From an uncultured bacterium (GTDB lineage Bacteria > Zixibacteria > MSB-5A5 > GN15 > FEB-12): a stretch of DNA of 64,000 nucleotides. Position 1 is the stretch's first letter. The number at the start of each line of letters is the position of its first letter. The notes below the pieces were generated by a model that searched no databases, was not told where the DNA came from, and worked only from the letters and a program-made list of their open reading frames with translations. Location of the stretch: the NCBI GenBank assembly GCA_965372795.1, contig CBDVDR010000016.1, positions 19,119 to 83,118 of the forward strand, given 5' to 3'. Positions 1 to 64,000 of the stretch are shown piece after piece. A program made the translations under genes and the position numbers.

Positions 1-32
1 ATTAATATCTATATAGAAAGTTTATAAACGTC

Positions 33-752
33 GTGGCGTTGTATATTTTTTCAGATGCTCATCTTGGTTCTTTTGATGTTTCTGCAGAAGAAATAAAAAA
101 AGAAAAGATCGATAAACTATTAGCCATAGTTAAATCCGATGGCGACCGTCTGGTTATACTCGGTGATCTGTTTGAGTTCTGGTTTGAATACAAAAATGCG
201 ATGCCTAAAGAACATTTTGATATTCTCAGCAAACTTTACCAGCTAAAACAACAGGGTGTCATAATTGATTATGTCAGCGGGAATCATGATTTCTGGATGG
301 ATGATTTTTTTGAAAAGCAGATGGGGATAAATGTTTATCTCGACAGTTTTGAGCTTCAATATGAAAATCAGAAAATATATTTTACTCATGGCGACGGTCT
401 TGCCAAAGGTGATCGCGGTTATCGGTTGTTGAAACGAATTCTTAGGAATCGTCTGAATATCTGGCTGTACCGAAAGCTCCCCCCCGACTGGGCTATTCCT
501 CTGGCAAAATCGGTAGCGGGTGGATCAAGAAACCATACTTCGGGCCGCTGTGATACTTTTTCAAAAGATTATGAGGATTACGCCAAAGCTAAATTAGCTG
601 ATGGCTATGATATTGTGGCAATTGGTCATCTGCATAAACCTCTTCGCATCGAAAGTGAAAATGGAATTTATGTCAACAGCGGAGATTTTATAAATCATTT
701 CAGTTATATAAAAATAACGAACGAAGATGTAACTCTGAATTATATCGAGTAA
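33..752 (+). CDS. lpxH: UDP-2,3-diacylglucosamine hydrolase (metallophosphoesterase)
   Basis: SDAHLG, GDLFEFW, GNHD, THGD and GHLH metallophosphoesterase motifs with LpxH-like spacing; GTG start. Confidence 0.8.
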   Translation: MALYIFSDAHLGSFDVSAEEIKKEKIDKLLAIVKSDGDRLVILGDLFEFWFEYKNAMPKEHFDILSKLYQLKQQGVIIDYVSGNHDFWMDDFFEKQMGINVYLDSFELQYENQKIYFTHGDGLAKGDRGYRLLKRILRNRLNIWLYRKLPPDWAIPLAKSVAGGSRNHTSGRCDTFSKDYEDYAKAKLADGYDIVAIGHLHKPLRIESENGIYVNSGDFINHFSYIKITNEDVTLNYIE

Positions 753-755
753 ATA

Positions 756-1328
756 ATGCGACTGATTTTTTTAATAGCATTTTTATTATTTTTCAACATA
801 TCAAGCCAATGTCAAAGCGAACCGTTTGACTCAACCTCATTGTATTTCCAGCCAACAATCAACAGTAACCGGAATATGTTTCATGAGTACTGGGATGTAT
901 CAACCGGATATGAACTTACAGTCCGAACCAAATTTTATCTGGGGCAATTAGAACTTGGAACGCTGATAAATAATAACTCTTCCAATTTTGAAACCCAGCC
1001 TGATTATTATTCGATGTTTTCATATTTGGGTTGGGGATATAAATTCCAAATAAATAACAGATTTTCCAACTACAGCGGGATGCGACTTGGTAATTATTAT
1101 ATGAGTTTTGATGATCCTGATATTCATGCCGAATTAAAATCTGAGAATGAAATGGGTGTGGGACTGGTTACATCTTTTCAATTTAATTTCAATAATAAAT
1201 GGTCGGCGATATTATCAGGCGAATATCTAAAAGTTTACACTTTTAATAGAATACACCTGTCGTTTATTTCATTTGGAATCGGCTATTCTTTTGAATCACC
1301 TGATTGGTTTCGGAGGTTTTTCAAGTGA
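756..1328 (+). CDS. Putative outer-membrane beta-barrel protein
   Basis: Signal peptide, alternating aromatic beta strands, GIGYSF near the C-terminus. Confidence 0.55.
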   Translation: MRLIFLIAFLLFFNISSQCQSEPFDSTSLYFQPTINSNRNMFHEYWDVSTGYELTVRTKFYLGQLELGTLINNNSSNFETQPDYYSMFSYLGWGYKFQINNRFSNYSGMRLGNYYMSFDDPDIHAELKSENEMGVGLVTSFQFNFNNKWSAILSGEYLKVYTFNRIHLSFISFGIGYSFESPDWFRRFFK

Positions 1329-3169
1329 GGGCTTTGAAGCACTGGATAATATTGTCCATACTGATATTTGTAATTTCATCCAATGTTTATAGTGGCAATT
1401 TAAATATCAGAACTATTGGTCATGAGACTATTGAAGCATCCGGTATAAGTCGGTTATCAGAAATTTTCACTCTTATACCTGAATGGCCGGTTAGCTCTAT
1501 TGATCGCGTTACCTGGCAGGTTAACCCAAACGGAATGGGGACCTATCAGCACTCACGGTGGAAAATATTTCTTGATGGAGTGATGTTAGAGTTGGACTTT
1601 GTGGGAAGCAAACCGTTGGATATGATTCCGATAACAATGAATCAATTAGACTATGTGGAAGTTATTAATTCATCGGGGATATATTATGGGGAGTTTATAG
1701 ATGATGGTGCGATACATATTCATACTAAAAAACCTTATGAAGATAAATCTTTATCTATAGAAGCTAATCTTGCCAATGAAACCGGTGACCCGGGACCTTA
1801 TCGCTACACCGAACATTTCAGCCCGAATATTGATCGCCTTGGAGAATCAATCGCAGCCGATTTTTCCAAGCGATTTAACAATTCTGCTTTTAAAATTAAT
1901 TTCAAAAACGATATACACTTCCCTACCGATGTAGCTGTTAGGGAAAGAAATATTGCTTTATCTGGAAAGCACCCCAAACAGACATTATATGCAAGTTCAT
2001 TTAGTTATAACACCGACTTTAATTATACTGACATTAATTGGATTAAATCTATTTCCGGTGGCTATTCATATTTTGAAAATTTCAATTTCAATGAATTCAC
2101 AAAACAGGAAAAGTATGAAATTGAGCGGTTCTCTTATATATCAATAAGAGGTAATTTAACAAAGAAACACAATTTAAAATACGAAACATCATTTCAATCT
2201 AACAAAACAAATGACTATCAAATCAACAATTTAACTGCCAAAGGGTCATATAATTTATCCCGAGTAAATTACGAAAATACTTTCGGTTTGAAATTTAATT
2301 TGATTTCGAATGCAAGCATAAATCAAAATAACTCGTTATTTAATTTTACTATAAGTAATAAGTTCTTCCGACGTTATTCGAACAGATTTAAACAAAACTA
2401 TGAAATTTCAATGTCAGCAGTTGATGGTAGATTAGGATTTGATATTAATATTGGGTCGAAATTGATTCATTTAAGAAATAATTATCTAAAACTAAATATT
2501 TCATTTGTAAACAGGCAGTTCAATCAAGACTATCAATATTGGCTCTATCGAGATATAAACTCAAATTCAGGACAATTAGAATATTTTAAAAACATAAAAA
2601 TATTATCTGCTCAAGTAAGCTGGTTTTCATTGATTAATAAAACTCTTACGTTAACTGTGAACAACCGCTTTAATTTTATTTATGATTATTATTATAATTA
2701 CCAAAACAATTTGAACATATCTGATGGATTCAGTTATAGTGGCGGAATAAATATTAATTTGATTCCTTCTGAGAAATTTAATATCAATTTTGACTATAAT
2801 CTCATTCTAGCAAATTCTGTTTCGGATGAATTAAAGGAATTATGGAATAGCCTACAGAAACATACTTTGCAAACAAGCATCCGATATAATCCGGTAAAGA
2901 ATCTTTCTTTATGGGGAAGAATTAAATATACCAGTGCGACCTATTGGTCGGACTATGAACAGATTACGAATCAATCAGATGGTAAATATTCTTCAAATAT
3001 TAATGAGATATTTCTAATTGATATAACCGCCCGGAAGTTACTTCAGGATGGAAAATATACATTTGCAGTCGGAGTGCGAAATCTATTAAACAAAATTCAG
3101 CGCTACCATCCTTTAGGGGCACAGTTTGATCTGAACTATTATATCAATTTAAAAGCCCGGATTTTGTAA
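1325..3169 (+). CDS. TonB-dependent receptor-like outer membrane protein
   Basis: Plug-like N-terminus (IEASGISRLSEI...LDYVEVI), C-terminal GVRNLLN; GTG at 1325 precedes a signal peptide (ORF track starts at 1304). Confidence 0.6.
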   Translation: MRALKHWIILSILIFVISSNVYSGNLNIRTIGHETIEASGISRLSEIFTLIPEWPVSSIDRVTWQVNPNGMGTYQHSRWKIFLDGVMLELDFVGSKPLDMIPITMNQLDYVEVINSSGIYYGEFIDDGAIHIHTKKPYEDKSLSIEANLANETGDPGPYRYTEHFSPNIDRLGESIAADFSKRFNNSAFKINFKNDIHFPTDVAVRERNIALSGKHPKQTLYASSFSYNTDFNYTDINWIKSISGGYSYFENFNFNEFTKQEKYEIERFSYISIRGNLTKKHNLKYETSFQSNKTNDYQINNLTAKGSYNLSRVNYENTFGLKFNLISNASINQNNSLFNFTISNKFFRRYSNRFKQNYEISMSAVDGRLGFDINIGSKLIHLRNNYLKLNISFVNRQFNQDYQYWLYRDINSNSGQLEYFKNIKILSAQVSWFSLINKTLTLTVNNRFNFIYDYYYNYQNNLNISDGFSYSGGININLIPSEKFNINFDYNLILANSVSDELKELWNSLQKHTLQTSIRYNPVKNLSLWGRIKYTSATYWSDYEQITNQSDGKYSSNINEIFLIDITARKLLQDGKYTFAVGVRNLLNKIQRYHPLGAQFDLNYYINLKARIL

Positions 3170-3194
3170 GAGAACGCCAAATAAATAATGTCAC

Positions 3195-3404
3195 TTACTC
3201 TTTGACTAAAAGAACGTTGATAGCTTTCACAATCACTCGGACTTTGTCGCCCTTTTTAAGTTCCATCTCATCAAGAGATTCGATTGTCATGACCGAACTC
3301 ATTTTACATTCTGCCGGGATATCCAACTTTACTTTGCACATCATCGTGCCTTTATCAATAGCTGTGACCTCGCCGATAATTTGATTCCTTGCTCCAAACT
3401 TCAC
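3195..3404 (-). CDS. TOBE/Mop molybdate-binding domain protein
   Basis: MKxGARNQ...SVMTxESLDEMELKKGDKV...KA, typical of Mop/TOBE. Confidence 0.85.
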   Translation of the reverse strand: MKFGARNQIIGEVTAIDKGTMMCKVKLDIPAECKMSSVMTIESLDEMELKKGDKVRVIVKAINVLLVKE

Positions 3405-3421
3405 CTTAACTCCTTTGTATA

Positions 3422-3706
3422 TTATCCCAATAATTTTGAAAAATCATCATACGGGATAACCGGCCAGGTTTCCGTATTTATAATGCCTTGAGCATTTATT
3501 TCTGAGGCTACCTTGAAGGCGTCTCTTTGATCAAGGGCTTCAAAAGCGACCAGGAAATCATATCTGCCAAGGGTAGCAAATATGTATTCTACTTTTAATT
3601 CCATACGTGAAAAGACTTCCATTGATTCGTTCACACAATGTGAAAGATTCGGGTGCTTTTTTTTAGCATCCGGATTGATACTCATGGCCATAATAAAATT
3701 CGTCAT
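3422..3706 (-). CDS. GYD-domain protein
   Basis: TLGRYD and INTETW motifs, 94 aa; GGAGG RBS upstream. Confidence 0.75.
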   Translation of the reverse strand: MTNFIMAMSINPDAKKKHPNLSHCVNESMEVFSRMELKVEYIFATLGRYDFLVAFEALDQRDAFKVASEINAQGIINTETWPVIPYDDFSKLLG

Positions 3707-3799
3707 AAAACACCTCCTGCTTATTACTATCTAAATTTACGTTTCCAGAAGGAAAGATACAAACTTTATGAATTATTTTTTGAGCGGAAACTTATCTAT

Positions 3800-4762
3800 T
3801 TATGCTGAAACTATTTCCGGATTTTTATCGAAATCTTCAGACAATTCCGATTCAAACGGATTTTCCATTTGCCAGCCGGTTTTTCCGGTTGATCTAAAAT
3901 GTTCAAGCCGTCTGATTGAGAGTTCGGCAAAGATCGGATCGATATCTATCGTAAAACATCGCCGGTTTAATTTTTCACAGGCGATCAGGGTTGTTCCTGA
4001 ATGTGAGAAGAAGTCGGTTACTATCTCTTTTTCTTTGGAAGAGGCAAAAATTATTCGCTCGATAGCTTTGAGCGGTTTTTGAGCATAACAGCCGTTAACA
4101 TTTTCTACCATGCGGTAAAAAACCTGCTGTATGTCAACCCATACATTGCCGGAACGAATATTGGGCGATTTGCTTCGTTCGATATTTTCTGTTACAGTGC
4201 CGTTGATTTCTTTATAATAACCACGGAGTATTTTGGGGATATCAGTATATTGGACCTTAAAACTCGGATTCCCTTTAGTATAGTAGAGCAGCTCCTGACG
4301 GATTGCCATCCAGTTTTTCTGAGTCCCATACCCGCGTTGGTTACGCATGGTAATTAATGATCGGGATTTAAAATCTGTGTCAGCCATCATAATCATGAAT
4401 TGGGGCAATGGCTGAAAATTATCATTTTGATCAGCACCCAGCCAAATATATAAGGATGCATCGTCATTTAAAATTTTATAAGAACCATCAATCCAAATTT
4501 GGCACCATTCGATAAATTCATCGACCGATTTTTTCTCAAACATGACCAAATTATATGGCGGATCATGAAGAGCTATTGCGGCTTTATCGCCAGAAAATAG
4601 TTTTGAGATAAAATCATAATCAGAGGCATCTCCACAGCCAATCCGATGTTTCCCCAGAGGGTCTTCCCAGATCTCCCCCGGCTGCAATCTGCACTGCGGT
4701 AATAAGCGGTTGCGGATACTCCCTGTATCCAAATCCAACCGCGGAAAAGAATTCCGTTTCAT
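3800..4762 (-). CDS. Orphan N6-adenine/N4-cytosine DNA methyltransferase (beta-class order)
   Basis: DPPY motif precedes QKP and DFFSHSGTT SAM-binding motif. Confidence 0.85.
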   Translation of the reverse strand: MKRNSFPRLDLDTGSIRNRLLPQCRLQPGEIWEDPLGKHRIGCGDASDYDFISKLFSGDKAAIALHDPPYNLVMFEKKSVDEFIEWCQIWIDGSYKILNDDASLYIWLGADQNDNFQPLPQFMIMMADTDFKSRSLITMRNQRGYGTQKNWMAIRQELLYYTKGNPSFKVQYTDIPKILRGYYKEINGTVTENIERSKSPNIRSGNVWVDIQQVFYRMVENVNGCYAQKPLKAIERIIFASSKEKEIVTDFFSHSGTTLIACEKLNRRCFTIDIDPIFAELSIRRLEHFRSTGKTGWQMENPFESELSEDFDKNPEIVSA

Positions 4763-4996
4763 AAACCCAAGAAAGTCAAACGGCTTTTGAAGCTCAACTA
4801 AAATTTTTAATTTATATGTCTAATTGTTTAGACAGCAATAAGTTAATCAGAAAGTAAAACATATAAGAAAAGACAATCGTCACGAAACCACGTAACCGCA
4901 CATAATCTGTTGCACTACATGTACTTATCGAAGCACTTGTATATTTATGGGTAATATCATTTGATTAATAGAAAAATTTTAGTAATATAGAGTACT

Positions 4997-5485
4997 ATGT
5001 CAGACAAAATGTTATGGGCGCCGTGGCGTTACGGCTTCATTAAAAGTGAGAAAGAAAAGGGCTGCATTTTCTGTAACCGGATTAAAATGAAAGATTCTAT
5101 TAAGAATCTCATTGTTTACCGGACGGATAAATCCTGTCTGATTTTGAATAAGTTTCCTTATAATTCCGGTCATGCTATGATTGTACCTAAGCGACATATT
5201 GGTCAGATAGAGAAACTTAATGAGCAGGAATCAGCAGATTTTTTTAAATTGATTCAATTGTCTGTAAAAATAATCAAAAAAGTGTTAACACCGGATTCGA
5301 TGAACCTTGGAATGAATCTTGGTCGCAGTTCCGGGGCGGGTATCCCGGGGCATCTTCATATGCACATCGTTCCCCGATGGCTTGGTGATACTAATTTTAT
5401 GCCGGTTATTGGAAAAACTAAAATTGTGTCAGTTCCAATTAAGCCGATATATGATGCTCTTAAGAAAGAATTCTCGAAAATATGA
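4997..5485 (+). CDS. HIT family hydrolase (Ap4A phosphorylase-like)
   Basis: LWAPWR, CIFC, LNKFPYNSGH, HLHMHIVPRW histidine triad. Confidence 0.9.
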   Translation: MSDKMLWAPWRYGFIKSEKEKGCIFCNRIKMKDSIKNLIVYRTDKSCLILNKFPYNSGHAMIVPKRHIGQIEKLNEQESADFFKLIQLSVKIIKKVLTPDSMNLGMNLGRSSGAGIPGHLHMHIVPRWLGDTNFMPVIGKTKIVSVPIKPIYDALKKEFSKI

Positions 5486-7110
5486 GTCCTCGTAAAAAAA
5501 TCCCCACAAAAATTGAGCTTGAGCAGTTACAAAAGCTGTATAAAACCGATGAAAAAATCGGTGAACGATTAGGCGGGGTCCCGGCATATCTGGTGGCATA
5601 CTGGCGCAGGAAAAAGAATGTCCCAAAATTTTCAATGCCAAAATTCTCAGAACGGGAAATTAGAAATCTTTGGGAACGATTCGGAGATGATGACAAATGC
5701 GGACTAGAACTGAGTATTTCCAAAGCCGCCTATTATAACTGGCGTCGTCGTTATGGGATCAAAGAAAAACCGGCGTTTTTAAAACTGGAACAACTTGAAT
5801 TAAATTTCCCGGGACTCAAAACTAAAACCGGCAAACCATCGCTGTATGGCGAACGGTCAATAACTCAAAAGATATTGGCTCAACTTAGTAATAAAGAAAC
5901 GGTAAATGTTGGCGAGACGGTTGAGATTGAACCGGATCTGGTGGTTAGTCGGGTTCACAATCATGAAATTATTAATCAATTTTTAAAGCTTAGTTCTGAT
6001 TATGTGTGGAATCCAAATAAGATTGCAATCTCGACTCAGCCAATAGATATAAATTCAACTGATAAACTCGCTGAAGAAAATAAGCTGGTCAGAGAATTCA
6101 GCCGGCGACAAAACATTAAAAATTTCTTCGATATGAATTCGGGTAATTGCCATCAATTGGTGGTTGAATCGGGATTGATCAAACCCGGACAGCTTGGTTT
6201 AGGAACCGATAAAAATGTAGTCTCTTATGGTTGTCTGTCTTCCTTTGCTTCGTTAATAACACCCTCTGAGATGGCAACTATCTGGTCCAAAGGGAAATAT
6301 GAATTGGATGTCCCGCCATCAATTAGAATTGACATTAATGGACGAAGATTACGTTCGGTTTCTTCAAGAGATATTGCTCTCTCGATCATAAAACAGCTTT
6401 CCAAAGAGGATGTGGTTGGCAAAGTGCTTGAGTATTATGGGTCGGTTGTCTCACGGATGAGTATCAGTGACCGCTTCACTCTTACCAATCAGGCGGCAGC
6501 GGCGGGTGCCAAAGGAGCTTTGTGCCATTTTGATTCTGCAACCCGACGGTATCTGAGCGGACGAACTAATGAAAATTATATGCCGATTATTGCTGATAAA
6601 GATGCGGTATACAATGGCATGTACCAAATCAATATCGATCAGCTAACCCCTCAGATTGCCGGACCGAATGGAAGTAGCGATGTTAAGGCTGTGGCTGAAT
6701 TGGATGGTCTTCCTGTCCAGCAGATTATAATCGGTTCCTGTGCCAGTGGCAGATTTGAAGATTTACGAATCGGGGCTGAGATATTAAAAGGGAATAAAGT
6801 AAGCGCTGACTGCCGTTTAATTATTATACCGGGATCATTAGCGGTGTACCTTGATGCTCTAAAAAAAGGTTTGATTCGAGTTTACATTGAAGCCGGAGCT
6901 ATGATTTTAAATCCCGGGTATCCGGTTGAAATGAATAGAATAATCAAATCGCTCGCCTCGGGTGAACGTTGTCTGGCAACTATTAATAATATTTTTAAGC
7001 AGGCGCACGAAACTGAGAATAAAAAAGAAGTTTATATATGTTCACCGGCAACAGCAGCGGCATCGGCGATCAACGCCGCAGTAACCGATCCGACAAGGTA
7101 CATGGGGTGA
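5482..7110 (+). CDS. Tandem HTH plus degenerate aconitase/LeuC large-subunit-like protein
   Basis: Two N-terminal HTH-like repeats; LeuC-like body (DRFTLTNQ, GSCASGRFEDL, SPATAAASA) lacking several catalytic and Fe-S residues. Confidence 0.75.
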   Translation: MSPRKKIPTKIELEQLQKLYKTDEKIGERLGGVPAYLVAYWRRKKNVPKFSMPKFSEREIRNLWERFGDDDKCGLELSISKAAYYNWRRRYGIKEKPAFLKLEQLELNFPGLKTKTGKPSLYGERSITQKILAQLSNKETVNVGETVEIEPDLVVSRVHNHEIINQFLKLSSDYVWNPNKIAISTQPIDINSTDKLAEENKLVREFSRRQNIKNFFDMNSGNCHQLVVESGLIKPGQLGLGTDKNVVSYGCLSSFASLITPSEMATIWSKGKYELDVPPSIRIDINGRRLRSVSSRDIALSIIKQLSKEDVVGKVLEYYGSVVSRMSISDRFTLTNQAAAAGAKGALCHFDSATRRYLSGRTNENYMPIIADKDAVYNGMYQINIDQLTPQIAGPNGSSDVKAVAELDGLPVQQIIIGSCASGRFEDLRIGAEILKGNKVSADCRLIIIPGSLAVYLDALKKGLIRVYIEAGAMILNPGYPVEMNRIIKSLASGERCLATINNIFKQAHETENKKEVYICSPATAAASAINAAVTDPTRYMG

Positions 7111-7191
7111 GTGACATTAATACATTAATAGTCTTTTTAAAAATATAAACCGGCATTCTTGTCTATAAGCTTTGTCATTAAAATCCGAAGG

Positions 7192-7359
7192 TTAAACCTT
7201 TGCGGTGTGAAAACCTAAACAAGCACTGCATTCCGGGCAAATATAAACAGATCGTTTGCCCAAATCGCCCTTCATTTCCTGATAACAAATTTTCCTAATC
7301 TGTTTTTTACAATGCGGGCAGATAGGAACGATACTGTCATTTTTTTCAAAAAACATCAT
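7192..7359 (-). CDS. Small zinc-ribbon protein (55 aa, two CPxC motifs), absent from the ORF track
   Basis: GGAGG RBS; translated by hand as MMFFEKNDSIVPICPHCKKQIRKICYQEMKGDLGKRSVYICPECSACLGFHTAKV. Confidence 0.65.
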   Translation of the reverse strand: MMFFEKNDSIVPICPHCKKQIRKICYQEMKGDLGKRSVYICPECSACLGFHTAKV

Positions 7360-7499
7360 AACGACCTCCACAAGTTTATCTTAAATACTATAATTTTCTT
7401 ACAATATTCAAATAAACAAGCGAAGCTTGTGAACTTTCAATGTTAAGATTCTGTTAAAATATGCACTACTAATTAGATTAATAAATGAAAGGATTTAAA

Positions 7500-8024
7500 A
7501 TGGAACGTTCAAATGTAATTACAATGCAAGGCAACCCGCTAACACTTGTTGGTCAGGAACTAAAAGTAGGTGATAAAGCACCTGATTTTACTCTGCTTGA
7601 TAATGGTTTGGGTGAAGTCAAACAATCAGATTTTTCGGGCAAACCTCGTTTAATTTCGATTGTCCCCTCGCTTGATACCGGAACCTGTTCTTTGCAGACA
7701 AAAACATTTAATGATAGAATTGCCGAACTTTCTGATAAAGCTCAGGCGATTACTGTTTCGGCTGATCTCCCCTTTGCTCAAGCGCGTTTCGCCGATGCCG
7801 AGAAAATTGAAAAAATTAAGATTTTATCTGATCATCGCACTACCAAGTTTGGTGAAGATTACGGGCTTTTGATTAAAGAGCTTCGTCTTTTAACCCGAGC
7901 TGTCATTGTTGTTGATAAAAATGATACTATCACTCATTTGGAAATCGTACCCGAAGTTTCCACCGAGCCAAATTATACGACTGCCTTGGATGCTCTAAAC
8001 AAGGCGATCAACGAACCAGTTTAA
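7500..8024 (+). CDS. tpx: Thiol peroxidase (atypical 2-Cys peroxiredoxin family)
   Basis: VPSLDTGTC, SADLPFAQARF, RLLTRAV; likely start MERSN. Confidence 0.92.
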   Translation: MERSNVITMQGNPLTLVGQELKVGDKAPDFTLLDNGLGEVKQSDFSGKPRLISIVPSLDTGTCSLQTKTFNDRIAELSDKAQAITVSADLPFAQARFADAEKIEKIKILSDHRTTKFGEDYGLLIKELRLLTRAVIVVDKNDTITHLEIVPEVSTEPNYTTALDALNKAINEPV

Positions 8025-8046
8025 CTGGTTTTATTACTAAATAAAA

Positions 8047-8077
8047 GAAGGCAGTTAATAAAATATCTGCCTTTTTA
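8047..8077. terminator. Putative bidirectional intrinsic terminator
   Basis: aaggcag/ctgcctt stem with A- and T-tracts between convergent genes. Confidence 0.55.
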
Positions 8078-8081
8078 TTTT

Positions 8082-8423
8082 TCAATTTTTTTCAGGGGGA
8101 TCCGGGTTGTCTTCCTCATCCGGTTCCGGCTCTTTTTTGGTTTCCAATTTTCGAGATAATGGCGTAAACATAAACAAGATCAGTAATAGTGCCGGTAAAA
8201 ATATTGGTAAATATGATGCCAATATCGGCACATTTTCACTGGGGACATCAGGTTGCGAGGCTGCCGGATCGCCATGTGAGCGCCATCCTCCGTTACCATC
8301 GGGAACCCAGCAATCTTCTCCCGACCACATATCATAAGACGGTCCGTAAGTTACTTTTAAAACTATCGACGGAGCCAGGTACAGCAGGAAGATTCCTATC
8401 AACAAATATAGATTATTTCTCAT
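8082..8423 (-). CDS. Small membrane protein, hypothetical
   Basis: Two hydrophobic segments around a WVPDGNGGWRSHGDP loop. Confidence 0.6.
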   Translation of the reverse strand: MRNNLYLLIGIFLLYLAPSIVLKVTYGPSYDMWSGEDCWVPDGNGGWRSHGDPAASQPDVPSENVPILASYLPIFLPALLLILFMFTPLSRKLETKKEPEPDEEDNPDPPEKN

Positions 8424-8613
8424 ATTTAAAATTAACAGAAGTTATGACAGTTAGTCAAGTTTTGCTTTTACCGGATTTCTGGAAATTCTAGTATTTTGCT
8501 TGTAACATTATGTTGCAAATTGATAAGCATAAAATTATTATGGAATGTAATTAGAAATTAAATAAATATAATCAGGTGAAAAACGATAATTTTCAGATAA
8601 AAAGAGTAATAAT

Positions 8614-9171
8614 ATGAGCGATAAAAAATTATTTCCAACCCAGCCATCAATGGTTGGGAAAAAAGTGTATCTTCGTCCGGCTACTTCTGATGATGTGAAA
8701 AATTTTCATTATTGGAGACTTCAAGCTGAACCCCAATCCATTTCGTGCCGACCGCTCCCTTTTAGAACAGCAGCTGAAGATTCAGAAAATTATAAAAAAA
8801 TGCAAACCTCCCTTGATAGACAATCTTTTGCGATTGTAAATAAAGATGACAAAACGCTCCTGGGTAAGATCAGTTTTTTCGATTATAACAATCTGAATCG
8901 TTCGGCAGAGGTCGGATTAATGATTGATCCTGATGAACAGAAAAATGGTTACGGTTCTGATGCTATGAAAATTTTATGTAAATTTTTATTCAGATATCGC
9001 GGGTTGAATAAAGTTTATGCTCAGACCAGTGAATTTAATGAAGGCTCTGTTAGTCTGCTTGAAAATCTGGGTTTCAAAAAAGACGGAACGCTAAGGGACC
9101 ATCGTTTTTATAATGGCGAGTTTCATAATGATCTGATTTATTCGCTGCTTCTCTTTGAACTCGAATGGTAG
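8614..9171 (+). CDS. GNAT N-acetyltransferase, RimJ/RimL family
   Basis: VYLRP, AEVG, GYGSDA, LENLGFKKDGTLR. Confidence 0.88.
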   Translation: MSDKKLFPTQPSMVGKKVYLRPATSDDVKNFHYWRLQAEPQSISCRPLPFRTAAEDSENYKKMQTSLDRQSFAIVNKDDKTLLGKISFFDYNNLNRSAEVGLMIDPDEQKNGYGSDAMKILCKFLFRYRGLNKVYAQTSEFNEGSVSLLENLGFKKDGTLRDHRFYNGEFHNDLIYSLLLFELEW

Positions 9172-9210
9172 GTGGGGTTGAAGTAATGTTGTAATTGTTT
9201 TAAAATTATT

Positions 9211-9244
9211 AGGGACAGAGTTCACACTCTGTCCCTTTTTTTTT
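9211..9244 (+). terminator. Intrinsic terminator
   Basis: agggacagag-ttcaca-ctctgtccct followed by a T-run. Confidence 0.8.
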
Positions 9245-9407
9245 CGTCTCAGATCAAGGAAAATTCATTTTAGATATCAGAAGCCCTGTTCTTCCTATTT
9301 TCTGATTGAGCAGTAAATAATCAATAAAGTGTTGCGTAATAGAGCTACATAGCTATATTAATTATAGACTACAAATAAATATCAATTAAATTGCACTGGA
9401 GGATGAT

Positions 9408-11414
9408 ATGGCTAAGTTTATGCTTCCTCGATTACTGCTAAGTTTAATTTTTGCTTCATTAACTATTTCAATCAATGCTCAAATACCACAAGTTATTAAT
9501 TATCAGGGTCAATTGACTGACATTGGAGGAACACCGGTAGCTGACGGACTATACCTTATCAAGTTCCGTCTTTATGATGATCCGACTGCCGGTACAACTT
9601 TGTGGGATTCTGACTTTCGAACAATTCAGGTTACCGATGGACTCTTTTCGTATATGTTGGGTGATACTGTTACTATCCCGGCTACGGTCTTTACCAATAA
9701 TTCCAATGTCTATCTTGGTATAAAAGTCAGTGCCGATCCTGAGTTATCACCGCGAAACAAGATCACATCGGTAGGATTTTCTTATCACTCTTTACTTGCC
9801 GATTCGGCTAAGGTCGCCGGAAATTCCAAGTTGTTGGATAATTTACCTTCATTGTATTATCTCGACTGGGGCAATCTAACCGGCATGCCAGCAGGTTTTG
9901 CTGACGGCATTGATAATGAAGGCAGTGGCGGTGGTGGTGATATTACAAGTGTGACCGCCGGATCCGGTTTGACAGGCGGAGGTATATCCGGCGATGTTTC
10001 ATTGTCAATAGGAGCCGGTGCGATTGCCAATGGTCATTTGGCGACTAATTCTGTTACAAGCGATAAAATTCTAAACCAAACCATAAACGGTAATGATATT
10101 GTAAACAATTCACTCGCAGGAACTCACTTAATAAACAATACAATAACTTTTAATAAAATGGGTTCAAATGGTGCCGCAGAAGGTGAAGTTATGAAAATGA
10201 TAGGTGGTAACTGGACAGCGGAGCCTGATGAAACCGGTAGTGGAGGTGACATTACTGCTGTCAACTCCGGTAGCGGTCTGATCGGTGGCGGGACATCGGG
10301 TGATGTAACCTTATCAGTTGGCACTGGTGCGATAACATCTGATCACATTGCCAACAATTCCGTTGGTACCGATAACATCCAAATCAACTCTGTAACAACG
10401 AACAAAATTGCCAACTATGCAATAACCCATGTGAAAATAGATGATGGTGCCGTGAACGGTTCAAAAATCGCAGCCAGCTCTATAGATCATAATCATATCG
10501 TTAACGGTGAGGTTAACTCTGATGAAATTGCTGCAGATGCCGTGACCAGTAGCAAGATACTCGATGGAGCCGTGACCAGCTCTAAAATTTATGATGGTAC
10601 CATTACATCAGTTGATATAGCCAGCGGTGGTGTTGCTATGTCTAACATCAATCAATCTGGCGCAACCGAGTCTCAGGCTATCACATGGAGTGAGAGTGAA
10701 GATGTCTGGCAGCCCTCTACTGTCGGTGATATAACATCAGTATACGGCACTGAATTAGGTGGATTGGTAGGTGGCGGCACTGAAGGTGATGTTGGTTTAA
10801 GTATTGAATATCAAGGAGTAAATTCCTATTACATTCAAGATAATACCATTGTTGATGAAGATATAAGTGCATCGGCTGATATTGAGCCAAGTAAAATAAG
10901 AGGTGGCGCTGTTAATCACACCGATGCTCAATTAATTGAGGGGGACAAAACATTCCTCAGTTTGAGTATTGGCACAACAACAAGAAAACTGGCAGTTCCA
11001 AGTGCTGCTTTTGTTCCCAGTAGGAATACTTATTCATTTTCAAGAAACAGCTCATATTTGAGGAATACTGTTTCTTCTAATCAAGTATTTGTAGCACCTG
11101 TATTTTTGCCAGATGGTGCAATTGTTACGAAGGTTAAAGTTACTTATTATGATAATGAAGCGTCTTACGATGGACATATCGATTTGGTCAAAGTTTATAT
11201 GTATGGTGGTGGTGAGATCTTAATGGCAAGTGAAGGAACATCCGGCACGCCGGGTTTTTCAACAGTTACAGATAATACGATTATCAGCGAAACAGTAAGT
11301 AATGATGGTTATAATTATTATTTGTCTGCAAGCATGACATACAGCAGTAACTCACTCAACATGAGACTCTATGGCGCCGAGATTGAATACACTATTACGA
11401 AACCGCTGCCATAA
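9408..11414 (+). CDS. Secreted repeat-rich fibre/adhesin-like protein
   Basis: Signal peptide, QIPQVINYQGQLTD N-domain, three GDITSV..G.GL.GGG..GDV.LS repeats, AVTSSKI-type 10-residue repeats. Confidence 0.7.
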   Translation: MAKFMLPRLLLSLIFASLTISINAQIPQVINYQGQLTDIGGTPVADGLYLIKFRLYDDPTAGTTLWDSDFRTIQVTDGLFSYMLGDTVTIPATVFTNNSNVYLGIKVSADPELSPRNKITSVGFSYHSLLADSAKVAGNSKLLDNLPSLYYLDWGNLTGMPAGFADGIDNEGSGGGGDITSVTAGSGLTGGGISGDVSLSIGAGAIANGHLATNSVTSDKILNQTINGNDIVNNSLAGTHLINNTITFNKMGSNGAAEGEVMKMIGGNWTAEPDETGSGGDITAVNSGSGLIGGGTSGDVTLSVGTGAITSDHIANNSVGTDNIQINSVTTNKIANYAITHVKIDDGAVNGSKIAASSIDHNHIVNGEVNSDEIAADAVTSSKILDGAVTSSKIYDGTITSVDIASGGVAMSNINQSGATESQAITWSESEDVWQPSTVGDITSVYGTELGGLVGGGTEGDVGLSIEYQGVNSYYIQDNTIVDEDISASADIEPSKIRGGAVNHTDAQLIEGDKTFLSLSIGTTTRKLAVPSAAFVPSRNTYSFSRNSSYLRNTVSSNQVFVAPVFLPDGAIVTKVKVTYYDNEASYDGHIDLVKVYMYGGGEILMASEGTSGTPGFSTVTDNTIISETVSNDGYNYYLSASMTYSSNSLNMRLYGAEIEYTITKPLP

Positions 11415-11500
11415 GATTTTATTGCATTTGCAAGCCGTAGATTATGTGAGCAAAAGAAAATGCTTCTCTTGAAGTAGTTAGTAATTGTTTTTAAATAATT

Positions 11501-11531
11501 AAGGGCAGATATCACATCTGTCCTTTTTTTT
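11501..11531 (+). terminator. Intrinsic terminator (paralogue of the 9211 hairpin)
   Basis: aagggcagat-atcac-atctgtcctt followed by a T-run. Confidence 0.7.
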
Positions 11532-11616
11532 GGGACTTGACATGGACAATTCGGTAGGTTATAATTGTTATGAAATCGTGGGATAATAACGTTTGTTAAT
11601 ATTGAAAGGTGAAAAA

Positions 11617-12213
11617 GTGGCAATTAATGATGCCGAGAGGCTTAATAGCAATAATTCTGCCTTATATTGCTATGGCACTGCATATATCTTTGAACAAAGA
11701 GTTACGCCTCTTCGAATTGCTATCAAAATACTTCTATTCAGTAGCCTAGCTGGGCCTCTTGTTATAGGTGCTTTAGTCATAGCAGTTGGTACAAAAGGAA
11801 CAATAATAAAATGGGCATTAATTGTTGCAGCAATTTTAAGCTTTATCCAGATTATAGTTTCTTTATGGTCACTAGTAGCACAGTGGCAAAACAAGCTTCC
11901 TTCTTACGAGAATAGCATTATTGAAAATCACCTACTTTCTAATGAATTCAAGGATTTAGCTAACAATAACATATTATCTGATTCAGAATGGAGAACACGT
12001 TCTGATGTTTTAGAAGTGAAAGGGGAGTTTCAAAAGAGAAAGGATTTAACACAAAGTATTTCTGAAGAAGAAAAAAGAATGGGAATGCGATATGCCCTTC
12101 GGTTTTTTGGACGACAATGTGTAGGGTGTAGTGAAGTACCCATAACAATTGAAACATCGGATTGTCCAGTTTGTGGTCAATTCAAAACAAGGAAATTTAA
12201 ATGGCTGATGTAA
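11617..12213 (+). CDS. Mobilome CxxCx(11)CxxC two-TM protein
   Basis: Two TM helices; EEKRMGMRYAL...CVGC-x11-CPVC; GTG start assumed. Confidence 0.75.
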   Translation: MAINDAERLNSNNSALYCYGTAYIFEQRVTPLRIAIKILLFSSLAGPLVIGALVIAVGTKGTIIKWALIVAAILSFIQIIVSLWSLVAQWQNKLPSYENSIIENHLLSNEFKDLANNNILSDSEWRTRSDVLEVKGEFQKRKDLTQSISEEEKRMGMRYALRFFGRQCVGCSEVPITIETSDCPVCGQFKTRKFKWLM

Positions 12214-12407
12214 ATCCAAAGATGTTAAAAGTAATGCAAGGTTTCGCTTCACTTGATTATGAAGAACGACCTGAACTGCTTAAATGGATAGTACAATATC
12301 AAGATAACATTGATGATCGAAGAGATATAATGGAATCTATAGCAAAAGCTGCTGGTGTTTCTTTAGGACCAATAGGGCAAGGTTCGTGTCCATGTTGTGG
12401 TAAGTAA
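12201..12407 (+). CDS. Small hypothetical protein ending CPCCGK
   Basis: Overlaps the upstream stop; C-terminal Cys motif. Confidence 0.6.
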   Translation: MADVNPKMLKVMQGFASLDYEERPELLKWIVQYQDNIDDRRDIMESIAKAAGVSLGPIGQGSCPCCGK

Positions 12408-12480
12408 TTTTTCTACTAATTATTTATCAAAAGTAATAATAAATAAATTATTGAGGTATCTTAGGAGCTTACTTTTCAAA

Positions 12481-13131
12481 ATGACAAAAATCAAGAGTGG
12501 TTTTCTTTATACAATCGTAAATTCGGGAATAAACTCACTAAAGTATATAAATTTAGTTGAACTATTCAAATTTGTTGTGATTCATCTCTTCTCAGATAAG
12601 AAAAATAATGATAAAAAAATAATGTGTTCTCAAATTGCTGTCGATTTATTCATAATATTTAAGTGGTTATTCATCCTCGTCCTATGGATTTATAATATAT
12701 CCAATAATTGGTTGCTAATTATTGTTTGGTATTTATTGGTAACTAATCTCTATACCTATTTCTATTATCATACTTGGTCTAGTGAGGTTTTAGAAGATGC
12801 TTATATGGATACTGCAAGAGTTAAACGACGATTCTTTAATTCATTACTTGCACTTTTTTATTCAATTTACGGTTTTGCATATTTGTATAATATCCCATAC
12901 TCAAATGAATTTTCTTGGGGGTTAAATGGACATTCTGCTCAAAGTTCTTTATGGTATAGCATATCAAATTCCTTTACTGCAAGTTATGATGTTGTTAAAT
13001 CTACAACAGACTTAGGCCACACCATTTCGATTATACAACTTGTGATGATGTTTATTTTTGTAACTATAATTATTGGAGGTTCTATACCTCAAATAAATCA
13101 AAAAAAAACGGAGAGTAATGATGGCTTATAA
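12481..13131 (+). CDS. Multi-TM protein with ion-channel pore-like C-terminus
   Basis: About 4 TMs; SLWYSISNSFTASYDVV...ISIIQL resembles a two-TM channel pore helix and inner helix; ATG at 12481 assumed. Confidence 0.5.
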   Translation: MTKIKSGFLYTIVNSGINSLKYINLVELFKFVVIHLFSDKKNNDKKIMCSQIAVDLFIIFKWLFILVLWIYNISNNWLLIIVWYLLVTNLYTYFYYHTWSSEVLEDAYMDTARVKRRFFNSLLALFYSIYGFAYLYNIPYSNEFSWGLNGHSAQSSLWYSISNSFTASYDVVKSTTDLGHTISIIQLVMMFIFVTIIIGGSIPQINQKKTESNDGL

Positions 13132-13618
13132 AAATAAAACTTATGTATGTTTTGATGCTGATACCGACATTCATTATTATTGGCTTATGACTGCTTGGAA
13201 AGAAAACGAAAAATTCGCATTTAATTTTGATAATGCTCATGAGATAAATAATTTGAGTGACAGCAGTTCTGAAGAAACTATAAAGACAAAACTAAGAGAA
13301 CGACTCAAAAATACAAAAGTACTTATAGTATTAATCGGAAAAAACACAAAAAAACTCTATAAATATGTTCGTTGGGAAATTGAATATGCAATTGATAAAG
13401 ATATTCCTATAGTTGCTGTAAACTTAAATAAAAAGAAAAAATTTGATCAACAACTTTGCCCACCAATATTATCGAAGAAACTAGCTGTTCATATATCATA
13501 TGAACAAAAAATTATAGACTTTGCCTTAAATAACTGGCCAAGTAGTCACCAAACTTACAAGAAGAAAGGGAAAGTAGGATCATTTTATTATGAAACAAGT
13601 GTTTATGATAACCTATAA
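13118..13618 (+). CDS. TIR domain protein, Thoeris ThsB-like (MTH538/DUF1863 type)
   Basis: KTYVCFDAD, IKTKLRERL, VLIGKNT, YVRWEIEYA (catalytic Glu), IPIVAVNL. Confidence 0.85.
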   Translation: MMAYKNKTYVCFDADTDIHYYWLMTAWKENEKFAFNFDNAHEINNLSDSSSEETIKTKLRERLKNTKVLIVLIGKNTKKLYKYVRWEIEYAIDKDIPIVAVNLNKKKKFDQQLCPPILSKKLAVHISYEQKIIDFALNNWPSSHQTYKKKGKVGSFYYETSVYDNL

Positions 13619-13796
13619 ATAGCACTATCAAAAATAGTTAATCTTGGTTACTTCCAATATCCGGAAAAACTTTTAAACTTTCTACTCCCCCACTCTCCCC
13701 CTAAAATAAAAGCCAATTCTCGCCCTTGACTCGAGTCGAATATCTTCTTTTATTAGATGAAATTCAAAAAGTCAAAGTAACTGCAAAGGTTAGTTT

Positions 13797-15275
13797 ATGT
13801 CACAAACTTCCGCATCACCCCAATCGGGGGCATCATCCCAAATGGGAACTGAAAGTTTATTCAAACAAATGGCATCGCTTAGTTGGCCGTTCTGGATGGT
13901 CAATATTATGGAGATGTTCGAACGACTGGCGTATTATGGGGTTAGGGTTGTAATCCCGATCTACATCGCTCAGGCTGATGAAATCAATGGTCTTCATTTT
14001 ACCCAAGTCGATAAAGGGATCATCTTTTTCTGGTGGGCGATTTTTCAGTCGATCACCCCGATGTTTTCCGGCGGGTTTGCTGACCGCTATGGTTTCAAAA
14101 AAACTATCGGAATCTCGATAGCTATTAAAGTGTTCGGGTATGTTTTAATGGCAACTCAAACCGAGTTTTGGCCATTTTTGATCGGTTGCTGTATTTTAGC
14201 GCTGGGAACGGCAATATTCAAACCGGGGGTTCAGGGTACAATGGTGCAGACCATTACCAAAAAGAACTCATCGGTCGGATGGGGCACGTTTTATATGCTG
14301 GTAAATATCGGTGGGTTCCTTGGACCACCCCTGGCTCATTATCTTTATGGTATATCCTGGCCGGCAGTATTTTACGGTTGTGCCGCTATCGTATCGATCA
14401 ATTTCCTGATGCTGTTTACTTATAAAGAAGTTCCGCCGGGCGGCGTTCAAAAAGGCGGCGCAATGGAAGTTCTTCGGCTAACAGCCAAAAATTTGATGAA
14501 CCCAAGATTAGCCATATTTATTCTGATCATGTCCGGGTTTTGGCTGATGTTTATGCAGTTGTTTGATATGCTTCCCAACTTCATTGTCGACTGGGTTGAC
14601 AGTTCACAACTGGTGGCTGATTTGAATCTGCCGGATTGGATGCTTCAAGCTAACTCAACCAGAGGTCCGCAACTTTCACAGGAATGGATGATTAATATTA
14701 ACCCCGGGCTTATTATTTTTACGGTGGTGATGATTTCATGGATGGTCGCCAAGATGCGACGGGTGATGTCGATATTTTTTGGAATCGTAATCGCATCATT
14801 GGGGTTAATTTTTGCCGGCTTTACAACTTCCGGTTATCTCTGTCTGATGGGTGTTTTGGTATTCTCTGTCGGTGAGATGATGTCTTCACCCAAAATGAAC
14901 GACTATCTCGGAGTGATTGCTCCCGAAGGTCAAAAAGGTTTGTACATGGGGTATGCCAATATTCCGCAAGGAATAGGCTGGGCGATTGGTTCGTTGTTTG
15001 CCGGTCATGTTTATGATACTATGGGCGATAAAGCTAATCTGGCTTTGAAATATCTGGCTGAAAACTATAGTATCACCGGAATCGAACGATCGGAGGCGAT
15101 GACAAAGCTTATGGAAGTATCCGGGATGGATGCAATTGAGGCAACAAAATTGCTTTGGAACGCGTATGACCCTTATAAGCTTTGGTATCAGTTTGCCGCA
15201 ATCGGAATTGCCTCGGCGATTGGGATGCTGTTCTATGCTAAGTGGGTGAAAAAATATGAAGCACCCGATGTTTAA
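13797..15275 (+). CDS. MFS transporter, POT/peptide-transporter-like
   Basis: EMFERLAYYG (ExxERxxYYG), GGFADRYG, FYMLVNIGG, GEMMSSP. Confidence 0.88.
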   Translation: MSQTSASPQSGASSQMGTESLFKQMASLSWPFWMVNIMEMFERLAYYGVRVVIPIYIAQADEINGLHFTQVDKGIIFFWWAIFQSITPMFSGGFADRYGFKKTIGISIAIKVFGYVLMATQTEFWPFLIGCCILALGTAIFKPGVQGTMVQTITKKNSSVGWGTFYMLVNIGGFLGPPLAHYLYGISWPAVFYGCAAIVSINFLMLFTYKEVPPGGVQKGGAMEVLRLTAKNLMNPRLAIFILIMSGFWLMFMQLFDMLPNFIVDWVDSSQLVADLNLPDWMLQANSTRGPQLSQEWMININPGLIIFTVVMISWMVAKMRRVMSIFFGIVIASLGLIFAGFTTSGYLCLMGVLVFSVGEMMSSPKMNDYLGVIAPEGQKGLYMGYANIPQGIGWAIGSLFAGHVYDTMGDKANLALKYLAENYSITGIERSEAMTKLMEVSGMDAIEATKLLWNAYDPYKLWYQFAAIGIASAIGMLFYAKWVKKYEAPDV

Positions 15276-15314
15276 AGTGACAATGTAATTATTTAAATTT
15301 TTGGAGAATAAAAA

Positions 15315-17138
15315 ATGACAACTGCAACAGAAACTAAAACTCCTGCTGCACCCAAATGGGATCTTGAATCTGTTTTCCCCGGTGGAAGCGGCTCAACCGA
15401 ATTTAAAGAATATCGCGAGAAAGTTAAAGCTGAGGTAATTCACACAGCAGAACTTTTGAAAAATCTTCCTGAATCAATCGATAATTCCTCAATTGATAAA
15501 TGGACAGAATCGGTTGTCGCTCTTCAATCCAATATTGAAAATATCGAACTGATTTTAGCCTTTGCCGGATGTCTGACTTCACAGAATGTTGATGATGCTG
15601 ACGCTTTGGTAATTGAAGCCGAAGCTGATGAGCTTCATTCTGAATGGCAAAAACTTTTAACCGATCTTGAGGCTCGTTCATTAAAACAGACCGATGAACA
15701 ATGGGCATCACTATTGGCAAGAGACGAACTCAAGGGCTTAACTTTTTATCTCAATAAAGTTCGTGAGATTGCAAAAAGTAAAATGCCTTTGGAACTTGAG
15801 ACCCTGGCATTGGACCTTGCTGTTAACGGATACCACGCCTGGAATCGTCTTTATGATAAAATGGCTGGAGATTTAAAAGTTGAGTTCGATGAAAACGGCG
15901 AATCCAAAACTTTATCACTGGGGCAGCTTTCCACAAAAATGTCTGATCCGAACCGTGATATCCGCAAACAGGCTTTTGAAAAAATGACTACTGCCTGGGA
16001 GAGCCGTGAAGAACTGGCTGCCATGACATTGAATTCTCTTGGTGGATTTCGTCTCAGTCTTTACAAAAACCGTAAATGGGAATCCCCTCTTTATGAACCG
16101 CTGGTTATGTCACGCATGAAACAAGGGACTCTTGACACAATGTGGAATGTGATCGAACGAGAGACACCTCGTTTACAATCATACGTTGATGCCAAGAAAA
16201 AACTTTTGAACATTGATAAATACAGATGGTATGATGAGTTTGCTCCGGTCGGTAAAGCTGACAAGCTGTATTCATTTGAAGAAGCCGGTAAATTTATCAT
16301 TGATAACATTCGTCCTTTCTCAGAAGACATGGCTGACTTTGTAAAAATGGCTTTGGATAAAAGATGGGTCGAGGCTGAGGATCGTGCCGGTAAACGGGGC
16401 GGTGCTTTCTGTACCGGATTCGGACCTTTACGTCAGACCAGAGTATTCATGACTTACTCAGGGACTTATGAAAATCTATTGACGCTTGCCCATGAATTAG
16501 GACATGCATATCATGGCTGGGTCTTAAAAGATTCTCCATACTTTGCGACTGAGTATCCGATGAACCTTGCCGAAACAGCTTCAATTTTTGCAGAAACTCT
16601 GGTAACAGATGCTGCCTTGAAACAGACAACTGATCCAAGAGAAAAGCTGATGTTGCTTGAACAAAAGATACAAGGCGCATATGTCATGTTCACCGATATT
16701 TACAGCCGTTATCTTTTTGATCGTTCGTTCTATGCCAAACGCAAAGATGGTGTGGTTTCAGCCCAACAGTTACGGGAATTGATGGTTGCCGCCCAAAAAC
16801 AGGCTTATGGAAATCTGCTTGATGAGTCAGGCTTCCACCCTCTGTTCTGGTGTTCGAAATTACATTTCTATATTTCCGACGCACCATTCTATAATTTCCC
16901 ATACACTTTTGGATTCTTATTCTCAGGCGGGGTGTATGACCGTTCTCAAAAAGAAGGGGCATCATTCGCCGACAAATACCGAGCCTTGCTTGCTGACACC
17001 GGCAGAATGACCACTGAAGATGTAGCATCAAAACATCTCGGCGTAGATTTAACCAAAGACGAATTTTGGAAGGACGCTGTTAGTCGGTCTCTGGCTGATA
17101 TTGATGAATTTGTTAAACTGGCCAATGAGCTTTCCTAA
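15315..17138 (+). CDS. M3 family oligoendopeptidase (PepF-like)
   Basis: WDLESVF, GKRGGAFC, TLAHELGHAYH, AETAS, FYNFPYTFG. Confidence 0.92.
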   Translation: MTTATETKTPAAPKWDLESVFPGGSGSTEFKEYREKVKAEVIHTAELLKNLPESIDNSSIDKWTESVVALQSNIENIELILAFAGCLTSQNVDDADALVIEAEADELHSEWQKLLTDLEARSLKQTDEQWASLLARDELKGLTFYLNKVREIAKSKMPLELETLALDLAVNGYHAWNRLYDKMAGDLKVEFDENGESKTLSLGQLSTKMSDPNRDIRKQAFEKMTTAWESREELAAMTLNSLGGFRLSLYKNRKWESPLYEPLVMSRMKQGTLDTMWNVIERETPRLQSYVDAKKKLLNIDKYRWYDEFAPVGKADKLYSFEEAGKFIIDNIRPFSEDMADFVKMALDKRWVEAEDRAGKRGGAFCTGFGPLRQTRVFMTYSGTYENLLTLAHELGHAYHGWVLKDSPYFATEYPMNLAETASIFAETLVTDAALKQTTDPREKLMLLEQKIQGAYVMFTDIYSRYLFDRSFYAKRKDGVVSAQQLRELMVAAQKQAYGNLLDESGFHPLFWCSKLHFYISDAPFYNFPYTFGFLFSGGVYDRSQKEGASFADKYRALLADTGRMTTEDVASKHLGVDLTKDEFWKDAVSRSLADIDEFVKLANELS

Positions 17139-17147
17139 GCTGATTAT

Positions 17148-18260
17148 ATGCCAAAAGAAACAAACAGACCTGAATCCGGTTTATGGAAAGATTTCATAAA
17201 CCGGAAATCTATTGATAGTCTTGCAGAACATCTCGGTCGGGTTTACAAAAAATTTGATCGAAATGAATTTGTCACAACTATCTTATCAGATGGATTTTTT
17301 CAATTAGAACTAAAAGATCGCATCACAACTATCGCCACAAAATTAAATGATTTTATGCCGAAAGATTATTCCAGAACTACAAAACTGTTAATCAAAATCG
17401 CTCCGGAACTTGATGCCCTTCATAATTGGATAATGACCGATTATGTTCGAATTCATGGGGTTAATTATTTTGAAGAATCAATTAATGCTTTGAAAGAATT
17501 AACCAAATACGGCACCAGTGAATTTGCTATTAAAGTATTCATAAATCGCTATACCGATAAAATGATTCCCATTTTGAACGAGTGGGCGATTGATGACAAT
17601 GAACATGTTCGCAGACTTGCCGCCGAAGGTTCCCGCCCCCGGGGAGTCTGGGTCGAGCATATTGATGAATTTAAAAAAGACCCTAAGCCGGTTTTGGATC
17701 TGCTTGAGAAATTAAAAGCTGATCCCTCGTTGTATGTTCGCAAAGCAGTGGCTAACAATCTAAATGATATTTCCAAGGAACATCCGAAAACGGTAATTAG
17801 GATTTCTAAGAGGTGGAAAAAGGACAAAAACAAACTGACCGACTGGATTATCAAACATGGTTGTCGTTCGCTGATAAAACAGGGATATCCGGAAGTCTTC
17901 CCTCTTTTTGATTTCGCCTCTGACCCTAAAATTGAAATCTCTGATTTTGCGCTAAAGAAAACTAAAATAAAGTTGAATGATAAAATTGAAATTCCATTTA
18001 GTATAAGTTCATCATCAAACAGAACTCAAAAACTGGCGATTGATTATGCCATTCAATATATGAAAAAAAACGGCAAGCTCTCGCGAAAAGTTTTTAAATT
18101 GAGTGAAAAGAAACTCGAATCATCAAAACAGATCGACCTTAGATTACGTCATAGCTTTATAAATAATTCCACCCGTAAACATAATAACGGGAAACATCAG
18201 ATAGAACTTATGGTTTGCGGGAAATCTTTTGGGATCATTGATATTAGTTTAAGCGTATAA
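17148..18260 (+). CDS. DNA alkylation repair protein (AlkC/AlkD-like HEAT repeat) with C-terminal beta domain
   Basis: TSEFAI, HVRRLAAEGSRPR, DPSLYVRKAVANNLNDISK, KVFKL...TRKH. Confidence 0.85.
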   Translation: MPKETNRPESGLWKDFINRKSIDSLAEHLGRVYKKFDRNEFVTTILSDGFFQLELKDRITTIATKLNDFMPKDYSRTTKLLIKIAPELDALHNWIMTDYVRIHGVNYFEESINALKELTKYGTSEFAIKVFINRYTDKMIPILNEWAIDDNEHVRRLAAEGSRPRGVWVEHIDEFKKDPKPVLDLLEKLKADPSLYVRKAVANNLNDISKEHPKTVIRISKRWKKDKNKLTDWIIKHGCRSLIKQGYPEVFPLFDFASDPKIEISDFALKKTKIKLNDKIEIPFSISSSSNRTQKLAIDYAIQYMKKNGKLSRKVFKLSEKKLESSKQIDLRLRHSFINNSTRKHNNGKHQIELMVCGKSFGIIDISLSV

Positions 18261-18316
18261 CTTCTGGAACTCGAATATATTTATTACTGTTGCATATATT
18301 AAAACAAGGATCAACT

Positions 18317-19342
18317 ATGAAAAAATTTGTATTCTTAATATTTGTACTTTCAATCTTATTGATAACTCAATCTCTGTTTGCTCAACGCACCGAGCCAGAG
18401 AAAACCGAAGTGCGCGGGCATACAATGTTCACGGTTTTGCAACCGGGAGAAATTCCGGCAATTTTTGAGCCGGAGTTTCTTACTATTGCTGAAGCCGAAC
18501 AAATGTTTTACCCCGATGAAAATCTTCTGGTAGTACGGGATGGTGACGTTGTCAAAGGGTACTCAACCTGGCATCTTGACAATCATGAAATAGTAAACGA
18601 TTATATAAACGGTAAAGCTATTACCGTAACATGGTGACCGCTTTGCTATACCGGCATAGTTTATGCCGCAACCCTTGATAATAAACGATATACTTTTCAA
18701 CCTTCCGGTTCACTCTGGCAGGATGCTTTGGTAATGCAGGATATGGAGACCGGCTCGCTCTGGGCGCAAGTATTAGGTGAATCAATTATGGGCGATATGG
18801 AAAACAGTAAGCTGACTTTGTTTCCATCATCCCGGACCACGTTTGAAGAATTCAAAAGATTATATCCAAACGGTATTCTTCTAAAAAAGGATGGGCGGGG
18901 TTTACCAAATTCTCCTTATGAAAATTATTTCCGTGACCGGACCAAACTTGGAATCTTCGGGCGTGTTGATAATTTTCGCCGTCTTAAAGGCAAAGAGATG
19001 GTTGTTGGAGTTCGGTATAATGGAGTTCAGGTTGCAGTTACCAGAAAAGTATTAAGAAAAAAGGGGTTTTGTGTCATTAAAGAGCTCCATCCACCAGTTA
19101 TTTTGACTTATAATGATAGCACCGAGTCAATATCAGCTTTCCGCTATAGCATTCCCGGTGCAAAACTGGAATTTGAATTAAAAGGAAATTTGATTCAATT
19201 AAAGAAGTCTGATAATAGTTGGAATCTTTTTACTGGAAAAATAGCTACGGGAAATGCCAAAGACCTTGAATTAGCACCGTTTACGACATCTTATTGGTTT
19301 GCCTGGTCGAGTTTTTTCCCAGAGACAAAATTGATAAAATAG
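18317..19342 (+). CDS. DUF3179-family selenoprotein (in-frame UGA at 18635-18637; W-U-P-L-C)
   Basis: ORFs 18290-18637 and 18728-19342 share a frame separated only by TGA; HEIVND...VTWUPLC; YWFAW..FFPET C-terminus. Confidence 0.82.
18638..18671 (+). promoter_or_regulatory. Putative bacterial SECIS element
   Basis: Perfect stem cggcata/tatgccg (18652-18668) with a G-first loop about 21 nt after the UGA. Confidence 0.65.
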
Positions 19343-19363
19343 CAAAGTTCTTAATAAAACTTC

Positions 19364-19391
19364 TTGCCTTTTTGATAAATTTATTTATAAT
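19364..19391 (+). promoter_or_regulatory. Sigma70-like promoter of the tRNA operon
   Basis: TTGCCT-16 nt-TATAAT upstream of tRNA-Val. Confidence 0.5.
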
Positions 19392-19465
19392 TAAAAGCCC
19401 GGTCTAAAAGCCGGGCTGTTTTAAAATGTCGCATGTAAGGCGTTGTCTTACAACAGTATTAAATA

Positions 19466-19539
19466 GGGCGATTAGCTCAGCTGGTTAGAGCACATGCCTT
19501 ACACGCATGGGGTCATAAGTTCGAATCTTATATCGCCCA
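19466..19539 (+). tRNA. tRNA-Val(TAC)
   Basis: Cloverleaf: gggcgat/atcgccc acceptor, catgc-cttacac-gcatg anticodon arm, GTTCGA T-loop. Confidence 0.95.
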
Positions 19540-19615
19540 TTTAAAACGGCGACGAGATCGAATGGCTGATTTTTGGAGAGAAAATTCGACATTTGTCGAT
19601 ACATATAAGATTAAC

Positions 19616-19689
19616 GGGGTTGTAGTTCAGTTGGTTAGAACGCCTGCCTGTCACGCAGGAGGCCGCGAGTTCGAGTCTCGTCAACCCCG
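19616..19689 (+). tRNA. tRNA-Asp(GTC); integration target (attL)
   Basis: ggggttg/caacccc acceptor, cctgc-ctgtcac-gcagg anticodon arm, GTTCGAG T-loop; followed by ctt rather than cca. Confidence 0.95.
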
Positions 19690-21153
19690 CTTAATTTTCA
19701 AATTGCCCCCTTCAGCAAATATGTTGAAGGGTTTTCTGTATGTAACACAAAGACTTCCATCATCAATTGTACAGTTCGAAAGTAAGTATTTGAGCAAGTG
19801 TCTTCGATCATCGTTTGATTGATGTAAGTACAAGTCATATGCTTGTTTTGCAAGTTCGATAATCTGGCTACCCATTTCGAGGTATTCATGATTTGCATGA
19901 CGATGTTTGGAAATCTGTATTTCAATTTGGCGAAGCTCAGTATTCCACTCATAGGATTTTCTTTTCCAGAAATCTTCATCAATTAAACCATTCAACCTAT
20001 CTTCATATGCTTTCTCCTGATAGCCTCTGATACGATCGTAACGATTTTGTAAGGATTTTATAGATTTTCTTTGAAACTCTTCCTTGTCTGAGTGACTTTC
20101 ACGAAGAGCAGCTTTCAACCCCTCAGCAGCTTTTGAAGATAGTGATATTCGCTTTACTACTTCACCAAATAATTCACTGAGCCTATTTTCTTTTACTGAG
20201 TTTTTACATTTACCTTTAAACTGAGTACATCGATAATATATATACTTACCTTTTTTGATATCAGGTGTCATAGAGCATCCACATCTATCGCATTTGACAA
20301 GTCCTCTAAAAGCAAAGTTTCGTTTTGTCATTTTTGGAGTTTTCCCACCATTCAAAACTTGTTGTACAGCATTGTAGAGTTCAACTGATATGATTGCTTC
20401 ATGGATTCCGTTTTCATATAAAACATTCTTGTACTCAAAATACTTACCTGTATAGATTTGATTTTTGAGAATTCGATGAATTCCTGCTTTGTTGATTTTC
20501 TTTCCGTTCACAGACCTCAAGCCTAAATTATATGCGAACTCTTCCAAAAACTTGAGAGAATAGCGTCCGGTAGCATACTCTTCAAAAAGTCTTGCCACAA
20601 AAGGAGCTTTTTGAGAGTCTACATAAATCAAATGGTCTTGTAAATTTCTCATATATCCAATTGGAGATTTTGATGGCCACTGACCAAGAGAAGCTTTTTT
20701 ATTCATACCTTTCTTCACTTCTTCGGACAAATTGTCTATATAATTCTTTGCCATGAGAACCTTGATGCCATGTACAAACTTCGAATGAGATGAACTTTCA
20801 CTTGAGATAATCCCACCTTCTTTGACAAGATGAACTATAGTATCCAAATCTTCAAGATCAACAAAATCTCTGAAGTTGCGATAGAGTCGATCAGTTTTTT
20901 CAACCAAAATTGTTCGAACAAATGGATTAGCTTTTATAAAGTCGATCATCTGACCATATTGAGTTCGACCTACTGATTTTGCTGTCTCCTCATCAGTATA
21001 TTCGTGCACAACCTCAAAACTATTCGTTAGTGCATAATCTCGTAACAAGTCGAGTTGTGCATCTATAGAAAATCCTTCCTCAGCCTGCCGCTCAGAGGAA
21101 ACTCGTGCGTAAATAACTGCTTTCTTTTCTATTTGTTTCTGATATTTTTTCAT
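19681..21153 (-). CDS. Large serine recombinase (resolvase, recombinase, zinc-ribbon and coiled-coil domains)
   Basis: YARVSS catalytic Ser, TDRLYRN, PIGY, HEAIIS, CDRC...YYRC; stop codon lies inside tRNA-Asp. Confidence 0.95.
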   Translation of the reverse strand: MKKYQKQIEKKAVIYARVSSERQAEEGFSIDAQLDLLRDYALTNSFEVVHEYTDEETAKSVGRTQYGQMIDFIKANPFVRTILVEKTDRLYRNFRDFVDLEDLDTIVHLVKEGGIISSESSSHSKFVHGIKVLMAKNYIDNLSEEVKKGMNKKASLGQWPSKSPIGYMRNLQDHLIYVDSQKAPFVARLFEEYATGRYSLKFLEEFAYNLGLRSVNGKKINKAGIHRILKNQIYTGKYFEYKNVLYENGIHEAIISVELYNAVQQVLNGGKTPKMTKRNFAFRGLVKCDRCGCSMTPDIKKGKYIYYRCTQFKGKCKNSVKENRLSELFGEVVKRISLSSKAAEGLKAALRESHSDKEEFQRKSIKSLQNRYDRIRGYQEKAYEDRLNGLIDEDFWKRKSYEWNTELRQIEIQISKHRHANHEYLEMGSQIIELAKQAYDLYLHQSNDDRRHLLKYLLSNCTIDDGSLCVTYRKPFNIFAEGGNLKIKRG

Positions 21154-21184
21154 GGATCATATTACCGATATTATCCGCTATATG

Positions 21185-21400
21185 TCAACGGATATTTTTT
21201 TTGGTTCCTTTCTCTTTTTTCTTCCATTCATGTAAAGTTGTAAAAAAACCAGCAACGTTTGTGTTAATTTCATCGGTGCAGTCAACAGATATGTATTCTC
21301 TTGATAAAATACTCCAATGAAATCGGCTTGATCTCAAGTTCTGCTTCAAAGTAGATATTGAACTATCACTCAACCTATCTTTTGTTTGCTTTCGAGTCAT
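21185..21400 (-). CDS. Small hypothetical protein upstream of the recombinase (possible directionality factor)
   Basis: 71 aa, co-oriented and overlapping the Rep-like gene; function inferred from position only. Confidence 0.4.
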   Translation of the reverse strand: MTRKQTKDRLSDSSISTLKQNLRSSRFHWSILSREYISVDCTDEINTNVAGFFTTLHEWKKKEKGTKKNIR

Positions 21401-22565
21401 AGGAATTCTCCTTTCTTGAATTCAGCTTATTGTCTGAGATGAAATCTATATAAGACTGCAATAAGTTTTTGATATCCTGTGGAACTTGATATACACCTTT
21501 GTCAATACGAGTAACCAGCCCTTGATTGAGAAGTTTGGCAAGAAGGTACTTGGATGAGTTATTGGCTATCACTCTACCAGTCGTTGCAAGGAGAGATATC
21601 AACTTTATAAACTGTGGATGATTTTTACACGCACGACTCAGATTGTAGAGGATTTGCCCCTTATCTGACTGTCCCGCCAATGCGGATTGAGATTGCTCAA
21701 AAAATTTGAGTATATTTGTGATTGATCGCTGATACCAGCAATCGATAATATGGTCGAGAGTCACTATGGTGTTCGATCCAATCACAGAGGTGCCAACAAG
21801 TTCTCGGATACGCCTACTGTTGAGTAGAGTTTCTACTCGCAAGGAGTCGACAAATTTCGGATAAATCATTATTCTCTCATTCTTCAACGGAAAAGCGGCA
21901 AGTCCATAGGAATTACGAGTTATTTTATCTCGTGGTAATAGTACTGTATAAGGCTTTGCTTCGTTATTTTTGAACATAGATTGAAAGAGCTTACGGTTTT
22001 TTTCAGTAAATAAGATCGCATCTTCTATGAACATATCCCAATAAAGTTCAAGATGTGTAATAGATATTGAGGGTTCTGTAAAGCTCAAATTATTTGAGGT
22101 TGAAGACTGCTTCATGATTTCAACGATAGATCCAAGTAAATCTTCGAGAGTATTGTGTAGTAACGACCTTGTTTCAGCTGCCAGAATCGCTCGATCATGA
22201 GTTGTGTATAAATCCTGAGGTAAAAAGTTATCATTATCATCCAATGATTCTAAAGTCAAGAAATTGAATGATTTATGCCTTAGTATACGAGTAGGATTGA
22301 TTGTGACATCCATAAACAAGGTTACAGAGTTTGTGGTTCGATTGTGATAAAGTTTCATTTCTGCCAAAATTCGGTTTTGACGTCTTGTACGGAGTTTCAA
22401 GAAGGCATATTTCTGATAGCTATGTCTTATAGTGAAGAGATCGTTACCAAGATTTACAACAGTCCTTGCGAATTCATCTGAGTTCATCCCAGCAGCCGAA
22501 AAACCAGCGACTTTCATCTGTACCTTATCTATCATGACCATCTCGGATCTGAGAATATCAATCAT
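21375..22565 (-). CDS. Putative replication-initiation-like protein with C-terminal wHTH
   Basis: ITHLELYWD and IMIYPK...LRVETLL motifs reminiscent of rolling-circle Rep (gene II/X-like); LLNQGLVTRIDKGVY wHTH-like end. Confidence 0.45.
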   Translation of the reverse strand: MIDILRSEMVMIDKVQMKVAGFSAAGMNSDEFARTVVNLGNDLFTIRHSYQKYAFLKLRTRRQNRILAEMKLYHNRTTNSVTLFMDVTINPTRILRHKSFNFLTLESLDDNDNFLPQDLYTTHDRAILAAETRSLLHNTLEDLLGSIVEIMKQSSTSNNLSFTEPSISITHLELYWDMFIEDAILFTEKNRKLFQSMFKNNEAKPYTVLLPRDKITRNSYGLAAFPLKNERIMIYPKFVDSLRVETLLNSRRIRELVGTSVIGSNTIVTLDHIIDCWYQRSITNILKFFEQSQSALAGQSDKGQILYNLSRACKNHPQFIKLISLLATTGRVIANNSSKYLLAKLLNQGLVTRIDKGVYQVPQDIKNLLQSYIDFISDNKLNSRKENSYDSKANKR

Positions 22566-22963
22566 GACAAGAATCTTTCAATGTAAAATTTTTGACGTAA
22601 AATACATCTATAGTATAAAGGTGAGACCATTGACTTGTTGTTTAATGCGATTAGCATAATAGTTATAATTTGGCACAAAACATTATCTCCTTATCCAACA
22701 AAATGTTACGAGATTCATCTTCTTCTCTTAATCTATTGTACAACTACCTAAGTTGACTATAAGTAGAGTTAGTTAGTAAGCATGATATTTTTTTGTTATG
22801 CGATTTCAGTCAGGAGAATGGAGTTAAAAGGACGCATTATTTGCATAGCAAACCGCTCATGGACTTATTAAACAAGTGTCGGCTCGTCGCATCGGGTTGA
22901 GACAGAAACTGCCTCAGCGACCTTGCATTTGAATCTATCAATGCATCCATACAAGATTAACCT

Positions 22964-23000
22964 AATGATACTTATAGTCCGTAGACCTATAAGTATCATT
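22964..23000. promoter_or_regulatory. Palindromic operator (C-box-like) upstream of the XRE gene
   Basis: Perfect 14-bp inverted repeat aatgatacttatag-N9-ctataagtatcatt. Confidence 0.65.
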
Positions 23001-23037
23001 GGATTATCCTACATATATCTTAATTGATTGGTAATAG

Positions 23038-23265
23038 ATGATGGATGATCCAAAGATAAAATTCGGAAAAATGGTAAGACAGAAACGACTTCAGTGGAAT
23101 TATTCTCAAGAAGAACTTGCTCATCGTTGTGATCTCGACAGAACTTATATTGGTGGAGTTGAACGAGGAGAACGCAATATAAGCCTAATAAATATTTGTA
23201 AAATTGCCAAAGCTTTGAATACTACACCCAAAACCTTACTCGACTTCGGTAAAATCGAGTATTGA
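23038..23265 (+). CDS. XRE-family HTH regulator (R-M controller C-protein-like)
   Basis: SQEELAHRCDLDRTYIGGVERGERNISLINI. Confidence 0.9.
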   Translation: MMDDPKIKFGKMVRQKRLQWNYSQEELAHRCDLDRTYIGGVERGERNISLINICKIAKALNTTPKTLLDFGKIEY

Positions 23266-23416
23266 ATTTAATTATTGTGTATTTCGAAAAATTCCTTCAA
23301 AAGACCTCATAGATTTTTAATTAAATAAACCTATAGATTTATATTTTCCGCTTGTATGGAATGTTGACTATAAGTATCATATTGTAAGCGCAAACTAATA
23401 TATGAGGGTATAATCG

Positions 23417-24115
23417 ATGTTTTTAAAAGTACTTTTAATATCAATAATTTTATTGATTAATATTCCATTTTCTGGATATTCACAGACAAAATTTATTGAA
23501 AATCGTAAAAAGTTAGAAATCGCAGTAAATGAAAACATATCTACACATTACTTATTCAAAAATTGTCAACTTCAGGATGATAACAAATGGTTAAGTATTG
23601 AACTAAAATCAAAAACTTGGAAGAATCCTAATGACACAAAAGCTCTAATTGATTCTATCATAAAAATTACTAAAAACTTTGCACCGTTTAGTGCTAATAA
23701 AAATTCGGAATTTCAAATTTATATTGATGAACCTAAAAGTGGATTCCCTATAGCAACTGTACGATCTTATTCTACAAAGACCTACTATGATTATTCATTT
23801 TCTGAGTGGCAAACGAAAGCTAAAGAAAAGTTATTCGGAATAAGGCAATCTACTCAGTATGTTTCAGAAGAAATAAAGTTTGGCAGGCCAATAATGTCAA
23901 TGTGGTCTGGTGTTAAGCTATATTATGGATCTGGCTCATCAAAAAAGTTTGTTGGTAAAATAGTATGTTTTAGTGGTGATCTTGTTATGATCAAATATCC
24001 GTCTGGGTCTATAGAATCGAAATACAGAAGCGTAATTATAGACTTGAAAGGAAAGTGGTATATTGACAAGAATGATCCTGCTTTAAATGCGATGGAGTAC
24101 TATACTTGTGACTAA
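23417..24115 (+). CDS. Secreted hypothetical protein
   Basis: Signal peptide, GAGG RBS. Confidence 0.6.
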   Translation: MFLKVLLISIILLINIPFSGYSQTKFIENRKKLEIAVNENISTHYLFKNCQLQDDNKWLSIELKSKTWKNPNDTKALIDSIIKITKNFAPFSANKNSEFQIYIDEPKSGFPIATVRSYSTKTYYDYSFSEWQTKAKEKLFGIRQSTQYVSEEIKFGRPIMSMWSGVKLYYGSGSSKKFVGKIVCFSGDLVMIKYPSGSIESKYRSVIIDLKGKWYIDKNDPALNAMEYYTCD

Positions 24116-24273
24116 TAACACCAAATTGAGTTTGCCAATTATTATTTTTGAATTTTTTATCTTTTGCCCTTATAAATCGCCTCATATTTACTTAAACAAA
24201 TGTGAAACTATCCACTTTACAAATCCTTTCTTACCGCTTATTTTTATGTAATTGTACCACAGGAGCTTACGTA

Positions 24274-24918
24274 ATGATCGAGTTGTTTCCGGTTGATAAA
24301 GTCAACCAAATGAGATGCAAATTGGAAACAGCCAGAGCTCCGGCAGGTGATACTCTTAAACAAAATGGATGGCACAAGAGTGACCTGTCACCAAATGTAT
24401 TACTGGAAACGCTTGAAAGTCTTTGGCTTAAAGAAGGATATACACTTCGAGGATACTTATATAAATCAGGTGAAAACGGAAACGGCATTGTTTGGGCAAT
24501 GCCAATCGACTCACCTTTTCCAGAACCTTCAGAGTGCACCAGTCTTACCGATCAGTTTCTTGAACCACCAAAACCAGAACACGCTCTTGATGATTTCATG
24601 GAAGCAATTGATGGTGATCACACAGCTTGGTCATACATGTGTTCCTCAATCCTTGGCCGAGAATTACTTGAGTTCGGTGCAAGATGGCATGGCTGTGAAT
24701 GGAGTTATGAAAGGATTGTATCTTTTAAGAAGTTATATAGAATATGTAGGTTAAAACCAATAACTGATAAATCTTTCATTTATAATCCAATTGTAATTAT
24801 AAATCAGATTGTAATTTGTTCTTTATTTACTATTCATGAGCAATATGGTTTTATTAAGGAGAACAGAGACATTTACCAGAAAGGGAATTATGAAAATAAT
24901 AATAACGATCAAAAATAA
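24274..24918 (+). CDS. Hypothetical protein
   Basis: AGGAG RBS before MIELF; RELLEFGARWHGCEW motif; C-terminus looks degenerate. Confidence 0.5.
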   Translation: MIELFPVDKVNQMRCKLETARAPAGDTLKQNGWHKSDLSPNVLLETLESLWLKEGYTLRGYLYKSGENGNGIVWAMPIDSPFPEPSECTSLTDQFLEPPKPEHALDDFMEAIDGDHTAWSYMCSSILGRELLEFGARWHGCEWSYERIVSFKKLYRICRLKPITDKSFIYNPIVIINQIVICSLFTIHEQYGFIKENRDIYQKGNYENNNNDQK

Positions 24919-24947
24919 TAAAATTTGGGATAAATATTATACCTTAA

Positions 24948-25793
24948 TCAACTTACTCGAATAGTTATTTTTTTTGATTTCATATTCCTCATAAAATTAC
25001 TAATATGCCTTAAACCATCTATAAATGCATACCTACATTCTCTATAAGTTTTATGTGCATCTTTTTTCGATCTTGGAGCATGAACAGCTGGATTACCAAA
25101 ATCACTTACAAAAGATTTCATCCCTCCAATAATAGCAGAAGTATCGCTAAACTGTCTGGCATCATTCATGTCATTCAAAATATCCGCTAAATCTTTTGAA
25201 AGAGTTGAAGTAGTTAGCCAATCTTTTTTGATACTTGATTTAACAGCACTTTTGACCATTTCTTCAATAAGGATTCGGAGATCACCTACACCTGAACGAG
25301 GATCATTTTGATATTTATCAAATGCATCAAGTACCCTTACTTTGACTTTACCTTTAATGTCCTTTGTTTTTTCGTTAAATTCCTTTCCTTTTATATGTTG
25401 AACTAAAGGTACAGTTGACTCTTGAAATTTCGCATCACCATTATCATCTACTATTATTATTCCATATCCATGAGATAATAATTTCTTGAATTCTGCTTTA
25501 TTTTTTTTATCGTTGTATAGCCCTTCAGTACATACACAATAAATTTCAATTGGTATAGTTACTTCTATGATATCAGCCAAATATAATTTAAAAACTGTTG
25601 GGTAAGGCATTTGAGATACTTCAGCAACTAAAATTCTTTTTCGAGTAGTTTCAAAATGTAAAGCAGGTGCCCAATCGATCTCATGTGAGATCGGTTGCGA
25701 TACTTTTGGTTGTGTTTGGAATCGCTCACTTAAAAATTTATGAGCAGAATTGAACAAAAAATCATCTCCAGATGATAAGCCCTTGTATGACAT
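24948..25793 (-). CDS. Hypothetical protein, possible PD-(D/E)xK-like N-domain plus HEPN-like C-domain
   Basis: Last gene of the MTase operon; LVAEV...GYGII and FGNPAVH motifs; fold assignment is inference. Confidence 0.45.
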   Translation of the reverse strand: MSYKGLSSGDDFLFNSAHKFLSERFQTQPKVSQPISHEIDWAPALHFETTRKRILVAEVSQMPYPTVFKLYLADIIEVTIPIEIYCVCTEGLYNDKKNKAEFKKLLSHGYGIIIVDDNGDAKFQESTVPLVQHIKGKEFNEKTKDIKGKVKVRVLDAFDKYQNDPRSGVGDLRILIEEMVKSAVKSSIKKDWLTTSTLSKDLADILNDMNDARQFSDTSAIIGGMKSFVSDFGNPAVHAPRSKKDAHKTYRECRYAFIDGLRHISNFMRNMKSKKITIRVS

Positions 25794-26759
25794 TTACTTG
25801 CCCCCCAAAATTCTCTGGAGGAATTCTCTAAGATTATTTAATTTTTCAACAAATTCATCATCCAATTGAGAGACAAGATTCTCCTTCAACAAAATATCAA
25901 AATAAGCGTTTAAGTGATCAATTTGACTGATTGCCTTTTTTTCATCATAACCAAATTCTACTGTCCTTTCATACACCTCACGAATGCCTACTTCATTATT
26001 GGAATTGAACAAACTTTTCAAAGCAGATTCAGCTTGAGACTTTTTGATACCGATATTATCGATTGCAGTAGCAATTTTGGATAATTGCCTAAAATCTGTA
26101 ACAGCTCCAATTGTCCCTTCACGGTACTTGTCAATAAGCGTATTTCTTATTCCGTCAATATTGGATTCAAATTGAGGAAGTCTTTTGGTAATAGTCTTGA
26201 GAGACCGTTCCATTTCAAGAAAGAAATCCTCTGTAATTTTCTGACGAGATTTAGGAAGCTGCAATTCTTCCATCAACATTTGCTCAAACTGTGGAGGCAT
26301 CTCCATAAGTAATTGGCATCTACGTATCTGCCCTCTTGTAAGACCAGTCTCTTTACTCAACTCTATCTCATTTGGTGGGTACCCTTTTTCTTCTGTAAAT
26401 AAATCAATAATTCGTCCTAAGTTTTTTGCAATTGTAAAGTAATCCCACTGTTCTCGAAGTGCGTGAATATTCGACATCAACAATAAGTTTTCTAATTCTG
26501 AAGGACGATCCTGTATAATTGCTGGGATTTTATCAAGAGCAAGTTTTATTGAACATCGCCATCTTCTCTCTCCATCAATGAGAAAGTACTTGTCTTTATG
26601 TTCAAAAACTGAAATTGGAACTTGAATACCATGTTCAGAAATAGACACCATAAGGATCTCCATTTCTTCTTGACGAAAAACCATTCTTGGATTTTCAGGG
26701 TTTGGCTGAATATCTTTAGGTGATATTTGCTTTAACCTTTTTATTTTTGTTTTATCCAT
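25794..26759 (-). CDS. ParB/Srx N-terminal domain protein
   Basis: IQPNPENPR, SISEHGIQVPI, LIDGERRWRC. Confidence 0.85.
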   Translation of the reverse strand: MDKTKIKRLKQISPKDIQPNPENPRMVFRQEEMEILMVSISEHGIQVPISVFEHKDKYFLIDGERRWRCSIKLALDKIPAIIQDRPSELENLLLMSNIHALREQWDYFTIAKNLGRIIDLFTEEKGYPPNEIELSKETGLTRGQIRRCQLLMEMPPQFEQMLMEELQLPKSRQKITEDFFLEMERSLKTITKRLPQFESNIDGIRNTLIDKYREGTIGAVTDFRQLSKIATAIDNIGIKKSQAESALKSLFNSNNEVGIREVYERTVEFGYDEKKAISQIDHLNAYFDILLKENLVSQLDDEFVEKLNNLREFLQRILGGK

Positions 26760-27990
26760 ATGCTCTCCTACCCAATATTAACAACTCCTTTGCGGAGTAT
26801 TTTCCATATCCTTTTGAAGCACCCAGAGTAGAGTGCTCTATATCAACTTCGTTAGTAATCTCAACTGAACGATACTTTTTTTTCATAAGTTTGGGAAGTT
26901 GTTCTTTCGCATTCGGTAATAATCCTACTTCAGGATAACTGATAATAAAATCTGATCCAATTCCAGCGACAGAATCTATTAAATCAGTAAAAGCGTTCAT
27001 TACTTTTGGAGAACTACAAAAAGGTGACTGAAATCGATCCCCCCTATACCTACCAACTCCTGATGCTGTTGGATAGTCGTATAGTATCAAGGTTTCATAC
27101 AGATGATAATATCTGGAATATTGGTCATTAGTATAAGGAGGGTCAGCGTAAACAACAGCAGGTTTAATTTTATAACGCATCATTTTATTCACGAGTTCAA
27201 GTGCATCTTCATTAAAAACTCGATTGGTACTTCTCCAATCTGCCCAACCAATAGGAACCAATTCATCAATCGCATCTAACCAGTGAAGCCATACTGATTT
27301 CTTTCTTTGATTTACAAAATGCCTACAATTATTATCCTTTATTTTGAGATATTGTGCGAAATGTCCAGTTGTTGTAGAAACCTTACAAGTAGCTTGGCAA
27401 AGTGCAAGTATCCACCATCGATGTAAATCTTGATCGATAACTCTATTCTCTCTAAGAACATCAATAGAATATCTAATTGAATCTATCTCGATAGCCTGTT
27501 TTAAGCCTATATACCCACCAGCAAATGTGATAGAGAATAAACGATATGGAAACGTAGATGATTTTCTTTTGAGTCTTTTACTTTCAGACTGAAGTTTTGA
27601 GTCATTACCAACATGAGGTAGCTGGCTGTAAAAGTCTCCAAAACTCTCAGGACTTGAGGTTACCAGTTCTTCTAATTCTTGATCAATATATTTTACAAAC
27701 CTATTGTATAATTTTTCTTTATTCCTCTCAAAATTACTGTATGCTTTGTCGGCGGCTTCTATTGATGTCAAACTGATGTTCTTGGATTGAAAAAAAGCTT
27801 TTGCAACTGTAGATGCGAATACTTGAATATCATTACACCAAACTGATCTTTCAGTGCCTATTGATTCTCCAACAGCACATACTCCTGAAAATAAGTCAAG
27901 AAAAGGACCTCTCTTCAAGTTATGTGTAATTTCAGCGATTGTAGGAGCTATCCTGCGCTTAGTTCCCATGTAACTTACCGATATTGTCAA
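26752..27990 (-). CDS. DNA adenine methyltransferase (alpha-class order)
   Basis: YMGTK, DLFSGVCAVG, ND, YADPPY...QYSRYYH. Confidence 0.88.
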   Translation of the reverse strand: MTISVSYMGTKRRIAPTIAEITHNLKRGPFLDLFSGVCAVGESIGTERSVWCNDIQVFASTVAKAFFQSKNISLTSIEAADKAYSNFERNKEKLYNRFVKYIDQELEELVTSSPESFGDFYSQLPHVGNDSKLQSESKRLKRKSSTFPYRLFSITFAGGYIGLKQAIEIDSIRYSIDVLRENRVIDQDLHRWWILALCQATCKVSTTTGHFAQYLKIKDNNCRHFVNQRKKSVWLHWLDAIDELVPIGWADWRSTNRVFNEDALELVNKMMRYKIKPAVVYADPPYTNDQYSRYYHLYETLILYDYPTASGVGRYRGDRFQSPFCSSPKVMNAFTDLIDSVAGIGSDFIISYPEVGLLPNAKEQLPKLMKKKYRSVEITNEVDIEHSTLGASKGYGKYSAKELLILGRRAYG

Positions 27991-28358
27991 TCAACCTCGC
28001 TACTCATTAAAATGGATAACTAACAACTTAATTTTATTAAAATACAAATGTAAAGGAGCTTTGTCAAGTCATCAAACCCCTCATAACGATATAGTAATAA
28101 GCAACTTAAGATTAAGTTGAAGGATTGGATGAAAAACCTACTGAGTTATATTTATTCTGACTTATAAAACCACCTATAGAATATAACAATTTACAGAATC
28201 AGATCATGAAATTTTCAACTTTAAAAATAAACACAATTAAGATTTAAAAGGCAATTGCACAATACTACTTTTTACAATAATTATTCTTACCTAATTAACA
28301 TTTTATCTGAAATGTGAGATACTTTATTTTCTTTTTTTTAGGGATGCATATAGTATAA

Positions 28359-29348
28359 TTATGCTTTTTCACACAATTCCTTTTTCCATGTTAACTTCCC
28401 GAAGTAATCCAGGCACCACAAGCAAGGGTATGGATAGAGACAATTTTGATCCGACATGCTGCTCAACCTAACGCTTGTAAATTTAGACAATAACTCATAA
28501 TGGCGTGCAATACATTTTTCTAATCCTTCAACATTCACACTCCCCAACATCTCTTTTCCCATAATTGAGGGTTTATTTCCATTACATACATGAGACAGAT
28601 TACAGCAAAAAACTGCATTTCCCAAATGATCAATAGAGTATGATTGTTGATAAGCATTGCAATTAAATAAGGCACTATCCTCTCCCCAAGAACCCTCAAT
28701 CATTATCTCTGTCTTGATGTTTGGAATAATGTCACTTTTAATGAATAAGAAGATTTGTTTCGTTTCCTCATGAGAGGGTAAAAGATTGTTCTCCAATAAT
28801 CGTGGTGTAGGAACAAGAGTAAGAAACGAGTGTTGGTTTGCGCCTAACTTTGATCCCAAAAGAGCAATCTCTATAATCTCTTGTATATTAGCATTGGTCA
28901 CTACTGTTTTAAAGCTTAACGGCAATCCTTGAAGTCGGCTGAGATTAGCTGCGTCAATTACTTCAGAAAATGAGTCATTTCCTCTTAAAGTATTATGTGA
29001 AGTAGGTGATGCACCGTCCAAACTTAGACATATACTATCTAAGTATCTTTTTACCATTGGATTGGACAATACTGGTAATGTCCTTTGTTTGAACTGATAT
29101 CCGTTGCTCACAAAACTGAACTTCAGTTTTCTTTCTGCTAAAGCGACTAACATATCAGGCCAAGCAGGATGAAGTGTGGGCTCACCACCTGTAAGACTAA
29201 TATGAGTTATTCCAAAACTATACGCACTATCTAATATTTCTATAAAGACATCCAAAGGAAGATGTTTTCTGGGCTCCAATTTATCCCTCAGACAGTGAAT
29301 ACAATCACGGTTGCAAACATTCGTTAGATCTATAGATAAATCTGGCAT
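28359..29348 (-). CDS. Radical SAM enzyme with Cys-rich SPASM/twitch-like C-terminus
   Basis: CNRDCIHC, TGGEPTLHP, SLDG; C-terminal C...CC...C...CLWC. Confidence 0.9.
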   Translation of the reverse strand: MPDLSIDLTNVCNRDCIHCLRDKLEPRKHLPLDVFIEILDSAYSFGITHISLTGGEPTLHPAWPDMLVALAERKLKFSFVSNGYQFKQRTLPVLSNPMVKRYLDSICLSLDGASPTSHNTLRGNDSFSEVIDAANLSRLQGLPLSFKTVVTNANIQEIIEIALLGSKLGANQHSFLTLVPTPRLLENNLLPSHEETKQIFLFIKSDIIPNIKTEIMIEGSWGEDSALFNCNAYQQSYSIDHLGNAVFCCNLSHVCNGNKPSIMGKEMLGSVNVEGLEKCIARHYELLSKFTSVRLSSMSDQNCLYPYPCLWCLDYFGKLTWKKELCEKA

Positions 29349-29365
29349 ATAATATAACTCTTCAA

Positions 29366-29827
29366 CTAATAGGCTCTTTGACCGCTTCTTCTTGCTTGTC
29401 TTACTGCAGAGCTTACACGACCCGTTACAACAGCTCCTATTTTATGAAAATGCTCACCCTCCACTTCCATAATCGGCCTTGTATAAGTTATCTTCTTAGC
29501 ATTAGGTTTCGTTGTAATACTGACGCACTCTTTCTGTATCTGTGATGATAATAGATTGTGTCGCTTAAGGTCAACTATAAACCTATCAATGTCCTCCGAG
29601 ACATTTTCTATATCAATATTCTCATATCTTGCCGATACCAATGACATTACAGAAGACAATGGAATCCCATCAGTACTTTCCTTGATCAAACGCAAAATGC
29701 AGCATGCGGGGTCATTCAACCAAAAAGACTGCTTTGTTTCTAAATCAACAATTAATCCCTCGTCCTCAAGTGTCGATAAGATAATATCGCTTTTGAGGTT
29801 AATTACTTCTTTTATTCTCTCGTCCAC
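29366..29827 (-). CDS. PqqD/RRE-domain protein with C-terminal leader/precursor-like tail
   Basis: EDEGLIVDL...FWLN...RYE...EDIDRFIVDL RRE fold, then YTRPIM plus a short Arg/Ser-rich tail. Confidence 0.7.
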   Translation of the reverse strand: MDERIKEVINLKSDIILSTLEDEGLIVDLETKQSFWLNDPACCILRLIKESTDGIPLSSVMSLVSARYENIDIENVSEDIDRFIVDLKRHNLLSSQIQKECVSITTKPNAKKITYTRPIMEVEGEHFHKIGAVVTGRVSSAVRQARRSGQRAY

Positions 29828-30442
29828 TACGACTTACCTCCTAACCTGAACTTATATTATCCGTTCAATGAATAGTGTTAATTTCAAAGTCGTTTGAATA
29901 CAATCACTTACATTAAACATCCTTATCTTCGATAATATTATGATCTTTTTTTCGCATACTTAACAGTACGGAACTCGTTGCATGTTAGTAATATATTGAT
30001 GCGATACACGAAACACCAGTAAAAAATTCGAGTTGATTAAGTGTAATCTCTGCTTTCAAAAGCATACTGTTGCAAGATAGAGTATCCTCAATGTAAGGTG
30101 GGTACTATTGAGATTAGAGACAAAAAATCTTTAAAATCTCATTAGACCTTTCTAATTTTGTTCTTATCGCAAGAGGTCAATGATTATATAGTATCCTGAA
30201 CCTCTTCGAAGTTCCGCTAATCTTCCAAAAAGTCAAACATGATGCTCAAGGATCTTGTCTATACGGCTATAAGTTGTGTTAGAACTCATTCAGTCTGCCA
30301 ATTATGTCATCCGTTAGAGATTTGCAAACATTATCTATTCTGGGGAGCTTTTCTGTGTGATGTTATGATACTTGGGGACAGTCTACTGGTATTCAGCAGA
30401 TCAGCTATGATCTTTGAGCTGAAACCTATCACAGTGATACTT

Positions 30443-30522
30443 GACATCCAGTTGTGATAATCGTCTCGTAGAGCCCGCCATTTTTTGGAGAACCCTGATG
30501 AAATCATCGGGGTTTTTTCATG
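30443..30522 (+). repeat. att-like scar 1 (attR of the recombinase element) plus terminator
   Basis: atcgtctcgtagagcccgcca-ttttttggagaaccctgatgaaatcatcggggtttttt. Confidence 0.8.
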
Positions 30523-30716
30523 TCAAAATTTATAAAAATTTGACATGCATCCCAACAACTCCTCTTATTTATATCTACTTGTTTGACAAAGTGTTACACG
30601 TTCGAATCTGCCTACAAACTTTCTTTTAATAGACTGTATTAAATATCCTTTCATACTGCGCAAGATAAGGGTATACTTTTCGTCATGAAACCTGCAATCT
30701 TAAATAGCCTTTCCCC

Positions 30717-31961
30717 GTGCATATAGTTGTTGTCGGAGGTGGCCCGGCGGGCATATTTGCAGCTATCAGAGCAGCCGAAACGGGAAGCAACAATCGTGTG
30801 ACAGTGCTTGAAGCGACCAATGAACCACTCGGCAAAGTACGTATCTCCGGCGGTGGGCGATGCAATGTCACTCACAACTGTTTTGATCCTGCTGAATTAG
30901 TCAAACACTACCCACGTGGCCACAAAGAATTGAGAGGACCGTTTTCCAGGTTCCAGCCGCACGACACAGTCGAGTTTTTCCTACGGCACGGCGTCCAACT
31001 GAAGTCTGAATCAGATGGACGCATGTTTCCGACCTCCGACTCATCGGAGACTATAATAGACTGCCTGCTTTCAGTCGCAAAATCGCTCGGGGTAGAAATT
31101 AGACTTGGGAAGAGAGTGACGGCTATCAACATATTATCAGATGCTAACTCCCCTCAGTTTATCGCCAGTTTGCACAGCGACAAGTCAATCGAGTGCGATA
31201 GGGTCATGATCGCGAGTGGAAGCAGCCCGCAAGGGTATCGTTTGGCCGACTCGGTCGGGCATACGATTGTGCCCGGTGTTCCTTCCCTCTTTACCTTCAA
31301 AATTAGGGATGAGCGGCTGAATGATTTGGCCGGTATCAGTTTTGACCGTGTGCAACTGCAACTGGATGTGGGGAAAAAAAAGAAGCTGTCGCAGATTGGA
31401 CCATTGTTGATAACACATTGGGGACTAAGCGGTCCGGCGGTGCTCAAGCTCTCCGCCTGGGGAGCGCGTGCTTTAAACGAATGCCGCTATAAAGCAAAAC
31501 TCACCGTGAATTTTCTGCCAGAGCATGATACAGAATCTGTGTACGACGAATTTCTGTTGTACAAAAGAGAGAACCCTAAGAAGCGAATTGTATCACAGTC
31601 GCTTTTCGATACTCCAAAAAGGTATTGGAGTCAGGCAACTACCGCCGCCGGAATCGCTGACACGCTCCTGTGGGCCGACGTTACCAAGGTTGCCTTGAAA
31701 GCCCTCGCGCACCAGCTGACAGCCGCGACATTTCTGGTTACCGGCAAAGGGATATTCAAAGACGAGTTTGTGACTGCAGGTGGAGTAAGACTAAATGAGA
31801 TTGATTTCAGAACAATGCAGAGCCGTATCTGTCCCGGCTTGTATTTTGGAGGTGAGGTTCTAGATATCGATGGTATCACAGGCGGGTTTAATTTTCAGTC
31901 GGCCTGGACGACCGGCTGGATTGCCGGTGGGAGTATGGCGGAAACGTCAGTCGAAGCCTGA
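30717..31961 (+). CDS. NAD(P)/FAD-dependent oxidoreductase, HI0933/BaiN family
   Basis: GGGPAG, KVRISGGGRCNVT, LITHWGLSGP, VTAGGV, GGFNFQSAW; visibly more GC-rich than its flanks. Confidence 0.92.
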   Translation: MHIVVVGGGPAGIFAAIRAAETGSNNRVTVLEATNEPLGKVRISGGGRCNVTHNCFDPAELVKHYPRGHKELRGPFSRFQPHDTVEFFLRHGVQLKSESDGRMFPTSDSSETIIDCLLSVAKSLGVEIRLGKRVTAINILSDANSPQFIASLHSDKSIECDRVMIASGSSPQGYRLADSVGHTIVPGVPSLFTFKIRDERLNDLAGISFDRVQLQLDVGKKKKLSQIGPLLITHWGLSGPAVLKLSAWGARALNECRYKAKLTVNFLPEHDTESVYDEFLLYKRENPKKRIVSQSLFDTPKRYWSQATTAAGIADTLLWADVTKVALKALAHQLTAATFLVTGKGIFKDEFVTAGGVRLNEIDFRTMQSRICPGLYFGGEVLDIDGITGGFNFQSAWTTGWIAGGSMAETSVEA

Positions 31962-32060
31962 TGGAGTCACAGTTAAAAGTAGTGATTGCGTAGACAGCCT
32001 TCGTATTTCTTGCTCATAAATGAACAGGGCTTTTATTTGTATTTAAATAAACTACGCAGC

Positions 32061-32088
32061 AGTTCTAACAAAATCCACGAAAGCCCGC
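32061..32088 (+). repeat. Divergent att-like scar
   Basis: Ends in cccgc; minus strand reads KRAFVDFVRTAA* in the recombinase-tail register. Confidence 0.5.
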
Positions 32089-32133
32089 TTTCTTACAAAG
32101 AAAATTGAAATTTAGGCATGAATTTATGTATTT

Positions 32134-32219
32134 CATACATCAAATAGTTGCGAAGATCGTCTATTGAACCCCGCCATTTTTTGGAAGAACCCTGATGAAA
32201 TCATCGGGGTTTTTTCATG
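32134..32219 (+). repeat. att-like scar plus terminator
   Basis: catacatcaaatagttgcgaagatcgtctattgaaccccgcca followed by the same terminator as at 30491. Confidence 0.85.
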
Positions 32220-32384
32220 CCATAAATTATCTCAGATACATAGACATCAAGAACCTTGACGGTTAAGTCTATCTTGTTCTTAAGACCTGAGTATTTTTCA
32301 ATAATTATGGGGTTTACAATTATCGTTGAGTTTACTATCTTTAATAAATCGTGGAAATGTAATTTAATAATTTTAATAGAAGAT

Positions 32385-32411
32385 GTCAGGAGCACACGGC
32401 TCCTGACCTAC
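32385..32411 (-). repeat. GTAG-type REP-like palindrome
   Basis: Minus strand GTAG-gtcaggagc-cgtgt-gctcctgac. Confidence 0.55.
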
Positions 32412-32459
32412 TCGTGCTATCTTATGATCAGCTAACAGTATACGTGGCAGTAATAAACT

Positions 32460-32588
32460 TATGATTCAGTCGATATGATCTCGGATACCGAGGCTGATGC
32501 GGCGATGAAGATCGCTGTGGAACTGGGAAAGGAGGTGACTATGTGGCTGAAGGAAAATCATCCGCAATTGTTGGAGAGGCAAGAATAG
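32460..32588 (+). pseudogene. C-terminal fragment of a HEPN-like protein
   Basis: YDSVDMISDTEADAAMKIAVELGKEVTMWLKENHPQLL* with no intact upstream frame. Confidence 0.45.
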
Positions 32589-32660
32589 GTAATGCCTGAT
32601 GAGGTACTAGTTGACAGCAAGGAGACCATATAATGTTTTTTTCGAAAAGAAAGCAAACAC

Positions 32661-33524
32661 ATGGAACAAGTAATAGAGATCGCAGAATGGGTCGTCTGGG
32701 GATTTGCGTTGCTTCTTAGCTTCGCGTTCTTGATGAACCGGCACAAAGATGGCGGCGTAATGTTGCTTTCCCGCCGTTACGCAATTCTCGTTTTGGTTGG
32801 AGCTTTGGTCACATTCGTCACTGACATTTCCAAATTGCATCTCCTCTGGTGGATGCCGATTGCGTATTTTCTCAATATGTATCTATTTACCATCATCTTT
32901 CAGAATAAAATGAAATCCTTCGAGAACAACTTGATGAACGCGGTGGGTAGCCGGCCAAACATTGAGCAAGATAGTGGATTTACTGAAGAAGATGATGACG
33001 ACGAAGAGTATGCTTTCGCAAGAGAAATGCTGGTTGCGTATTTGAAGGTATCGAAAGAATACCTCATGTACAGAGTTGTTGATGAGTCGCGACTGCCTTT
33101 CAAAAAGGAGGATTTGAAAACAGTGATAAAACTAATGATGTGTTATCTTGACAGTGATTCTGAAAAAGAAGCTTTCCGAGAGAGTTATTACCTGCTTTCC
33201 AAATACCAGCCTGATTCAGAAACACTCGAAAACGTCCAAAGACTAACCATGGAGGCTTATGAAGAAGTGATTAAACATGAGGGGACGGATATCGATGAAG
33301 ATGAAAGGCTTGCAGGATTACTAGACGCGGTAGAAAACAACTTAGACTTGGAAGATACAGAAGCCGTTGACCACGAAAAAGAACTGCTGGTGGCTGAATT
33401 AAAACTGTGGGAAAAGAAAATTGAGGTGGAAGAAGCCAAACAAGAGATAAGAGATTACATTTCTTCTTTAAAGGACGACTCCGAACAAGGTGATGAAGGC
33501 GACGGGATGAAGCGTGCACATTAG
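32661..33524 (+). CDS. Hypothetical membrane protein with acidic C-terminal domain
   Basis: Three N-terminal TMs (SKLHLLWWMP), acidic helical tail. Confidence 0.65.
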   Translation: MEQVIEIAEWVVWGFALLLSFAFLMNRHKDGGVMLLSRRYAILVLVGALVTFVTDISKLHLLWWMPIAYFLNMYLFTIIFQNKMKSFENNLMNAVGSRPNIEQDSGFTEEDDDDEEYAFAREMLVAYLKVSKEYLMYRVVDESRLPFKKEDLKTVIKLMMCYLDSDSEKEAFRESYYLLSKYQPDSETLENVQRLTMEAYEEVIKHEGTDIDEDERLAGLLDAVENNLDLEDTEAVDHEKELLVAELKLWEKKIEVEEAKQEIRDYISSLKDDSEQGDEGDGMKRAH

Positions 33525-33593
33525 CTCAAACGTTATGTAATTACCTTCCAAAGTGTTCCGCTTGCAACAGAATAGCCCGTTTTCACCTGAAAC

Positions 33594-33636
33594 CTGAATA
33601 CCACAAAAGTTTGGGGAGAGTGAGGTCCACCCCACA
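33594..33636 (+). repeat. att-like scar, second sequence family
   Basis: ctgaataccacaaaagtttggggagagtga, similar to 46270-46298; ends in ccccac. Confidence 0.5.
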
Positions 33637-33648
33637 TAGACCAAAAAA

Positions 33649-33673
33649 GCCCACGTTAATACGTGGGCATTTT
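33649..33673. terminator. Intrinsic terminator
   Basis: gcccacgt-taat-acgtgggc flanked by A- and T-tracts. Confidence 0.65.
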
Positions 33674-33715
33674 CCAATTACTCCTGATCAAGTCATCATT
33701 AGTAAACTTGAATTG

Positions 33716-33916
33716 TTAATCACTTTCATCTAATTCAAAGAAATCATTCACAGGCTTGTCAAATGTATATGACAACTTTAATGCCAATACAGTTGATGGA
33801 ACGAATTTATTCTTCTCAATCGAACTGATCGTTTGTCTTGATACTCCAATTTTGACAGCTAACTCTTCTTGTGTAAGATCCAAGATAGTTCTTTCAATTT
33901 TAATTTTATTGTTCAT
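33716..33916 (-). CDS. XRE-family HTH regulator
   Basis: MNNKIK...TQEELAVKIGVSRQTISSIEKNKFVPSTVLALKL. Confidence 0.9.
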   Translation of the reverse strand: MNNKIKIERTILDLTQEELAVKIGVSRQTISSIEKNKFVPSTVLALKLSYTFDKPVNDFFELDESD

Positions 33917-34359
33917 TGATGCATCTTCTTTAAAAAATGGAAAAAACCAATCTGCACGCTTAACAACATCCATAAAATTGTAAAATCTCCAATATCTTGA
34001 ATACCTTCGGTTTCTTTATTCAAAACGATACCAACAAAATAATTAACAAATGGAAGAACCATCGAATAGATCACAGCTATAATAAATGCAATAGAATACG
34101 ATTGCATTCGTAAATCTTTCACTAATTCATCTTCAATTTTTTCTTTTGAAATTGAAATGAGCAATAAACCGACTAATAGTATATTTTTGGCTATCAACTC
34201 TAAATTGTTAAATTCCTTGGGAATTCCAATTATAATAATTGCTATAAATGCTACAAGAAACATCCCTAAGCCAATTTTCTTGAAAACGTTAGGGAGTTGG
34301 TATTTCTTGAGTTTTTCAAGAGATTTTCTTTCGCACTCTAAAAACGATTTTGTATTCAT
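33913..34359 (-). CDS. Membrane protein co-transcribed with the XRE regulator
   Basis: Four TMs, SISKEKIEDE motif, ATGA overlap with the HTH gene. Confidence 0.75.
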   Translation of the reverse strand: MNTKSFLECERKSLEKLKKYQLPNVFKKIGLGMFLVAFIAIIIIGIPKEFNNLELIAKNILLVGLLLISISKEKIEDELVKDLRMQSYSIAFIIAVIYSMVLPFVNYFVGIVLNKETEGIQDIGDFTILWMLLSVQIGFFHFLKKMHQ

Positions 34360-34703
34360 CCTGTCTCCTTTAATTAACACGTCAGATTATTGTAATCTTT
34401 ACTTGTCATTATATCGGCTATACTTTACATAATGTCAAGTATATTTTACATATTATCATGAAATATTTCTAATACTATCCAGAATTTAATAATATCAGGA
34501 CATTAACTTCGTTTAATTCAACAACTTGTAACAGTATTTTGGCTTGGACAAATTAACTCGAACTAAGGTATTCTAAGGTGTTAACCTTACAATACCACTT
34601 CTATTCTAACGGGTAGCTTGATTTCAGTAGTTCCTGTTCGTTAAGCACGGCAGTTTCGAATCAAAATCAGAGTTCAATGGTTTCTTGCGTTATTTCAAAT
34701 TGT

Positions 34704-34736
34704 AAATAGTTGGGAAGATCGTCTAATGAACCCCGC
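34704..34736 (+). repeat. att-like scar
   Basis: aaatagttgggaagatcgtctaatgaaccccgc. Confidence 0.8.
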
Positions 34737-34861
34737 AAAATCCTTCTCGACAATATCAACAATTAACAATATTTCAAATTCCTAAAATTAGTACTATTTA
34801 TATTATTGACTGATATATCTAATTATATTAGATTTTGATAACAATAACAATTGGAGTTGAA

Positions 34862-35164
34862 ATGAAATGTCCAAAATGTACACACAACGTGATGTCATTT
34901 GGTAAAACTATGGTATTGATCGACCCGCGACATATAAGTTGCTGGAAGTGTCATGCCAAACTGAAGTTGTCGAACCAATGGGTATCCACTTTCTGGGTTT
35001 CTATCACTGTTGGGTTCTTTCTTGGTGTACTTCATGCACTATTCGACAATCTGCTAATCTCGGATAACGCAGCAATCTACATTATCGCTTGGATAGCTTT
35101 CGCTTTGTGTTACGACCTAATCTTCTGGAAATTTGCCAACTATGAAGTGATGCCTAATGATTGA
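34862..35164 (+). CDS. CxxC-x20-CxxC zinc-binding membrane protein
   Basis: CPKC-20 aa-CWKC followed by two TMs; GGAG RBS. Confidence 0.7.
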   Translation: MKCPKCTHNVMSFGKTMVLIDPRHISCWKCHAKLKLSNQWVSTFWVSITVGFFLGVLHALFDNLLISDNAAIYIIAWIAFALCYDLIFWKFANYEVMPND

Positions 35165-35259
35165 AGCCGGACGAGTTTTATCATTTATATCTTAAATAGT
35201 ATAATTCCCCCCGCTTCATTAAAGAAATGATTGAAGTTGTTTAACGTAATTACTCGTTC

Positions 35260-35307
35260 CATACATCAAAAAGTTGCGAAGATCGTCTAATGAGCCCCGC
35301 CATTTTT
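35260..35307 (+). repeat. att-like scar
   Basis: catacatcaaaaagttgcgaagatcgtctaatgagccccgccattttt. Confidence 0.85.
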
Positions 35308-35553
35308 ATTTACTCTGCCAATCGGTGGGGTAATTTTTTTAGCATACAGTTGAGATCATATAATCAAGTCAATAAGAGGCTTTATAAAACCCACTTTAAA
35401 AATGGGGCACCCGGTTTAAAAGATGGACTAACTAATTTTGTTGATGTTCAATGATGAATTTCTAAAAACTGAGATAATATTTTTGATTTGAAATTTTTTT
35501 GCATAAAAGAAAATTTGAATGAAGATTTTGCTGAAAAGAGAACATTTGTAATC

Positions 35554-36069
35554 TTATAATATTATATCATTTAATTCCTTCCTACCTTGTGGCTCAGGAT
35601 CTTCCGCAGGATAGCCAATTGGTATTACAAATGGGACAATAAAATCTTTAGGTATATTAAGAATTTCTTTTAACTTATCACGATATACCCAAGCAACAAA
35701 GACTGTGCCTAATCCTAGTTCTGTAGCCCTTAAGACTAAAAAAGAAGCAGCAATTGATAGGTCTATATAAGCATAGTTGATAGGATTTTCGTCAACATCT
35801 TCACTATCAGGATATTGGGATGGATCAGCGCAACAAACAATAATAAGAGGAGCATCATAAACATAAGGCTGTTTAAAAACCTTTTGTTTCATTAATTTCT
35901 TTATAATTTCTTTATCGTTAACAATCAAATACCTATGAGATTGAATATTTTTAGCTGACGGTGCTTTTCTGGCGGCATTAAGGAGTTCTTTTATTATTTC
36001 TTCTGGAATTTCTTTGTCTTTATACTTCCTTATGCTTTTTCTTAAGTTTATTGTTTCTTTAACGCTCAT
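35554..36069 (-). CDS. Nitroreductase family protein
   Basis: RKSIRKY, APSAKNIQ, LGLGTVFV, IPIGYP; start MSVKE assumed. Confidence 0.88.
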   Translation of the reverse strand: MSVKETINLRKSIRKYKDKEIPEEIIKELLNAARKAPSAKNIQSHRYLIVNDKEIIKKLMKQKVFKQPYVYDAPLIIVCCADPSQYPDSEDVDENPINYAYIDLSIAASFLVLRATELGLGTVFVAWVYRDKLKEILNIPKDFIVPFVIPIGYPAEDPEPQGRKELNDIIL

Positions 36070-36495
36070 ATTACAATTATATATCATATTAAAAATAAAA
36101 AACAACCTCCTTATAAGATAATTTTTTGGCTCCCCCTAGTGCCAGCCCGCCATAACCACCGATCAGGCGTGTCGGGTGGGAAGGAAGTTCGCACATCACA
36201 GCTCGTAAATATTGTCATAATAGCAGCGGTTGCCGCCCTAATGTATGCCTGTAAAGTTTAGTATTCTCTTTTAAGGGTTCTTATGATACTTCACAACTTA
36301 TTGTTTTCCAACGATTTCCATTTAGTATTTTGAAACTTGTTGAAATTTCAATCTCGAATATCACAAAAGTTTTCTGAGAGTGATATTGGCACCGCTTTTA
36401 AAAATCATTTAACTTCATGCGTTTACATCACAACCCTAAGTGCTTATCACATAAACTTCGAACTTTTACAGAAATATATTTCTCCACTTATCTCT

Positions 36496-39141
36496 TTATC
36501 CTGTATTTCTCATTCCGGCGGCGATTCCTACAATAGTCAGTAACAAGGCGTGACGAAGGTCCGAATCTTTGGTCATTCGACTCATTCGATATCGTTTCAA
36601 CGCTTCAACCTGTAGAATATTTAAAGTATCGGTATATGGATTCCGAACCGAAATTGATCGTTGTATTACCGGTGAGCCACTAAGCAGTTCATTCTGTCCA
36701 GTCAATTCCAACCAGCCTTTAGTGACCTCCAGCAAGTCTGTGCGAAGTTGTTTCCCAATGGGGTGCAGGACTTTTTCTGTTAGATTATTTTCATAATGTT
36801 CAGTTATATCCGGAAGTGTTTTAGCTAAAACCATCTCCTGCATCCCTACCATATTCCTGAAATATACCCAATCTTCGAGCATCTCCTGTAATTGCTTTTT
36901 ATCAAAAGTGTCATAATTAAAAATAACCTGGGTACCAAGCCAGGCTGGGAGCATCAGACGCACTTGAGTCCAGCCGAAAACCCACGGAATCGCTCGCAGG
37001 CTGTCGATATCTTTCCCCCGTTTTCGTTTTGCGGGACGACTTCCGATTGCAATCTCCTCCAGTTCAAGAATTGGTGTTGTTTGCGTAAAATAGTCAACAA
37101 ATCGTTTCTCTTCCCTGACTACCTGCCGGTATTTAGCTGTTGATTTCTCAGCAAAGCTTTCCATCATTATCCGCCATGATTCTTTTGGTTTATCAGGTGG
37201 CAACAATCTTGCCTCCAGTGCTGCCGACAAGTAGACTTCGAGTGAACGCAATGCTACACCCTGTAATCCAAATTTATATCTGATCACTTCTCCCTGCTCA
37301 GTCACACGAACTCCTCCTTGAACTGCTCCAGGCGGCTGTGAAAGCAGAGCCTGGTGTGCCGATGCTCCTCCCCGACTGATAGTTCCCCCTCTACCATGGA
37401 ACAGGGTAAGCGGTATATCATGGTGAGAACAAACAGCAGTCAATGCTTCCTGTGCTTTATACTGCTCCCAGGAAGCCGCTAAAAATCCAGCATCTTTTGT
37501 AGAATCAGAATACCCAATCATTACTTCCTGTTTTGTAACGTTTTGTCGATACCAATCAATCCTTAACAGTTTATCAATTGTATCTCCAGCTGAACGCAGG
37601 TCATCAAGAGTTTCAAATAACGGCACAACCCGTATCATTTTTTTTACTCTCGAAAGTTTTTGCAAAAAGTAAACCGCCAATACATCAGAAGGCACTTTAG
37701 CCATAGAAATAACATAAGCCCCAAGCAAAGAAAAATCCTGCGATGCTATTAGACGAAAAGTTGAAAGTAATTCAATATCTTCCGAATCAGATGGAAATGA
37801 TTTTGGCAACTTAATTTGTTCTGACTGAATTCCTTCTAACAAAAATTTCTGGCGTTCAATTTCTGTCATTGTATCAAACGGTTTCTTTCTACGAAGTTTA
37901 GTAAAGTTTGTTAGAAACTGAGTGTGTCGACCGGCATCCTGACGAATATCCAGTCGTAATAACGAATGACCAAAACAGGCCAACTTTCGAAGTACATCTT
38001 TTAACTTACCATTGGCAATTGGTTTCATATTGGTTGCGATCAGCGACTGATAACAGAGTAAAAGCGGTTCTTTTAATGCTTCAAGGGTAATAATTGAAGG
38101 TTTAAATTTTTTCCGCCTGCCATCTAAGACTTCTTTAATTTGTTTTTGATCTTTATTAAGATTTTCCAATACAGATTTTAAAAGCGCCCGGTACGGCTCT
38201 CTGCTATTGCCTACCAGTTTACGAAGTTGGGAGGAACATGTGGTCATCGATAGTTCAGAACGGATCAGTTTCAGATCTTTTATCAGCAATTCAGCAGCTT
38301 CCCACTGCCCCAACAAGAGAACTTCCTGGGTAACTTCAGCAGTAACATAAGGGTTACCGTCACGATCCCCACCCATCCAGGATGAAAACCTAATTGGGCT
38401 AAAATCGACAGGGAGAGATTCACCTAATGACTCTTGTAAAATTAGATCGATATTTCGTAAAAAGAGTGGTACAGCCTCCCACAATGTCTGCTCAACTACC
38501 GCAAATCCCCAACGGGCTTCCTCAACTGGAGTCGGTTTGGTTAATCGCAATTCATCAGTTTGCCATGCTGCCAATAGAATCCGGTGTAACGATTCCTCAT
38601 TCCAATGACGTTCCGATTTAGTTAGGTCCTCCCTGTCAAGATTGCAAAGTTTTTCAGCAATAGCATTGTACTTCTGAATCATTGTCCTACGCTGGGTTTC
38701 AGTTGGATGCGCAGTCAGGACAAAATCTATATTAGTATCCATCAGATAACGGATAATCCGCTTCTTTTCTATCCCCGCCTCAAGTAATCGCGGAAGTAAT
38801 TCTTCCAATGAGCCTTTTTGAGGATGAGGTTCAGTCAATCGTTTGTATGAAAGACGGCGGCGTACCCGGTGTTGTTGTTCAGCTATATTGGCAAGATTTA
38901 AGAACTGGTTAAATGCTTTGGCAATTAACATTAGATTTTTATTATCAAGATTCTGAATAACTCCGATTAGTTGATTCCGAGCCTCTCTATCACCGGTTCT
39001 GGCATCTTGAGAGAGTTCACGTATTTCAGTAACTTTATCAAGAATTGGTTTACCTTCCAGTGAACTGATGACAGTACCGAGAATATTTCCCAACATCCGA
39101 ATGTTTTGGCGCAAGGGTTTGTGCGGATCGACAATACTCAT
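36496..39141 (-). CDS. ppc: Phosphoenolpyruvate carboxylase
   Basis: VLTAHPTE, SWMGGDRDGNP, VMIGYSDS, FHGRGG, LRAIPWVF, GIAAGMRNTG. Confidence 0.97.
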   Translation of the reverse strand: MSIVDPHKPLRQNIRMLGNILGTVISSLEGKPILDKVTEIRELSQDARTGDREARNQLIGVIQNLDNKNLMLIAKAFNQFLNLANIAEQQHRVRRRLSYKRLTEPHPQKGSLEELLPRLLEAGIEKKRIIRYLMDTNIDFVLTAHPTETQRRTMIQKYNAIAEKLCNLDREDLTKSERHWNEESLHRILLAAWQTDELRLTKPTPVEEARWGFAVVEQTLWEAVPLFLRNIDLILQESLGESLPVDFSPIRFSSWMGGDRDGNPYVTAEVTQEVLLLGQWEAAELLIKDLKLIRSELSMTTCSSQLRKLVGNSREPYRALLKSVLENLNKDQKQIKEVLDGRRKKFKPSIITLEALKEPLLLCYQSLIATNMKPIANGKLKDVLRKLACFGHSLLRLDIRQDAGRHTQFLTNFTKLRRKKPFDTMTEIERQKFLLEGIQSEQIKLPKSFPSDSEDIELLSTFRLIASQDFSLLGAYVISMAKVPSDVLAVYFLQKLSRVKKMIRVVPLFETLDDLRSAGDTIDKLLRIDWYRQNVTKQEVMIGYSDSTKDAGFLAASWEQYKAQEALTAVCSHHDIPLTLFHGRGGTISRGGASAHQALLSQPPGAVQGGVRVTEQGEVIRYKFGLQGVALRSLEVYLSAALEARLLPPDKPKESWRIMMESFAEKSTAKYRQVVREEKRFVDYFTQTTPILELEEIAIGSRPAKRKRGKDIDSLRAIPWVFGWTQVRLMLPAWLGTQVIFNYDTFDKKQLQEMLEDWVYFRNMVGMQEMVLAKTLPDITEHYENNLTEKVLHPIGKQLRTDLLEVTKGWLELTGQNELLSGSPVIQRSISVRNPYTDTLNILQVEALKRYRMSRMTKDSDLRHALLLTIVGIAAGMRNTG

Positions 39142-39327
39142 TTGTTATTCCTTAATTAGAGAATCAATTAACCGCAACTGTATTTTCCTTCAAAGCTTCC
39201 TACAATAAGCGACAGTAAAAGAAAGAGATAAATGTGGTTTAAACAAGTTTCAAAAATAGGAGTAAGTTATAAAACTGTTTTCCTTAAAACTCAATTGATT
39301 GAAAGTGTATTTATTAATTTCTTGCTT

Positions 39328-39373
39328 CATACATCAAAAAGTTGCAAAAGTTGTCCAACGAATCCCGTCTTTT
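39328..39373 (+). repeat. att-like scar
   Basis: catacatcaaaaagttgcaaaagttgtccaacgaatcccgtc. Confidence 0.8.
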
Positions 39374-39562
39374 GTAATTGCCTGTGTAGCACTACGTTAC
39401 AAGCTCTCACTATTTATTTATTCATAATTTATTTAGACTTCTTTGTGTTCCAATCATAGATGTTTTCCTTGTTATTGTTTGCTTTAAAGGTCTAAATAAT
39501 CTATCTTGTAATTAGTTAATAAGTATTGAATGCTATTGAAAAGTTAATGAGGTAGTCGGCCT

Positions 39563-42205
39563 ATGGCGGCAAACGAATTTGATGATGACCAAACAAGATC
39601 GTTTACTCTATTAGTCGCTGGTACCAAAGTCTCGCATTACACAATCATCTCCAAGATCGGTGCCGGTGGAATGGGTGAAGTCTATCTGGCAGAAGATTCT
39701 CAATTAGATCGTAAAGTTGCCTTAAAATTCCTCCCCCCTCATCTCTCTCAAAATAAAGCCAGTCGTGCTCGATTTGCACGTGAAGCAAAAGCTGCCGCCA
39801 AGCTTGATCATCCAAACATTGTCCCAGTTTACGAAGTTGGTGAATTTCAGGACAGACCGTACTTCGCTATGGCGCATATTGAGGGTCAATCTCTCAAGGA
39901 AGTTATCAGGGAAGGAAAGCTAACAGTACCCAATGCGGTTGAATACACCAAACAAATATGTGAAGGACTTTATAAGGCTCATGAATCAAATGTTGTACAT
40001 CGTGATATAAAACCTGCCAATATAATTATCGACAATGATAATAAACCTCGCATCCTTGATTTTGGATTGGCTACAGTTCAGGGTGAAGAAAAGCTGACCC
40101 AAACCGGTTCAACATTGGGTACGGTTGGCTACATGTCGCCTGAGCAGATCACCGGCAAGAGTGTTGATCATCGCTCTGATCTGTTTTCAGTTGGAGTGAT
40201 TTTATATGAAATGCTCACCGGACGACGTCCTTTTGAGGGCGACAACGATGTTTCTATTCTCAATGCCATAACCAGTTCGACTCCGGAACCGGTGGCTCGT
40301 TTCAAGTCTGGCGTTACAGGAGAATTACAACAAATTGTAAACAAAGCCCTCGCAAAAGATTCTTCCGTTCGCTATCAGCATGCTGATGGGATGCTTGCTG
40401 ACCTGAAGGGTCTTAGCATAGAGTCCAAGAGCCGGGTGAAGAGAAAGCTTCCCCTGTGGATAGCTGTAACAATTGTAGCTTTGGTTTTAGGATTTTTCGG
40501 TCTTTCTCAGATACTTGACGAGCGCACTTTCTCCTCGGGGCCAACCAGACTCGCCGTGCTACCTTTTGGGAATCTGGGTGAGAGAGATAAAGACTATTTT
40601 GCTACAGGGATGACCGACGAAATCATTAACAAGCTTATCTCAATCAGAGATTTGAAAGTGATTACAAGACAAAGTGCGGGACGGATGAAACAGGAGGGGA
40701 TGGACGTCAGCCAGATCGGTAAAGAACTAGGGGTTGACTATGTTCTGGATGCTTCGGTTCACTGGTTGAAAAGCAGCAATGGTGCCAAGCGTGTTAAACT
40801 GGTAACACGTTTAATTAAAGTATCTGACGGGTCTGTTCACTGGGGAAAATCATATGATACGACCATGACAGAGCTTTTTGACATTCAAGCGGATATGGCC
40901 ACAAGGATTTCCGAGCAACTTGGGGTTGTGCTTACTCCTCAAGAGAAGATCATTGTCGCGGGAAGAACCACGAACAGCGACGAAGCCTGGGATTATTTTG
41001 TTCGAGGAGATAGTTATTATAATGAAGACCCATACTCTGAGAAATATCTTAACCTGGCTCTGGAAATGTATAATAAAGCTATCGAGACAGATTCTGGTTT
41101 TGCCAAAGCCTATACGCAAAAATCGCGAATGTACACCCGATTATATTTCTACAACATCAATGTAACCGATTCCATTAAGTCGCTTTCTTGGGAAATGGCT
41201 AATAAGGCAATTGAAGTCTGCTCTGACCGCTCTTCTGATCACGAAGGTCACATGGCCCTTGCAAATTACTATTATCGTTGTGAAAGAGATTATGAGAGAG
41301 CCTTAGAATCGTTGGATAAGGCGTATGTAGGGATCGGCGGAAAGGATAACGCAGGATATCATCATTTTGCTTCTACTTACTTACGTCGTATGGGAAGATG
41401 GAAGGAAGCCTACAAACATGGAGCAATCGCCGCCGAAATGGAACCGAAAAACTTCCACTTACACAATGAGCTTGGTGGCACACTCATCTTGATGCGGAAA
41501 TACAGAGAAGCGGAAAAGTCTTTTCGAAAGGCAATCGCGCTGAAACCTGATTATTTTGTGCCGTACGAAATGTTGACTGAGGTAAGTATCAGTTGGCAGG
41601 CTGATACCGAGAGGGCGCGGGAAATCATAGAATCTTCATGGCATAAAATTGAAGATACCGCTCGCTGGGGGGATTTCATGATAACTCTTAACGGAATGGA
41701 AGGGGATTTTGAGGCCGTAAGAAACCATGCCAATTCATACTCGGATAAAGCATTGTTATATGATTGGCAGGATATTACAGATTCTGCTGTAATTTATTGG
41801 GATTCAGCTCTGATTGAAAATCAAGAAGAATTAAAGGATAAAACGCTGACTCCCATCCAATGGGGTAGCCTTGGAAAATTGTATGCTCGTATGGGAAACC
41901 GTAAAGAAGCAATAAATCATATTAATAAAGCATTGGAATTGATGCCTATGTCGAGGGATGCGCTTGACGGAACTGATCATCTGATTCAGCTTTTCTATTG
42001 TTATGTTTTCTTCGGCGAATTTGAAAATGCTAACAATCAAGCTGAGAAGATTCTTCAAGTCCCTGCCTATTTTGATATTGGACAACTCTTATTGGATCCC
42101 GACACACGTAAATTTATCAAACATCCAGGCTTTGCGCGCTTGGTTAGTGAGTATGGCAATGAATATCATAAACGGCTTTATATAGAAAAAGTCGGACAGT
42201 TGTAA
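39563..42205 (+). CDS. Hanks-type Ser/Thr protein kinase with TM, TolB-N-like domain and TPRs
   Basis: GAGGMGEVY, VALK, HRDIKPAN, DFG, YMSPEQ; LAVLPFGN; TPR repeats. Confidence 0.92.
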   Translation: MAANEFDDDQTRSFTLLVAGTKVSHYTIISKIGAGGMGEVYLAEDSQLDRKVALKFLPPHLSQNKASRARFAREAKAAAKLDHPNIVPVYEVGEFQDRPYFAMAHIEGQSLKEVIREGKLTVPNAVEYTKQICEGLYKAHESNVVHRDIKPANIIIDNDNKPRILDFGLATVQGEEKLTQTGSTLGTVGYMSPEQITGKSVDHRSDLFSVGVILYEMLTGRRPFEGDNDVSILNAITSSTPEPVARFKSGVTGELQQIVNKALAKDSSVRYQHADGMLADLKGLSIESKSRVKRKLPLWIAVTIVALVLGFFGLSQILDERTFSSGPTRLAVLPFGNLGERDKDYFATGMTDEIINKLISIRDLKVITRQSAGRMKQEGMDVSQIGKELGVDYVLDASVHWLKSSNGAKRVKLVTRLIKVSDGSVHWGKSYDTTMTELFDIQADMATRISEQLGVVLTPQEKIIVAGRTTNSDEAWDYFVRGDSYYNEDPYSEKYLNLALEMYNKAIETDSGFAKAYTQKSRMYTRLYFYNINVTDSIKSLSWEMANKAIEVCSDRSSDHEGHMALANYYYRCERDYERALESLDKAYVGIGGKDNAGYHHFASTYLRRMGRWKEAYKHGAIAAEMEPKNFHLHNELGGTLILMRKYREAEKSFRKAIALKPDYFVPYEMLTEVSISWQADTERAREIIESSWHKIEDTARWGDFMITLNGMEGDFEAVRNHANSYSDKALLYDWQDITDSAVIYWDSALIENQEELKDKTLTPIQWGSLGKLYARMGNRKEAINHINKALELMPMSRDALDGTDHLIQLFYCYVFFGEFENANNQAEKILQVPAYFDIGQLLLDPDTRKFIKHPGFARLVSEYGNEYHKRLYIEKVGQL

Positions 42206-42236
42206 AAATTCCCTAAGATCAAGGTACGTCACTGAT

Positions 42237-42281
42237 CATACATCAAAAAGTTGCAAAAGTTGTCTAATGAATCCTGTCTTT
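42237..42281 (+). repeat. att-like scar
   Basis: catacatcaaaaagttgcaaaagttgtctaatgaatcctgtc. Confidence 0.8.
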
Positions 42282-42518
42282 GACCTATATGCTTGACAAT
42301 TGTTGAGCATTTTTTTGTAAATATACAAAGGCATAAACCGATTTGGCGACATTTTACCCCCATAATTTGTGTTTGTTTTTATTGGCTATATTACTCATTT
42401 TATATATTGAGAATACGAAAAAACAAAATAGAAATATTTTAGCCTATGGTGACAAACAGTTTTGATGATGTTTCCAAAAATATTTTAAATTTTTATTTTG
42501 AAAGTATGATCGTGAGAC

Positions 42519-44795
42519 ATGAATAAATTTTTACAAAAACAATTTGGTTTTCAACAGATTGAAATAAAAAAACTCAACGGCTATGAGAATCAAAACTATC
42601 TGGTTAAAAGCGAACGCGGGAAATATGTTTTTAAAACATATCTCAAAAACAGAGAATTGTTAGCACTGATTGAAGCAGAGAATGAAACACTTTTATTTTT
42701 GCAAAACAGTAAGAGTGAGAAATTCCCCAAACCAATTCAATTTACAGATGGCAGTCTGGTCAAAAATCTTAAAATAGACGGAAAAGAACGAATATGTAGA
42801 ATGCTCTCTTTCCTTGATGGGCATTTATTAGGAGAAGTAACCCACACAAAAAGCTTATTTCAATCTTTGGGAGCCTTTCTGGCTCAATTGGATAAACAAC
42901 TTCAATCGTTCAATAGCTATACCCTCAAGGCAAGACAATGGGAATGGGGTGTTCAATACTTTCATTGGAATAAAAAATACATTAAGGATATCGCAAGTGC
43001 GAAGAACCGAAGCATGGTAAGCTATTTTTTTCAACAATTTGAAGAAAATGTTGTTCCTATACTTCCTGAGTTAAGAAAATCCATTATTCACAATGATGCC
43101 AACGAATGGAATGTTTTGGTGAATGATGGAGAAGTATCGGGTATTATTGATTTTGGTGATTTGGGGTACTCTCCACTTATTAATGAATTGGCAGTAGCTA
43201 TTGCTTATTCCTGTTTCGACAAGGAAAATCCTTTGGAATGGGCATCTACCATTCTAAAATCATATCACCAAATATTGCCGATTGAAGAAAATGAAATAAC
43301 AGTTTTATACTACCTGATAGCGGCCAGACTATGCACAAGTGTATGTAATTCTGCCTATTCAAAAAAACAAAATCCTGATAACAAATATGCCTTTGTAAGT
43401 GAAAAATCGGCTTGGGGAATGCTCTATCGTTGGCTAAGAATCAATCCGATAGCAGCTGAAAACAGTTTCCGCATAGCGATAGGGTTGCATACTTTTAATC
43501 CGAAGTCAACTGACAAAATGATAAAAGAAAGACATGATATAGCGAGTCCTGTACTTGCTTTGACTTATTCGAAGCCGATTTATATGACCGGGGCAGCTTT
43601 TCAATATATGTTTGATGCCTACGGGAATACGTACTTAGACGCATACAATAATATTCCTCAGGTCGGTCATTCACACCCGAAAGTAGTAGCGGCCGGTCAG
43701 AAACAAATGGCTGCACTCAATACTAACACAAGGTATCTCTACGATCTTTTACCTGAGTATGCTAATAAGTTATTATCTAAATTCCCTGACTCACTTAACA
43801 AAGTATTCTTTGTTAATTCCGGGAGTGCCGCATGTGATTTAGCAATTAGATTAGCCCAAGCGCATACCGGGCACAAAAACATTATGGTAGTCGAACATGG
43901 TTATCACGGTCAAACTCAGACCGGAATAGATATCAGCGCCTATAAGTTTAGCAACCAAGCAGGCCAAAGGCAAAAAGACTACGTCCTTAAGGCAACTATT
44001 CCCGACACTTACAGAGGGCAATATACTACCAATGATGGCAGTGCCGGAAAATTGTACGCTACTGATGCGATTGTACAGATTAATAATTCAGACTCACCAA
44101 TTGCGGCCTTTATCAGCGAACCTATAGTAGGTTGCGGCGGACAGGTTCCTTTAGCCAGAGGATATTTAAAAGAAATTTACCCGGAGATAAGAAAACAAGG
44201 CGGAGTTTGTATTAGCGATGAAGTTCAAACAGGATTCGGACGTTTGGGAGATTTGTTCTGGGGATTTGAGGCGCAAGAAGTTGTACCTGATATTGTAATT
44301 TTAGGAAAACCTATGGGCAATGGTCATCCTATGGGAGCGGTAATAACCACAACAGGAATAGTCGAATCATTTAGTAAAGGGGTTGAGTTTTTTAGTTCAT
44401 TTGGCGGTAATCCGGTTTCGTGTGCGATTGGCTTATCTGTTTTAGAGGTGATTGAAGAAGAAAAGTTGCAGGAAAATGCGAGGATAGTGGGTGATTTCTA
44501 TAAATCACTTTTTATTGAACTTCAAAAAGAGTTTCCTTGTATTGGTGATGTAAGAGGTTCCGGTTTATTTATTGGTGTGGAATTGATAAAAAATGAAAAT
44601 AACTCAGAACCAGATACTCATTTAGCCAATCATATTAAAAACGAACTTAGAAACCGAAATATACTCATCAGTACAGATGGTCCTTTTGATAGTGTTCTTA
44701 AAACTAAACCTCCGTTGTGTTTTACTAAGGAAAATGCTCAACAAGTAACAGACCAGATCTATGAAGTGTTAAAAACATATTACTGCAAAAGATAA
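42519..44795 (+). CDS. Phosphotransferase fused to class-III PLP aminotransferase/phospho-lyase
   Basis: HNDANEWN...IIDFGD kinase motif; [16 protein letters not shown] class-III motifs. Confidence 0.88.
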
Positions 44796-44862
44796 ATGTC
44801 ATTAAAAACAAGCATTGATTAGTTTTATTCAGTCATAGTAGAACACCTGATATATTTTGGGA

Positions 44863-44943
44863 ATACATCAAAAAGTTGCGAAGATCGTCTAACTACCCGC
44901 TATTTTTTCGAGAACCCTGATGAAATTATCGGGGTTTTTTCAT
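44863..44943 (+). repeat. att-like scar plus terminator
   Basis: atacatcaaaaagttgcgaagatcgtctaactacccgc followed by aaccctgatgaaattatcggggtttttt. Confidence 0.82.
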
Positions 44944-44970
44944 ATCGTAATTTTCAGAATTCAACTTACT

Positions 44971-46083
44971 TTATTGCCAGGGTCCGTTCTTTGTAACATT
45001 GAAAAAGTATTTCCCATCAAAGCGATAGAGTCCAGCCCCGGTACCAAACCAAAGCCGTCCTTCTTTATCTTCAAAAATGCTCTGCACAGCATGCTGTATA
45101 AGGCCATCCTTTTTAAAGAAATTTCTGATGGATTTTCCATCGTAGCGGTATACTCCAAAACCCTCATCGGTAAACCAAATGTTTCCGGCTTTATCTTCAT
45201 AAATATGCCAACCCTCATAAGAGCTCAGCCCTTCTTGCTCCGAAATATTTGTAAAGGTTTTGCCGTCATAGCGGCTAATACCTTTGTGACGGGTAGCGAA
45301 CCAAATATTACCTTTCTTATCTTCTAAGATACACTGAACAAAATTATCGCTGAGACCATCTTTCACTGAAAAATTGGTTAAGGTTTTTCCATCATAGCGA
45401 TAGACGCCCCTGCCATTGGTTGCGAACCACATATTGCCTGCCCTATCTTCTATGATACTCCAAACAACCTTAGGACTGGTAACCCCCATTGAATAATCTC
45501 TCTCTAAAGCCGCAGGAATTGCAAATGGTGTAAAGGTTTCTCCATCGTAGCGACAGACTCCTTCTAAAGTACCGAACCAAATGGTTCCGGCTCTATCTAC
45601 AAATATGCTCCATACGTTATTATCACTAAGCCCATCTTTTTTGGTAAAATTACTGAATGATTTTCCGTCATATTTAGATACTCCACCATTCGTTGCGAAC
45701 CACAGGTTGCCGTTATTATCTTCTACTATGCCTTTTATTTGATTTCCACTAAGTCCTTCTTTTGTAGAAAAATAGGTAAGGGAATTTCCGTCGTATCGGC
45801 ACACGCCATCATAATTAGTGCCGAACCAGAGGTTTCCGTTTTTGTCCTGAAATATCCGGCGTATATACTCGCTAATCTGTAAAGCAGTGTCGGGTCTCTT
45901 CCTATAATCCATTCCATTGAAGTGTTCGTAGTCTGGAATATTTCGAAGTCCTTCTGGATTTGTTTGTGATTCAATAATGATATCATTTGGAAAGTTTGTT
46001 ATGTCATGTCCGTTACTTGAAGCAATTAATACTAATAGAATTAGCAGGACGTAGATTTGTTGGCGCATATAATTCCTCTTCAT
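44971..46083 (-). CDS. Secreted two-component-regulator propeller repeat protein
   Basis: Repeated EDxxGNLWFGT..GVxRYDG and ..DGL motifs. Confidence 0.88.
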   Translation of the reverse strand: MKRNYMRQQIYVLLILLVLIASSNGHDITNFPNDIIIESQTNPEGLRNIPDYEHFNGMDYRKRPDTALQISEYIRRIFQDKNGNLWFGTNYDGVCRYDGNSLTYFSTKEGLSGNQIKGIVEDNNGNLWFATNGGVSKYDGKSFSNFTKKDGLSDNNVWSIFVDRAGTIWFGTLEGVCRYDGETFTPFAIPAALERDYSMGVTSPKVVWSIIEDRAGNMWFATNGRGVYRYDGKTLTNFSVKDGLSDNFVQCILEDKKGNIWFATRHKGISRYDGKTFTNISEQEGLSSYEGWHIYEDKAGNIWFTDEGFGVYRYDGKSIRNFFKKDGLIQHAVQSIFEDKEGRLWFGTGAGLYRFDGKYFFNVTKNGPWQ

Positions 46084-46269
46084 TTGTGGTAGTTATTTTA
46101 TAATAAAATATATCATTTACTGCCGGTCTATGCCAGTTTGAACTATTGCTTAAGCATTATGTACATAATATGTCCATTTTCTTTGTTATTATACAATCTA
46201 TTGTATTGGTGTTCCAAAAATTGTTGATAATTCAATTTAATCAAAGTTTATAACAATTGAATCACGATT

Positions 46270-46312
46270 CTGAACTCCATAAAATTTTGGGAGAGTGACA
46301 TTGTAGTCGCCA
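46270..46312 (+). repeat. att-like scar, second family (distal end of the array)
   Basis: ctgaactccataaaattttgggagagtgacattgtagtcgcca. Confidence 0.5.
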
Positions 46313-46420
46313 TTTATTATCAGTGAATATTTTTTATTGCTCAATTTACTTTTACATTATAGATATAAAGTAACTGGTAAAGTGTCGTAAACAATGATAG
46401 ATATTAAGTAGGCTCTTTTT

Positions 46421-47056
46421 ATGCATAGCGCGATCCTTCGGGGAACCGATTTTGTAATCCAATCAGATGGCCAGACTGTCAGGCATGCGAACTTTTTTTC
46501 AGGCTTTTCCTTAGGCACAAGATTGGGACTGCTTACTCCGAAGGGATTAGATGGACTCGGTGCGGCTAATCTTGTTTTGGGCTATGTAACCGCATTTTAT
46601 GATCGTCACCGGGAAAACTCTGATAAATTTCATGCCTATCCGGAGTTTCGCACGTTCCAATGCGGGTCGCAAATTACCGACTATGGCATGCTTGATATTT
46701 ATCCGATGGAAAAGAATATTAGAACTAAAAGCAACCCCGAATCAAATTTACAAGCGATCATCGAACAAAAGATTAATATCCTCCTGACTCCCGACAGACA
46801 TTCATGGCAATCAAAAATTAACAGCGAACTAATTGAATCAGTCAAAAAAAAAGTTCATACCTGCTATTCATATTCAGTTGGTGGTGAAGTTGCCGATCCC
46901 GATCTAATAATCGAATGTCACAAACCGGAAATATTCGATTGGCTCAAGGCAGTAACTGAAACGATGCCGGATAGTCAGGCAACGATTCCATCCCTGCCCT
47001 ACCTTAAACAATCCTATCGCAGGATTTCATTAGAATCCGCACTCAGAAATTTGTGA
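46421..47056 (+). CDS. Hypothetical protein
   Basis: Long ORF with VTAFYD, AYPEF and MLDIYP motifs; no function assignable. Confidence 0.6.
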   Translation: MHSAILRGTDFVIQSDGQTVRHANFFSGFSLGTRLGLLTPKGLDGLGAANLVLGYVTAFYDRHRENSDKFHAYPEFRTFQCGSQITDYGMLDIYPMEKNIRTKSNPESNLQAIIEQKINILLTPDRHSWQSKINSELIESVKKKVHTCYSYSVGGEVADPDLIIECHKPEIFDWLKAVTETMPDSQATIPSLPYLKQSYRRISLESALRNL

Positions 47057-47090
47057 TTTATTATAATTATTTCAACTTTGTCTATTAAAA

Positions 47091-47127
47091 AACAGACCCG
47101 TTAAATTATTATTCTAACAGGTCTGTT
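47091..47127. terminator. Terminator between convergent genes
   Basis: aacagacc...ggtctgtt stem preceded by an A-tract. Confidence 0.55.
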
Positions 47128-47150
47128 GTGACTTTAAATGACTTTTAAAA

Positions 47151-48362
47151 TTATCTTTTATGACATTGAATACATAGATCCATCGATGGATTTAAAGGCA
47201 GATATTTTGGGAATTCTGACCCGTGAAGTTGGTGGCAACTTAAACAGTTTACCGGCAGTTCACTTCTTGGATCAATCACATCGTCGCCAAGGGGGTGTGA
47301 AGATTCATGTGAGTCAGAGTGGCAGCCGATACAAAGTTCCAGTTCAACCGATTTCAAATAGTTCTCGTTATTAGCCCCATGAGGCAGATGGCAATTAGAG
47401 CAATCTATACCACTATGAGTTACAAATTTTTCTTTGTTCTTACTTCCCTCTTCATTAAAATGACAGCTCATGCAAAGATTAATTTGGTTAGCACTAAGTA
47501 AATTTTCAGCTTCAGAAGCATGAGGATTATGACAGTTCATACAGGAAATTTCATCATCCAAATTATGTTGGAAGACCATTTTTTTATCTACCACATTTTT
47601 ATGACATTTCAGACAGAGCTTTTCATTGCTTGCTTTTATAGCAAAAGCATTGCCGCTTGAAGTTTCATGACAGACATTACAATTTCCCCCTTTAAAAGGA
47701 GCATGTTGATTAGAACGCAGAAGGTTTTCAATTGTTGAAGAATGGGGGTCATGGCAAGCAATACAATTTGACTCAGTAATTTCATAGCCTCGATGTGCAT
47801 TTTTAATTTCATCGGTTGATTGGTGACAATCATAACAGACTTTAGGAACACTGTTTTTCAGCAGGTTATTATTCATTTCACCATGGGGACCATGACAGGC
47901 AGAACAATTTCCTTCAATGATGGGTGCGTGCACAAAACTGTTCTCCATCCAGTCGCTTATGGTTGAATGGCATGAAAGACACAACTCTGGTTGGTCGTTC
48001 TGCACTAAAGCCGGGAAATCAGAAGCATGGGGGTTATGGCAAGCCGTACACTCCCCTTGAAGGGCAGGAATATGAGTTGACTGGTTTTTTAATTCTTCGG
48101 TTATGGATTCATGGCAAGAGGTGCACAACGGTAAAAGTTCATCACCCAATAAAGAGGCATGTTTCGAAGCATGAGGATTATGGCATTGAGAACATTTTCC
48201 ACTATCAAAAGCGGCATGGACATGTTTTTTTTCGGTTAGATTTTCAAAATCGGCATGACACTCGAAACAAATTGACGGTTCGTCAACCGGGATTATTTGT
48301 GCTGTGATAGACACACTAATAAGGAGAGCAATTATCACGAGAATATTTCTAATGAGTTTCAT
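47151..48362 (-). CDS. Periplasmic multiheme cytochrome c, 16 CxxCH
   Basis: Signal peptide; 16 CxxCH counted; doubled CxxCH..H pattern. Confidence 0.92.
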   Translation of the reverse strand: MKLIRNILVIIALLISVSITAQIIPVDEPSICFECHADFENLTEKKHVHAAFDSGKCSQCHNPHASKHASLLGDELLPLCTSCHESITEELKNQSTHIPALQGECTACHNPHASDFPALVQNDQPELCLSCHSTISDWMENSFVHAPIIEGNCSACHGPHGEMNNNLLKNSVPKVCYDCHQSTDEIKNAHRGYEITESNCIACHDPHSSTIENLLRSNQHAPFKGGNCNVCHETSSGNAFAIKASNEKLCLKCHKNVVDKKMVFQHNLDDEISCMNCHNPHASEAENLLSANQINLCMSCHFNEEGSKNKEKFVTHSGIDCSNCHLPHGANNENYLKSVELELCIGCHSDSHESSHPLGDDVIDPRSELPVNCLSCHQLHGSEFPKYLPLNPSMDLCIQCHKR

Positions 48363-50350
48363 TATTTGGTTTCCTTATTTTCTTCACTTTTCTTGTGGCA
48401 GACATCACAATTATTTCCATTAAAAGGATCATGACTATTTTGGAAGAACATTTGATCTGTCTCGGCGGCATGAGCATCATGACACTTGCGGCAATCTATT
48501 TGTTCTCCAGACAATCCCAAATGTTTCTTTTTGAAAGATTTGTCTTCTCCATCATGGCAGGATAAGCAAAGTGTCGGAACAGCTTCGGTTAACAGTCTTT
48601 TATGATTGCTCTCATGGGCACTGTGACATCCCAGGCAATCTCCTTCCTCTGCCGGAGCATGGGCAACCTGATTCTCTATACGATCTTTTATGTCATCGTG
48701 GCAGGTTAAACACAGCCTCTCGGGTTTGTCCACTAAGAGATGTTCAATCTTACCGTGATGAGGTTGATGGCAATCGTTGCAGAAGCCGTCAACAACCGGT
48801 TGATGCGTGCTTCCGTTTTCATCAATCACATCTGAAGTAATATCATGGCAATCCAAACATACCTGTCCGGGCTTGGAAATCATAAGATTTTCAAAGTCGG
48901 TAGCATGGATTCCATGACAATTATCACATGCCTGTTCTTCAAATGGTGCATGTATAATAGAACTTCCTTCGGTGTTCATAATATTTTTATGACATGATTC
49001 ACAATTTTCATTGCTCTCTTTGAAAAGAAGATTACTCAGCGCAGATGCATGAGGCGCATGACAAGAATTGCATTGTCCTATTTTTACGGGTGGATGTATG
49101 CTTTTTTGGCTCATCCAATCAGACATTGTATCATGACAATCACCACACAGGTCCGATCTAACATCCTTTGTAAGCTTACCATGATCAGAACTATGAGGCA
49201 AATGGCAATCAAGACATTCTCCATCAACAAAAGGAGCGTGGGTGTTCGCGGCATCAAGTTCTTTTTTTTGATCAGTATGACAGTCAAGACAAAGTTGTGT
49301 GCTTTCTTTAGATAACAATTTGTTTTCCATACTACCATGGCCACTGTGACAGTTGGTACAATCGGTTTGTGCCGGTTCGTGACGACTGAATTTATTCAGA
49401 TCAGATGTAATATCATCATGGCAATCAGCACAAATTTGGTTTACCGGTTGATTTAATAGCATTTTCTGAGGTGAAGAGTGGGGATTATGACAATCAATAC
49501 ACAAGCCGTCAACAACCGGAGAATGAGTATTTTCAGGAGCAACATCAGCTTCATCATGACAATTGAAACACATGTTATTATCGTCTATTAATAAAGCAAA
49601 AGGATTTTCGCTATCGGGAGAATTATGACAGCTTTCACAATCACCTACCGCCATCGGTCCATGGACAGAACCGGAAAATAATTTAGGTAAATCTGAAGAA
49701 TGAGCAGTGTGACATTGAGAACAATTTGACTGACCTACAGGATATTCAAAATGTGCCGAGGTAAACGATTTTTCTTCAGGATTATGACAGGAAGCACAAA
49801 GTTCAGTCTTTGACTTAATCAAAACATTTTCATGGTCCGTTCCATGAACATTATGACATGAGGCACAGCCGTCTTCTAAGGGTGGATGCAGATGTTTTTT
49901 TTCAAACTCTTCCCGATTATGGCATTTAAAACAAGTTTCCTTTAATTCATCTTTCAATAAGCCTTTATGGTCGGAAGCATGGATGTCATGGCATAAAAGA
50001 CAATTACCCTCTGACACAATAGGATGTACATTTGAGTTATTTAAGCCAAGAGCCTCCGGAGTATGACAGGTGAAGCAAAGTTCACTTCCCTCTTTAACCA
50101 ATCTAAGGGTACCGACAAGCCCGTGCGGCTTATGACATGAGAGACATTCTTTTTTATTAAAAGGAGCATGTTTGATACTGCCCTTAAAATTCTCACTTTT
50201 ATGACAATCAAGGCAATTGCTTTTTTTAGCAAAGCGTTTACCTCTTTTTATTTGAGCAGAGACATAATCAGGTGTTAGCAAAGTTGCAGATAAAAGAAAA
50301 AACAGAATAAATATCTCTTTAATAAATTTTGTTTTATATCTTTTTTTCAT
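48362..50350 (-). CDS. Periplasmic multiheme cytochrome c, 26 CxxCH
   Basis: Signal peptide; 26 CxxCH counted. Confidence 0.92.
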   Translation of the reverse strand: MKKRYKTKFIKEIFILFFLLSATLLTPDYVSAQIKRGKRFAKKSNCLDCHKSENFKGSIKHAPFNKKECLSCHKPHGLVGTLRLVKEGSELCFTCHTPEALGLNNSNVHPIVSEGNCLLCHDIHASDHKGLLKDELKETCFKCHNREEFEKKHLHPPLEDGCASCHNVHGTDHENVLIKSKTELCASCHNPEEKSFTSAHFEYPVGQSNCSQCHTAHSSDLPKLFSGSVHGPMAVGDCESCHNSPDSENPFALLIDDNNMCFNCHDEADVAPENTHSPVVDGLCIDCHNPHSSPQKMLLNQPVNQICADCHDDITSDLNKFSRHEPAQTDCTNCHSGHGSMENKLLSKESTQLCLDCHTDQKKELDAANTHAPFVDGECLDCHLPHSSDHGKLTKDVRSDLCGDCHDTMSDWMSQKSIHPPVKIGQCNSCHAPHASALSNLLFKESNENCESCHKNIMNTEGSSIIHAPFEEQACDNCHGIHATDFENLMISKPGQVCLDCHDITSDVIDENGSTHQPVVDGFCNDCHQPHHGKIEHLLVDKPERLCLTCHDDIKDRIENQVAHAPAEEGDCLGCHSAHESNHKRLLTEAVPTLCLSCHDGEDKSFKKKHLGLSGEQIDCRKCHDAHAAETDQMFFQNSHDPFNGNNCDVCHKKSEENKETK

Positions 50351-50389
50351 GAGCCACCTTAATAAATAGAATTTCTTAGTTTGGTTAAA

Positions 50390-52069
50390 TTATTCTTTAT
50401 CTTTTCCAAAATATAGATTTATATTATTTTCAATGTGAACAATTTCTGAATTGTCCTTTAATTTAGTCAAATGTTCATCAAGAAGTTCATTAAAGATTTT
50501 CTGAAACATTATTTCACGAATTTTCATGTCTACTTCTTCAATTGGTTTTATTCCACCAGCCCTGCGATCTTTAATTTTAAATATCACATATCCTTCATTT
50601 GACTGTAAAGGCGCACTTGTTTGCCCAACTTGAAGATCTATTAATTCTTTTTGAATCTTCTCCGGGAAATTTATTAGTGTCATCCATTTATCTTCATCAG
50701 TTGTTTTCTCTGATGAAGCTTTATAACTTTTATAAATAAAACTCCATTGCGCCCCATCTTTTAAAGCGTTTGCCGCTTTATGAGATTGATTATGATCTGC
50801 AAGTAACATATCATCTAATAGAAATTCATCCGGTTTACGAAATTCTTCTAAATTAAGATTGTAATATTCCTGAAAATCATCTCTATTAAATGCAATCTTT
50901 GCAACGATCATTTCTTTTAAATACATTTCGATTAAAGTACTATCCATAGTATGGTAATACCACTCAATGACCCGAGCGCTGTCGATAAAACCATTTTGCA
51001 TAGCGGCATAAGTACTTAATAATTCTTCCTGCTTTTTATTTATCGAATTAAATAATATGACATCAAAGGGAGTCGTGCCGGCATTCATGAGGGAATGGGA
51101 GATTTCATTTCGTAATACATTGTCGGTTATAAAATATTCTTCATCAATTTTTAAAACAGGATTATCTGTGCCTTGTCGAAATTCCATTTTTAGTACATCA
51201 GCCTGGTCAGCTCTAATTTCTTCAATTATATTTGAATCAACAGTAACTGGGTATTTCTGAAGAAGATCCTGCATGAATTTAGTCCAGGCAACTTCTTTTC
51301 GTCCTTCGGTAAGCCGGTCAATAATTTTATCTTTGAAAGAATCAAATCTTTCACGGTTCGCTTCAAGCCTTTTCTCTAATTTTATAATTGAATAATTGTC
51401 CTGATATATTATTGGCTTTGAAAATTCTCCCACTTCCATTTTATCTGACTGGGTTAGCAATATTTTATCAACATTCATTTTGAAGGTTACCGAATGCAAA
51501 CCTTTTTTGAATCTTCTATGATCTACTGACCGCGCGGTAGCCAGGCTATCAAAGCTGTGACCTTGTGAAAGGAGTTCGTAAATTTCGTTAGCCTCATCCA
51601 AGGATGCCAATGAAATTGTTCGAAATTGGTAGCGAATTAAATTTGCCTCAAAGTAATCATCAATTTCCTGATCCGGTATAATAATTTCCGGTCTAAAATT
51701 ATGGGCGAGATATAGCTGTTGAATAACTTCTTTTCTTCGTTCATATAAGAGATCAACCAAATAATCGTTCTCATCCAAACCTAATGAGTAAGCTTCCTGA
51801 AGAATTAGCAGATCATTAATAGATTTAGTGAGTAATTTATCATAATCAAATGATTGCTTTTCTTCCATTGCCATGCTCTTGTGAGTTTTAATCAACAACT
51901 GGTCAATATTCTTACTTGTAATAGTGTCTCCATTTACAACAACTAAGGGATATGGCTGGTTTATGACTTCAACACTATTAGCATGGGCTGCTATAATAGT
52001 TAAAGCAGCGATTATAAATACTCCGGTTCTGACTAAAAATCTAATTTCTTTTTGCAAAATATTTCTCAC
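50390..52069 (-). CDS. SurA/PrsA-like peptidyl-prolyl isomerase chaperone
   Basis: VNGDTIT, FDSLATARSVD, VGEFSKP and VGQTSAP parvulin-like repeats. Confidence 0.75.
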   Translation of the reverse strand: MRNILQKEIRFLVRTGVFIIAALTIIAAHANSVEVINQPYPLVVVNGDTITSKNIDQLLIKTHKSMAMEEKQSFDYDKLLTKSINDLLILQEAYSLGLDENDYLVDLLYERRKEVIQQLYLAHNFRPEIIIPDQEIDDYFEANLIRYQFRTISLASLDEANEIYELLSQGHSFDSLATARSVDHRRFKKGLHSVTFKMNVDKILLTQSDKMEVGEFSKPIIYQDNYSIIKLEKRLEANRERFDSFKDKIIDRLTEGRKEVAWTKFMQDLLQKYPVTVDSNIIEEIRADQADVLKMEFRQGTDNPVLKIDEEYFITDNVLRNEISHSLMNAGTTPFDVILFNSINKKQEELLSTYAAMQNGFIDSARVIEWYYHTMDSTLIEMYLKEMIVAKIAFNRDDFQEYYNLNLEEFRKPDEFLLDDMLLADHNQSHKAANALKDGAQWSFIYKSYKASSEKTTDEDKWMTLINFPEKIQKELIDLQVGQTSAPLQSNEGYVIFKIKDRRAGGIKPIEEVDMKIREIMFQKIFNELLDEHLTKLKDNSEIVHIENNINLYFGKDKE

Positions 52070-53111
52070 TTTTTGATTCTAATTTATGTAAATATTTATC
52101 AAATGATTTTGCGATTAAATTCCCCATGGAATTAATTTTCCCAAACCCAAAAATAGTTTCCGAATCATTTCCTTTCCGACTATCATTAAACATTATAATG
52201 ATTCTCCCATTATCAGCATCCAATGCCCGAGCACCAATTTCTAATTCGGGCTGTCTAATACTCCGGGCAAGTTTAAAATGTTCAACAGATCCTGTTATTA
52301 ATAAATCAATATTTAATTCAGTATTAAATTGTTCAAGTGTTTTTAAATCAATTTCTCCTCTAAGAACCCGTTTATTTCTCAACATATATTCTTTTATTAT
52401 TCCGGGTTCGATTACTTTAAATCCTTTTCGGATTAGGTTTGAAAGCAGAATATTAGAAGTTATCAAACCGGCATATTTTTTCTCAGATATATTATCAAAG
52501 GGAACGATAGCAACAATATGTGATACGTTATTATCAATAGATAAATTGTTATAATTCTTCAATTTCTCAACTAGATTACTGAATAAATCATCGACAACTT
52601 TTTCAAGAAGCAGTTCTACAGAACCTATTTTATTCAATCCAAACATTTTCTCAAAATCAGATCCGGTTGCCGAAATGGTGCCAGCAGTAATTATCGACAA
52701 TTGATCGGTATCTATAATCCTAATCGAAATAGAAATCTCAGGATTTTTTTGGCTTTCATAAATATTTATCGAACCAAGAATAATTCTATTAATAATTGTA
52801 GATTTTTTAATGTTTAAAACATCTCTTCGATTTACTGAACCGATAGATCGAATTCTATATTTACGCAATACGGATCGAAGGTCAGCTTGTGGCACATATT
52901 TGAGATGGTGTTGTTCGAGTTGTTTATAAATTTGATGCATGACAGCAGCCGGAGCTTTAGAGCTTCCGGAGTAATTAGCAAACTGCAATACTGCGATAAC
53001 CGGCTCGGCGTTAGAAGCCTGTTCATTATTTATCTCTGCGGATACATAAGTACCGGCTGAAAATATAATTATGCCGCATAGCAGACAATATTTATAAAAT
53101 TTTGCAAACAT
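52041..53111 (-). CDS. Tandem CsgG/PelC/GNA1162-like domain protein
   Basis: Two IAV(L/I)xFxN domains. Confidence 0.65.
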   Translation of the reverse strand: MFAKFYKYCLLCGIIIFSAGTYVSAEINNEQASNAEPVIAVLQFANYSGSSKAPAAVMHQIYKQLEQHHLKYVPQADLRSVLRKYRIRSIGSVNRRDVLNIKKSTIINRIILGSINIYESQKNPEISISIRIIDTDQLSIITAGTISATGSDFEKMFGLNKIGSVELLLEKVVDDLFSNLVEKLKNYNNLSIDNNVSHIVAIVPFDNISEKKYAGLITSNILLSNLIRKGFKVIEPGIIKEYMLRNKRVLRGEIDLKTLEQFNTELNIDLLITGSVEHFKLARSIRQPELEIGARALDADNGRIIIMFNDSRKGNDSETIFGFGKINSMGNLIAKSFDKYLHKLESKSEKYFAKRN

Positions 53112-53690
53112 CTAACTAATCAAAGTCCTAACTATTTTCTTAACGCATCTTCTTGTAATTTCACTCATCGACTTATCTCTTCCACCGAAGATTGAATTCC
53201 AAAAACCTTTTCCACTCTGAGTATGAGTTGCTGACCAAATAGTTGCTCCTGTTTCTGTCTCAACCAGCCTGACAACCATAGTTACAACAGCATTCATCGA
53301 AGTTCCGCTTCTTTGAACGGTAGATTCACTGATCGTACCGAAAAATAAAGCCTGAACTTTCAATTCTTTTCCTATCTGAATAATCTGATCCTTAGTCAAA
53401 TCTGCCGTTCGGGTTGAGCCAGTCTTTTCAACTACTCTTTTAACCTCCCCCGGTTCAATCACTTCAAACGCCTCGGATGATAGTAATTCTGTTAGAAATA
53501 GTCTTGTTGCACGAAATGCCGCACCTTGGTCTTTTGATAAATTTTCAAAAGGGATTACAGCCACCCTTTCAACAAAACTAAAATTAAATTCAGGATGCAA
53601 AAAAACAGTTGTCCCAATGCCACCACATCCAAAATTTCCAACACTAAGTATCAAGACCGTTAAAAGTAAACCAATTTGTTTTATTTTCAT
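53112..53690 (-). CDS. CsgG/PelC/GNA1162-like lipoprotein
   Basis: Lipobox-like FGC, VAVIPFENLS, RLVETETGATIWS. Confidence 0.7.
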   Translation of the reverse strand: MKIKQIGLLLTVLILSVGNFGCGGIGTTVFLHPEFNFSFVERVAVIPFENLSKDQGAAFRATRLFLTELLSSEAFEVIEPGEVKRVVEKTGSTRTADLTKDQIIQIGKELKVQALFFGTISESTVQRSGTSMNAVVTMVVRLVETETGATIWSATHTQSGKGFWNSIFGGRDKSMSEITRRCVKKIVRTLIS

Positions 53691-53705
53691 CGAGCTACTC
53701 CACAT

Positions 53706-55817
53706 CTATAAACCTGATCTAAAACCAACCCTGACAGATTGATTTCTCTCTCCGGCTGCTTCAGTTAAGTCATTTATAAAATAACTGACATACAGGTTAG
53801 CATTTCTGCTTATTTTATAATTTAATTGAGTATTATACCGTTTTGTTATTGTCACATCATCATTATTCTGCAATTTCATTTGACTGCTTAGTGATAATTT
53901 ATTAGAAGGTTTCCAATTAATCATGTAATCTTGGGTGAAAAATGATCTTTCAGCATAATTCAAGTTAATTGAACCTCTGATAAAAATTGTTCTGGTCAGC
54001 CGGTAACGCATGCCTACTTGAACTTGATCTCGTGTTATCTCTTTAGTTAATCCATTAGGAAATTCAGTATCGACTGATTCAACATATCGATGCGAGTAAT
54101 TAATTGTTAAGGTAATTGATCTATTTAATACGCCATCCATTGAAATCTGGCCATTCCATGAATTAAATTTCTTCTTTGATAAATACTGAATATTATGTGA
54201 AAATGTAAAGTCTATTGACATATTAAGATTGTTTAAAGGGGACCCTTTGCTATTGAGCAATAAACTGCGATTATTGGTGTTTTTCTCGCCATCAATATAA
54301 TCCTCTTGAAGGCTTGAAGATACAGTAAATTCTAATCTTTCCAGAGGGTTTATGTGAATCAAATAAGATAAGCCATAACTTGATAGATCTAAGGCTGACC
54401 CGTTAAAAAATTGCATATCATGATTCAAACGGAAGTTGTGATTTATTAGATCTGAATGTTTATATCGGGTAGATAATGAATAACTAACATTGTCCCTGTT
54501 GCTTCTGTCGAACTGACCGGGAAGATGTTGATAAGAACCGCTAAATCCATAACTGGTTTTATCAGAATAGCGATAACTTGAATTGATATCAAAAATATGG
54601 GCTGAAGAATTTGTTTTAGAAAATTTTGATACTGATCGTTCTTCCATTGCCTGAATCTCTGTCACATAAGCGTGTTCAATATCACTCACTTCAATATTAA
54701 CAACTTTTATATACCGTGTCATTACTTCTTGAAATTTAATTTCAAAACGATTATAACCTTCATTGAAAATTACATCCGGCATGATGGTGTGTAGGTCCCA
54801 ATTGAGATTATCTGATGATACATAAACATACCAGGACAGCTTATCTGAATATTGATCGACATACAGATATAAAGCCCCAACTTCCTGATTAAATCCAAAA
54901 TCAACTCCAAGATTCTGATTGATAGAGATCCCCCCAACATCTATTAAAGGTTGGATCGGGTCCCGAAAGTTGCCATCACTCAAACCATGTATCTCAGTTA
55001 GTGAATCAAACGTATAATTACTTGTTGTACGATAAAGACCTGATAAAATCTGAATAACAAAATAATCGGTTGTGTCAGAAGGTCTTTCATCTGTTTGGGT
55101 TTGGTATGAAAATGAGTAATTTGATGAAACGATAACTTTATTTTCATAAAGACGTTTTACGTTAGTCAAATTAAATGTATGGGTGTACTGTGTTGATCTA
55201 AGATTATTGATTTGATTTTCATTGAACCGTCTTGCAAAACCATATCGCAATATACTGCTTTTATATGAATGATTCAATTCAGTCTGGAATCTATTCTCAT
55301 TCAAATTTTGAAGCGATAAATCGCTATGATTAAAGATATGATCCCGGTTAAATCTGATTGATAAGATCGGGTATTTTATTGACTTTGTTTTAAAATAAGA
55401 CGACCAGCTTTTTCTGTATAATTTTAAATTTTTAAGGGTTGCATCAGTAATTCGATGGGTGTTGCTGGTGCTAAAGGTAAAGTTTGAGTTATTCCAAACC
55501 AAATCAAGCGATGGTTGCTGTTCTTCATTCCAAATTGGATTTGAACTATTTTGGGTAAGATCTGATTTTGAATACCTGTACGAAGTTCTCAATGTTAGTT
55601 GCGAAAGAAAACTTTTCTGCCAGTTGAATGAATATTTCTGATTAAGCAATTCCTGAGTATTTTTATTTATTTCAGATTCACCATAAGATATATCCAAATT
55701 TCCGCTTATTCCCAATGGTAAACCTGCTTTTACAGAACCAATGCAGAAAAGCAAAAAGAAACTGCAGGTTATTATAGTAAAAATACTACTTCGATATGTA
55801 AATGATCTATTAATCAT
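53706..55817 (-). CDS. Outer-membrane beta-barrel protein with inserted discoidin-like domain
   Basis: Signal peptide, amphipathic beta strands, internal NLGVDFG...YVSSDNLNW...TRYIKVV. Confidence 0.65.
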   Translation of the reverse strand: MINRSFTYRSSIFTIITCSFFLLFCIGSVKAGLPLGISGNLDISYGESEINKNTQELLNQKYSFNWQKSFLSQLTLRTSYRYSKSDLTQNSSNPIWNEEQQPSLDLVWNNSNFTFSTSNTHRITDATLKNLKLYRKSWSSYFKTKSIKYPILSIRFNRDHIFNHSDLSLQNLNENRFQTELNHSYKSSILRYGFARRFNENQINNLRSTQYTHTFNLTNVKRLYENKVIVSSNYSFSYQTQTDERPSDTTDYFVIQILSGLYRTTSNYTFDSLTEIHGLSDGNFRDPIQPLIDVGGISINQNLGVDFGFNQEVGALYLYVDQYSDKLSWYVYVSSDNLNWDLHTIMPDVIFNEGYNRFEIKFQEVMTRYIKVVNIEVSDIEHAYVTEIQAMEERSVSKFSKTNSSAHIFDINSSYRYSDKTSYGFSGSYQHLPGQFDRSNRDNVSYSLSTRYKHSDLINHNFRLNHDMQFFNGSALDLSSYGLSYLIHINPLERLEFTVSSSLQEDYIDGEKNTNNRSLLLNSKGSPLNNLNMSIDFTFSHNIQYLSKKKFNSWNGQISMDGVLNRSITLTINYSHRYVESVDTEFPNGLTKEITRDQVQVGMRYRLTRTIFIRGSINLNYAERSFFTQDYMINWKPSNKLSLSSQMKLQNNDDVTITKRYNTQLNYKISRNANLYVSYFINDLTEAAGERNQSVRVGFRSGL

Positions 55818-55820
55818 TTG

Positions 55821-57242
55821 TTACCATGGCACCAGAGCCATAAACGGTTTTTTGCCAACGTTAACTTTTTTAATTATTTTTCCGCTGTTAATATTTATTA
55901 AAGCTAACTGATTTGATTTTGGGTAAGTTACAAATAAGAATCGATTATCAAAATCAAGGGTAATAAGCCCGGGAGTATTATCTAAGGCAAATCGGTTTAT
56001 TTCTTGTGAGGTCTCAATATGATAGACCGAAATTTCCCGGCAATCTCTTTGTGCGATAAAGAGTTTATCACCGTAGGAATTGATTTCCATACCGGTAACG
56101 ACTGAACAGAGATTATAACTGCTATTGAACGATCCGGTAATTTCATTATACGGTTGAACAAGCGGTCGATTTTCATCTGCTATAAAAAGATAATGAAGTT
56201 GGCTGCTAAATAGTAATTCTTGAGCAGAAGACACAGAAGTCAGTGACGAAATAATTCCCCTGCTAACCGGATCATAAATCAATATTTTATTCGAATAAGA
56301 ATTTGAAATATATACATATCCGGTGGAATCATTAATCGCGAGTCCAATCGGATTTTCACCCACATTGATACGAAAATCTTCCTGATAAGAAATGGCATTA
56401 ATAACTGATAAAGTGTTTGAACCATAATTCAAAACATATAAAAGATCATTATCAGGGGATAATAATATCCGTGAAGGTTGGTCTCCAAATTGCAGGCTGA
56501 TGTTATTTACGATCTCTTGAGTTAATACATCTATGACAGAGATATTATCAGAACCGGAGTTGCACACATACAATTGGGTATCGAATTGAGAATATGCCAA
56601 TCCTCGCGGTTGTTTCCCGGTTGAAATAACATTGCTGGTTCGATAAGTTTGTTGATTTATAATCGTTAAATTATCGGAACCCTCATTTGAAACAAAAAGG
56701 AAATTACCATGCACATCGGTTGGATCAGTCGAAATAACCAACTGCGGCGTATATATTTTAGCTTCGGAATCTATTTGGTGTACATCCCAACGGATATTTA
56801 TAAAGGTACACATATCATCATTCACCATAAATTCGTATTCAATCAATTGTCCTAAATCAGGATTACCGGTTATTACTTTAGCTCTACCGATATATCCGGA
56901 AATTTCATTATAATAAATTATAATTGAGCTATATAATCCTGATTTAAGATAACTGTCTACTAATCTAAACTGTTCGTTTGAGTTTTTTAACGATGAAATT
57001 TCACCTTGAATTGGAATAAAGGAGATTGAGGAGTTAGATGATTTTACTGCAATTGAATCAATCCGTAAGATTACTTCGTCTTCATTTTTCTCGGGCAGTT
57101 CAAAATATAAAGCCAGCTGTCCTTGGCTAACAATTTCATTTGAATGAACAGATGAAGTCATTATTCCAAATGTTAAACAGCATCCTGTTAACAAAGCAGC
57201 CAACTGTAAAACCGGGCGAAAAGTATTTCTTTGTAAAAACAT
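55821..57242 (-). CDS. YVTN/YncE-type beta-propeller protein
   Basis: FVSNEGSDNLTII, YVCNSGSDNISVID and YVLNYGSNTLSVI repeats. Confidence 0.82.
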   Translation of the reverse strand: MFLQRNTFRPVLQLAALLTGCCLTFGIMTSSVHSNEIVSQGQLALYFELPEKNEDEVILRIDSIAVKSSNSSISFIPIQGEISSLKNSNEQFRLVDSYLKSGLYSSIIIYYNEISGYIGRAKVITGNPDLGQLIEYEFMVNDDMCTFINIRWDVHQIDSEAKIYTPQLVISTDPTDVHGNFLFVSNEGSDNLTIINQQTYRTSNVISTGKQPRGLAYSQFDTQLYVCNSGSDNISVIDVLTQEIVNNISLQFGDQPSRILLSPDNDLLYVLNYGSNTLSVINAISYQEDFRINVGENPIGLAINDSTGYVYISNSYSNKILIYDPVSRGIISSLTSVSSAQELLFSSQLHYLFIADENRPLVQPYNEITGSFNSSYNLCSVVTGMEINSYGDKLFIAQRDCREISVYHIETSQEINRFALDNTPGLITLDFDNRFLFVTYPKSNQLALININSGKIIKKVNVGKKPFMALVPW

Positions 57243-57263
57243 TTTCCAAAACCTCTACTAGAT

Positions 57264-57295
57264 AAAAATCGCCCAGAAAACCTTCCCGGGCGATT
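57264..57295 (-). terminator. Intrinsic terminator/attenuator downstream of the OmcS-like gene
   Basis: aatcgccc...gggcgatt stem with a U-tract on the minus strand. Confidence 0.6.
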
Positions 57296-57352
57296 CATAA
57301 AAGATACTAGGTATGAAGTACATAGTCAATAATGACTAAGTAATTTTAAGCC

Positions 57353-58432
57353 TTATGGAGTTACTATGTGATCAAATGCATCTTTAGCATGACATTTGTT
57401 ACACAGTGAACGCTGGTTAGGGCTGCCATATGGATCCGGAATAGCATAAGAACCGGATTCAAGACCATCTTCTTCCAGTAATGTTACAGAGAAATCCCAA
57501 CGACCGGCATCAGGGGCTGATGAAGCGTGAGCGCGGTGACAGGATAAACACATAACCTGAGAACTGGCAGAAGGACCAGTAGTGCTGCTGGTTGTGTTGG
57601 CAGCATCATCAAATGGAACGTCAGCTAAATAAGATGTAGCTTGAACAGCACCAAGCATATCTTCGGTACCATTATATAAATTGTATGTACTGGCAATAGA
57701 ACCACCCATAGCCATACCGGATTTGTGAATTAGTTCGGTATTGTTGTTATGGAAATTACCATGACAGTTTCCACACCAGGCACTCATTCCACCCTGATAA
57801 GCAGTATGATTTGAGTTACTTTCAGAACCGAAGAAAATACTTATTCCCTGAGCTTCAGGAGCAGCATTGGCAAAAGTGTAAAGACCATCTTGTACTGAAC
57901 GATTAGCGCCATAAAGCATACGGAAATCATCTGTACCATGCGGATCGTGACAGGATGAACAACCAAGCTGACTAGCTGGGAAAGTTCCGCCCGGAGCAGT
58001 TAATAATGTTGCATCAGCGGCTACGCCTCTTGAAGGAGCAACAATATTGTGACCGGCAGCATCGCCAGGAACGGCGTGTGTCCAGGAACCATCATTGGCT
58101 GTATCACCACCACCATGGCCGTCATATAAATTATCTTCTAAAAGATAAGTGAAGTTGCCAGCACCTTTAAGCGGAGCTGGAGCCAGAGGATCAGCTGAGA
58201 ATACAGCGCCTAATCCTAAGGCATGGCATGAAAGACAAACGTCACTTGGTGTGGCGTCTTTTAACAACCAGGCGTTACCGTTTGGTGAATCAGGATCCAC
58301 CAAAGCACCGTCTTGGCTGTTATGCATGGTGTGGCAGCCATTACAATGGGCAACACCAGCATCGTGGAATGCAAATGAGGAGCCAGCTAATAAAAAGATG
58401 GTTCCAAAAACGAGCATCATAACCTTACGCAT
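57353..58432 (-). CDS. OmcS-like hexaheme cytochrome (nanowire subunit homologue)
   Basis: Mature N-terminus FHDAGVAHCNGCHTMHNS; six CxxCH; GHNIVAP, CSSCHDPHG, MSAWCGNCH, CLSCHRAHAS, QRSLCNKCHAKD. Confidence 0.88.
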   Translation of the reverse strand: MRKVMMLVFGTIFLLAGSSFAFHDAGVAHCNGCHTMHNSQDGALVDPDSPNGNAWLLKDATPSDVCLSCHALGLGAVFSADPLAPAPLKGAGNFTYLLEDNLYDGHGGGDTANDGSWTHAVPGDAAGHNIVAPSRGVAADATLLTAPGGTFPASQLGCSSCHDPHGTDDFRMLYGANRSVQDGLYTFANAAPEAQGISIFFGSESNSNHTAYQGGMSAWCGNCHGNFHNNNTELIHKSGMAMGGSIASTYNLYNGTEDMLGAVQATSYLADVPFDDAANTTSSTTGPSASSQVMCLSCHRAHASSAPDAGRWDFSVTLLEEDGLESGSYAIPDPYGSPNQRSLCNKCHAKDAFDHIVTP

Positions 58433-58539
58433 TTTTACCTCCAAATACATAGGTTAAAAGGTTAAAAGAGATAGTTTGTAAATAAGAAGCCTGTCTTATA
58501 AGATTTGAATTCTTATTTAAACACATATTTGTAAGTTGA

Positions 58540-59733
58540 TTAAAATACATCATCTAATTTTTCTATTTTATCAGTTATGAATTTAGGAATTTGACAAAGT
58601 TGAATTTTATTTTCAAATATTTGTCCGACATACACCTGGTTTTGAGTGTTTACTTCAAGTAAAGTCGGATGGTAGAACCAACCCGGAGACGATCCTTTAC
58701 CACCAAATTCACCAAGAAATTTTCCTTCAGGAGAAAAGCAAATTACATTTATACGATGCTTATCTAAAACCAATATCAAGTTGTCTTGTGTAATTTTGAC
58801 TTCGACGGGGAAATTAAGTTCGCCGACATTGTTTCCTCTTATGCCAAATGATTGGCTTATATTGCCATTTAGATCAAAGGCTTGAATCATTCCCATTGAG
58901 GAAACAGGGATATAGATTTTATCATTACTTATAGTAATGGAATTTATAATTATCGCTATTTGTGAAACCTCATCCTTACCAGAAAATATTTCAAATGAAT
59001 TAACAAAAATACCCTGGCTGTCGAATATGCAAACTTGAGATCCAACCTGATCATATACGTACAGATTATTATTGTCACTTATAGCAAGACATGTGAAATC
59101 AAATCCCCCTTCTTTAAAGCCATGGGGAATTGGAAATTGCTGAATAAACTGTCCATCAAAATCAAATTTGAAAATTCTGCGGCCGGCACGGGTGCTTCCT
59201 AATACATAAATAAAACCATTAGAATCAACAACGATGTTGACAGGCGAAGAAAAATGATCAGCACCATCAAATTCAAACTGAAAAACTCCCGAAGAATCAA
59301 AAATAATTACCCGATTTTTACCCGGATCAGCAACGAAGACTTCACCGTTTTGATTATCAATAAAAATATCAGAAGGTCTTAAAAAGTTATTATTGCTGCC
59401 TGGAGGCTCTAAACGCATAACAAATTCTGCCGGGACTGAAAGATTGCTCGAGAACGTAGATTGACTAGTCAATGTGAAACATATCACAAGCAATGTTAAA
59501 ATAGAGTTAAAGGCTAAATAACTACCATTTATGCTCCTGAAAGAATATATGGCTTTATGGGTATATGATCTGAATCTGTTGAAATAAGGGAACCGCCACA
59601 TACAGATCAAATAAGACATTATATGGTCTATATTAGTACTATTAGTATGATTAGAAAGCCTGCTGTCTTTATTGCTAACAGCCTTAAAGTGAAAATAATC
59701 ACTAACTCTCAATTGTTTACGCCAGAAAACCAT
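58540..59733 (-). CDS. NHL-repeat beta-propeller protein
   Basis: FVADPGKNRVIIFD, GELNFP, FGGKGSSPGWFYHP; true start probably downstream of the ORF start. Confidence 0.82.
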   Translation of the reverse strand: MVFWRKQLRVSDYFHFKAVSNKDSRLSNHTNSTNIDHIMSYLICMWRFPYFNRFRSYTHKAIYSFRSINGSYLAFNSILTLLVICFTLTSQSTFSSNLSVPAEFVMRLEPPGSNNNFLRPSDIFIDNQNGEVFVADPGKNRVIIFDSSGVFQFEFDGADHFSSPVNIVVDSNGFIYVLGSTRAGRRIFKFDFDGQFIQQFPIPHGFKEGGFDFTCLAISDNNNLYVYDQVGSQVCIFDSQGIFVNSFEIFSGKDEVSQIAIIINSITISNDKIYIPVSSMGMIQAFDLNGNISQSFGIRGNNVGELNFPVEVKITQDNLILVLDKHRINVICFSPEGKFLGEFGGKGSSPGWFYHPTLLEVNTQNQVYVGQIFENKIQLCQIPKFITDKIEKLDDVF

Positions 59734-59913
59734 TTAATTCCTTATCAATTCAAAAAGTAGTTAATTTCATTAATACACTACTATGTGAAATAATTAACAT
59801 ATTTATCATGAATTTGTCAAGGAAAATAGCATAAATAGGATAAAAAAAATGCTGTTTTGTAGAAATTATTTCCTACAAAATATAACTGTTATTGGGGTAG
59901 ATAGTTAACGTGT

Positions 59914-60711
59914 TTAACGTGTATCAGCAAGGCTAGTATTAGTGCTGATATGCTCATGACATCCATTACAAAAATCAAGCGGCTCTTCGAAATTAACCAA
60001 TAGATCGTCCTCTTCTGCTGACAGATTGTGACACGTCAGGCATTCAATGCGATTATCGAAGAGCTTAATCCTTGGATCAATTTCAAAACGGATACGATTC
60101 GTGCTATTTCCTTCCCCCGGAATTACATCAATTTCATAGGGATGGCTGGCATGGTTATTTATAACCGGCATGCTTGAATTATTTGAGGTCGAGGAATATG
60201 ATGAACCATGACAGAGCATACATCCTTGTGATAGAGACAGGCTCAAAATATTCTGAGAATTATTATGATAGAGAATTCTGGCATCACGGTGCCCTTCTGA
60301 TAGCAAGCTCAAGTTACTGGAAACACTGTGACAAGTATAACAGTGAATAGCACCTTGTTTGGATACTAAGTCATACTGGGTTTTAGTCTTCTCAATTATA
60401 AGATTATTAGAATTATGGAATGAGTGACAATCGGTGCATTGACGGGTTTTATCGTTGTGAAAGTTGTTATCGGAAATAAAGTTATCATCAAATAACTGAT
60501 TGTGACAGCTTATACACCTTTTATTTTCAAATTTCTTAATTTTACTCCCAAAAGAATGACAATTAGCACAAATAATATCTTCATGGGTGTGTTTTTCATT
60601 TCTATTTTCATCTGAATTAACTGAATCCACATAGAGACCAAACCAAAAGATACAGAGTACAAATATGAATACAATCCGTAAGGATCTCTTAAAAAGTAAA
60701 TTTTTTGCCAT
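59914..60711 (-). CDS. Multiheme cytochrome c, 7 CxxCH
   Basis: N-terminal TM/signal; 7 CxxCH counted. Confidence 0.88.
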   Translation of the reverse strand: MAKNLLFKRSLRIVFIFVLCIFWFGLYVDSVNSDENRNEKHTHEDIICANCHSFGSKIKKFENKRCISCHNQLFDDNFISDNNFHNDKTRQCTDCHSFHNSNNLIIEKTKTQYDLVSKQGAIHCYTCHSVSSNLSLLSEGHRDARILYHNNSQNILSLSLSQGCMLCHGSSYSSTSNNSSMPVINNHASHPYEIDVIPGEGNSTNRIRFEIDPRIKLFDNRIECLTCHNLSAEEDDLLVNFEEPLDFCNGCHEHISTNTSLADTR

Positions 60712-61094
60712 GCATGAATTATCGACAATAGAATCTTTGCATCTATATCTATAGGGCTATAAACCGCTCGACTTTATAAAATTGTACTTTTATAATGCAA
60801 AATATCAACAATCAGACTGTGCTATGACTTACCAATAAAATTAAGGAGACAGGTAACTTTAAACTGAATACTATTCTTGATTGAAAATATTCATATATCG
60901 CAATCACTCACGTGAAGTAGATCCTAATTCCCTATTCAGTTCTAACCACAACACAATTTTAATGAGAACCTGAATATTCTATCTATTAAACAAACAATGA
61001 TTATTGAAAATGTCATGTTTTGAGTTTGCTCTTATAGGATGAAAAACTTATGATGTAAACAAATAGTCCAATAACTAACTAATTAGGAAGCTCT

Positions 61095-61580
61095 ATGTAC
61101 AACAGCGAAGGAATGATTGAATTTCACAATCGAGCTCATCAGAGTCTTAAGAAACTGATAGAACATTGTAAACAGTTCAGTACCGAAGAATTAAGTAAAG
61201 AATTGAATGGATTTGGCTATCCAAGCTTGATTTTGCAGTTACACCATGTTATCGGTGGAGAGAAGTACTGGACAGGTGTTTTGCAAGGACGTATTGATGT
61301 TGATGATGACATTTCTCAATATTCTACAATTGAGAAAATAATGGACTATCGCCGTGAGGTTTATTTAATAACTGATAAATATCTACTTACTGCTTCTGAA
61401 AAGGAGCTTAACACAGCTCGTCCAATGATGACATGGGGAAACAAAGAAAAAGTTCTCATACCTGCTCATGTTTTTCTGCGTACACTAACTCATATTTATC
61501 ATCATCAAGGTCAGATTGCTGCAATTTGCAGACTTATGGGAAAGCCGATTGAACCAGGTTTGGATTATCCAATTACCTAA
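61095..61580 (+). CDS. DinB family protein
   Basis: LHHVIGGEKYW and THIYHHQGQI motifs. Confidence 0.85.
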   Translation: MYNSEGMIEFHNRAHQSLKKLIEHCKQFSTEELSKELNGFGYPSLILQLHHVIGGEKYWTGVLQGRIDVDDDISQYSTIEKIMDYRREVYLITDKYLLTASEKELNTARPMMTWGNKEKVLIPAHVFLRTLTHIYHHQGQIAAICRLMGKPIEPGLDYPIT

Positions 61581-61884
61581 GTCTTGAACTGGATTCCCAT
61601 ACTCCAATAAATTAGAATATTTATACCACCAACAAGCTATGTGAGTATTGATACTGTTTAATTAGCTATGTTTTTTATATCAAAATTTATCAGAACAAGA
61701 TGACATTATATCTTTTACGTAATCCATATTATGGATTTTTTTAGTCTATATTTTAGTTGTATATCAACACCTTTGACTATAACTTACGTTTCATATATAA
61801 TATGGCTGACTGCATTTATTTATCCAAGGATTCAACAACCTGCATAATTTCAGAATTAATAATTTTAACGTAAAGGGAAAAGAT

Positions 61885-62196
61885 ATGATTAAAGTTAGTG
61901 TTCTCTATCCTAATAGCCCGGATGATAATTTTAATTTAACTTATTATCGAGATAACCATATTCCTATGGTTCAAGGGAAACTCGGAGCAGCTTGTAAGAA
62001 AATTACGGTAGAGCAGGGTTTGAGCGGGGCAATGCCTGGCTCTGATGCAACATATATTGTTATGGGAAATCTATATTTTGATTCTATAGAAAATTTCCAG
62101 TCAGCCTTTGGACCACATGCAGAAGCAATTATGAACGACATCCCAAATTACACGAATCAACAACCTGTTATTCAAATTAGTGAAGTGATAATTTAA
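61885..62196 (+). CDS. EthD family reductase-like protein
   Basis: MIKVSVLYP, YYRDNHIP, DIPNYTNQQPVIQISEV. Confidence 0.9.
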   Translation: MIKVSVLYPNSPDDNFNLTYYRDNHIPMVQGKLGAACKKITVEQGLSGAMPGSDATYIVMGNLYFDSIENFQSAFGPHAEAIMNDIPNYTNQQPVIQISEVII

Positions 62197-62492
62197 ATTA
62201 CTCTCTTTGATGATTTGTAACAGACAAACTTGAATAAGGATCAGAACTTAATCTGATCAATCTTACAATTATAAATTGAAATACAAACGTAATTATAATG
62301 ACAATGGTTGTTTTTAATTTAAATATTGAGTTTGAAACAATCGCTTTTTGATCTTATCCACTTTATATTACATTTATTACAAATACAAATTTAATAATGC
62401 AATTTCACACTGATTGCTCCTCTACTTATATTTACATAACATTGTCTGCTTTCTTTGTAATAGCAAAATTCGAATAAAACTTCAATATATTT

Positions 62493-62526
62493 AAAAAAAA
62501 AGGCTCCAGGAATGCTGGAGCCTTTT
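62493..62526. terminator. Bidirectional intrinsic terminator
   Basis: aaaaggctccag-gaatg-ctggagcctttt. Confidence 0.8.
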
Positions 62527-62549
62527 GATGATTTATTGTTCAATTCAAT

Positions 62550-64000
62550 CTATTTCATACCAAAATTTGTCTTGGAATTAATGCTATTCTGATTTGCCAG
62601 CTTGGTAACCAGAGTTTTCAATTCTGTAATTTCAGTCTGCATTGATTTAATTGTAGTTTGTTGTTCTTTTGAGGCTTCGATCAACAAAGCTACCAGTCGT
62701 GAATAATCGACAGACTTGGCATCAATGCCATTTTCCTCATAGGTAACAATCTCAGGAATTACTTCGCCGACTTCCTCGGCAATCAAACCAATATCATGTT
62801 TCCCGTCGGCTTTCCAGTCATATTCGACACCGCGTAATTGTTGAACTTTATCTAAAGCGTTATTAATAGTGTTAATATTTTCCTTCCACCGGCGTGAACT
62901 ATACAACGTCCAGGCATCCGCAATAGGATCAGTAAATGAACCTTGGACTACCTGTAGGATGGAGGTTGGATTGGTTAAACCAATTCCGACATTACCATCA
63001 ACTGACAGATCCATCGTTCCATCGGCACCGGCATCACCTATGACGACACTGCTTGGCAACATTCCCGTACCAACGTTACTTGTCGTAACTCTTATATTTC
63101 CACCGTTGCCCCCATAACTTCCACCGCCGCCTCTTTGAATGACGACTGATGAATCACTCAGCGAATCAACTATTGAAACAACACCGGGAGTAATAGAAGT
63201 CTTGGTACTGGCTCCAACTGTTCGTCCACCTTCACGAATTGCCCTCGCAATTTCCATTCGATCCGGATTGAGGGTGAATTCATATCTCTCTGTCGAACCA
63301 TCGCCGGTATCCTGATCTTCTGTCATTAACAATAAAGGAGTTCCGTTTTCAATACTCAAACCAATCAAACCACTATCGTTTAAAGTTGAATCTATTAATA
63401 TTAAACTAACCGATGAACTGGTACTTAAAGCTTCCAGTGCCCGCTTGGCATCCGCCTTGCTTAAACATCGAAACAAGGCACTATCACCGCTAACCCTCAT
63501 ATCGAGCAACCCGTCATCATCCGTGTCTTCATCAAGCCTTCTCAAAGTAAAACTACCGCCGGTAGTGTCATTCAAAACGATATCAGCCGACAACTGAATA
63601 GTTGCTCCGGTCTGCGGATTACGACCGGTACGTGCTGCTCGACGACTAATGCTTGCCGTTCCTACACGATCCTCAATATTGGATGCTATGGCATCAATAA
63701 GTTCAGCTTTATTCATATAAAGAGCAGTACCAGTTGCGTCATTTTGAACCGAAAAAGCAGAATCACCTACCTCAATTCTGGCAAAATCAGGATCGCCAAA
63801 AAGACCAACCATGGTCGTTGTATCCAAGCCACCATTAGAGATTTTCAAAACAGTAACATGACCTTCATTGTCGACAAAATTTACAGCATTTGATACAACA
63901 ATATCACCACCAGGTGAGCTGCCACTACCATCACCTAAATCCATCCTGGCAAAATCAGGATCGCCAAAAAGACCAACCATGGTCGTTGTATCCAAGCCAC
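62550..64000 (-). CDS. Large fibre-like protein with C-terminal S74 intramolecular-chaperone domain (5' truncated by the window), containing HU- and EF-Tu-like peptides
   Basis: GNVGIG..P, SSRRWKENI, IGLIAEEV, VDYSRLVALLIEA plus coiled coil; frame open to the window edge. Confidence 0.8.
   Translation of the reverse strand, partial: GLDTTTMVGLFGDPDFARMDLGDGSGSSPGGDIVVSNAVNFVDNEGHVTVLKISNGGLDTTTMVGLFGDPDFARIEVGDSAFSVQNDATGTALYMNKAELIDAIASNIEDRVGTASISRRAARTGRNPQTGATIQLSADIVLNDTTGGSFTLRRLDEDTDDDGLLDMRVSGDSALFRCLSKADAKRALEALSTSSSVSLILIDSTLNDSGLIGLSIENGTPLLLMTEDQDTGDGSTERYEFTLNPDRMEIARAIREGGRTVGASTKTSITPGVVSIVDSLSDSSVVIQRGGGGSYGGNGGNIRVTTSNVGTGMLPSSVVIGDAGADGTMDLSVDGNVGIGLTNPTSILQVVQGSFTDPIADAWTLYSSRRWKENINTINNALDKVQQLRGVEYDWKADGKHDIGLIAEEVGEVIPEIVTYEENGIDAKSVDYSRLVALLIEASKEQQTTIKSMQTEITELKTLVTKLANQNSINSKTNFGMK

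Follow-up and report, generated by a model that had tools for sequence, protein, structure and literature searches.

Excision and action in trans have been shown experimentally for the SCC elements of staphylococci, whereas for the region described here both would be hypothetical. A second set of stacked islands has been described from Dehalococcoides. In the part of the account available (McMurdie et al., 2011; PMC3146451), tandem ssrA islands follow the gene of a small stable RNA; copies of that gene's 3′ end flank the islands, each copy is closely preceded by a conserved motif that comes from the element, and some islands, which lack an integration module, were suggested to be cis-mobilizable elements. 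For CIMEs, the available part of a review states that whole composites formed by accretion can transfer (PMC5704250). SCC composites and ssrA islands are the closest described systems to a region downstream of a tRNA-Asp gene in the 64,000-nucleotide stretch of DNA analysed here (the window), whose host genome is of the Zixibacteria type. Of the two readings offered by the initial annotation, accretion with loss of recombinases and cassettes mobilised in trans, either may apply. The second as an unprecedented integron analogue is not supported, as SCC composites and ssrA islands already provide examples of recombinase-less cassettes that large serine recombinases have stacked at the 3′ end of a conserved gene. 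The region is probably a composite genomic island that arose by repeated insertion, catalysed by large serine recombinases (LSRs), at the 3′ end of tRNA-Asp. It consists of a 10.8-kb autonomous element and at least six recombinase-less blocks of 0.5–4 kb (Table 1).

Table 1. Features of the tRNA-Asp region, in positions of the window.
Feature	Position	Strand	Basis and remarks
tRNA-Val	19466-19539		77 nt upstream of tRNA-Asp
tRNA-Asp (GTC)	19616..19690	+	ARAGORN; Rfam 74 bits
LSR, type A (P0001, 490 aa)	19681..21153	-	Pfam
Resident autonomous element, ~10.8 kb	19691..30473		Bounded by tRNA-Asp and type-A attR; Pfam
ParB_N protein, resident element	25794-26759		Pfam
D12 adenine methyltransferase, resident element	26752-27990		Pfam
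Radical SAM protein, resident element	28359-29348		Pfam
PqqD-like protein, resident element	29366-29827		Pfam
attR of resident element	30437..30490	+	Type-A arm + CCCGCCA tail; nhmmer E 9.2e-9
tRNA-trailer-like unit, head of block 1	30474..30531	+	CCA, T-run, terminator hairpin; repeat family D5
Block 1: HI0933-like flavoprotein	30717..31961	+	Pfam 5.2e-76; ~50% G+C
Decayed type-A site	32055..32092	+	CAGTTCTAAC...GCCCGC; sequence reading
Type-B joint 1	32134..32178	+	nhmmer E 3.5e-14
Block 2: 287-aa protein	32661..33524	+	No family match
Type-C site	33594..33640	+	..AAAAGTTTGGGGAGAGTGAGGTCCACCCC; repeat family D20
XRE-type HTH gene (33716-33973) and overlapping 155-aa ORF	33716..34380	-	Pfam HTH_3 2.8e-11
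Type-B joint 2	34695..34745	+	nhmmer E 1e-9; left part degenerate
Block 3: 109-aa CxxC protein	34835..35164	+	Weak NCBIfam TIGR04104 match, below cut-off
Type-B joint 3	35260..35304	+	nhmmer E 8.9e-14; terminator 35310-35333 after
Block 4: nitroreductase (35554-36105), PEP carboxylase (36496-39141)	35554..39141	-	Pfam; type-C site between
Type-C site	36356-36383	+	Repeat family D20; missed by the initial annotation
Type-B joint 4	39328..39372	+	nhmmer E 1.5e-10
Block 5: Ser/Thr kinase with TPR repeats	39563..42205	+	Pfam Pkinase 1.1e-53
Type-B joint 5	42237..42281	+	93% identical to joint 4; terminator 42289-42310 after
Block 6: APH-type kinase fused to class-III aminotransferase	42519..44795	+	Pfam
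Type-B joint 6 with trailer	44862..44906	+	nhmmer E 1.7e-10
Reg_prop beta-propeller protein	44971..46083	-	Pfam 1.4e-45
Type-C site, degenerate	46270..46312	+	Likeness to 33594 and 36356; outermost scar recognised

A motif of about 45 nt separates the gene blocks. Seven copies, at 30443, 32134, 34704, 35260, 39328, 42237 and 44863, lie on the plus strand between 30.4 and 44.9 kb (spacing 1691, 2570, 556, 4068, 2909 and 2626 nt), and all seven are intergenic. The final 8 nt of the motif, AACCCCGC, are identical to the final 8 nt of tRNA-Asp. We searched the 3.35-Mb genome with a profile made from the seven copies listed in the initial annotation, the recovery of which is by construction. Exactly those seven were returned (E 3.5e-14 to 9.2e-9, all on the plus strand of the window contig), followed by matches on two other contigs at C7:53099 (3.4e-5) and C8:15496 (6.2e-4); weaker matches were coding repeats, and no further strong copy was found in the genome. 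A search with a 34-nt consensus gave three matches at up to three mismatches, against 0.00 expected from 100 shuffles. Independent support for the specificity of the motif comes from the lack of other strong matches and from the consensus search, not from the seven self-matches. The annotated set of same-orientation, intergenic copies with a tRNA-like 3′ end was upheld, and it is nearly confined to this locus. The supposed restriction to tRNA-Asp was not: dispersal across the genome is limited to C7 and C8, but the arm at C7:53101 (two mismatches in 29 nt) carries the tail GGGGGAGCTTT, which corresponds to the tRNA-Asn end and flank. With tRNA-Asn and an LSR gene 19.1 kb ahead of it, this copy closes an LSR element of about 19 kb. 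The motif is an attR-type joint: a conserved arm of an LSR site, the half-site contributed by the element (P arm, ..TCATACATCAAAAAGTTGCGAAGATCGTCTAATG), runs directly into the terminal 8 nt of tRNA-Asp. A terminator resembling a tRNA trailer, with a stable hairpin and a T-run, stands 3′ of five of the seven copies. The D5 trailer at the head of block 1 has further copies at 32171-32228 and 44896-44953 (84-90% identity), and the three hairpins have z scores of -2.8, -4.5 and -3.1.

The sites are of three types: type A belongs to the resident element, type B comprises the main motif and type C a second motif. Seven joints of type B or type A and four other sites are found within 27 kb, all on the plus strand. 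Sequences previously taken for divergent versions of the motif were reassigned, the one at 32061 to a decayed type-A site and those at 33594 and 46270 to type C. Since the three types are interleaved, several recombinase lineages appear to have used the tRNA-Asp spot. Elsewhere, a type-C copy at C3:82185 ends CCACCCCGCCA, and a type-C-like arm is joined to GGTCAACCCCGCCA on a single metagenome contig. On C7, a sequence like the decayed type-A site also occurs some 110 nt to the left of the arm. An inverted partner of this arm immediately follows tRNA-Asn, as would be the case in an LSR attP dyad. In dyad scoring against 2000 shuffles, the type-B score on C7 was reached by 45 shuffles and the type-A score in the window by 1168.

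The tRNA-Asp gene forms the left (B) arm of an occupied attachment site (attL). The adjoining LSR, P0001, has the serine-catalytic (Resolvase, 3e-20), recombinase (Recombinase, 5.5e-11) and zinc ribbon (Zn_ribbon_recom, 3.8e-10) domains, all above the Pfam cut-off, and its stop codon falls 10 nt inside the tRNA acceptor end. All four LSR genes of this genome abut the 3′ end of a tRNA gene. The resident element extends from the tRNA end at 19690 to the type-A joint, and a like pairing is found in a relative (G028) and, with tRNA-Asn, on C7. The element also has unknown ORFs in addition to the LSR gene.

The blocks range in G+C content from 0.31 to 0.50 and carry genes on both strands. The cargo is accessory. 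The PEP carboxylase gene ppc was found in two of 26 related genomes, and neither ppc nor the HI0933 gene was found in the only congener (G001); the best relatives of the HI0933 protein are 81-83% identical and occur in other contexts. Among the phylum's 284 other genomes, the kinase-aminotransferase fusion has a near full-length match in one (G129), and its halves are matched as separate pieces in two more (G102, G197). Only the tRNA-proximal block has a recombinase, as originally described: Pfam found no recombinase domain in the 14 ORFs from 30.7 to 48.4 kb, and tblastn with the genome's four LSRs (E<=10) gave no credible LSR fragment in the 16-kb array (best E 0.86).

Four of nine relatives examined have an LSR at the same position behind tRNA-Asp, with identities to P0001 of 51% (G028), 38% (G025) and 26% (G027 and G029). 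The G028 element ends 17 kb behind tRNA-Asp in a site like the 30443 copy (E 2.1e-7). In the congener, CCCCGC links the arm to the sequence found downstream of tRNA-Asp in G027 and G029, and the arm also abuts a 78-codon LSR remnant, which shares 81-82% identity with the C-terminal end of the LSRs of those two genomes (E 1e-28). Context, both here and in relatives, supports the proposal that these repeats are att scars left by serine recombinases at tRNA-Asp. LSR stubs lie behind or beside sites in G001 and G011, indicating that decay does happen. Stacks of the same architecture comprise five sites in 9.3 kb (G287), five in 24 kb (G286) and three in 2.3 kb on one metagenome contig, and six further loci have two sites. 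Similar stacks occur in other Zixibacteria and Omnitrophota. No cassette was common to different arrays. No Resolvase-domain gene was found in five other motif-bearing Zixibacteria genomes, and one closed genome has a single motif copy 443 kb from tRNA-Asp. Circular or deletion junctions of weight were absent from the runs searched, which gave short, low-depth contigs only.

The composite-island reading takes up what is directly observed: the sites, their tRNA-specific tails, the link to LSR elements here and elsewhere, and the recombinase-less blocks. The newest unit would be the self-sufficient element adjoining the tRNA, with its recombinase gene abutting the tRNA gene. Older units would follow, each ending in an attR-type joint (P arm plus 8-nt tRNA-Asp tail) and most starting with a tRNA-trailer-like CCA, T-run and terminator. 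Crossover probably took place within the last 8 nt of the tRNA, the outermost unit would be the oldest, and the blocks would now be passive passengers, like CIMEs or pseudo-SCC, movable only by the recombinase of another element. Simple in-place decay is disfavoured by the lack of LSR remnants and by the trailer at the head of five of seven blocks. Against repeated insertion stands the form of the junctions, none of which is of the P-P′ form expected from plain integration into an occupied site (attL); all seven consist of arm, tail and trailer. The absence of LSR remnants from 16 kb, the type-A dyad score, the five motif-bearing genomes without a Resolvase-domain gene and the copy 443 kb from tRNA-Asp likewise count against it. 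A second box is common to joints 4 and 5, which may stem from local duplication rather than two insertions. Canonical phage LSRs are not known to use an attL or attR again.

The single form of all seven junctions, with the hairpin and T-run after five, fits an active cassette platform, in which non-autonomous blocks with one arm-tail-trailer site are excised and inserted in trans by an LSR encoded elsewhere (by the resident element, by that on C7 or by a visiting one), as CcrAB acts on ccr-less SCC elements and IntI on integron cassettes. As each unit would bring its own trailer, insertion would restore a usable attB, so new units could always enter at the head. The resident element was inserted into such a head junction, its attR carrying the trailer that heads two other blocks, and the array is free of LSR remnants. 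In G289 tRNA-Asp and a type-B site enclose a lone 2.35-kb block, around which no LSR is present for 7 kb, and units of one or two genes recur in two phyla. The trailer ATACTTCGTATG stands behind differing tRNA tails at tRNA-Ser and tRNA-Gln loci of this genome, which suggests that trailers travel with units. We nevertheless hold such a platform to be only a tentative possibility: the short, low-depth contigs showed neither a circular junction nor an empty site or reordered array, arrays share no cassette, an unchanged order in two Omnitrophota loci with 50-70% protein identity points to stability, three mixed site types are unlike a one-recombinase system, and some array-bearing genomes lack an LSR. 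It is equally doubtful, though conceivable, that tRNA genes of Zixibacteria and Omnitrophota serve as gene-capture platforms for miniature recombinase-less cassettes, whose LSR half-site, tRNA tail and trailer regenerate the entry site and which a modular, tRNA-end-specific LSR family inserts, excises and stacks in trans. If true, this would amount to an integron counterpart that is based on serine recombinases and acts at double-stranded sites.

The blocks could also be former host chromosome from beside tRNA-Asp, or cargo of an older composite, which a composite took with it when it excised at an outer scar and integrated again in a new host. Their trailers would then be genuine displaced tRNA trailers of several past hosts, and they do resemble the native tRNA-Asp trailers of insertion-free relatives (G013, G010, G015, G007, G030). 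Trailer hairpins differ from junction to junction in G286, a type-A scar with an Asp-like tail lies beside the type-B arm at the C7 tRNA-Asn locus, and composite transfer is documented for CIME-ICE tandems in the available part of the review (PMC5704250). This origin is improbable, as the three shared D5 trailers match nothing in other genomes of the phylum (285 searched), the HI0933 homologues in G115 and G103 adjoin neither a tRNA nor a site, and an outer arm would be required before each capture. Conservation of the arm across Zixibacteria and Omnitrophota, and its presence in genomes without an LSR, would suit an element with a conserved regulatory or RNA role (promoter, 3′ UTR box or small RNA) whose likeness to a tRNA end is incidental. 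We judge this highly improbable: Rfam has no matching family, none of the seven copies folds as single-stranded DNA with z below -1 (range -0.88 to +1.19), copies precede genes, follow genes or stand between convergent ones, the tail differs according to the adjacent tRNA, and in G001 the motif directly joins an LSR gene end.

The region is not an integron. It shares with integrons a same-strand array of short sites, small promoter-poor gene units and a fixed entry point, and differs in having several site types. An IntI tyrosine recombinase beside the array was not found (no Phage_integrase match on window contig C16; the genome's four lie on C6 (two), C12 and C10), attC-like hairpins were not found (none of seven copies folds better than shuffles), and the cargo, on both strands, is not in one orientation behind a common promoter. 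Prochlorococcus tycheposons, in the part of the preprint available (bioRxiv 10.1101/2020.12.28.424599), are likewise tRNA-targeted cargo elements in which successive integrations push older elements inward, partial tRNAs and remnants are scattered in islands and a minority use LSRs; unlike here, 910 of 937 use tyrosine recombinases, and the elements are larger, often with replication genes. Like CIMEs, as covered in the available review text (PMC5704250), the locus has non-autonomous, possibly decayed units that later integrations have stacked at the end of a tRNA or other gene, with att sites kept and recombination and transfer genes absent. CIMEs, ICEs and IMEs mostly involve tyrosine recombinases and long identical cores, and no conjugation or mobilisation genes were seen here. 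With the ssrA islands, as far as the consulted text of PMC3146451 goes, the region shares tandem units, gene-end repeats, an upstream motif, units without integration genes and a reverse-strand LSR beside attL with ParB-domain and DNA-modification genes. It differs in its tRNA target, with 8 nt shared rather than 20 bp, its units of 0.5-4 kb with mostly one or two genes, its three interleaved site types and the lack of an identified small second serine recombinase in the region. With SCC composites and ccr-less elements, in the portion of PMC13739063 available, it shares insertion by LSRs at a conserved gene's 3′ end, stacking in tandem with the oldest unit at the greatest distance from the target (an order that is inferred here) and units with att pairs but no recombinase; the SCC target is rlmH rather than a tRNA, and SCC units measure tens of kb. 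Tandem units behind one gene, same-strand att joints and recombinase-less units among them are common to SCC composites, ssrA islands and this region, a small-scale version of the stacked islands described before in staphylococci and Dehalococcoides.

Apart from a tRNA-Val and a tRNA-Asp (see the table of coordinates), the window has no Rfam matches. Directly behind the tRNA-Asp, on the opposite strand, is a gene for a 490-amino acid large serine recombinase (LSR) in which Pfam searches detected all three LSR domains, and the gene stops 10 nt within the tRNA. An LSR is found at the equivalent spot in four of nine relatives, for which 3-20 kb of downstream sequence was compared. In genome G028, an element whose LSR is 51% identical closes 17 kb from tRNA-Asp, and its end site matches the copy at 30443 with an E value of 2.1e-7, which marks the sequence around that copy as the predicted attR of the resident element. 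Pfam assignments for the ORFs up to 30.4 kb include a ParB_N protein, a D12 methyltransferase, a radical SAM protein, and a PqqD-like protein; the last two are paired within the element and could be a peptide-modification pair. Just 5' of tRNA-Val, DUF3179 is spread over two neighbouring ORFs and could represent a disrupted gene. The island is flanked on its right by a multihaem cytochrome cluster with beta-propeller proteins. The tRNA-Asp match was within about 400 nt of a contig end (in G003 at the end itself) in five of the 19 relatives whose locus was examined, and such breaks are expected if strain-variable insertions at tRNA-Asp disrupt assemblies.

Coordinates of features in the window and of related sequences elsewhere (C numbers, other contigs of the same genome; G numbers, compared genomes; L numbers, loci in them)
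Feature	Position	Remark
Split DUF3179	18290-19342	ORFs of 115 and 204 aa
tRNA-Val	19466-19539	Rfam
tRNA-Asp	19616-19690	Rfam
Resident element, predicted	19691-30473	
Radical SAM/PqqD-like pair	28359-29827	
attR of resident element, predicted	30437-30490	
Putative decayed type-A site	32055-32092	
Type-C copy	33594-33640	
Type-C copy	36356-36383	
Type-C copy	46270-46312	
Joint 4 (type B)	39328	
Second box behind joint 4	39559-39587	at kinase ORF start
Joint 5 (type B)	42237	
Second box behind joint 5	42442-42470	~50 nt 5' of kinase-aminotransferase ORF
Cytochrome cluster and beta-propeller proteins	47151-50350, 57353-58450	paired CXXCH, MtrC/MtrF-like domains
Profile match	C7:53099	E 3.4e-5
Profile match	C8:15496	E 6.2e-4
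Type-C copy	C3:82185	ends CCACCCCGCCA
Partial tRNA-tail repeats after tRNA-Ser(GGA)	C3:71372-83300	
Partial tRNA-tail repeats after tRNA-Ser(CGA)	C13:40300-52519 (-)	
Partial tRNA-tail repeats after tRNA-Gln(CTG)	C1:~68300-70434 (-)	
Partial tRNA-tail repeats after tRNA-Lys(CTT)	C3:120060-124300	
Tyrosine-integrase-domain ORF and LSR at tRNA-Ser(TGA)	C10:63807-66164	
ppc of G012	G012:C5, 10808-13760	locus L073
Contig ends near tRNA-Asp	G005, G008, G002, G015, G003	loci L011, L012, L014, L016, L022

The initial annotation had described a repeat array behind tRNA-Asp, and a profile was built from the seven copies named there (type B, except the type-A copy at 30443). This profile recovered all seven, on the + strand, at E 3.5e-14 to 9.2e-9, and found in the other 3.3 Mb only the matches on contigs C7 and C8 plus weak coding-repeat matches. 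The repeat is real, with profile matches nearly confined to this locus in the 3.35-Mb genome. The 34-nt consensus with up to three mismatches gave 3 matches versus 0.00 expected, and the 29-nt core with up to seven substitutions gave 8, six of them at the array. None of the seven copies folded better than its shuffles. A promoter (generic, sigma-54, ECF, or Bacteroidetes-type) was rejected by eye, as neither consistent boxes nor a consistent downstream gene were present. The end of a live gene (reverse complement ..GFIRRSSQLFDV*) was also rejected, because the genome contains no ORF of more than 50 aa ending in this way; the 12-codon open run at the motif is not significant alone. Among 51 loci scanned, the tail ends no long ORF and is joined to an LSR remnant only in G001, the sole congener. 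Per-position entropy of the collected copies was set aside as skewed by the search pattern.

The make-up of the motif points to attachment sites. Its right 8 nt (AACCCCGC) are the tRNA-Asp end, and its left ~33 nt, the arm, are non-tRNA sequence. The C7 copy retains the left part with 2 mismatches in 29 nt and continues into GGGGGAGCTTT, which is the end of tRNA-Asn and its first flanking bases; it is located 19.1 kb behind a tRNA-Asn that is abutted by another LSR. An inverted partner of the C7 arm is present just past tRNA-Asn, with a score reached by 45 of 2000 shuffles; the type-A site, the type of the resident element, does not pass this dyad test, its score being equalled by 1168 of 2000. 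Each of the four LSR genes in the genome terminates at or within a tRNA 3' end (Asp, Asn, Ser-GCT, and Ser-TGA). Three, which share 38-46% identity with one another, make up type A; the fourth, on C7, has 26-28% identity with them and represents the type-B lineage. A tyrosine-integrase-domain ORF is immediately upstream of the LSR at tRNA-Ser(TGA). Counting from the end of the tRNA, arm and tRNA differ consistently at positions 9, 11, and 12 in copies from several genomes, which would place the crossover inside the final 8 nt of the tRNA.

All seven joints run from arm to tRNA tail to sequence resembling a tRNA trailer. CCA and a T-run are present at four of them, and at five a stable hairpin (z -2.7 to -4.5) and then a T-run follow at most 45 nt away; a simple terminator scan of the array, which picked up two of the five hairpins backed by folding, found 15 versus 12.8 expected. 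Three joints have a 58-nt trailer in common (84-90% identity) that was not found beyond these three copies in 285 genomes of the phylum. Its likeness is greater to the native trailers of insertion-free relatives than to the flanks of occupied sites, which code for recombinase. This trailer is present in the attR of the resident element, suggesting that, when the element entered, the tRNA had such a trailer and the HI0933 block behind it. Judging from the trailer and joint sequences, the head of an older array would have acted as attB for the resident element. Joint 4 is 93% identical to joint 5, and a second box (29 nt, 83% identity) follows each, so that local duplication of joint and gene start may account for one of them.

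On balance, the locus is probably a composite island whose sites are LSR attachment joints; of the attachment joints by themselves we are more confident. The proposal in the initial annotation that the repeats are att scars gains support from the tRNA-matched tails, the LSR elements here and in G028, and a joint in G001. In that genome, a type-B arm is linked via CCCCGC to the post-tRNA-Asp sequence of G027, G029, and G011; the arm also adjoins an ORF of 78 codons, whose product shares 81-82% identity with the C-terminal end of the LSRs of G027 and G029 (E 1e-28). The ORF gave no alignment with the LSR of the window and was rejected as its relative. By its sequence, the G001 junction is an arm-to-arm (attP-like) joint next to a decayed recombinase gene. 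This stub and a 22-nt LSR stub in G011 document in this family plain integration into an occupied site followed by decay. That process predicts arm-to-arm joints and remnants, however, and the window contains neither; LSR fragments were not detectable in the 16-kb array. Uniform arm-tail-trailer joints are compatible with units that carry a trailer of their own and depend on a recombinase in trans, which we consider rather unlikely, as well as flanks carried along during composite transfer, which seems quite improbable.

Further site types accompany the composite island that we favour. One sequence looks like a decayed type-A site, and ~110 nt to the left of the C7 arm is a similar sequence. 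A third att-like family (type C, ..AAAAGTTTnnnGAGAGTGAGGTCCACCCCGCC) has a common arm in its three window copies, and inverted copies of this arm are located 55-70 nt past tRNA-Asp in G014 and G002. The type-C motif is similar to the reverse complement of the type-B P' arm. Partial tRNA-tail repeats follow four other tRNAs of the genome, and on their contigs (C3, C13, and C1) no serine or tyrosine recombinase matches were found. One trailer (ATACTTCGTATG) is common to several of these repeats with different tails. The arm occurs with Asp and Asn tails, and a related arm (ATTCAAgAAGTTgtCGAAAAT) with the Ser and Gln sets.

Loci matching the arm pattern numbered 29 in species genomes, 22 in metagenome contigs, and none in viral contigs; many of these are chance matches that lack the extended motif. 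The genuine ones come mostly from records with Zixibacteria or Omnitrophota in the title; their tails vary between loci, and CCA is a frequent ending. At six loci, one or two ORFs lie between a pair of copies spaced 0.7-1.8 kb apart, and one metagenome contig has three copies within 2.3 kb. Types A and B are mixed in G287, where five sites span 9.3 kb, and in G286, where five span 24 kb; G289 has tRNA-Asp, a single 2.35-kb block, and a type-B site, and the closed genome G285 has a lone copy 443 kb away from tRNA-Asp. Resolvase-domain matches were absent from all five motif-bearing genomes G285 to G289. Two Omnitrophota loci keep gene and site order at 50-71% protein identity. An apparent cassette permutation between loci L043 and L048 turned out to be conserved synteny. 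In sequencing runs the best share was 0.06, with near-identical contigs of 150-470 nt; two single-contig joints (33623>34694 and 36383>42280), with sides of only 22-30 nt, were discarded as too weak, and no other sign of movement came from these runs.

The cargo between 30.4 and 46.3 kb consists of unrelated genes on both strands, with a G+C content of 0.31 to 0.50 per kb. The ppc gene is present in two of 26 related genomes; the G012 copy is 70% identical to that of the window and lies 120 nt past tRNA-Tyr. At 98 nt past its stop codon, ACCCCACCAC has one mismatch in 10 nt to the tRNA-Tyr tail (~0.6 expected by chance in 20 kb), which is only suggestive of a tail repeat. A match to nearly the whole kinase-aminotransferase fusion exists in one of 284 other genomes (G129), and both of its halves are matched as separate pieces in two more (G102 and G197). 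HI0933 is common (190 of 285 genomes), and its closest copies (81-83%) occur in other contexts without a tRNA or site. Searches of G001 found neither ppc nor HI0933, none of the 37 window ORFs besides the LSR was found in 3-20 kb downstream of tRNA-Asp in nine relatives, and no cargo was common to this and other arrays.

The locus illustrates how accessory genes (ppc, kinases, flavoprotein, and nitroreductase) accumulate at a single chromosomal spot, in phyla that to our knowledge lack cultured members and in which few mobile elements have been recognised. The locus further provides putative natural pairs of LSRs and short sites with conserved tRNA tails, raw material for site-specific genome engineering. 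If small units do move in trans, they would constitute a widespread cassette system alongside integrons and SCC. A literature search that covered few subscription journals found no published account of tRNA-anchored LSR stacks of one-gene units. The integron analogue considered in the initial annotation was not borne out, and it would have precedents in Dehalococcoides ssrA islands and SCC composites. The ssrA islands, which include islands without an integration module, have nearly every feature in common with this locus (PMC3146451), and SCC composites and ccr-less elements follow the same logic (PMC13739063). The CIME accretion model (PMC5704250) and tycheposons (bioRxiv 10.1101/2020.12.28.424599) are applicable to this locus too.

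Follow-up and report, generated by a model that had tools for sequence, protein, structure and literature searches.

Locus organisation

The window, a 64,000-nt stretch of DNA from an uncultured bacterium, holds a mobile island at the 3' (discriminator/CCA) end of a tRNA-Asp gene. From one core to the other (19686 to 30474) it measures 10,788 bp. The features of the island and its ends are the following:

19616..19690, plus strand: tRNA-Asp (GTC), B arm of attL (ARAGORN; Rfam tRNA, 74 bits; sequence)
19681..21153, minus strand: gene for a 490-aa large serine recombinase (LSR), which ends ...KIKRG* in the integrated form (ORF, Pfam)
19686..19690: attL core CCCGC, common to attR (read from the sequence)
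21185..30330: island cargo as a whole (Pfam, PADLOC)
within 21185..30330: AbiEi-like HTH protein, weak match (Pfam/PADLOC)
within 21185..30330: two cargo ORFs of no assigned family
23038-23265: C-protein HTH, cargo
25794-26759: ParB_N, cargo (Pfam)
26752-27990: D12/type II methyltransferase, cargo (Pfam)
28359-29348: radical SAM, cargo
29366-29827: PqqD-like protein, cargo
30331..30477, minus strand: P arm of attR with the detached tail frame RALRDDYHNWMSSITVIG..., 48 codons and a stop
30474..30478: attR core CCCGC (sequence)
30479..30518, plus strand: B' arm, with CA (which completes CCA), GAGAAC box, terminator hairpin (30493-30512) and T run

The tRNA-Asp gene now has no encoded CCA, ctt following directly after the discriminator, and the bases common to attL and attR are CCCGC only (5 bp). 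When up to 3 mismatches are allowed, a 22-nt tRNA-end pattern has a single match in the window. The recombinase gene reads outward across attL, so that its last two codons and its stop are tRNA sequence; its TGA is the tca at 19681-19683 of the acceptor stem, read on the opposite strand. The KIKRG* end with a tRNA-derived stop, described in an earlier note on this DNA, was thus confirmed by ORF and sequence. At the far end of the island, the frame before the 30474-30478 core translates as RALRDDYHNWMSS, and CA and a terminator follow the core. This frame runs for 48 codons to a stop at 30331-30333, as had been claimed.

The recombinase is a large serine recombinase (serine integrase). Its matches to Resolvase (PF00239, 3e-20), Recombinase (PF07508, 5.5e-11) and Zn_ribbon_recom (PF13408, 3.8e-10) all score above the Pfam cut-offs and stand in the domain order of serine integrases. 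Y15, R17, V18, S19 and S20 are invariant in a 37-sequence alignment (A1), which places the catalytic serine in an N-terminal R-x-S motif. In the model of a homologue, P0017 (54% identical), long helices at 342-446 lie between zinc-ribbon strands. The fold of this homologue, rather than of the window protein itself, matches the SPbeta integrase (9dxh_A, Z 18.1, 457 aligned, rmsd 9.8), LI (4kis_D, Z 14.4) and Bxb1 (9iu2_A, Z 14.3), and the solved LSR folds align with it only up to about residue 481. A tyrosine recombinase of the Mx8 or SSV1 type was rejected, as Pfam reports serine-recombinase domains only; the likeness is one of layout, not of family.

The cargo is of restriction-modification type. 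No second Resolvase-domain protein was found by Pfam among the 10 other island ORFs scanned. Recombination directionality factors, which serve excision, are not known to share a common family.

Inferred integration and excision

We infer that crossover takes place within the CCCGC core of attL and attR, and the dyad centre of attB would likewise fall inside this core at attL. The island would have entered by attP x attB recombination within CCCGC, which would place attP in the last codons of the recombinase gene. Excision would return CCA and a terminator to tRNA-Asp, and in the free form the terminal G* would be exchanged for the tail that the island carries at its far end. As the integrase gene spans its own recombination site, insertion cuts off the tail of the enzyme, and with attP in the 3' end of the gene the integrated and excised forms must differ at their C-termini. 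The attP position had been put forward earlier, and it is supported by the tails of homologues and by a second element in another phylum (see below). No close relative with an empty syntenic site was found. In relatives, tRNA-Asp is followed by CCA, and a hairpin with a T run is visible in two (L002, L010).

An array of att-type sites downstream of the island

At least 8 further att-type sites without a recombinase extend up to 44.9 kb; features in this region are:

32052..32088, minus strand: second, different P-type arm and core, RAFVDFVRTAA*; alternative attR
32133..32222: type-1 P arm and core, followed by a second B' copy (CCA and the same terminator)
34695..34740: type-1 P arm and CCCCGC core, without B' side
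35210..35340: core and P'-like arm, about 45 bp, then type-1 P arm, core, CCA and a different terminator
39327..39372: type-1b P arm, decayed core CCCGTC
42236..42281: type-1b P arm, decayed core CCTGTC
44861..44953: last type-1 P arm, core CCCGC, then a terminator-bearing third B' copy; probable distal end of the array

All scar translations listed in the earlier note were reproduced, including RGSIDDLRNYLMYE... at 32173, RGSLDDLPNYLQFE... at 34735, RGSLDDLRNFLMYG... at 35299, RDSLDNFCNFLMYE... at 39367 and QDSLDNFCNFLMYD... at 42276. To these we add two sites: a core at 35210-35214 whose right arm is P'-like, and a copy at 44861-44906, which reads RVVRRSSQLF and is out of frame because it is 2 nt shorter. 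The repeats are not due to chance: 3 sites match a 34-nt arm pattern when up to 3 mismatches are allowed, against 0 in 100 shuffles. A repeat search grouped 5 copies of the arm, with 70-93% identity to the reference copy, and, for the CCA-plus-terminator side, 3 copies at 84-90%, further B' copies starting at 32171 and 44896. The scars other than attR make up a 25-kb array built by accretion, inside which lies the only PEP carboxylase gene of the genome.

It is very improbable that the scars are a generic intergenic repeat (a REP, MITE or terminator family) unrelated to recombination. Such a repeat would accord with their position between ordinary-looking genes, that for PEP carboxylase included, and with most of them having no adjoining recombinase. 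Yet every scar ends in the tRNA-Asp core, three with CCA and terminator, and genome-wide the repeat occurs only in the array, at the predicted attR of a tRNA-Asn element on contig C7 and once on contig C8; moreover, a genome of the sister genus has the same arm joined via CCCCGC to a recombinase 3' remnant. Less remote, though still unlikely, is that attL pairs with the core at 32084-32088 rather than with that at 30474, giving a 12.4-kb mobile unit with the tail RAFVDFVRTAA*. With the same low probability this unit would include a captured B' copy and a flavoprotein gene, as the duplicated B' (30479, 32175) needs explaining, for instance by capture through excision at a downstream site. At the 32084 site the core is likewise CCCGC, GTTAGAAC stands at the right distance in a P-type left arm, and the tail resembles that of P0029 (MRAFVYEFR...) and ends in AA. 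However, the 30477 arm matches the tails of the closest tRNA-Asp relatives, P0017 (E=1e-4) and three Zixibacteria sites, and is followed by CA and a terminator that exactly restore the tRNA, whereas the 32052..32088 arm abuts on its right a P'-like remnant, as in an attP-type junction, and not a B' side.

An integron reading was rejected: the ORFs scanned from 19.6 to 45 kb include no tyrosine recombinase, and the genes between the scars lie on both strands, unlike the uniformly oriented cassettes of integrons.

The tail motif as a probable half-site

In the B arms, GAC is directly followed by TCGAAC. In five of the seven P arms with DNA, a spacer of 5-6 nt separates GAC from a following CG(C)AAC or AGAAC box; the exceptions are L109, with larger spacing, and the 30477 arm, with a degenerate box. 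Arms of RALRDEF type also have a degenerate box only (TTTCTAAAA, TATCACAAC). The GAC box lies at the same distance from the core in the P arm and in the tRNA arm. Read from the sequence, these are the short att sites and the approximately 5-bp ZD-type offset of serine integrases; no clear T-loop-like box was seen at attP spacing in the P' arm of the window, inside the gene. The P arm would copy the tRNA arm, with the GAC box kept and the T-loop-like box, (T/A)CG(C)AAC or TAGAAC, displaced 5-6 bp outward.

A similar geometry is described in the att-site model for LI/A118 (Rutherford et al. 2013, PMC3783163), where the sites are short, as here, and the ZD motif, which occupies positions 16-24 of attP, lies 5 bp closer to the centre in attB. 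In that model the RD contacts occupy the same place in attP and attB, as GAC stays put here, and the roughly 5-bp outward position of the ZD motif in attP corresponds to the 5-6 nt move of the T-loop-like box. The sites described there lie outside the integrase gene, in protein genes, whereas here the P arm is coding and, unlike at those sites, the box is the near-universal tRNA T-loop sequence (PMC3783163).

In the gene frame the boxes give R-x3-D-x2-R-N or R-T, and about the first 9 tail codons would therefore be dual-coding. The R-x3-D-x2-R-N/T motif pointed out in the earlier note is seen in the translations, but it appears to be largely the P half-site read in frame and not independent peptide conservation. 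The reported divergence of the DNA is overstated for the five 'RGSLDD' arms, which are close DNA copies of one another; the only arms truly diverged are those at 30477 and 32087.

The layout among relatives

Homologue searches gave 6103 proteins at E<=1e-20 among 7999 candidates scored. On genome contigs, 60 of 72 loci with a complete 3' end finish in antisense tRNA (ARAGORN) and 7 more have tRNA-antisense-like tails; on metagenome contigs the counts are 35 of 58 and 11 more. The stop falls inside the tRNA in 93 of the 95 tRNA-abutting loci, which cover 12 isoacceptors (Gln 18, Asn 17, Asp 16, Arg 13, Ile 8, His 7 and six others). CCA is kept in 76 of the 95 and read in frame as Trp in 71 of these 76. 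The linker before the core comes in several length classes, with the frame kept in 88/93 loci. Three paralogues in the window's own genome read into tRNA-Ser (twice) and tRNA-Asn. A very large LSR family that targets the 3' ends of many tRNA genes thus shows this layout as a rule.

Homologues do not end in RG regardless of state: RG* was found only where they abut tRNA-Asp (L013, L015 and L042, 3/3), and those at other tRNAs carry other antisense-tRNA tails. The tail types predicted from the scars are present in about a tenth of homologues; in this minority, database proteins carry exactly these types of tail (P0017, WRALRDEFLKSMNS; P0009, RGWLYEFRNFL; P0029, RAFVYEFR). The 30477 tail aligns to residues 490-508 of P0017 (E=1e-4). 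Such 'attP-type' database proteins could be internal junctions of arrays. No circular contig was found among 159 family loci (L013-L171).

On a Zixibacteria contig, from another phylum, a 490-aa homologue (51% identical) ends ...IKRG* in tRNA-Asp, and the GCGGG/CCCGC core at its attL and attR-type sites is that of the window. Three upstream sites (TGG CGG GC. ... CGA GAC GAG TTT) translate as RALRDEFLKS.. or RATRDEFLN.., a RA[LT]RDEF tail. At the level of sequence, this element is an independent replicate of the layout. The arrangement in which the gene spans attP is real and widespread; for a related integrase it was published as early as 2011.

Constraint on the tail peptide

We compared the codons of the 30477 arm with those of the Zixibacteria arms. 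Against L173/L176, 28-29 of 51 nt are identical and 4-5 of the 13-14 differing codons are synonymous, among them Ser AGT vs. TCG at codon 13; dN/dS is about 0.5-0.7, from 17 codons. AlphaFold places a helix directly after the crossover at residues 490-502 of P0017 (block pLDDT 90) and at residues 487-502 of P0256 (pLDDT 76-86). The synonymous changes and the confidently predicted helix suggest some constraint on the peptide itself, and on these signs we think that the tail is real, forms a helix and belongs to the enzyme in its free form only. After about 19 residues the window tail departs from its relatives, and it has 48 codons against 16-35, so that decay is possible; the conserved frame could have come down from a single ancestor, since there are few independent indel classes.

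Comparison with known systems

In SSV1-type archaeal elements, attP lies inside the gene of a tyrosine integrase and integration into a tRNA gene splits int; the split falls mid-gene and inactivates it. The attB of myxophage Mx8 lies in tRNA-Asp genes. For Dehalococcoides DsiB at ssrA, McMurdie et al. 2011 (PMC3146451) wrote down the same idea as here, proposing that full function of the enzyme may be confined to the circular form. Their islands have an LSR, DsiB of the CcrB family, at the attL edge reading outward, as here, and a gene that overlaps attL and stops in the target RNA gene, as here and in the 93 of 95 related loci. In that description they stand in tandem at one RNA-gene 3' end, some being recombinase-less ('cis-mobilizable', accretion), as in our array, and their module has ParB-domain and methylation proteins, here ParB_N and the D12 methyltransferase (PMC3146451). 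The systems differ in target (the tmRNA gene ssrA vs. a canonical tRNA-Asp), in the shared sequence (a 20-bp direct repeat vs. a 5-bp core) and in the small serine recombinase DsiA of their module, which has no counterpart adjoining the gene here; the likeness rests on layout as described there, not on sequence comparison (PMC3146451).

In Mx8 IntP/IntX, attP lies in the int coding sequence and integration makes a new 3' end; the modified integrase is active with changed properties and is presented as a molecular switch (PMC6070905). That enzyme belongs to the tyrosine recombinases, has long att sites and shares neither fold nor chemistry with the LSR here. The principle of attP inside the integrase gene is therefore not new, DsiB (PMC3146451) and Mx8 Int (PMC6070905) preceding it. 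In mycobacteriophage BPs and its relatives, attP lies in a gene from which integration removes a C-terminal ssrA-like degradation tag; the account is of a split repressor gene and a tyrosine-type recombinase (PMC4557955), whereas here the gene is that of the integrase, of serine type. ORF165 of Psychrobacillus phage Perkons is reported as a serine integrase with the att core in frame in its own C-terminal coding part, whose integration makes chimeric ORFs (PMC13245101). That report concerns a phage, a protein-gene target (floA-like) and a single case, unlike the tRNA-targeting family here.

Discussion

An island at tRNA-Asp, an attP in the end of the recombinase gene and a state-specific helical tail are, taken together, probably the best explanation of the locus. 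The earlier note saw in the tail swap a possible built-in directionality or stability switch. In a reading of this kind the free-form enzyme would bear a C-terminal module, degradation tag or autoregulatory helix, which integration would remove. We hold this reading tentatively, at rather less than even probability, and are equally reserved about the consequence that the two states would differ in integrase stability or reaction direction. Precedents are described for Mx8 IntP/IntX (PMC6070905) and for BPs, where integration strips the tag from the repressor and the integrase also has a C-terminal proteolysis signal (PMC4557955). A helix is predicted after the crossover, and subfamily tails are conserved to the last residue (e.g., P0223 and P0191, P0152 and L123). 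AA or VA ends occur in 9/55 candidate attP-type tails vs. 1/104 and 2/215 in the two integrated classes, although the tail classes are set by our own regular expressions and the 'other' class contains fragments. L025 ends KAA, L123 MVA and L182 NTAA. The nearest tails (P0009, P0017, P0023 and the window's 30477), however, have no AA or VA end, which among the tails near this element is seen only in the 32087 scar (..RTAA) and L182; and integrated forms carry 1 to about 30 arbitrary residues, arguing that the enzyme tolerates any tail.

That the tail has no function, the gene overlapping its half-site for compactness and 'peptide' conservation being conservation of a DNA site, seems somewhat unlikely to us. 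It would explain why the conserved residues fall on DNA boxes common to the tRNA arm, why the same box in two frames gives R-N (CGC AAC) or R-T (AGA ACT), and why the 44896 copy retains the DNA but not the frame; in the Dehalococcoides paper the antisense-ssrA part was likewise held unlikely to be functional (PMC3146451). Against it stand the synonymous changes outside the approximately 27-nt half-site (codons 13, 16 and 17), the conservation of tails over 20-45 residues in some subfamilies, the enrichment of C-terminal Ala and the retention of the frame across linker length classes. A genuine regulatory switch of stability, activity or directionality may exist, with a chance that we put at roughly a third or slightly above.

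Slightly more doubtful is the full proposal that about 40 dual-coding bases serve both as a P half-site, in imitation of the tRNA T-arm but 5-6 bp further out, and as code for a conserved C-terminal helix made only in the excised form, with integration switching stability or activity and with cassette arrays as a product. If it is true, many relatives would have tails ending like a ClpXP tag, so that each integration would switch the stability or activity of the enzyme, and integron-like arrays of cassettes would arise behind tRNA genes as the family re-uses its earlier sites.

The recombinase gene ends inside tRNA-Asp

The large serine recombinase (LSR) gene of the island reads antisense into a tRNA gene, and its last two codons together with the TGA stop are the reverse complement of the tRNA-Asp acceptor stem. 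The features at this end are:

19466-19539, plus strand: tRNA-Val (ARAGORN, Rfam)
19616-19690, plus strand: tRNA-Asp (GTC) (ARAGORN, Rfam)
21153 to 19681, minus strand: LSR open reading frame, 490 aa, ending ...NLKIKRG*

All three Pfam domains of an LSR are present (Resolvase, 3e-20; Recombinase, 5.5e-11; Zn_ribbon_recom, 3.8e-10). An Rfam search of 17-47 kb of the window returned nothing beyond the two tRNAs. The discriminator G of tRNA-Asp is followed by ctt, not cca. The core CCCGC, at 19686-19690 in the tRNA (attL), recurs at 30474-30478 (attR); there, CA comes next, then a GAGAAC box, and then a clean hairpin (30493-30512) with a T run after it. If the tRNA side of the first core were joined to the right side of the second, the product would be ...CAACCCCG-CCA and a terminator. 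In ten relatives whose tRNA end was found by pattern, tRNA-Asp carries CCA in four (L002, L003, L005 and L010), with a hairpin and T run downstream in L002 and L010 only of those four; in five of the ten, ctt... stands in place of cca.

A second core, at 32084-32088, is a possible alternative partner of attL. With 30474-30478 as attR, the mobile unit measures 10,788 bp core to core. Its cargo includes a C-protein-type HTH protein, a type II/D12 methyltransferase, a ParB_N protein, a radical SAM enzyme and a PqqD-like protein. As long as the island is integrated, an ATG within the terminator opens a 58-codon frame (30331-30507, minus strand) that holds the whole detached tail. This frame has no family match; it is on the same strand as the genes for the PqqD-like protein and the radical SAM enzyme and just upstream of them, the place expected for a RiPP precursor.

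Homologues, loci and paralogues place attP inside the gene

The earlier note had claimed that attP lies inside the recombinase gene, so that the att scars encode the C-terminal tail missing from the integrated form. Several independent lines agree on this location. Of 7999 candidates scored in a word-indexed search, 6103 proteins reached E<=1e-20, and an exhaustive search gave 27,590 proteins at E<=0.001. Among the matches listed (120 and 150, respectively), the C-termini were of three kinds: many end ...(K/M/W)RG*; many others read RGRRDSNSRPPA*, LGDRDSNPD... and similar, which is the tRNA T-arm read antisense; and a minority have the tail that the scars predict, namely the database proteins P0017 (...WRALRDEFLKSMNSTEVV..), P0009 and P0023 (...KRGWLYEFRNFL..) and P0029 (...MRAFVYEFRIYLKLAG). 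The frame at 30477, with the Trp supplied by CCA, aligns exactly at the tail of P0017 (residues 490-508; E=1e-4, single comparison), and the 35299 frame matches the tail of P0009 (E=0.005).

The genomic context of the homologues was examined in two collections. Species-representative genomes gave 80 loci, 77 with a C-terminal match and 72 of these with a complete 3' end; 60 of the 72 ends lie in or abut an antisense tRNA (ARAGORN), 7 have tRNA-like tails and 5 have neither. For metagenomes, 79 loci were reduced to 63 and then 58 by the same steps, with 35 antisense tRNAs, 11 tRNA-like tails and 12 with neither. The stop codon is inside the tRNA at 93 of 95 tRNA-abutting loci, CCA is in frame as Trp at 71 of the 76 that keep it, and twelve isoacceptors are targeted. 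The three ..KRG* loci all abut tRNA-Asp. An RG end in every context, which the earlier note had named as a refutation, is thus not what the homologues show.

The genome itself has three LSR paralogues, with identities of 46, 38 and 28%, whose genes run antisense into tRNA-Ser(tga), tRNA-Ser(gct) and tRNA-Asn:

Contig C10, 64722-66164: paralogous LSR gene
Contig C4, 23600-25069: paralogous LSR gene
Contig C7, 33934-35451: paralogous LSR gene

Core-plus-box scans for the attR of the elements on C10 and C4 were empty. For the tRNA-Asn element on C7, an arm resembling type 1 (the 'RGSLDD' scars of the window) is joined to a tRNA-Asn core about 19 kb off, near C7:53102-53140.

The arrangement is replicated on a Zixibacteria contig. 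A homologue of 490 aa, 51% identical, has its ...TTIKRG* end in tRNA-Asp there, and the codons AAG CGG GGT TGA are unchanged. A scan of this record by pattern gave three upstream attR-type sites in the same orientation; 17 kb separates attL from the closest. Their DNA, TGG CGG GC(C/T) (TTA/ACA) CGA GAC GAG TTT..., reads W-RALRDEFLKSMNSTEVV.., W-RALRDEFLKSIYSHEV.. and W-RATRDEFLNCITTEA*, and all that they have in common with the attL is GCGGG (CCCGC on the other strand). No attR was found within 10 kb of the homologous loci L013, L015 and L042; that of L013, 17 kb away, was found only through the whole-record scan. Just outside the Zixibacteria attR-type site (L185 1-80, G041:C13 ~285300-285390) is an inverted copy of the inner part of the P (element-side) arm (gtctcgtaaggcc), and the three attR-type sites of that contig fall within 47 kb.

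Taken with the homologue tails, tRNA-abutting loci, paralogues and tail alignments, this replicate supports the structural half of the earlier interpretation, and the observation itself is confirmed. All seven scar translations were reproduced. To these we add the core at 35210-35214, which has a P'-like arm beside it, and an extra arm at 44861-44906; the latter has lost 2 nt and therefore reads out of frame.

The peptide motif reads largely as a DNA half-site

It had also been proposed that the peptide pattern R-x3-D-x2-(R)-N/T persists where the DNA diverges. This applies to the arms at 30477 and 32087, which are truly diverged. The five 'RGSLDD' arms are copies with 70-93% identical DNA, and so they are no case of a peptide pattern that survives when the DNA changes. 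The host-side (B) and element-side (P) arms were compared side by side in the orientation of the recombinase gene:

B arm, window tRNA-Asp: CGG GGT TGA CGA GAC TCG AAC
B arm, tRNA-Asn on C7: CGG CAA GAC TCG AAC
B arm, homologous locus L089: CGG ACC GGA CGG GAC TCG AAC
P arm, type 1: CGG GG. TCA TTA GAC GAT CTT CGC AAC
P arm, C7 attR: CAA TTA GAC GAA TTT CGC AAC
P arm, L089 attR: CGG GGC TTA CGG GAC GAT TTT AGA ACT
P arm, homologous locus L025: CTG GGG AGA GTG GAC ACC ATT ACG AAC
P arm, 30477: CGG GCT CTA CGA GAC GAT TAT CAC AAC
P arm, 32087: CGG GCT TTC GTG GAT TTT GTT AGA ACT

The comparison gives a constant distance from core to GAC, with the T-loop-like box 5-6 nt further out in the P arms. 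For the LI integrase, Rutherford et al. (2013, PMC3783163) showed that the zinc-ribbon-domain motif, at positions 16-24 of attP, is shifted inward by 5 bp in attB, with the same binding place for the recombinase domain in both. Since GAC is fixed and the box is offset as in the LI sites, the peptide motif corresponds to the core CGG, GAC and the outer box. As CGC AAC gives R-N and AGA ACT gives R-T, the motif's end is one DNA box in two frames. More distant homologues, compared at the protein level, have R-T at a fixed Trp+9/+10 in their tails (WRGCWNEVRT, WLSFYTEVRT, WLACIDEYRT), which would fit NNT CGA ACN. Exceptions are L109, with a larger spacing, and the RALRDEF-type arms, with a degenerate box only; the P' arm within the window recombinase gene has no clear outer box. 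Judging from the sequence, we infer that attB is a dyad (GTTCGAG...core...GGAGAAC) centred within the CCCC of the core.

Signs of constraint on the tail peptide

There are some signs of constraint on the tail peptide itself, besides the DNA half-site. The 30477 arm shares 28-29 of 51 nt with the Zixibacteria arms, and of the 13-14 codons that differ, 4-5 do so synonymously (Ala GCT/GCC, Leu CTA/TTA, Ser AGT/TCG at codon 13, Val GTG/GTC, Ile ATA/ATT), three of the synonymous codons being outside a 27-nt half-site; dN/dS is ~0.5-0.7, over 17 codons only. Counting differences by codon position in the five type-1 scars was set aside, as a scar that lacks a recombinase gene is not under tail selection. 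In AlphaFold models of two natural long forms, a helix comes right after the crossover: in P0017 it covers 490-502 (block pLDDT 90), then 504-510 at pLDDT 66 and a disordered end; in P0256 the helix 487-502 reaches the C-terminus (pLDDT 76-86). Alignments to solved serine integrases stop at about residue 481 (SPbeta, Z 18.1; LI, Z 14.4; Bxb1, Z 14.3), which makes the tail an appendage beyond the known fold.

The linker from the last conserved Phe to the tRNA comes in four length classes (33, 36, 78 and 168 nt), besides single cases of 30, 84, 87 and 93 nt. The reading frame is kept across it at 88 of 93 loci, which, given the few independent length events, is weak evidence for peptide constraint. 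Ends in AA or VA occur in 9 of 55 candidate attP-type tails vs. 1 of 104 and 2 of 215 in two integrated classes, the classes being set by patterns of our own making, by which P0150 (..CTAA) was misfiled; the loci L025, L123 and L182 end KAA, MVA and NTAA. Such ends recall the ssrA-like tag that integration removes from the BPs repressor (PMC4557955). They are absent, however, from the tails nearest to the window element (P0009, P0017, P0023 and its own 30477 tail). Compared with those of its relatives, the window tail is longer, and it diverges after ~19 residues.

An array of scars follows the island

Between 30.5 and 44.9 kb, one- or two-gene segments with genes on both strands are each closed by a type-1 arm and core, and at least 8 further att-type sites mark the boundaries (30479-44953). 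The arms far exceed what chance would give: a 34-nt arm pattern with <=3 mismatches gave 3 sites vs. 0 in 100 shuffles, and a repeat search grouped five arm copies. The genes encode an HI0933-like flavoprotein, two unknowns, a small membrane protein, a nitroreductase with PEP carboxylase, a Ser/Thr kinase-TPR protein and an APH-aminotransferase fusion. The PEP carboxylase gene (36496-39141, minus strand) is the single copy in the genome by tblastn, and thus a housekeeping-type gene lies between recombination scars. Copies of the CCA-plus-terminator (B') side stand at three junctions (30479, 32175, 44901), with a different terminator at one (35301). The three copies of the B' side may have arisen by capture, when excision used an old site further downstream.

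Across the whole genome, type-1 arms are confined to this array, the predicted attR of the C7 tRNA-Asn element and one place on contig C8. In a genome of the same or a sister genus (L172, 891-1004), a type-1 arm runs through CCCCGC onto a recombinase 3' remnant (...IQSLLRVIIKRG|SLDDLCNFLMY). The remnant recurs immediately behind tRNA-Asp in another relative, one without a recombinase (relatives concerned: L007 and L004). The array is the accretion picture of McMurdie et al. (PMC3146451), who describe accretion behind ssrA and 'cis-mobilizable' islands without an integration module.

Two units of ~90 bp (32084-32176 and 35210-35304) consist of a core, a P'-like arm, ~45 bp, a P arm and a core, and resemble either emptied elements or a mobile mini-unit; the tail frame belonging to the right-hand core has its stop within the left-hand arm. 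Stretches 32457-32573 and 33534-33653 are conserved in protein (82% and 60% over ~40 aa) with DNA of two family-level relatives, ~1 kb downstream of tRNA-Asp there, and may be shared mobile cargo. The former was ruled out as a conserved RNA, being the end of a short ORF. Beyond the array, the adjoining gene (44971-46083) has a periodicity of 123-126 nt, 47500-49900 carries a repeated 33-50-nt unit for which our guess is a multi-haem-type repeat protein, and the window end (63762-64000) holds a 71-nt direct repeat (94% identical, 168 nt apart).

Search for empty sites and excised forms

No empty syntenic site was found among the relatives: 40 of them have only the tRNA-Val/tRNA-Asp pair in common with the window locus, and the flanks of 11 relative loci have no synteny to DNA beyond 44.9 kb. 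The relative tRNA-Asp loci examined contain no recombinase homologue, and L172 has a scar only and no empty site. There were no circular contigs among 159 family loci. The attP-type loci have no tRNA nearby.

Precedents and significance

Serine integrases are usually taught as inserting into protein genes and sitting beside their att sites. The window element is a member of a very large family that targets tRNA 3' ends and whose genes contain their own attP; its database proteins number in the thousands and come from many phyla. The layout of a gene spanning its att site is in print for the serine recombinase DsiB (McMurdie et al. 2011, PMC3146451), phage Perkons (PMC13245101) and the tyrosine integrase of Mx8 (PMC6070905), as well as for RAP44-like Riemerella phages; the window case is one more example of the DsiB layout. 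Our literature search turned up no report of a serine integrase whose gene spans attP and whose target is a canonical tRNA gene, nor one on a tRNA-targeting LSR family as such, and the word tRNA is absent from the main text of the LSR survey of Durrant et al.

The gene-spanning attP provides a simple rule for locating island ends. The results also suggest how one enzyme family could be retargeted among tRNAs: a common T-loop box would be read, and the inner arm would vary by target. As for the directionality or stability switch that the earlier note had considered possible, the short and long forms are a natural isoform pair on which a possible feedback from the integration state to the enzyme can be examined.

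Follow-up and report, generated by a model that had tools for sequence, protein, structure and literature searches.

The window (the whole stretch of 64,000 nucleotides analysed here) runs out inside a gene whose product, a secreted fibre, carries an S74 chaperone with its Ser-Lys dyad as well as pieces of HU and EF-Tu. Judged by sequence comparison, these pieces match their parents in protein only, are old and are maintained by purifying selection. Their most likely origin is descent from an exported double-HU protein, as opposed to pasting by an unfamiliar mechanism. With about even confidence, we take the fibre to contain a conserved stalk cassette derived from an exported tandem HU, with the origin and function proposed below.

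The fibre gene and its S74 chaperone

All four peptides reported in an earlier note on this DNA were recovered in a single minus-strand frame (62550..>64000, 482 codons, still open where the contig ends): the HU helix-1 word (residues 95-105, 63684-63716), the HU arm word (residues 120-135, 63594-63641), the HU helix-2 word (residues 179-190, 63429-63464) and the EF-Tu word (residues 253-263, 63210-63242). The same note's placing of the pieces in an S74-chaperone fibre, with unrelated stretches between them, was also borne out, the fibre being a secreted one. The features are as follows:

62550..64000, minus strand: C-terminal part of the fibre gene (482 codons and stop; the frame exits the end of contig C16)
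G000:C14:2-1063, minus strand: N-terminal part of the fibre gene, on a separate contig (354 codons including the signal peptide)
63762..64000, minus strand: tandemly repeated unit of ~168 nt (56 aa) with the words GHVTVLK and FGDPDF (one partial and one full copy)
63357..63746, minus strand: core block, residues 85-214, read as a degenerate tandem-HU cassette (kept in four genomes; 58 invariant columns)
63678..63716, minus strand: HU unit 1 helix 1, residues 95-107 (HU 1-13; HU HMM 7.0 bits, top of 300 shuffles 3.4)
63555..63662, minus strand: HU unit 1 strand 2, DNA-binding arm and degenerate strand 3, residues 113-148 (HU 48-83; HU HMM 37.0 bits)
63501..63539, minus strand: acidic Asp-rich motif, residues 154-166 (look-alike of the bacterial TSP3-type calcium motif)
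63414..63464, minus strand: HU unit 2 helix 2, residues 179-195 (HU 16-32; 11/11 identical to P0135 residues 16-26)
63192..63284, minus strand: EF-Tu domain-3 tail module, residues 239-269 (HMM match of 252-269 to EF-Tu 376-393)
62901..63152, minus strand: Gly-rich and FG-GAP-like stretch, residues 283-366 (upstream of the predicted cleavage site, as in other S74 fibres)
62550..62900, minus strand: Peptidase_S74 intramolecular chaperone, residues 367-482 (Pfam and the relatives' alignment)

The N-terminal part on C14 starts with a hydrophobic leader (the signal peptide was assigned by eye, without a predictor) and ends in the repeat found in the window frame. Within the frame, gene nt 1-55 equal nt 167-221, and a further copy lies at the start of C14 (C14:1-99, 94 % identical); this 168-nt repeat probably explains why the assembly breaks between C14 and C16 (the genome assembly comprises 69 contigs and is 98.65 % complete). 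On the strength of the shared repeat and of the relatives' architecture, the two halves were joined into what appears to be one gene of at least ~800 residues. The fibre is strongly acidic overall, as are related fibres (pI 4.2-4.9, net charge -26 to -59). A 924-residue ORF on C18 has the words FGDPDF and DSFFD in common with the fibre (7-mer matches), and a weak relative was seen in genome G279 (36 % over query 8-82, within a 140-residue frame).

The chaperone was matched by Peptidase_S74 (PF13884) at residues 367-418 (E 1e-15, 58.2 bits, cut-off 22), and the fibre was the sole S74 match in a genome-wide search (1.6e-16). Ser367 and Lys372 are invariant in 9/9 aligned sequences. According to the part of PMC8326128 available, the Ser-Lys dyads of endoNF (S911/K916) and MyRF (S587/K592) have a five-residue spacing; that of Ser367/Lys372 is the same, and self-cleavage is predicted between Tyr366 and Ser367. 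The presence of the S74 domain suggests that the fibre forms a homotrimer; a complex prediction with three copies of the 130-residue block gave no answer (score 0.00). Upstream of the cleavage site, FG-GAP_3 matched weakly (residues 297-331, E 1.9), and the Gly-rich run is of low complexity and quotes no housekeeping protein. Tail-fibre matches among the PHROGs were confined to the S74 end (from about residue 320), and the C14 part matched no PHROG.

HU and EF-Tu pieces and their conservation

The earlier note's claim of HU and EF-Tu likeness stands far above chance. For the DNA-binding arm, Bac_DNA_binding (PF00216) matched residues 112-139 against profile positions 47-74 of 90 with 27.2 bits (Pfam cut-off 22.4), and hhalign of the block with six same-phylum HUs gave 98.6 % (E 5e-16, 30 columns). 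The arm covers HU positions 47-76 and is identical at 18/30 positions to the genome's own hup product (contig C29) and at 16/16 to the arm of a same-phylum HU (L008). Arm residues R55, R58, R61, N62 and P63 (phylum HU numbering) are invariant in 6 HUs and 4 fibre blocks. Helix 1 is 12/12 identical to residues 1-12 of P0135; helix 2 and strand 1 of unit 1 are deleted. The helix-2 word of unit 2 is weak with the HU HMM (1.8 bits, within the shuffle range, top 3.4) and is supported by exact or near-exact matches to HU chimeras. In relatives, unit 2 runs on to a strand 3 and helix 3 word, which the window protein lacks. A third HU remnant in the C14 part comprises the end of helix 2 and strand 1 (HU 31-49, HU HMM; top shuffle 3.4 bits).

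A complete HU fold of ~90 residues in native order is absent, profile 47-74 being the one continuous Pfam match; the remaining HU positions form separate islands from two or three units (HU HMM). Pattern searches of the genomes and viral contigs, together with the block alignment, returned 79 + 80 loci, mostly ordinary hup genes. The lists were swamped by hup because the chosen patterns were HU words, and were kept only as a biased HU source; the HU HMM consensus is biased towards the fibre words, since its source loci were retrieved with fibre-derived patterns. AlphaFold2 models had low confidence (482-residue window part as monomer, 9-row alignment, pLDDT 41; 163-residue G239 block, 4 rows, pLDDT 34), with helices at both HU helix words and strands elsewhere, and the ESM Atlas gave no usable match. 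A TSP3_bac match to the acidic motif was obtained in P0142, under the cut-off (E 0.038), and this motif quotes no housekeeping protein.

The EF-Tu 11-mer (residues 253-263) is identical at 11/11 positions to the products of both tuf copies (contig C15). Between the fibre and all six-frame ORFs, 5.3e-5 shared exact 11-mers are expected by chance; of 300 shuffles, 13 had a longest exact match of 6 residues, 222 of 7, 61 of 8 and 4 of at least 9. The EF-Tu HMM match spans 18 residues and is weak on the window (6.8 bits; 1/360 shuffled sequences reached 7.1), and EF-Tu domain 3 (PF03143) was not matched in the window protein even with E values of up to 10 admitted. The module is the last 18-30 residues of domain 3, its edge at residue 239 having been set by eye against the tuf translation. 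In the relative P0003, PF03143 matched only at profile 90-105 of 106 (E 0.18), and two EF-Tu pieces stand in an order opposite to that of EF-Tu, with domain 3 (301-316) ahead of domain 2 (334-347); this order resembles cut-and-paste and not the decay of a single domain. The domain-2-like word of P0003 had also been considered as an HU helix 2-strand 1 junction, a reading dropped on its 13/13 identity to EF-Tu 265-277 (EF-Tu HMM and consensus). We take E390 to fall within the EF-Tu word kept in the fibre, and T382 to be the threonine inside it. In the available parts of the respective papers, the Thermus EF-Tu residue numbered E390 touches the tRNA T stem (PMC3239215), and EF-Tu T382 is the phosphorylation site of the toxin Doc (PMC5851678).

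Three other genomes, among them members of a different genus and a different family, carry the block of ~130 residues; in these independent assemblies it lies on contigs of 120, 47 and 20 kb. Among the four genomes, amino acid identity was 0.73, 0.87 and 0.89 for the HU words, 1.0 for one scaffold word and 0.34 for the spacers, and codon identity among identical residues was 0.40-0.52 throughout. With the HU words at 73-89% against spacers at 34%, and synonymous divergence equal, the pieces are best read as old and under purifying selection. The gene neighbourhoods of the block are not alike among the four genomes. P0121 shares 72-78 % of the block, yet has a different S74 subtype, which may reflect cassette exchange between fibre genes.

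Proposed origin and function of the cassette

The earlier note had described the HU pieces as permuted. From helix 1 through the arm and the acidic motif to helix 2 (and, in relatives, on to strand 3 with helix 3), they are collinear with exported tandem-HU proteins, which favours a pair of degenerate HU units over a single shuffled one. The tandem-HU plan consists, in one chain, of a signal-peptide-like N-terminus, HU1, an insert, the acidic motif and HU2, with the acidic motif immediately before HU unit 2; of this plan the fibre retains, from HU1, helix 1 and the arm, then the acidic motif and, from HU2, helix 2. Residues 87-138 of the fibre can be aligned with residues 19-95 of P0137 as an HU lacking helix 2 and strand 1 (E 1.5e-19), P0121 494-584 align to P0150 253-346 as the acidic motif and an armless HU2 (E 6.6e-11), and the same unit of helix 1, arm and acidic motif occurs in P0127 (E 2.4e-21). 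Both P0127 (pI 10.1) and P0137 (pI 9.7) are basic. The comparison with the chimeras gave 355 HSPs, compared with 44 for shuffled queries (best E 0.014). The helix words in the fibre are of chimera type, not host-HU type, and the HU chimeras match PF18291 and PF18175. Of 14 HU-family representatives, 5 were examined. A chimera gene is missing from this genome, in which a tblastn search with the fibre matched only hup, an IHF-like gene and tuf. With both HU units incomplete and embedded in a fibre, the protein looks like a derivative of an exported tandem HU, and not a member of that group. The EF-Tu module is not explained by a tandem-HU origin, save via chimeras that hold EF-Tu domain 2 (in P0242 at 33.6 bits, above the cut-off); the domain-3 word was present in none of the chimeras examined.

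For the origin, it is proposed that a fibre gene of a Calditrichota-type lineage recombined with an exported tandem-HU-type gene, and that internal deletions, module duplications and cassette exchange among fibre genes followed; dedicated insertion machinery would be unnecessary. The direction of transfer is assumed to be from chimera to fibre. The proposed function is more tentative. After export and trimerisation, the S74 domain would excise itself at Tyr366/Ser367, and the mature shaft would carry three basic HU arms beside acidic, probably calcium-binding loops. The arm region would most likely bind a polyanion (extracellular DNA/RNA, acidic polysaccharide, LPS) or clasp the adjoining acidic loop, since the surviving islands include the parts of the parent that touch nucleic-acid backbones. 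The acidity of the fibre, in which the arm is only a +4 island, counts against general DNA binding.

Other accounts of the pieces were weighed against descent from an exported tandem HU. They may be architectural relics only, that is, self-folding hairpins and amphipathic helices of a trimeric shaft with no external ligand, the basic arm pairing with the neighbouring acidic loop within or between chains. This account, which we consider doubtful though worth keeping in play, agrees with the hairpin or helix size of the pieces, with the acidity of the fibre, with the constant adjacency of arm and acidic motif (5/5 arm-bearing fibres and P0127), with scaffold words as conserved as the HU words or more (e.g. 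the invariant 11-mer 202-212) and with the helices that AlphaFold placed, at low confidence, on the two HU helix words among strands. Hairpins usually drift, however, and it is precisely the DNA-contacting arm residues that are invariant; the helix 1 and arm unit is also found in small basic secreted proteins that are not fibres (P0127). It is unlikely that fibre and chimeras form an undescribed class of exported scaffolds displaying linear signature peptides of abundant conserved proteins, kept near consensus by recognition (mimicry, decoy, pseudo-substrate) and not by the parent fold; HU, EF-Tu domains 1-3, the eCIS core motif and the tail-tube protein would be among those displayed, joined in some chimeras by stretches resembling kinase loops and integrin tails. 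Peptide display as such, for example to a grazer, host, toxin or protease, is judged distinctly unlikely. The pieces (11-36 residues) are indeed near consensus, the EF-Tu pieces of P0003 are reversed, and the EF-Tu word would hold T382. Chimeras also match the eCIS_core tail (E 0.003-0.09, 6 proteins), EF-Tu domain 2 and Phage_T4_gp19 (E 7e-4), and contain a stretch like a tyrosine-kinase P+1-loop (E 0.07) and NPLY repeats like an integrin-beta-tail (E 0.12-0.36). Most of these extra matches lie under the family cut-offs, however, and were partly found by eye; we know of no recogniser of such displayed peptides. HU and EF-Tu are cytoplasmic whereas the fibre leaves the cell, P0005 and P0008 show the module in decay, and tandem-HU descent is the simpler account of the HU pieces.

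The earlier note had favoured an active process (RNA-templated diversification or a memory array) that keeps inserting fragments of highly expressed genes, as a DGR-like or CRISPR-like system would. In favour of this, the source genes are highly expressed and the pieces both short and in frame, but an active mechanism is largely refuted, and we consider it very improbable. DNA-level identity to hup and tuf is not in excess: third codon positions agree at 4/11 (tuf) and 9/18 (hup), and recent capture is not supported. No reverse transcriptase (RVT_1, PF00078) was matched across the 98.65 %-complete genome, and no RT, recombinase or phage genes were present in the 14 kb that lie upstream on C14, nor immediately downstream of the gene. 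A second copy of the block that might act as template repeat was not detected (blastn-short), TRF returned no rows, and the 168-nt coding repeat is the sole internal DNA repeat, leaving no repeat-spacer structure (TRF, blastn); the scaffold words are not alike one another in translation. Diversification is further contradicted by identical words at identical places in another genus and another family, with the same block kept under purifying selection in all three other genomes, and by helix words of chimera and not host-HU type. Least probable of all is an assembly chimera or chance likeness: a contig end interrupts the gene in a 69-contig genome, but all HU and EF-Tu words of the window share a single contig with 62 kb of unremarkable sequence, the same block recurs in independent assemblies, and the chance expectation is 5e-5.

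Comparison with known systems

The proposed descent from an exported tandem HU turns an apparently mysterious insertion into a testable path, from an exported double HU to a cassette in a self-cleaving, trimeric surface fibre. This path does not cover a small, odd remainder (the short reversed EF-Tu pieces and the signature motifs of unrelated families in exported proteins). The fibre and the exported tandem-HU proteins and chimeras (P0137, P0150, P0128, P0127 and the P0242 group) have at least 10 words in common, ordered alike from helix 1 by way of the arm, the acidic motif and helix 2 to strand 3 with helix 3, and also share GHVTVLK, DSFFD, DDDCDG, HPPG and GDxPT. The chimeras (200-460 residues), several of them basic, lack S74 and keep HU domains that are for the most part intact, whereas the HU units of the fibre are incomplete. 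No description of these proteins was found in the literature searched; this scarcely described group could show how bacteria and archaea put DNA-binding modules outside the cell, and bears on extracellular DNA in biofilms and sediments.

HU and IHF (DNABII, PF00216) share with the fibre an arm with all invariant arm residues. HU is also found outside cells, including in biofilm matrices, with roles involving eDNA and LPS (available sections of PMC6011942, PMC11580401 and PMC9445418). Unlike HU and IHF, the fibre has split and partly deleted units in an acidic context, and the geometry of the HU dimer cannot simply hold in a trimer. The HU-HIG and HU-CCDC81 clades are likewise non-canonical, fast-evolving HU derivatives fused to other modules, but the available portion of Burroughs et al. 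2017 (PMC5499826) puts their HU parts inside the cell, and in it 'secreted' and 'tail fiber' each have 0 occurrences.

S74 phage fibres and tailspikes, such as endoNF and the T5 L-shaped fibre, have a C-terminal S74 domain, the Ser-Lys pair and a variable stalk in common with the fibre (PMC8326128, in part). The fibre differs from them in being chromosomal, with no phage genes around it, in having a signal peptide and a conserved non-phage head domain, and in a stalk that consists partly of HU and EF-Tu relics and is matched by no PHROG family. A similar module order is that of MYRF/MrfA, eukaryotic membrane-bound transcription factors in which, according to the portions available of PMC8326128, PMC3742440 and PMC3828593, a DNA-binding module precedes a beta-helical stalk and an S74-type autocleaving trimeriser; in the fibre, too, the part derived from a DNA-binding protein lies upstream of S74. 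MYRF has an intact Ndt80-type DNA-binding domain and sits in the ER membrane, whereas the fibre retains islands only, is exported, and its binding is putative. With this difference, the fibre is a bacterial parallel to MYRF's combination of a DNA-binding module with an S74 autocleaving trimeriser.

The fibre gene and the matches within it

The fibre frame encodes an S74-chaperone protein that is probably secreted, and its features in the window are as follows:

62550 to the window end, minus strand: fibre frame, window part, 482 codons, stop at 62550
63684-63716, minus strand: HU helix 1 word
63594-63641, minus strand: HU arm word
63429-63464, minus strand: HU helix 2 word
63357-63746, minus strand: block of residues 85-214
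63210-63242, minus strand: EF-Tu word

The four peptides reported in the earlier note were all recovered in this one frame. In the window part, Pfam placed Peptidase_S74 at residues 367-418 (E 1e-15) and Bac_DNA_binding at residues 112-139 (profile positions 47-74 of 90; 27.2 bits, cut-off 22.4). Compared as profiles, the block and six HU proteins of the same phylum gave 98.6 % (E 5e-16, 30 columns). Between the window part and the six-frame ORFs of the genome, 13 exact 7-mers were shared (shuffle mean 3.1, maximum 9): 10 in tuf copies, 2 in hup and 1, at chance level, in a 73-residue ORF. The EF-Tu word is identical to host EF-Tu (11/11), and with 5.3e-5 shared exact 11-mers expected by chance this match withstood the comparison with shuffled sequences; the longest match in 300 shuffles was 6 residues in 13 cases, 7 in 222, 8 in 61 and at least 9 in 4. 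With the EF-Tu HMM, the window part scored 6.8 bits, below the top score of 7.1 among 360 shuffles. The HU and EF-Tu pieces in the fibre are real.

The window end is the end of contig C16. The start of contig C14 repeats the first 99 bases of the frame at 94 % identity, and there the open frame extends a further 354 codons upstream, reaching an ATG with a hydrophobic leader behind it that by eye looks like a signal peptide. Because a coding tandem repeat of ~168 nt lies at both contig ends (gene nt 1-55 equal nt 167-221), the genome has no Peptidase_S74 locus besides the fibre gene, and full-length relatives (623-846 residues) run from head domain through repeats and block to S74, we infer that the two pieces probably form one gene of at least ~800 codons, split by the repeat. 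The database holds a 420-residue version, encoded on a 731,993-base contig, whose sequence is identical to the window's product.

A 668-residue paralogue (window 9408-11414, plus strand) has the fibre's N-terminal head domain (39 % over 124 residues) and no S74 domain, HU words or Pfam match; two more head-domain paralogues lie on contigs C6 and C2. On the minus strand of contig C18, a 924-residue, secreted-looking frame has three repeats in its interior and dockerin-like ones at its C-terminus; it has the words FGDPDF and DSFFD in common with the fibres, and three exact 7-mers with the fibre P0002.

Origin and conservation of the HU pieces

A search seeded with P0128 returned proteins of 200-460 residues (P0137, P0138, P0139, P0141, P0142, P0150, P0135; source label of P0139, Halobacteriovorax MAG), here called HU chimeras. 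In these, an HU start directly follows a signal-peptide-like N-terminus; an insert comes next, and an Asp-rich motif then leads into a second HU unit. Short-query BLAST of ten fibres against ten chimeras gave 355 HSPs, and shuffled queries gave 44 (best E 0.014). Window residues 87-138 matched P0137 19-95 (E 1.5e-19), an HU unit without helix 2 and strand 1; residues 494-584 of the fibre P0121 matched P0150 253-346 (E 6.6e-11), an acidic motif with an HU unit lacking the arm; and the small secreted protein P0127 has the unit of helix 1, arm and acidic motif as in the fibre (E 2.4e-21).

The HU HMM, built from loci found by fibre-derived patterns and so biased for the words themselves, located three islands in the window part (HU 1-13, 48-83 and 16-32), one in the C14 part (31-49), and HU 6-90 within one 78-residue stretch of the fibre P0003; the helix-2 word scored only 1.8 bits (top of 300 shuffles, 3.4). 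In all five arm-bearing fibres the words run helix 1, arm, acidic motif, (helix 1), helix 2, (strand 3 and helix 3). This order matches the tandem-HU layout and thus indicates, at the level of sequence, a pair of HU units, both degenerate, rather than a single unit that was shuffled. The islands are incomplete, but the description of them as permuted is not supported, their order being that of exported tandem-HU proteins. The fibre arm is identical (16/16) to the HU arm of a same-phylum locus, L008; the helix words match the chimera type and differ from the phylum's own HU.

The word GHVTVLK occurs in four tandem copies, 12-13 residues apart, inside the insert of the chimeras P0138, P0139 and P0141, and also heads the fibre's 56-residue repeat; in Pfam the only lead on it is a weak match, in P0002, to the HET-S N-terminal family (E 0.005).

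In a word-indexed search, the S74 end was common to 1157 proteins, and PF00216 was present in only 4 of the 120 listed. Stalk residues 70-300 were searched exhaustively against 1.84 billion representatives (E up to 1e-3), giving 20 matches: five fibres (P0001, P0121, P0002, P0004, P0005), P0127 and 14 HU-family proteins, five of which were inspected individually. Some match was obtained in 124/285 same-phylum genomes and the block proper in four (G000, the genome studied here, G239, G128 and G127); in nearly all the others the genome's own HU aligned to query residues 43-88 only, with one weak row in G279. P0004 is the G127 frame, and G127 and G000 belong to one family.

Across these four genomes, 58 columns of the ~130-residue block are invariant. 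Pairwise amino-acid identity is 0.73 for helix 1, 0.87 for the arm, 0.89 for helix 2, 0.71 for the arm-distal strand with the acidic motif and 1.0 for a scaffold word of 11 residues, whereas columns outside these words reach 0.34; where residues agree, the codon agrees as well in 0.40-0.52 of cases, equally across words and the rest of the block. High word identity with a uniform codon share therefore points to purifying selection on the protein, not recent DNA exchange, and the alignment ran counter to the idea of snippets that vary between relatives. P0121, from G239 of another family, has 72-78 % of the block in common with the others and a visibly different S74 subtype, which argues that the block was transferred between fibre genes. 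Upstream of the G239 fibre, locus L017 (G239:C208, 87-9344) encodes three head-domain proteins of 732, 818 and 442 residues, one of which is rich in His and Ser, together with two secreted, dockerin-like proteins; HU words were found in none of these.

Recent capture from hup or tuf was contradicted by the DNA: the EF-Tu word and tuf are alike at 26/33 bases and only 4/11 third positions, and the arm and hup at 50/90 bases, with 9/18 third positions among identical residues. No second copy of the fibre's HU/EF-Tu DNA was found in the genome by blastn-short, and the reverse transcriptase sought beyond the window did not appear, RVT_1 having no match anywhere in the genome (98.65 % complete). 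An ongoing insertion or diversification process is likewise unsupported, the same words being kept by purifying selection in four genomes; neither recent capture nor insertion machinery is supported. The gene's neighbours are two Ser/Thr kinases with PD40 repeats, DinB-family proteins, a DEAD helicase, a methyltransferase, a hybrid histidine kinase, a multihaem cytochrome and EthD, and the neighbourhoods in the three other genomes are not the same. The multihaem c-type cytochrome (window 59914-60711, minus strand; Cytochrom_c3_2, paired CXXCH) lies ~2 kb downstream of the fibre gene and is followed by DinB and EthD genes. Two tuf copies lie on one contig (C15:2-574, cut by the contig start, and C15:15259-16491), with identical DNA in the compared C-terminal part.

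The EF-Tu module and motifs of other families

The window's EF-Tu module corresponds to EF-Tu positions 376-393 by HMM and, by eye against the host tuf translation, runs ~13 residues further upstream with small gaps. It is also present in the fibres P0003 (11.0 bits), P0006 (9.9) and P0007 (5.5), and decayed in P0005 and P0008. In P0003, a further word of 13 residues equals positions 265-277 of a consensus built from 90 EF-Tu sequences; it sits after the domain-3 word, reversed with respect to EF-Tu, and directly adjoins the HU arm. A second chimera group (P0242 and ~15 relatives) carries EF-Tu domain 2 between HU units (for P0242, 33.6 bits, cut-off 30.3; 40.4 bits with our own EF-Tu HMM), which therefore indicates that HU and EF-Tu material occurs together in exported proteins other than fibres. 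The EF-Tu domain-3 word was not found in the chimeras examined.

Sub-threshold short matches to unrelated families were seen among the chimeras P0137, P0142, P0242, P0251, P0253, P0258, P0127, P0254 and P0255: the last 13-24 positions of eCIS_core (E 0.003-0.09), Phage_T4_gp19 (E 7e-4), a tyrosine-kinase P+1-loop-like stretch (PF07714 165-181, E 0.07), integrin-beta-tail-like NPLY repeats (E 0.12-0.36), Dockerin_1, TSP3_bac and MopE, and an EF-Tu switch-I-like word noted by eye (10.9 bits with our own EF-Tu HMM). These signature motifs, together with the reversed EF-Tu pieces in P0003, for which a tandem-HU origin does not account, carry the case for something new.

Candidate roles and known analogues

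Ser367 and Lys372 of the S74 domain are invariant in the aligned relatives, and their spacing equals that of the Ser-Lys dyad of endoNF and MyRF. In those proteins, as described in the accessible part of PMC8326128, the S74-type domain trimerises the upstream stalk and then self-cleaves; by analogy, the fibre's domain would trimerise the stalk and then cut itself off.

For the islands themselves, polyanion binding is a candidate role. In EF-Tu, a residue near the C-terminus makes contact with the T stem of tRNA (accessible part of PMC3239215). Every HU-invariant arm residue is retained in the fibre, and two small relatives, P0127 and P0137, are basic proteins. The T-stem-contacting residue presumably sits inside the retained EF-Tu word. 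The fibres, however, are strongly acidic (pI 4.2-4.9), which counts against polyanion binding, and the arm is a +4 island beside a -5 acidic stretch; an internal clasp, with the basic arm paired to the neighbouring acidic loop, fits equally well. AlphaFold gave no confident model of the fibre sequence.

From its sequence, then, the protein reads as a surface fibre of the S74 kind that carries an EF-Tu tail and a cassette descended from exported tandem-HU proteins. Literature searches on S74/intramolecular chaperones with HU/DNABII and on the HU-HIG/CCDC81 clades turned up no account of S74 fibres that contain HU material; the accessible part of PMC5499826, on these clades, mentions neither "secreted" nor "tail fiber" and places the HU parts it discusses inside the cell. 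The closest design analogue is MYRF, in which a beta-helical stalk lies between a DNA-binding domain and a domain of the S74 type (accessible part of PMC8326128).
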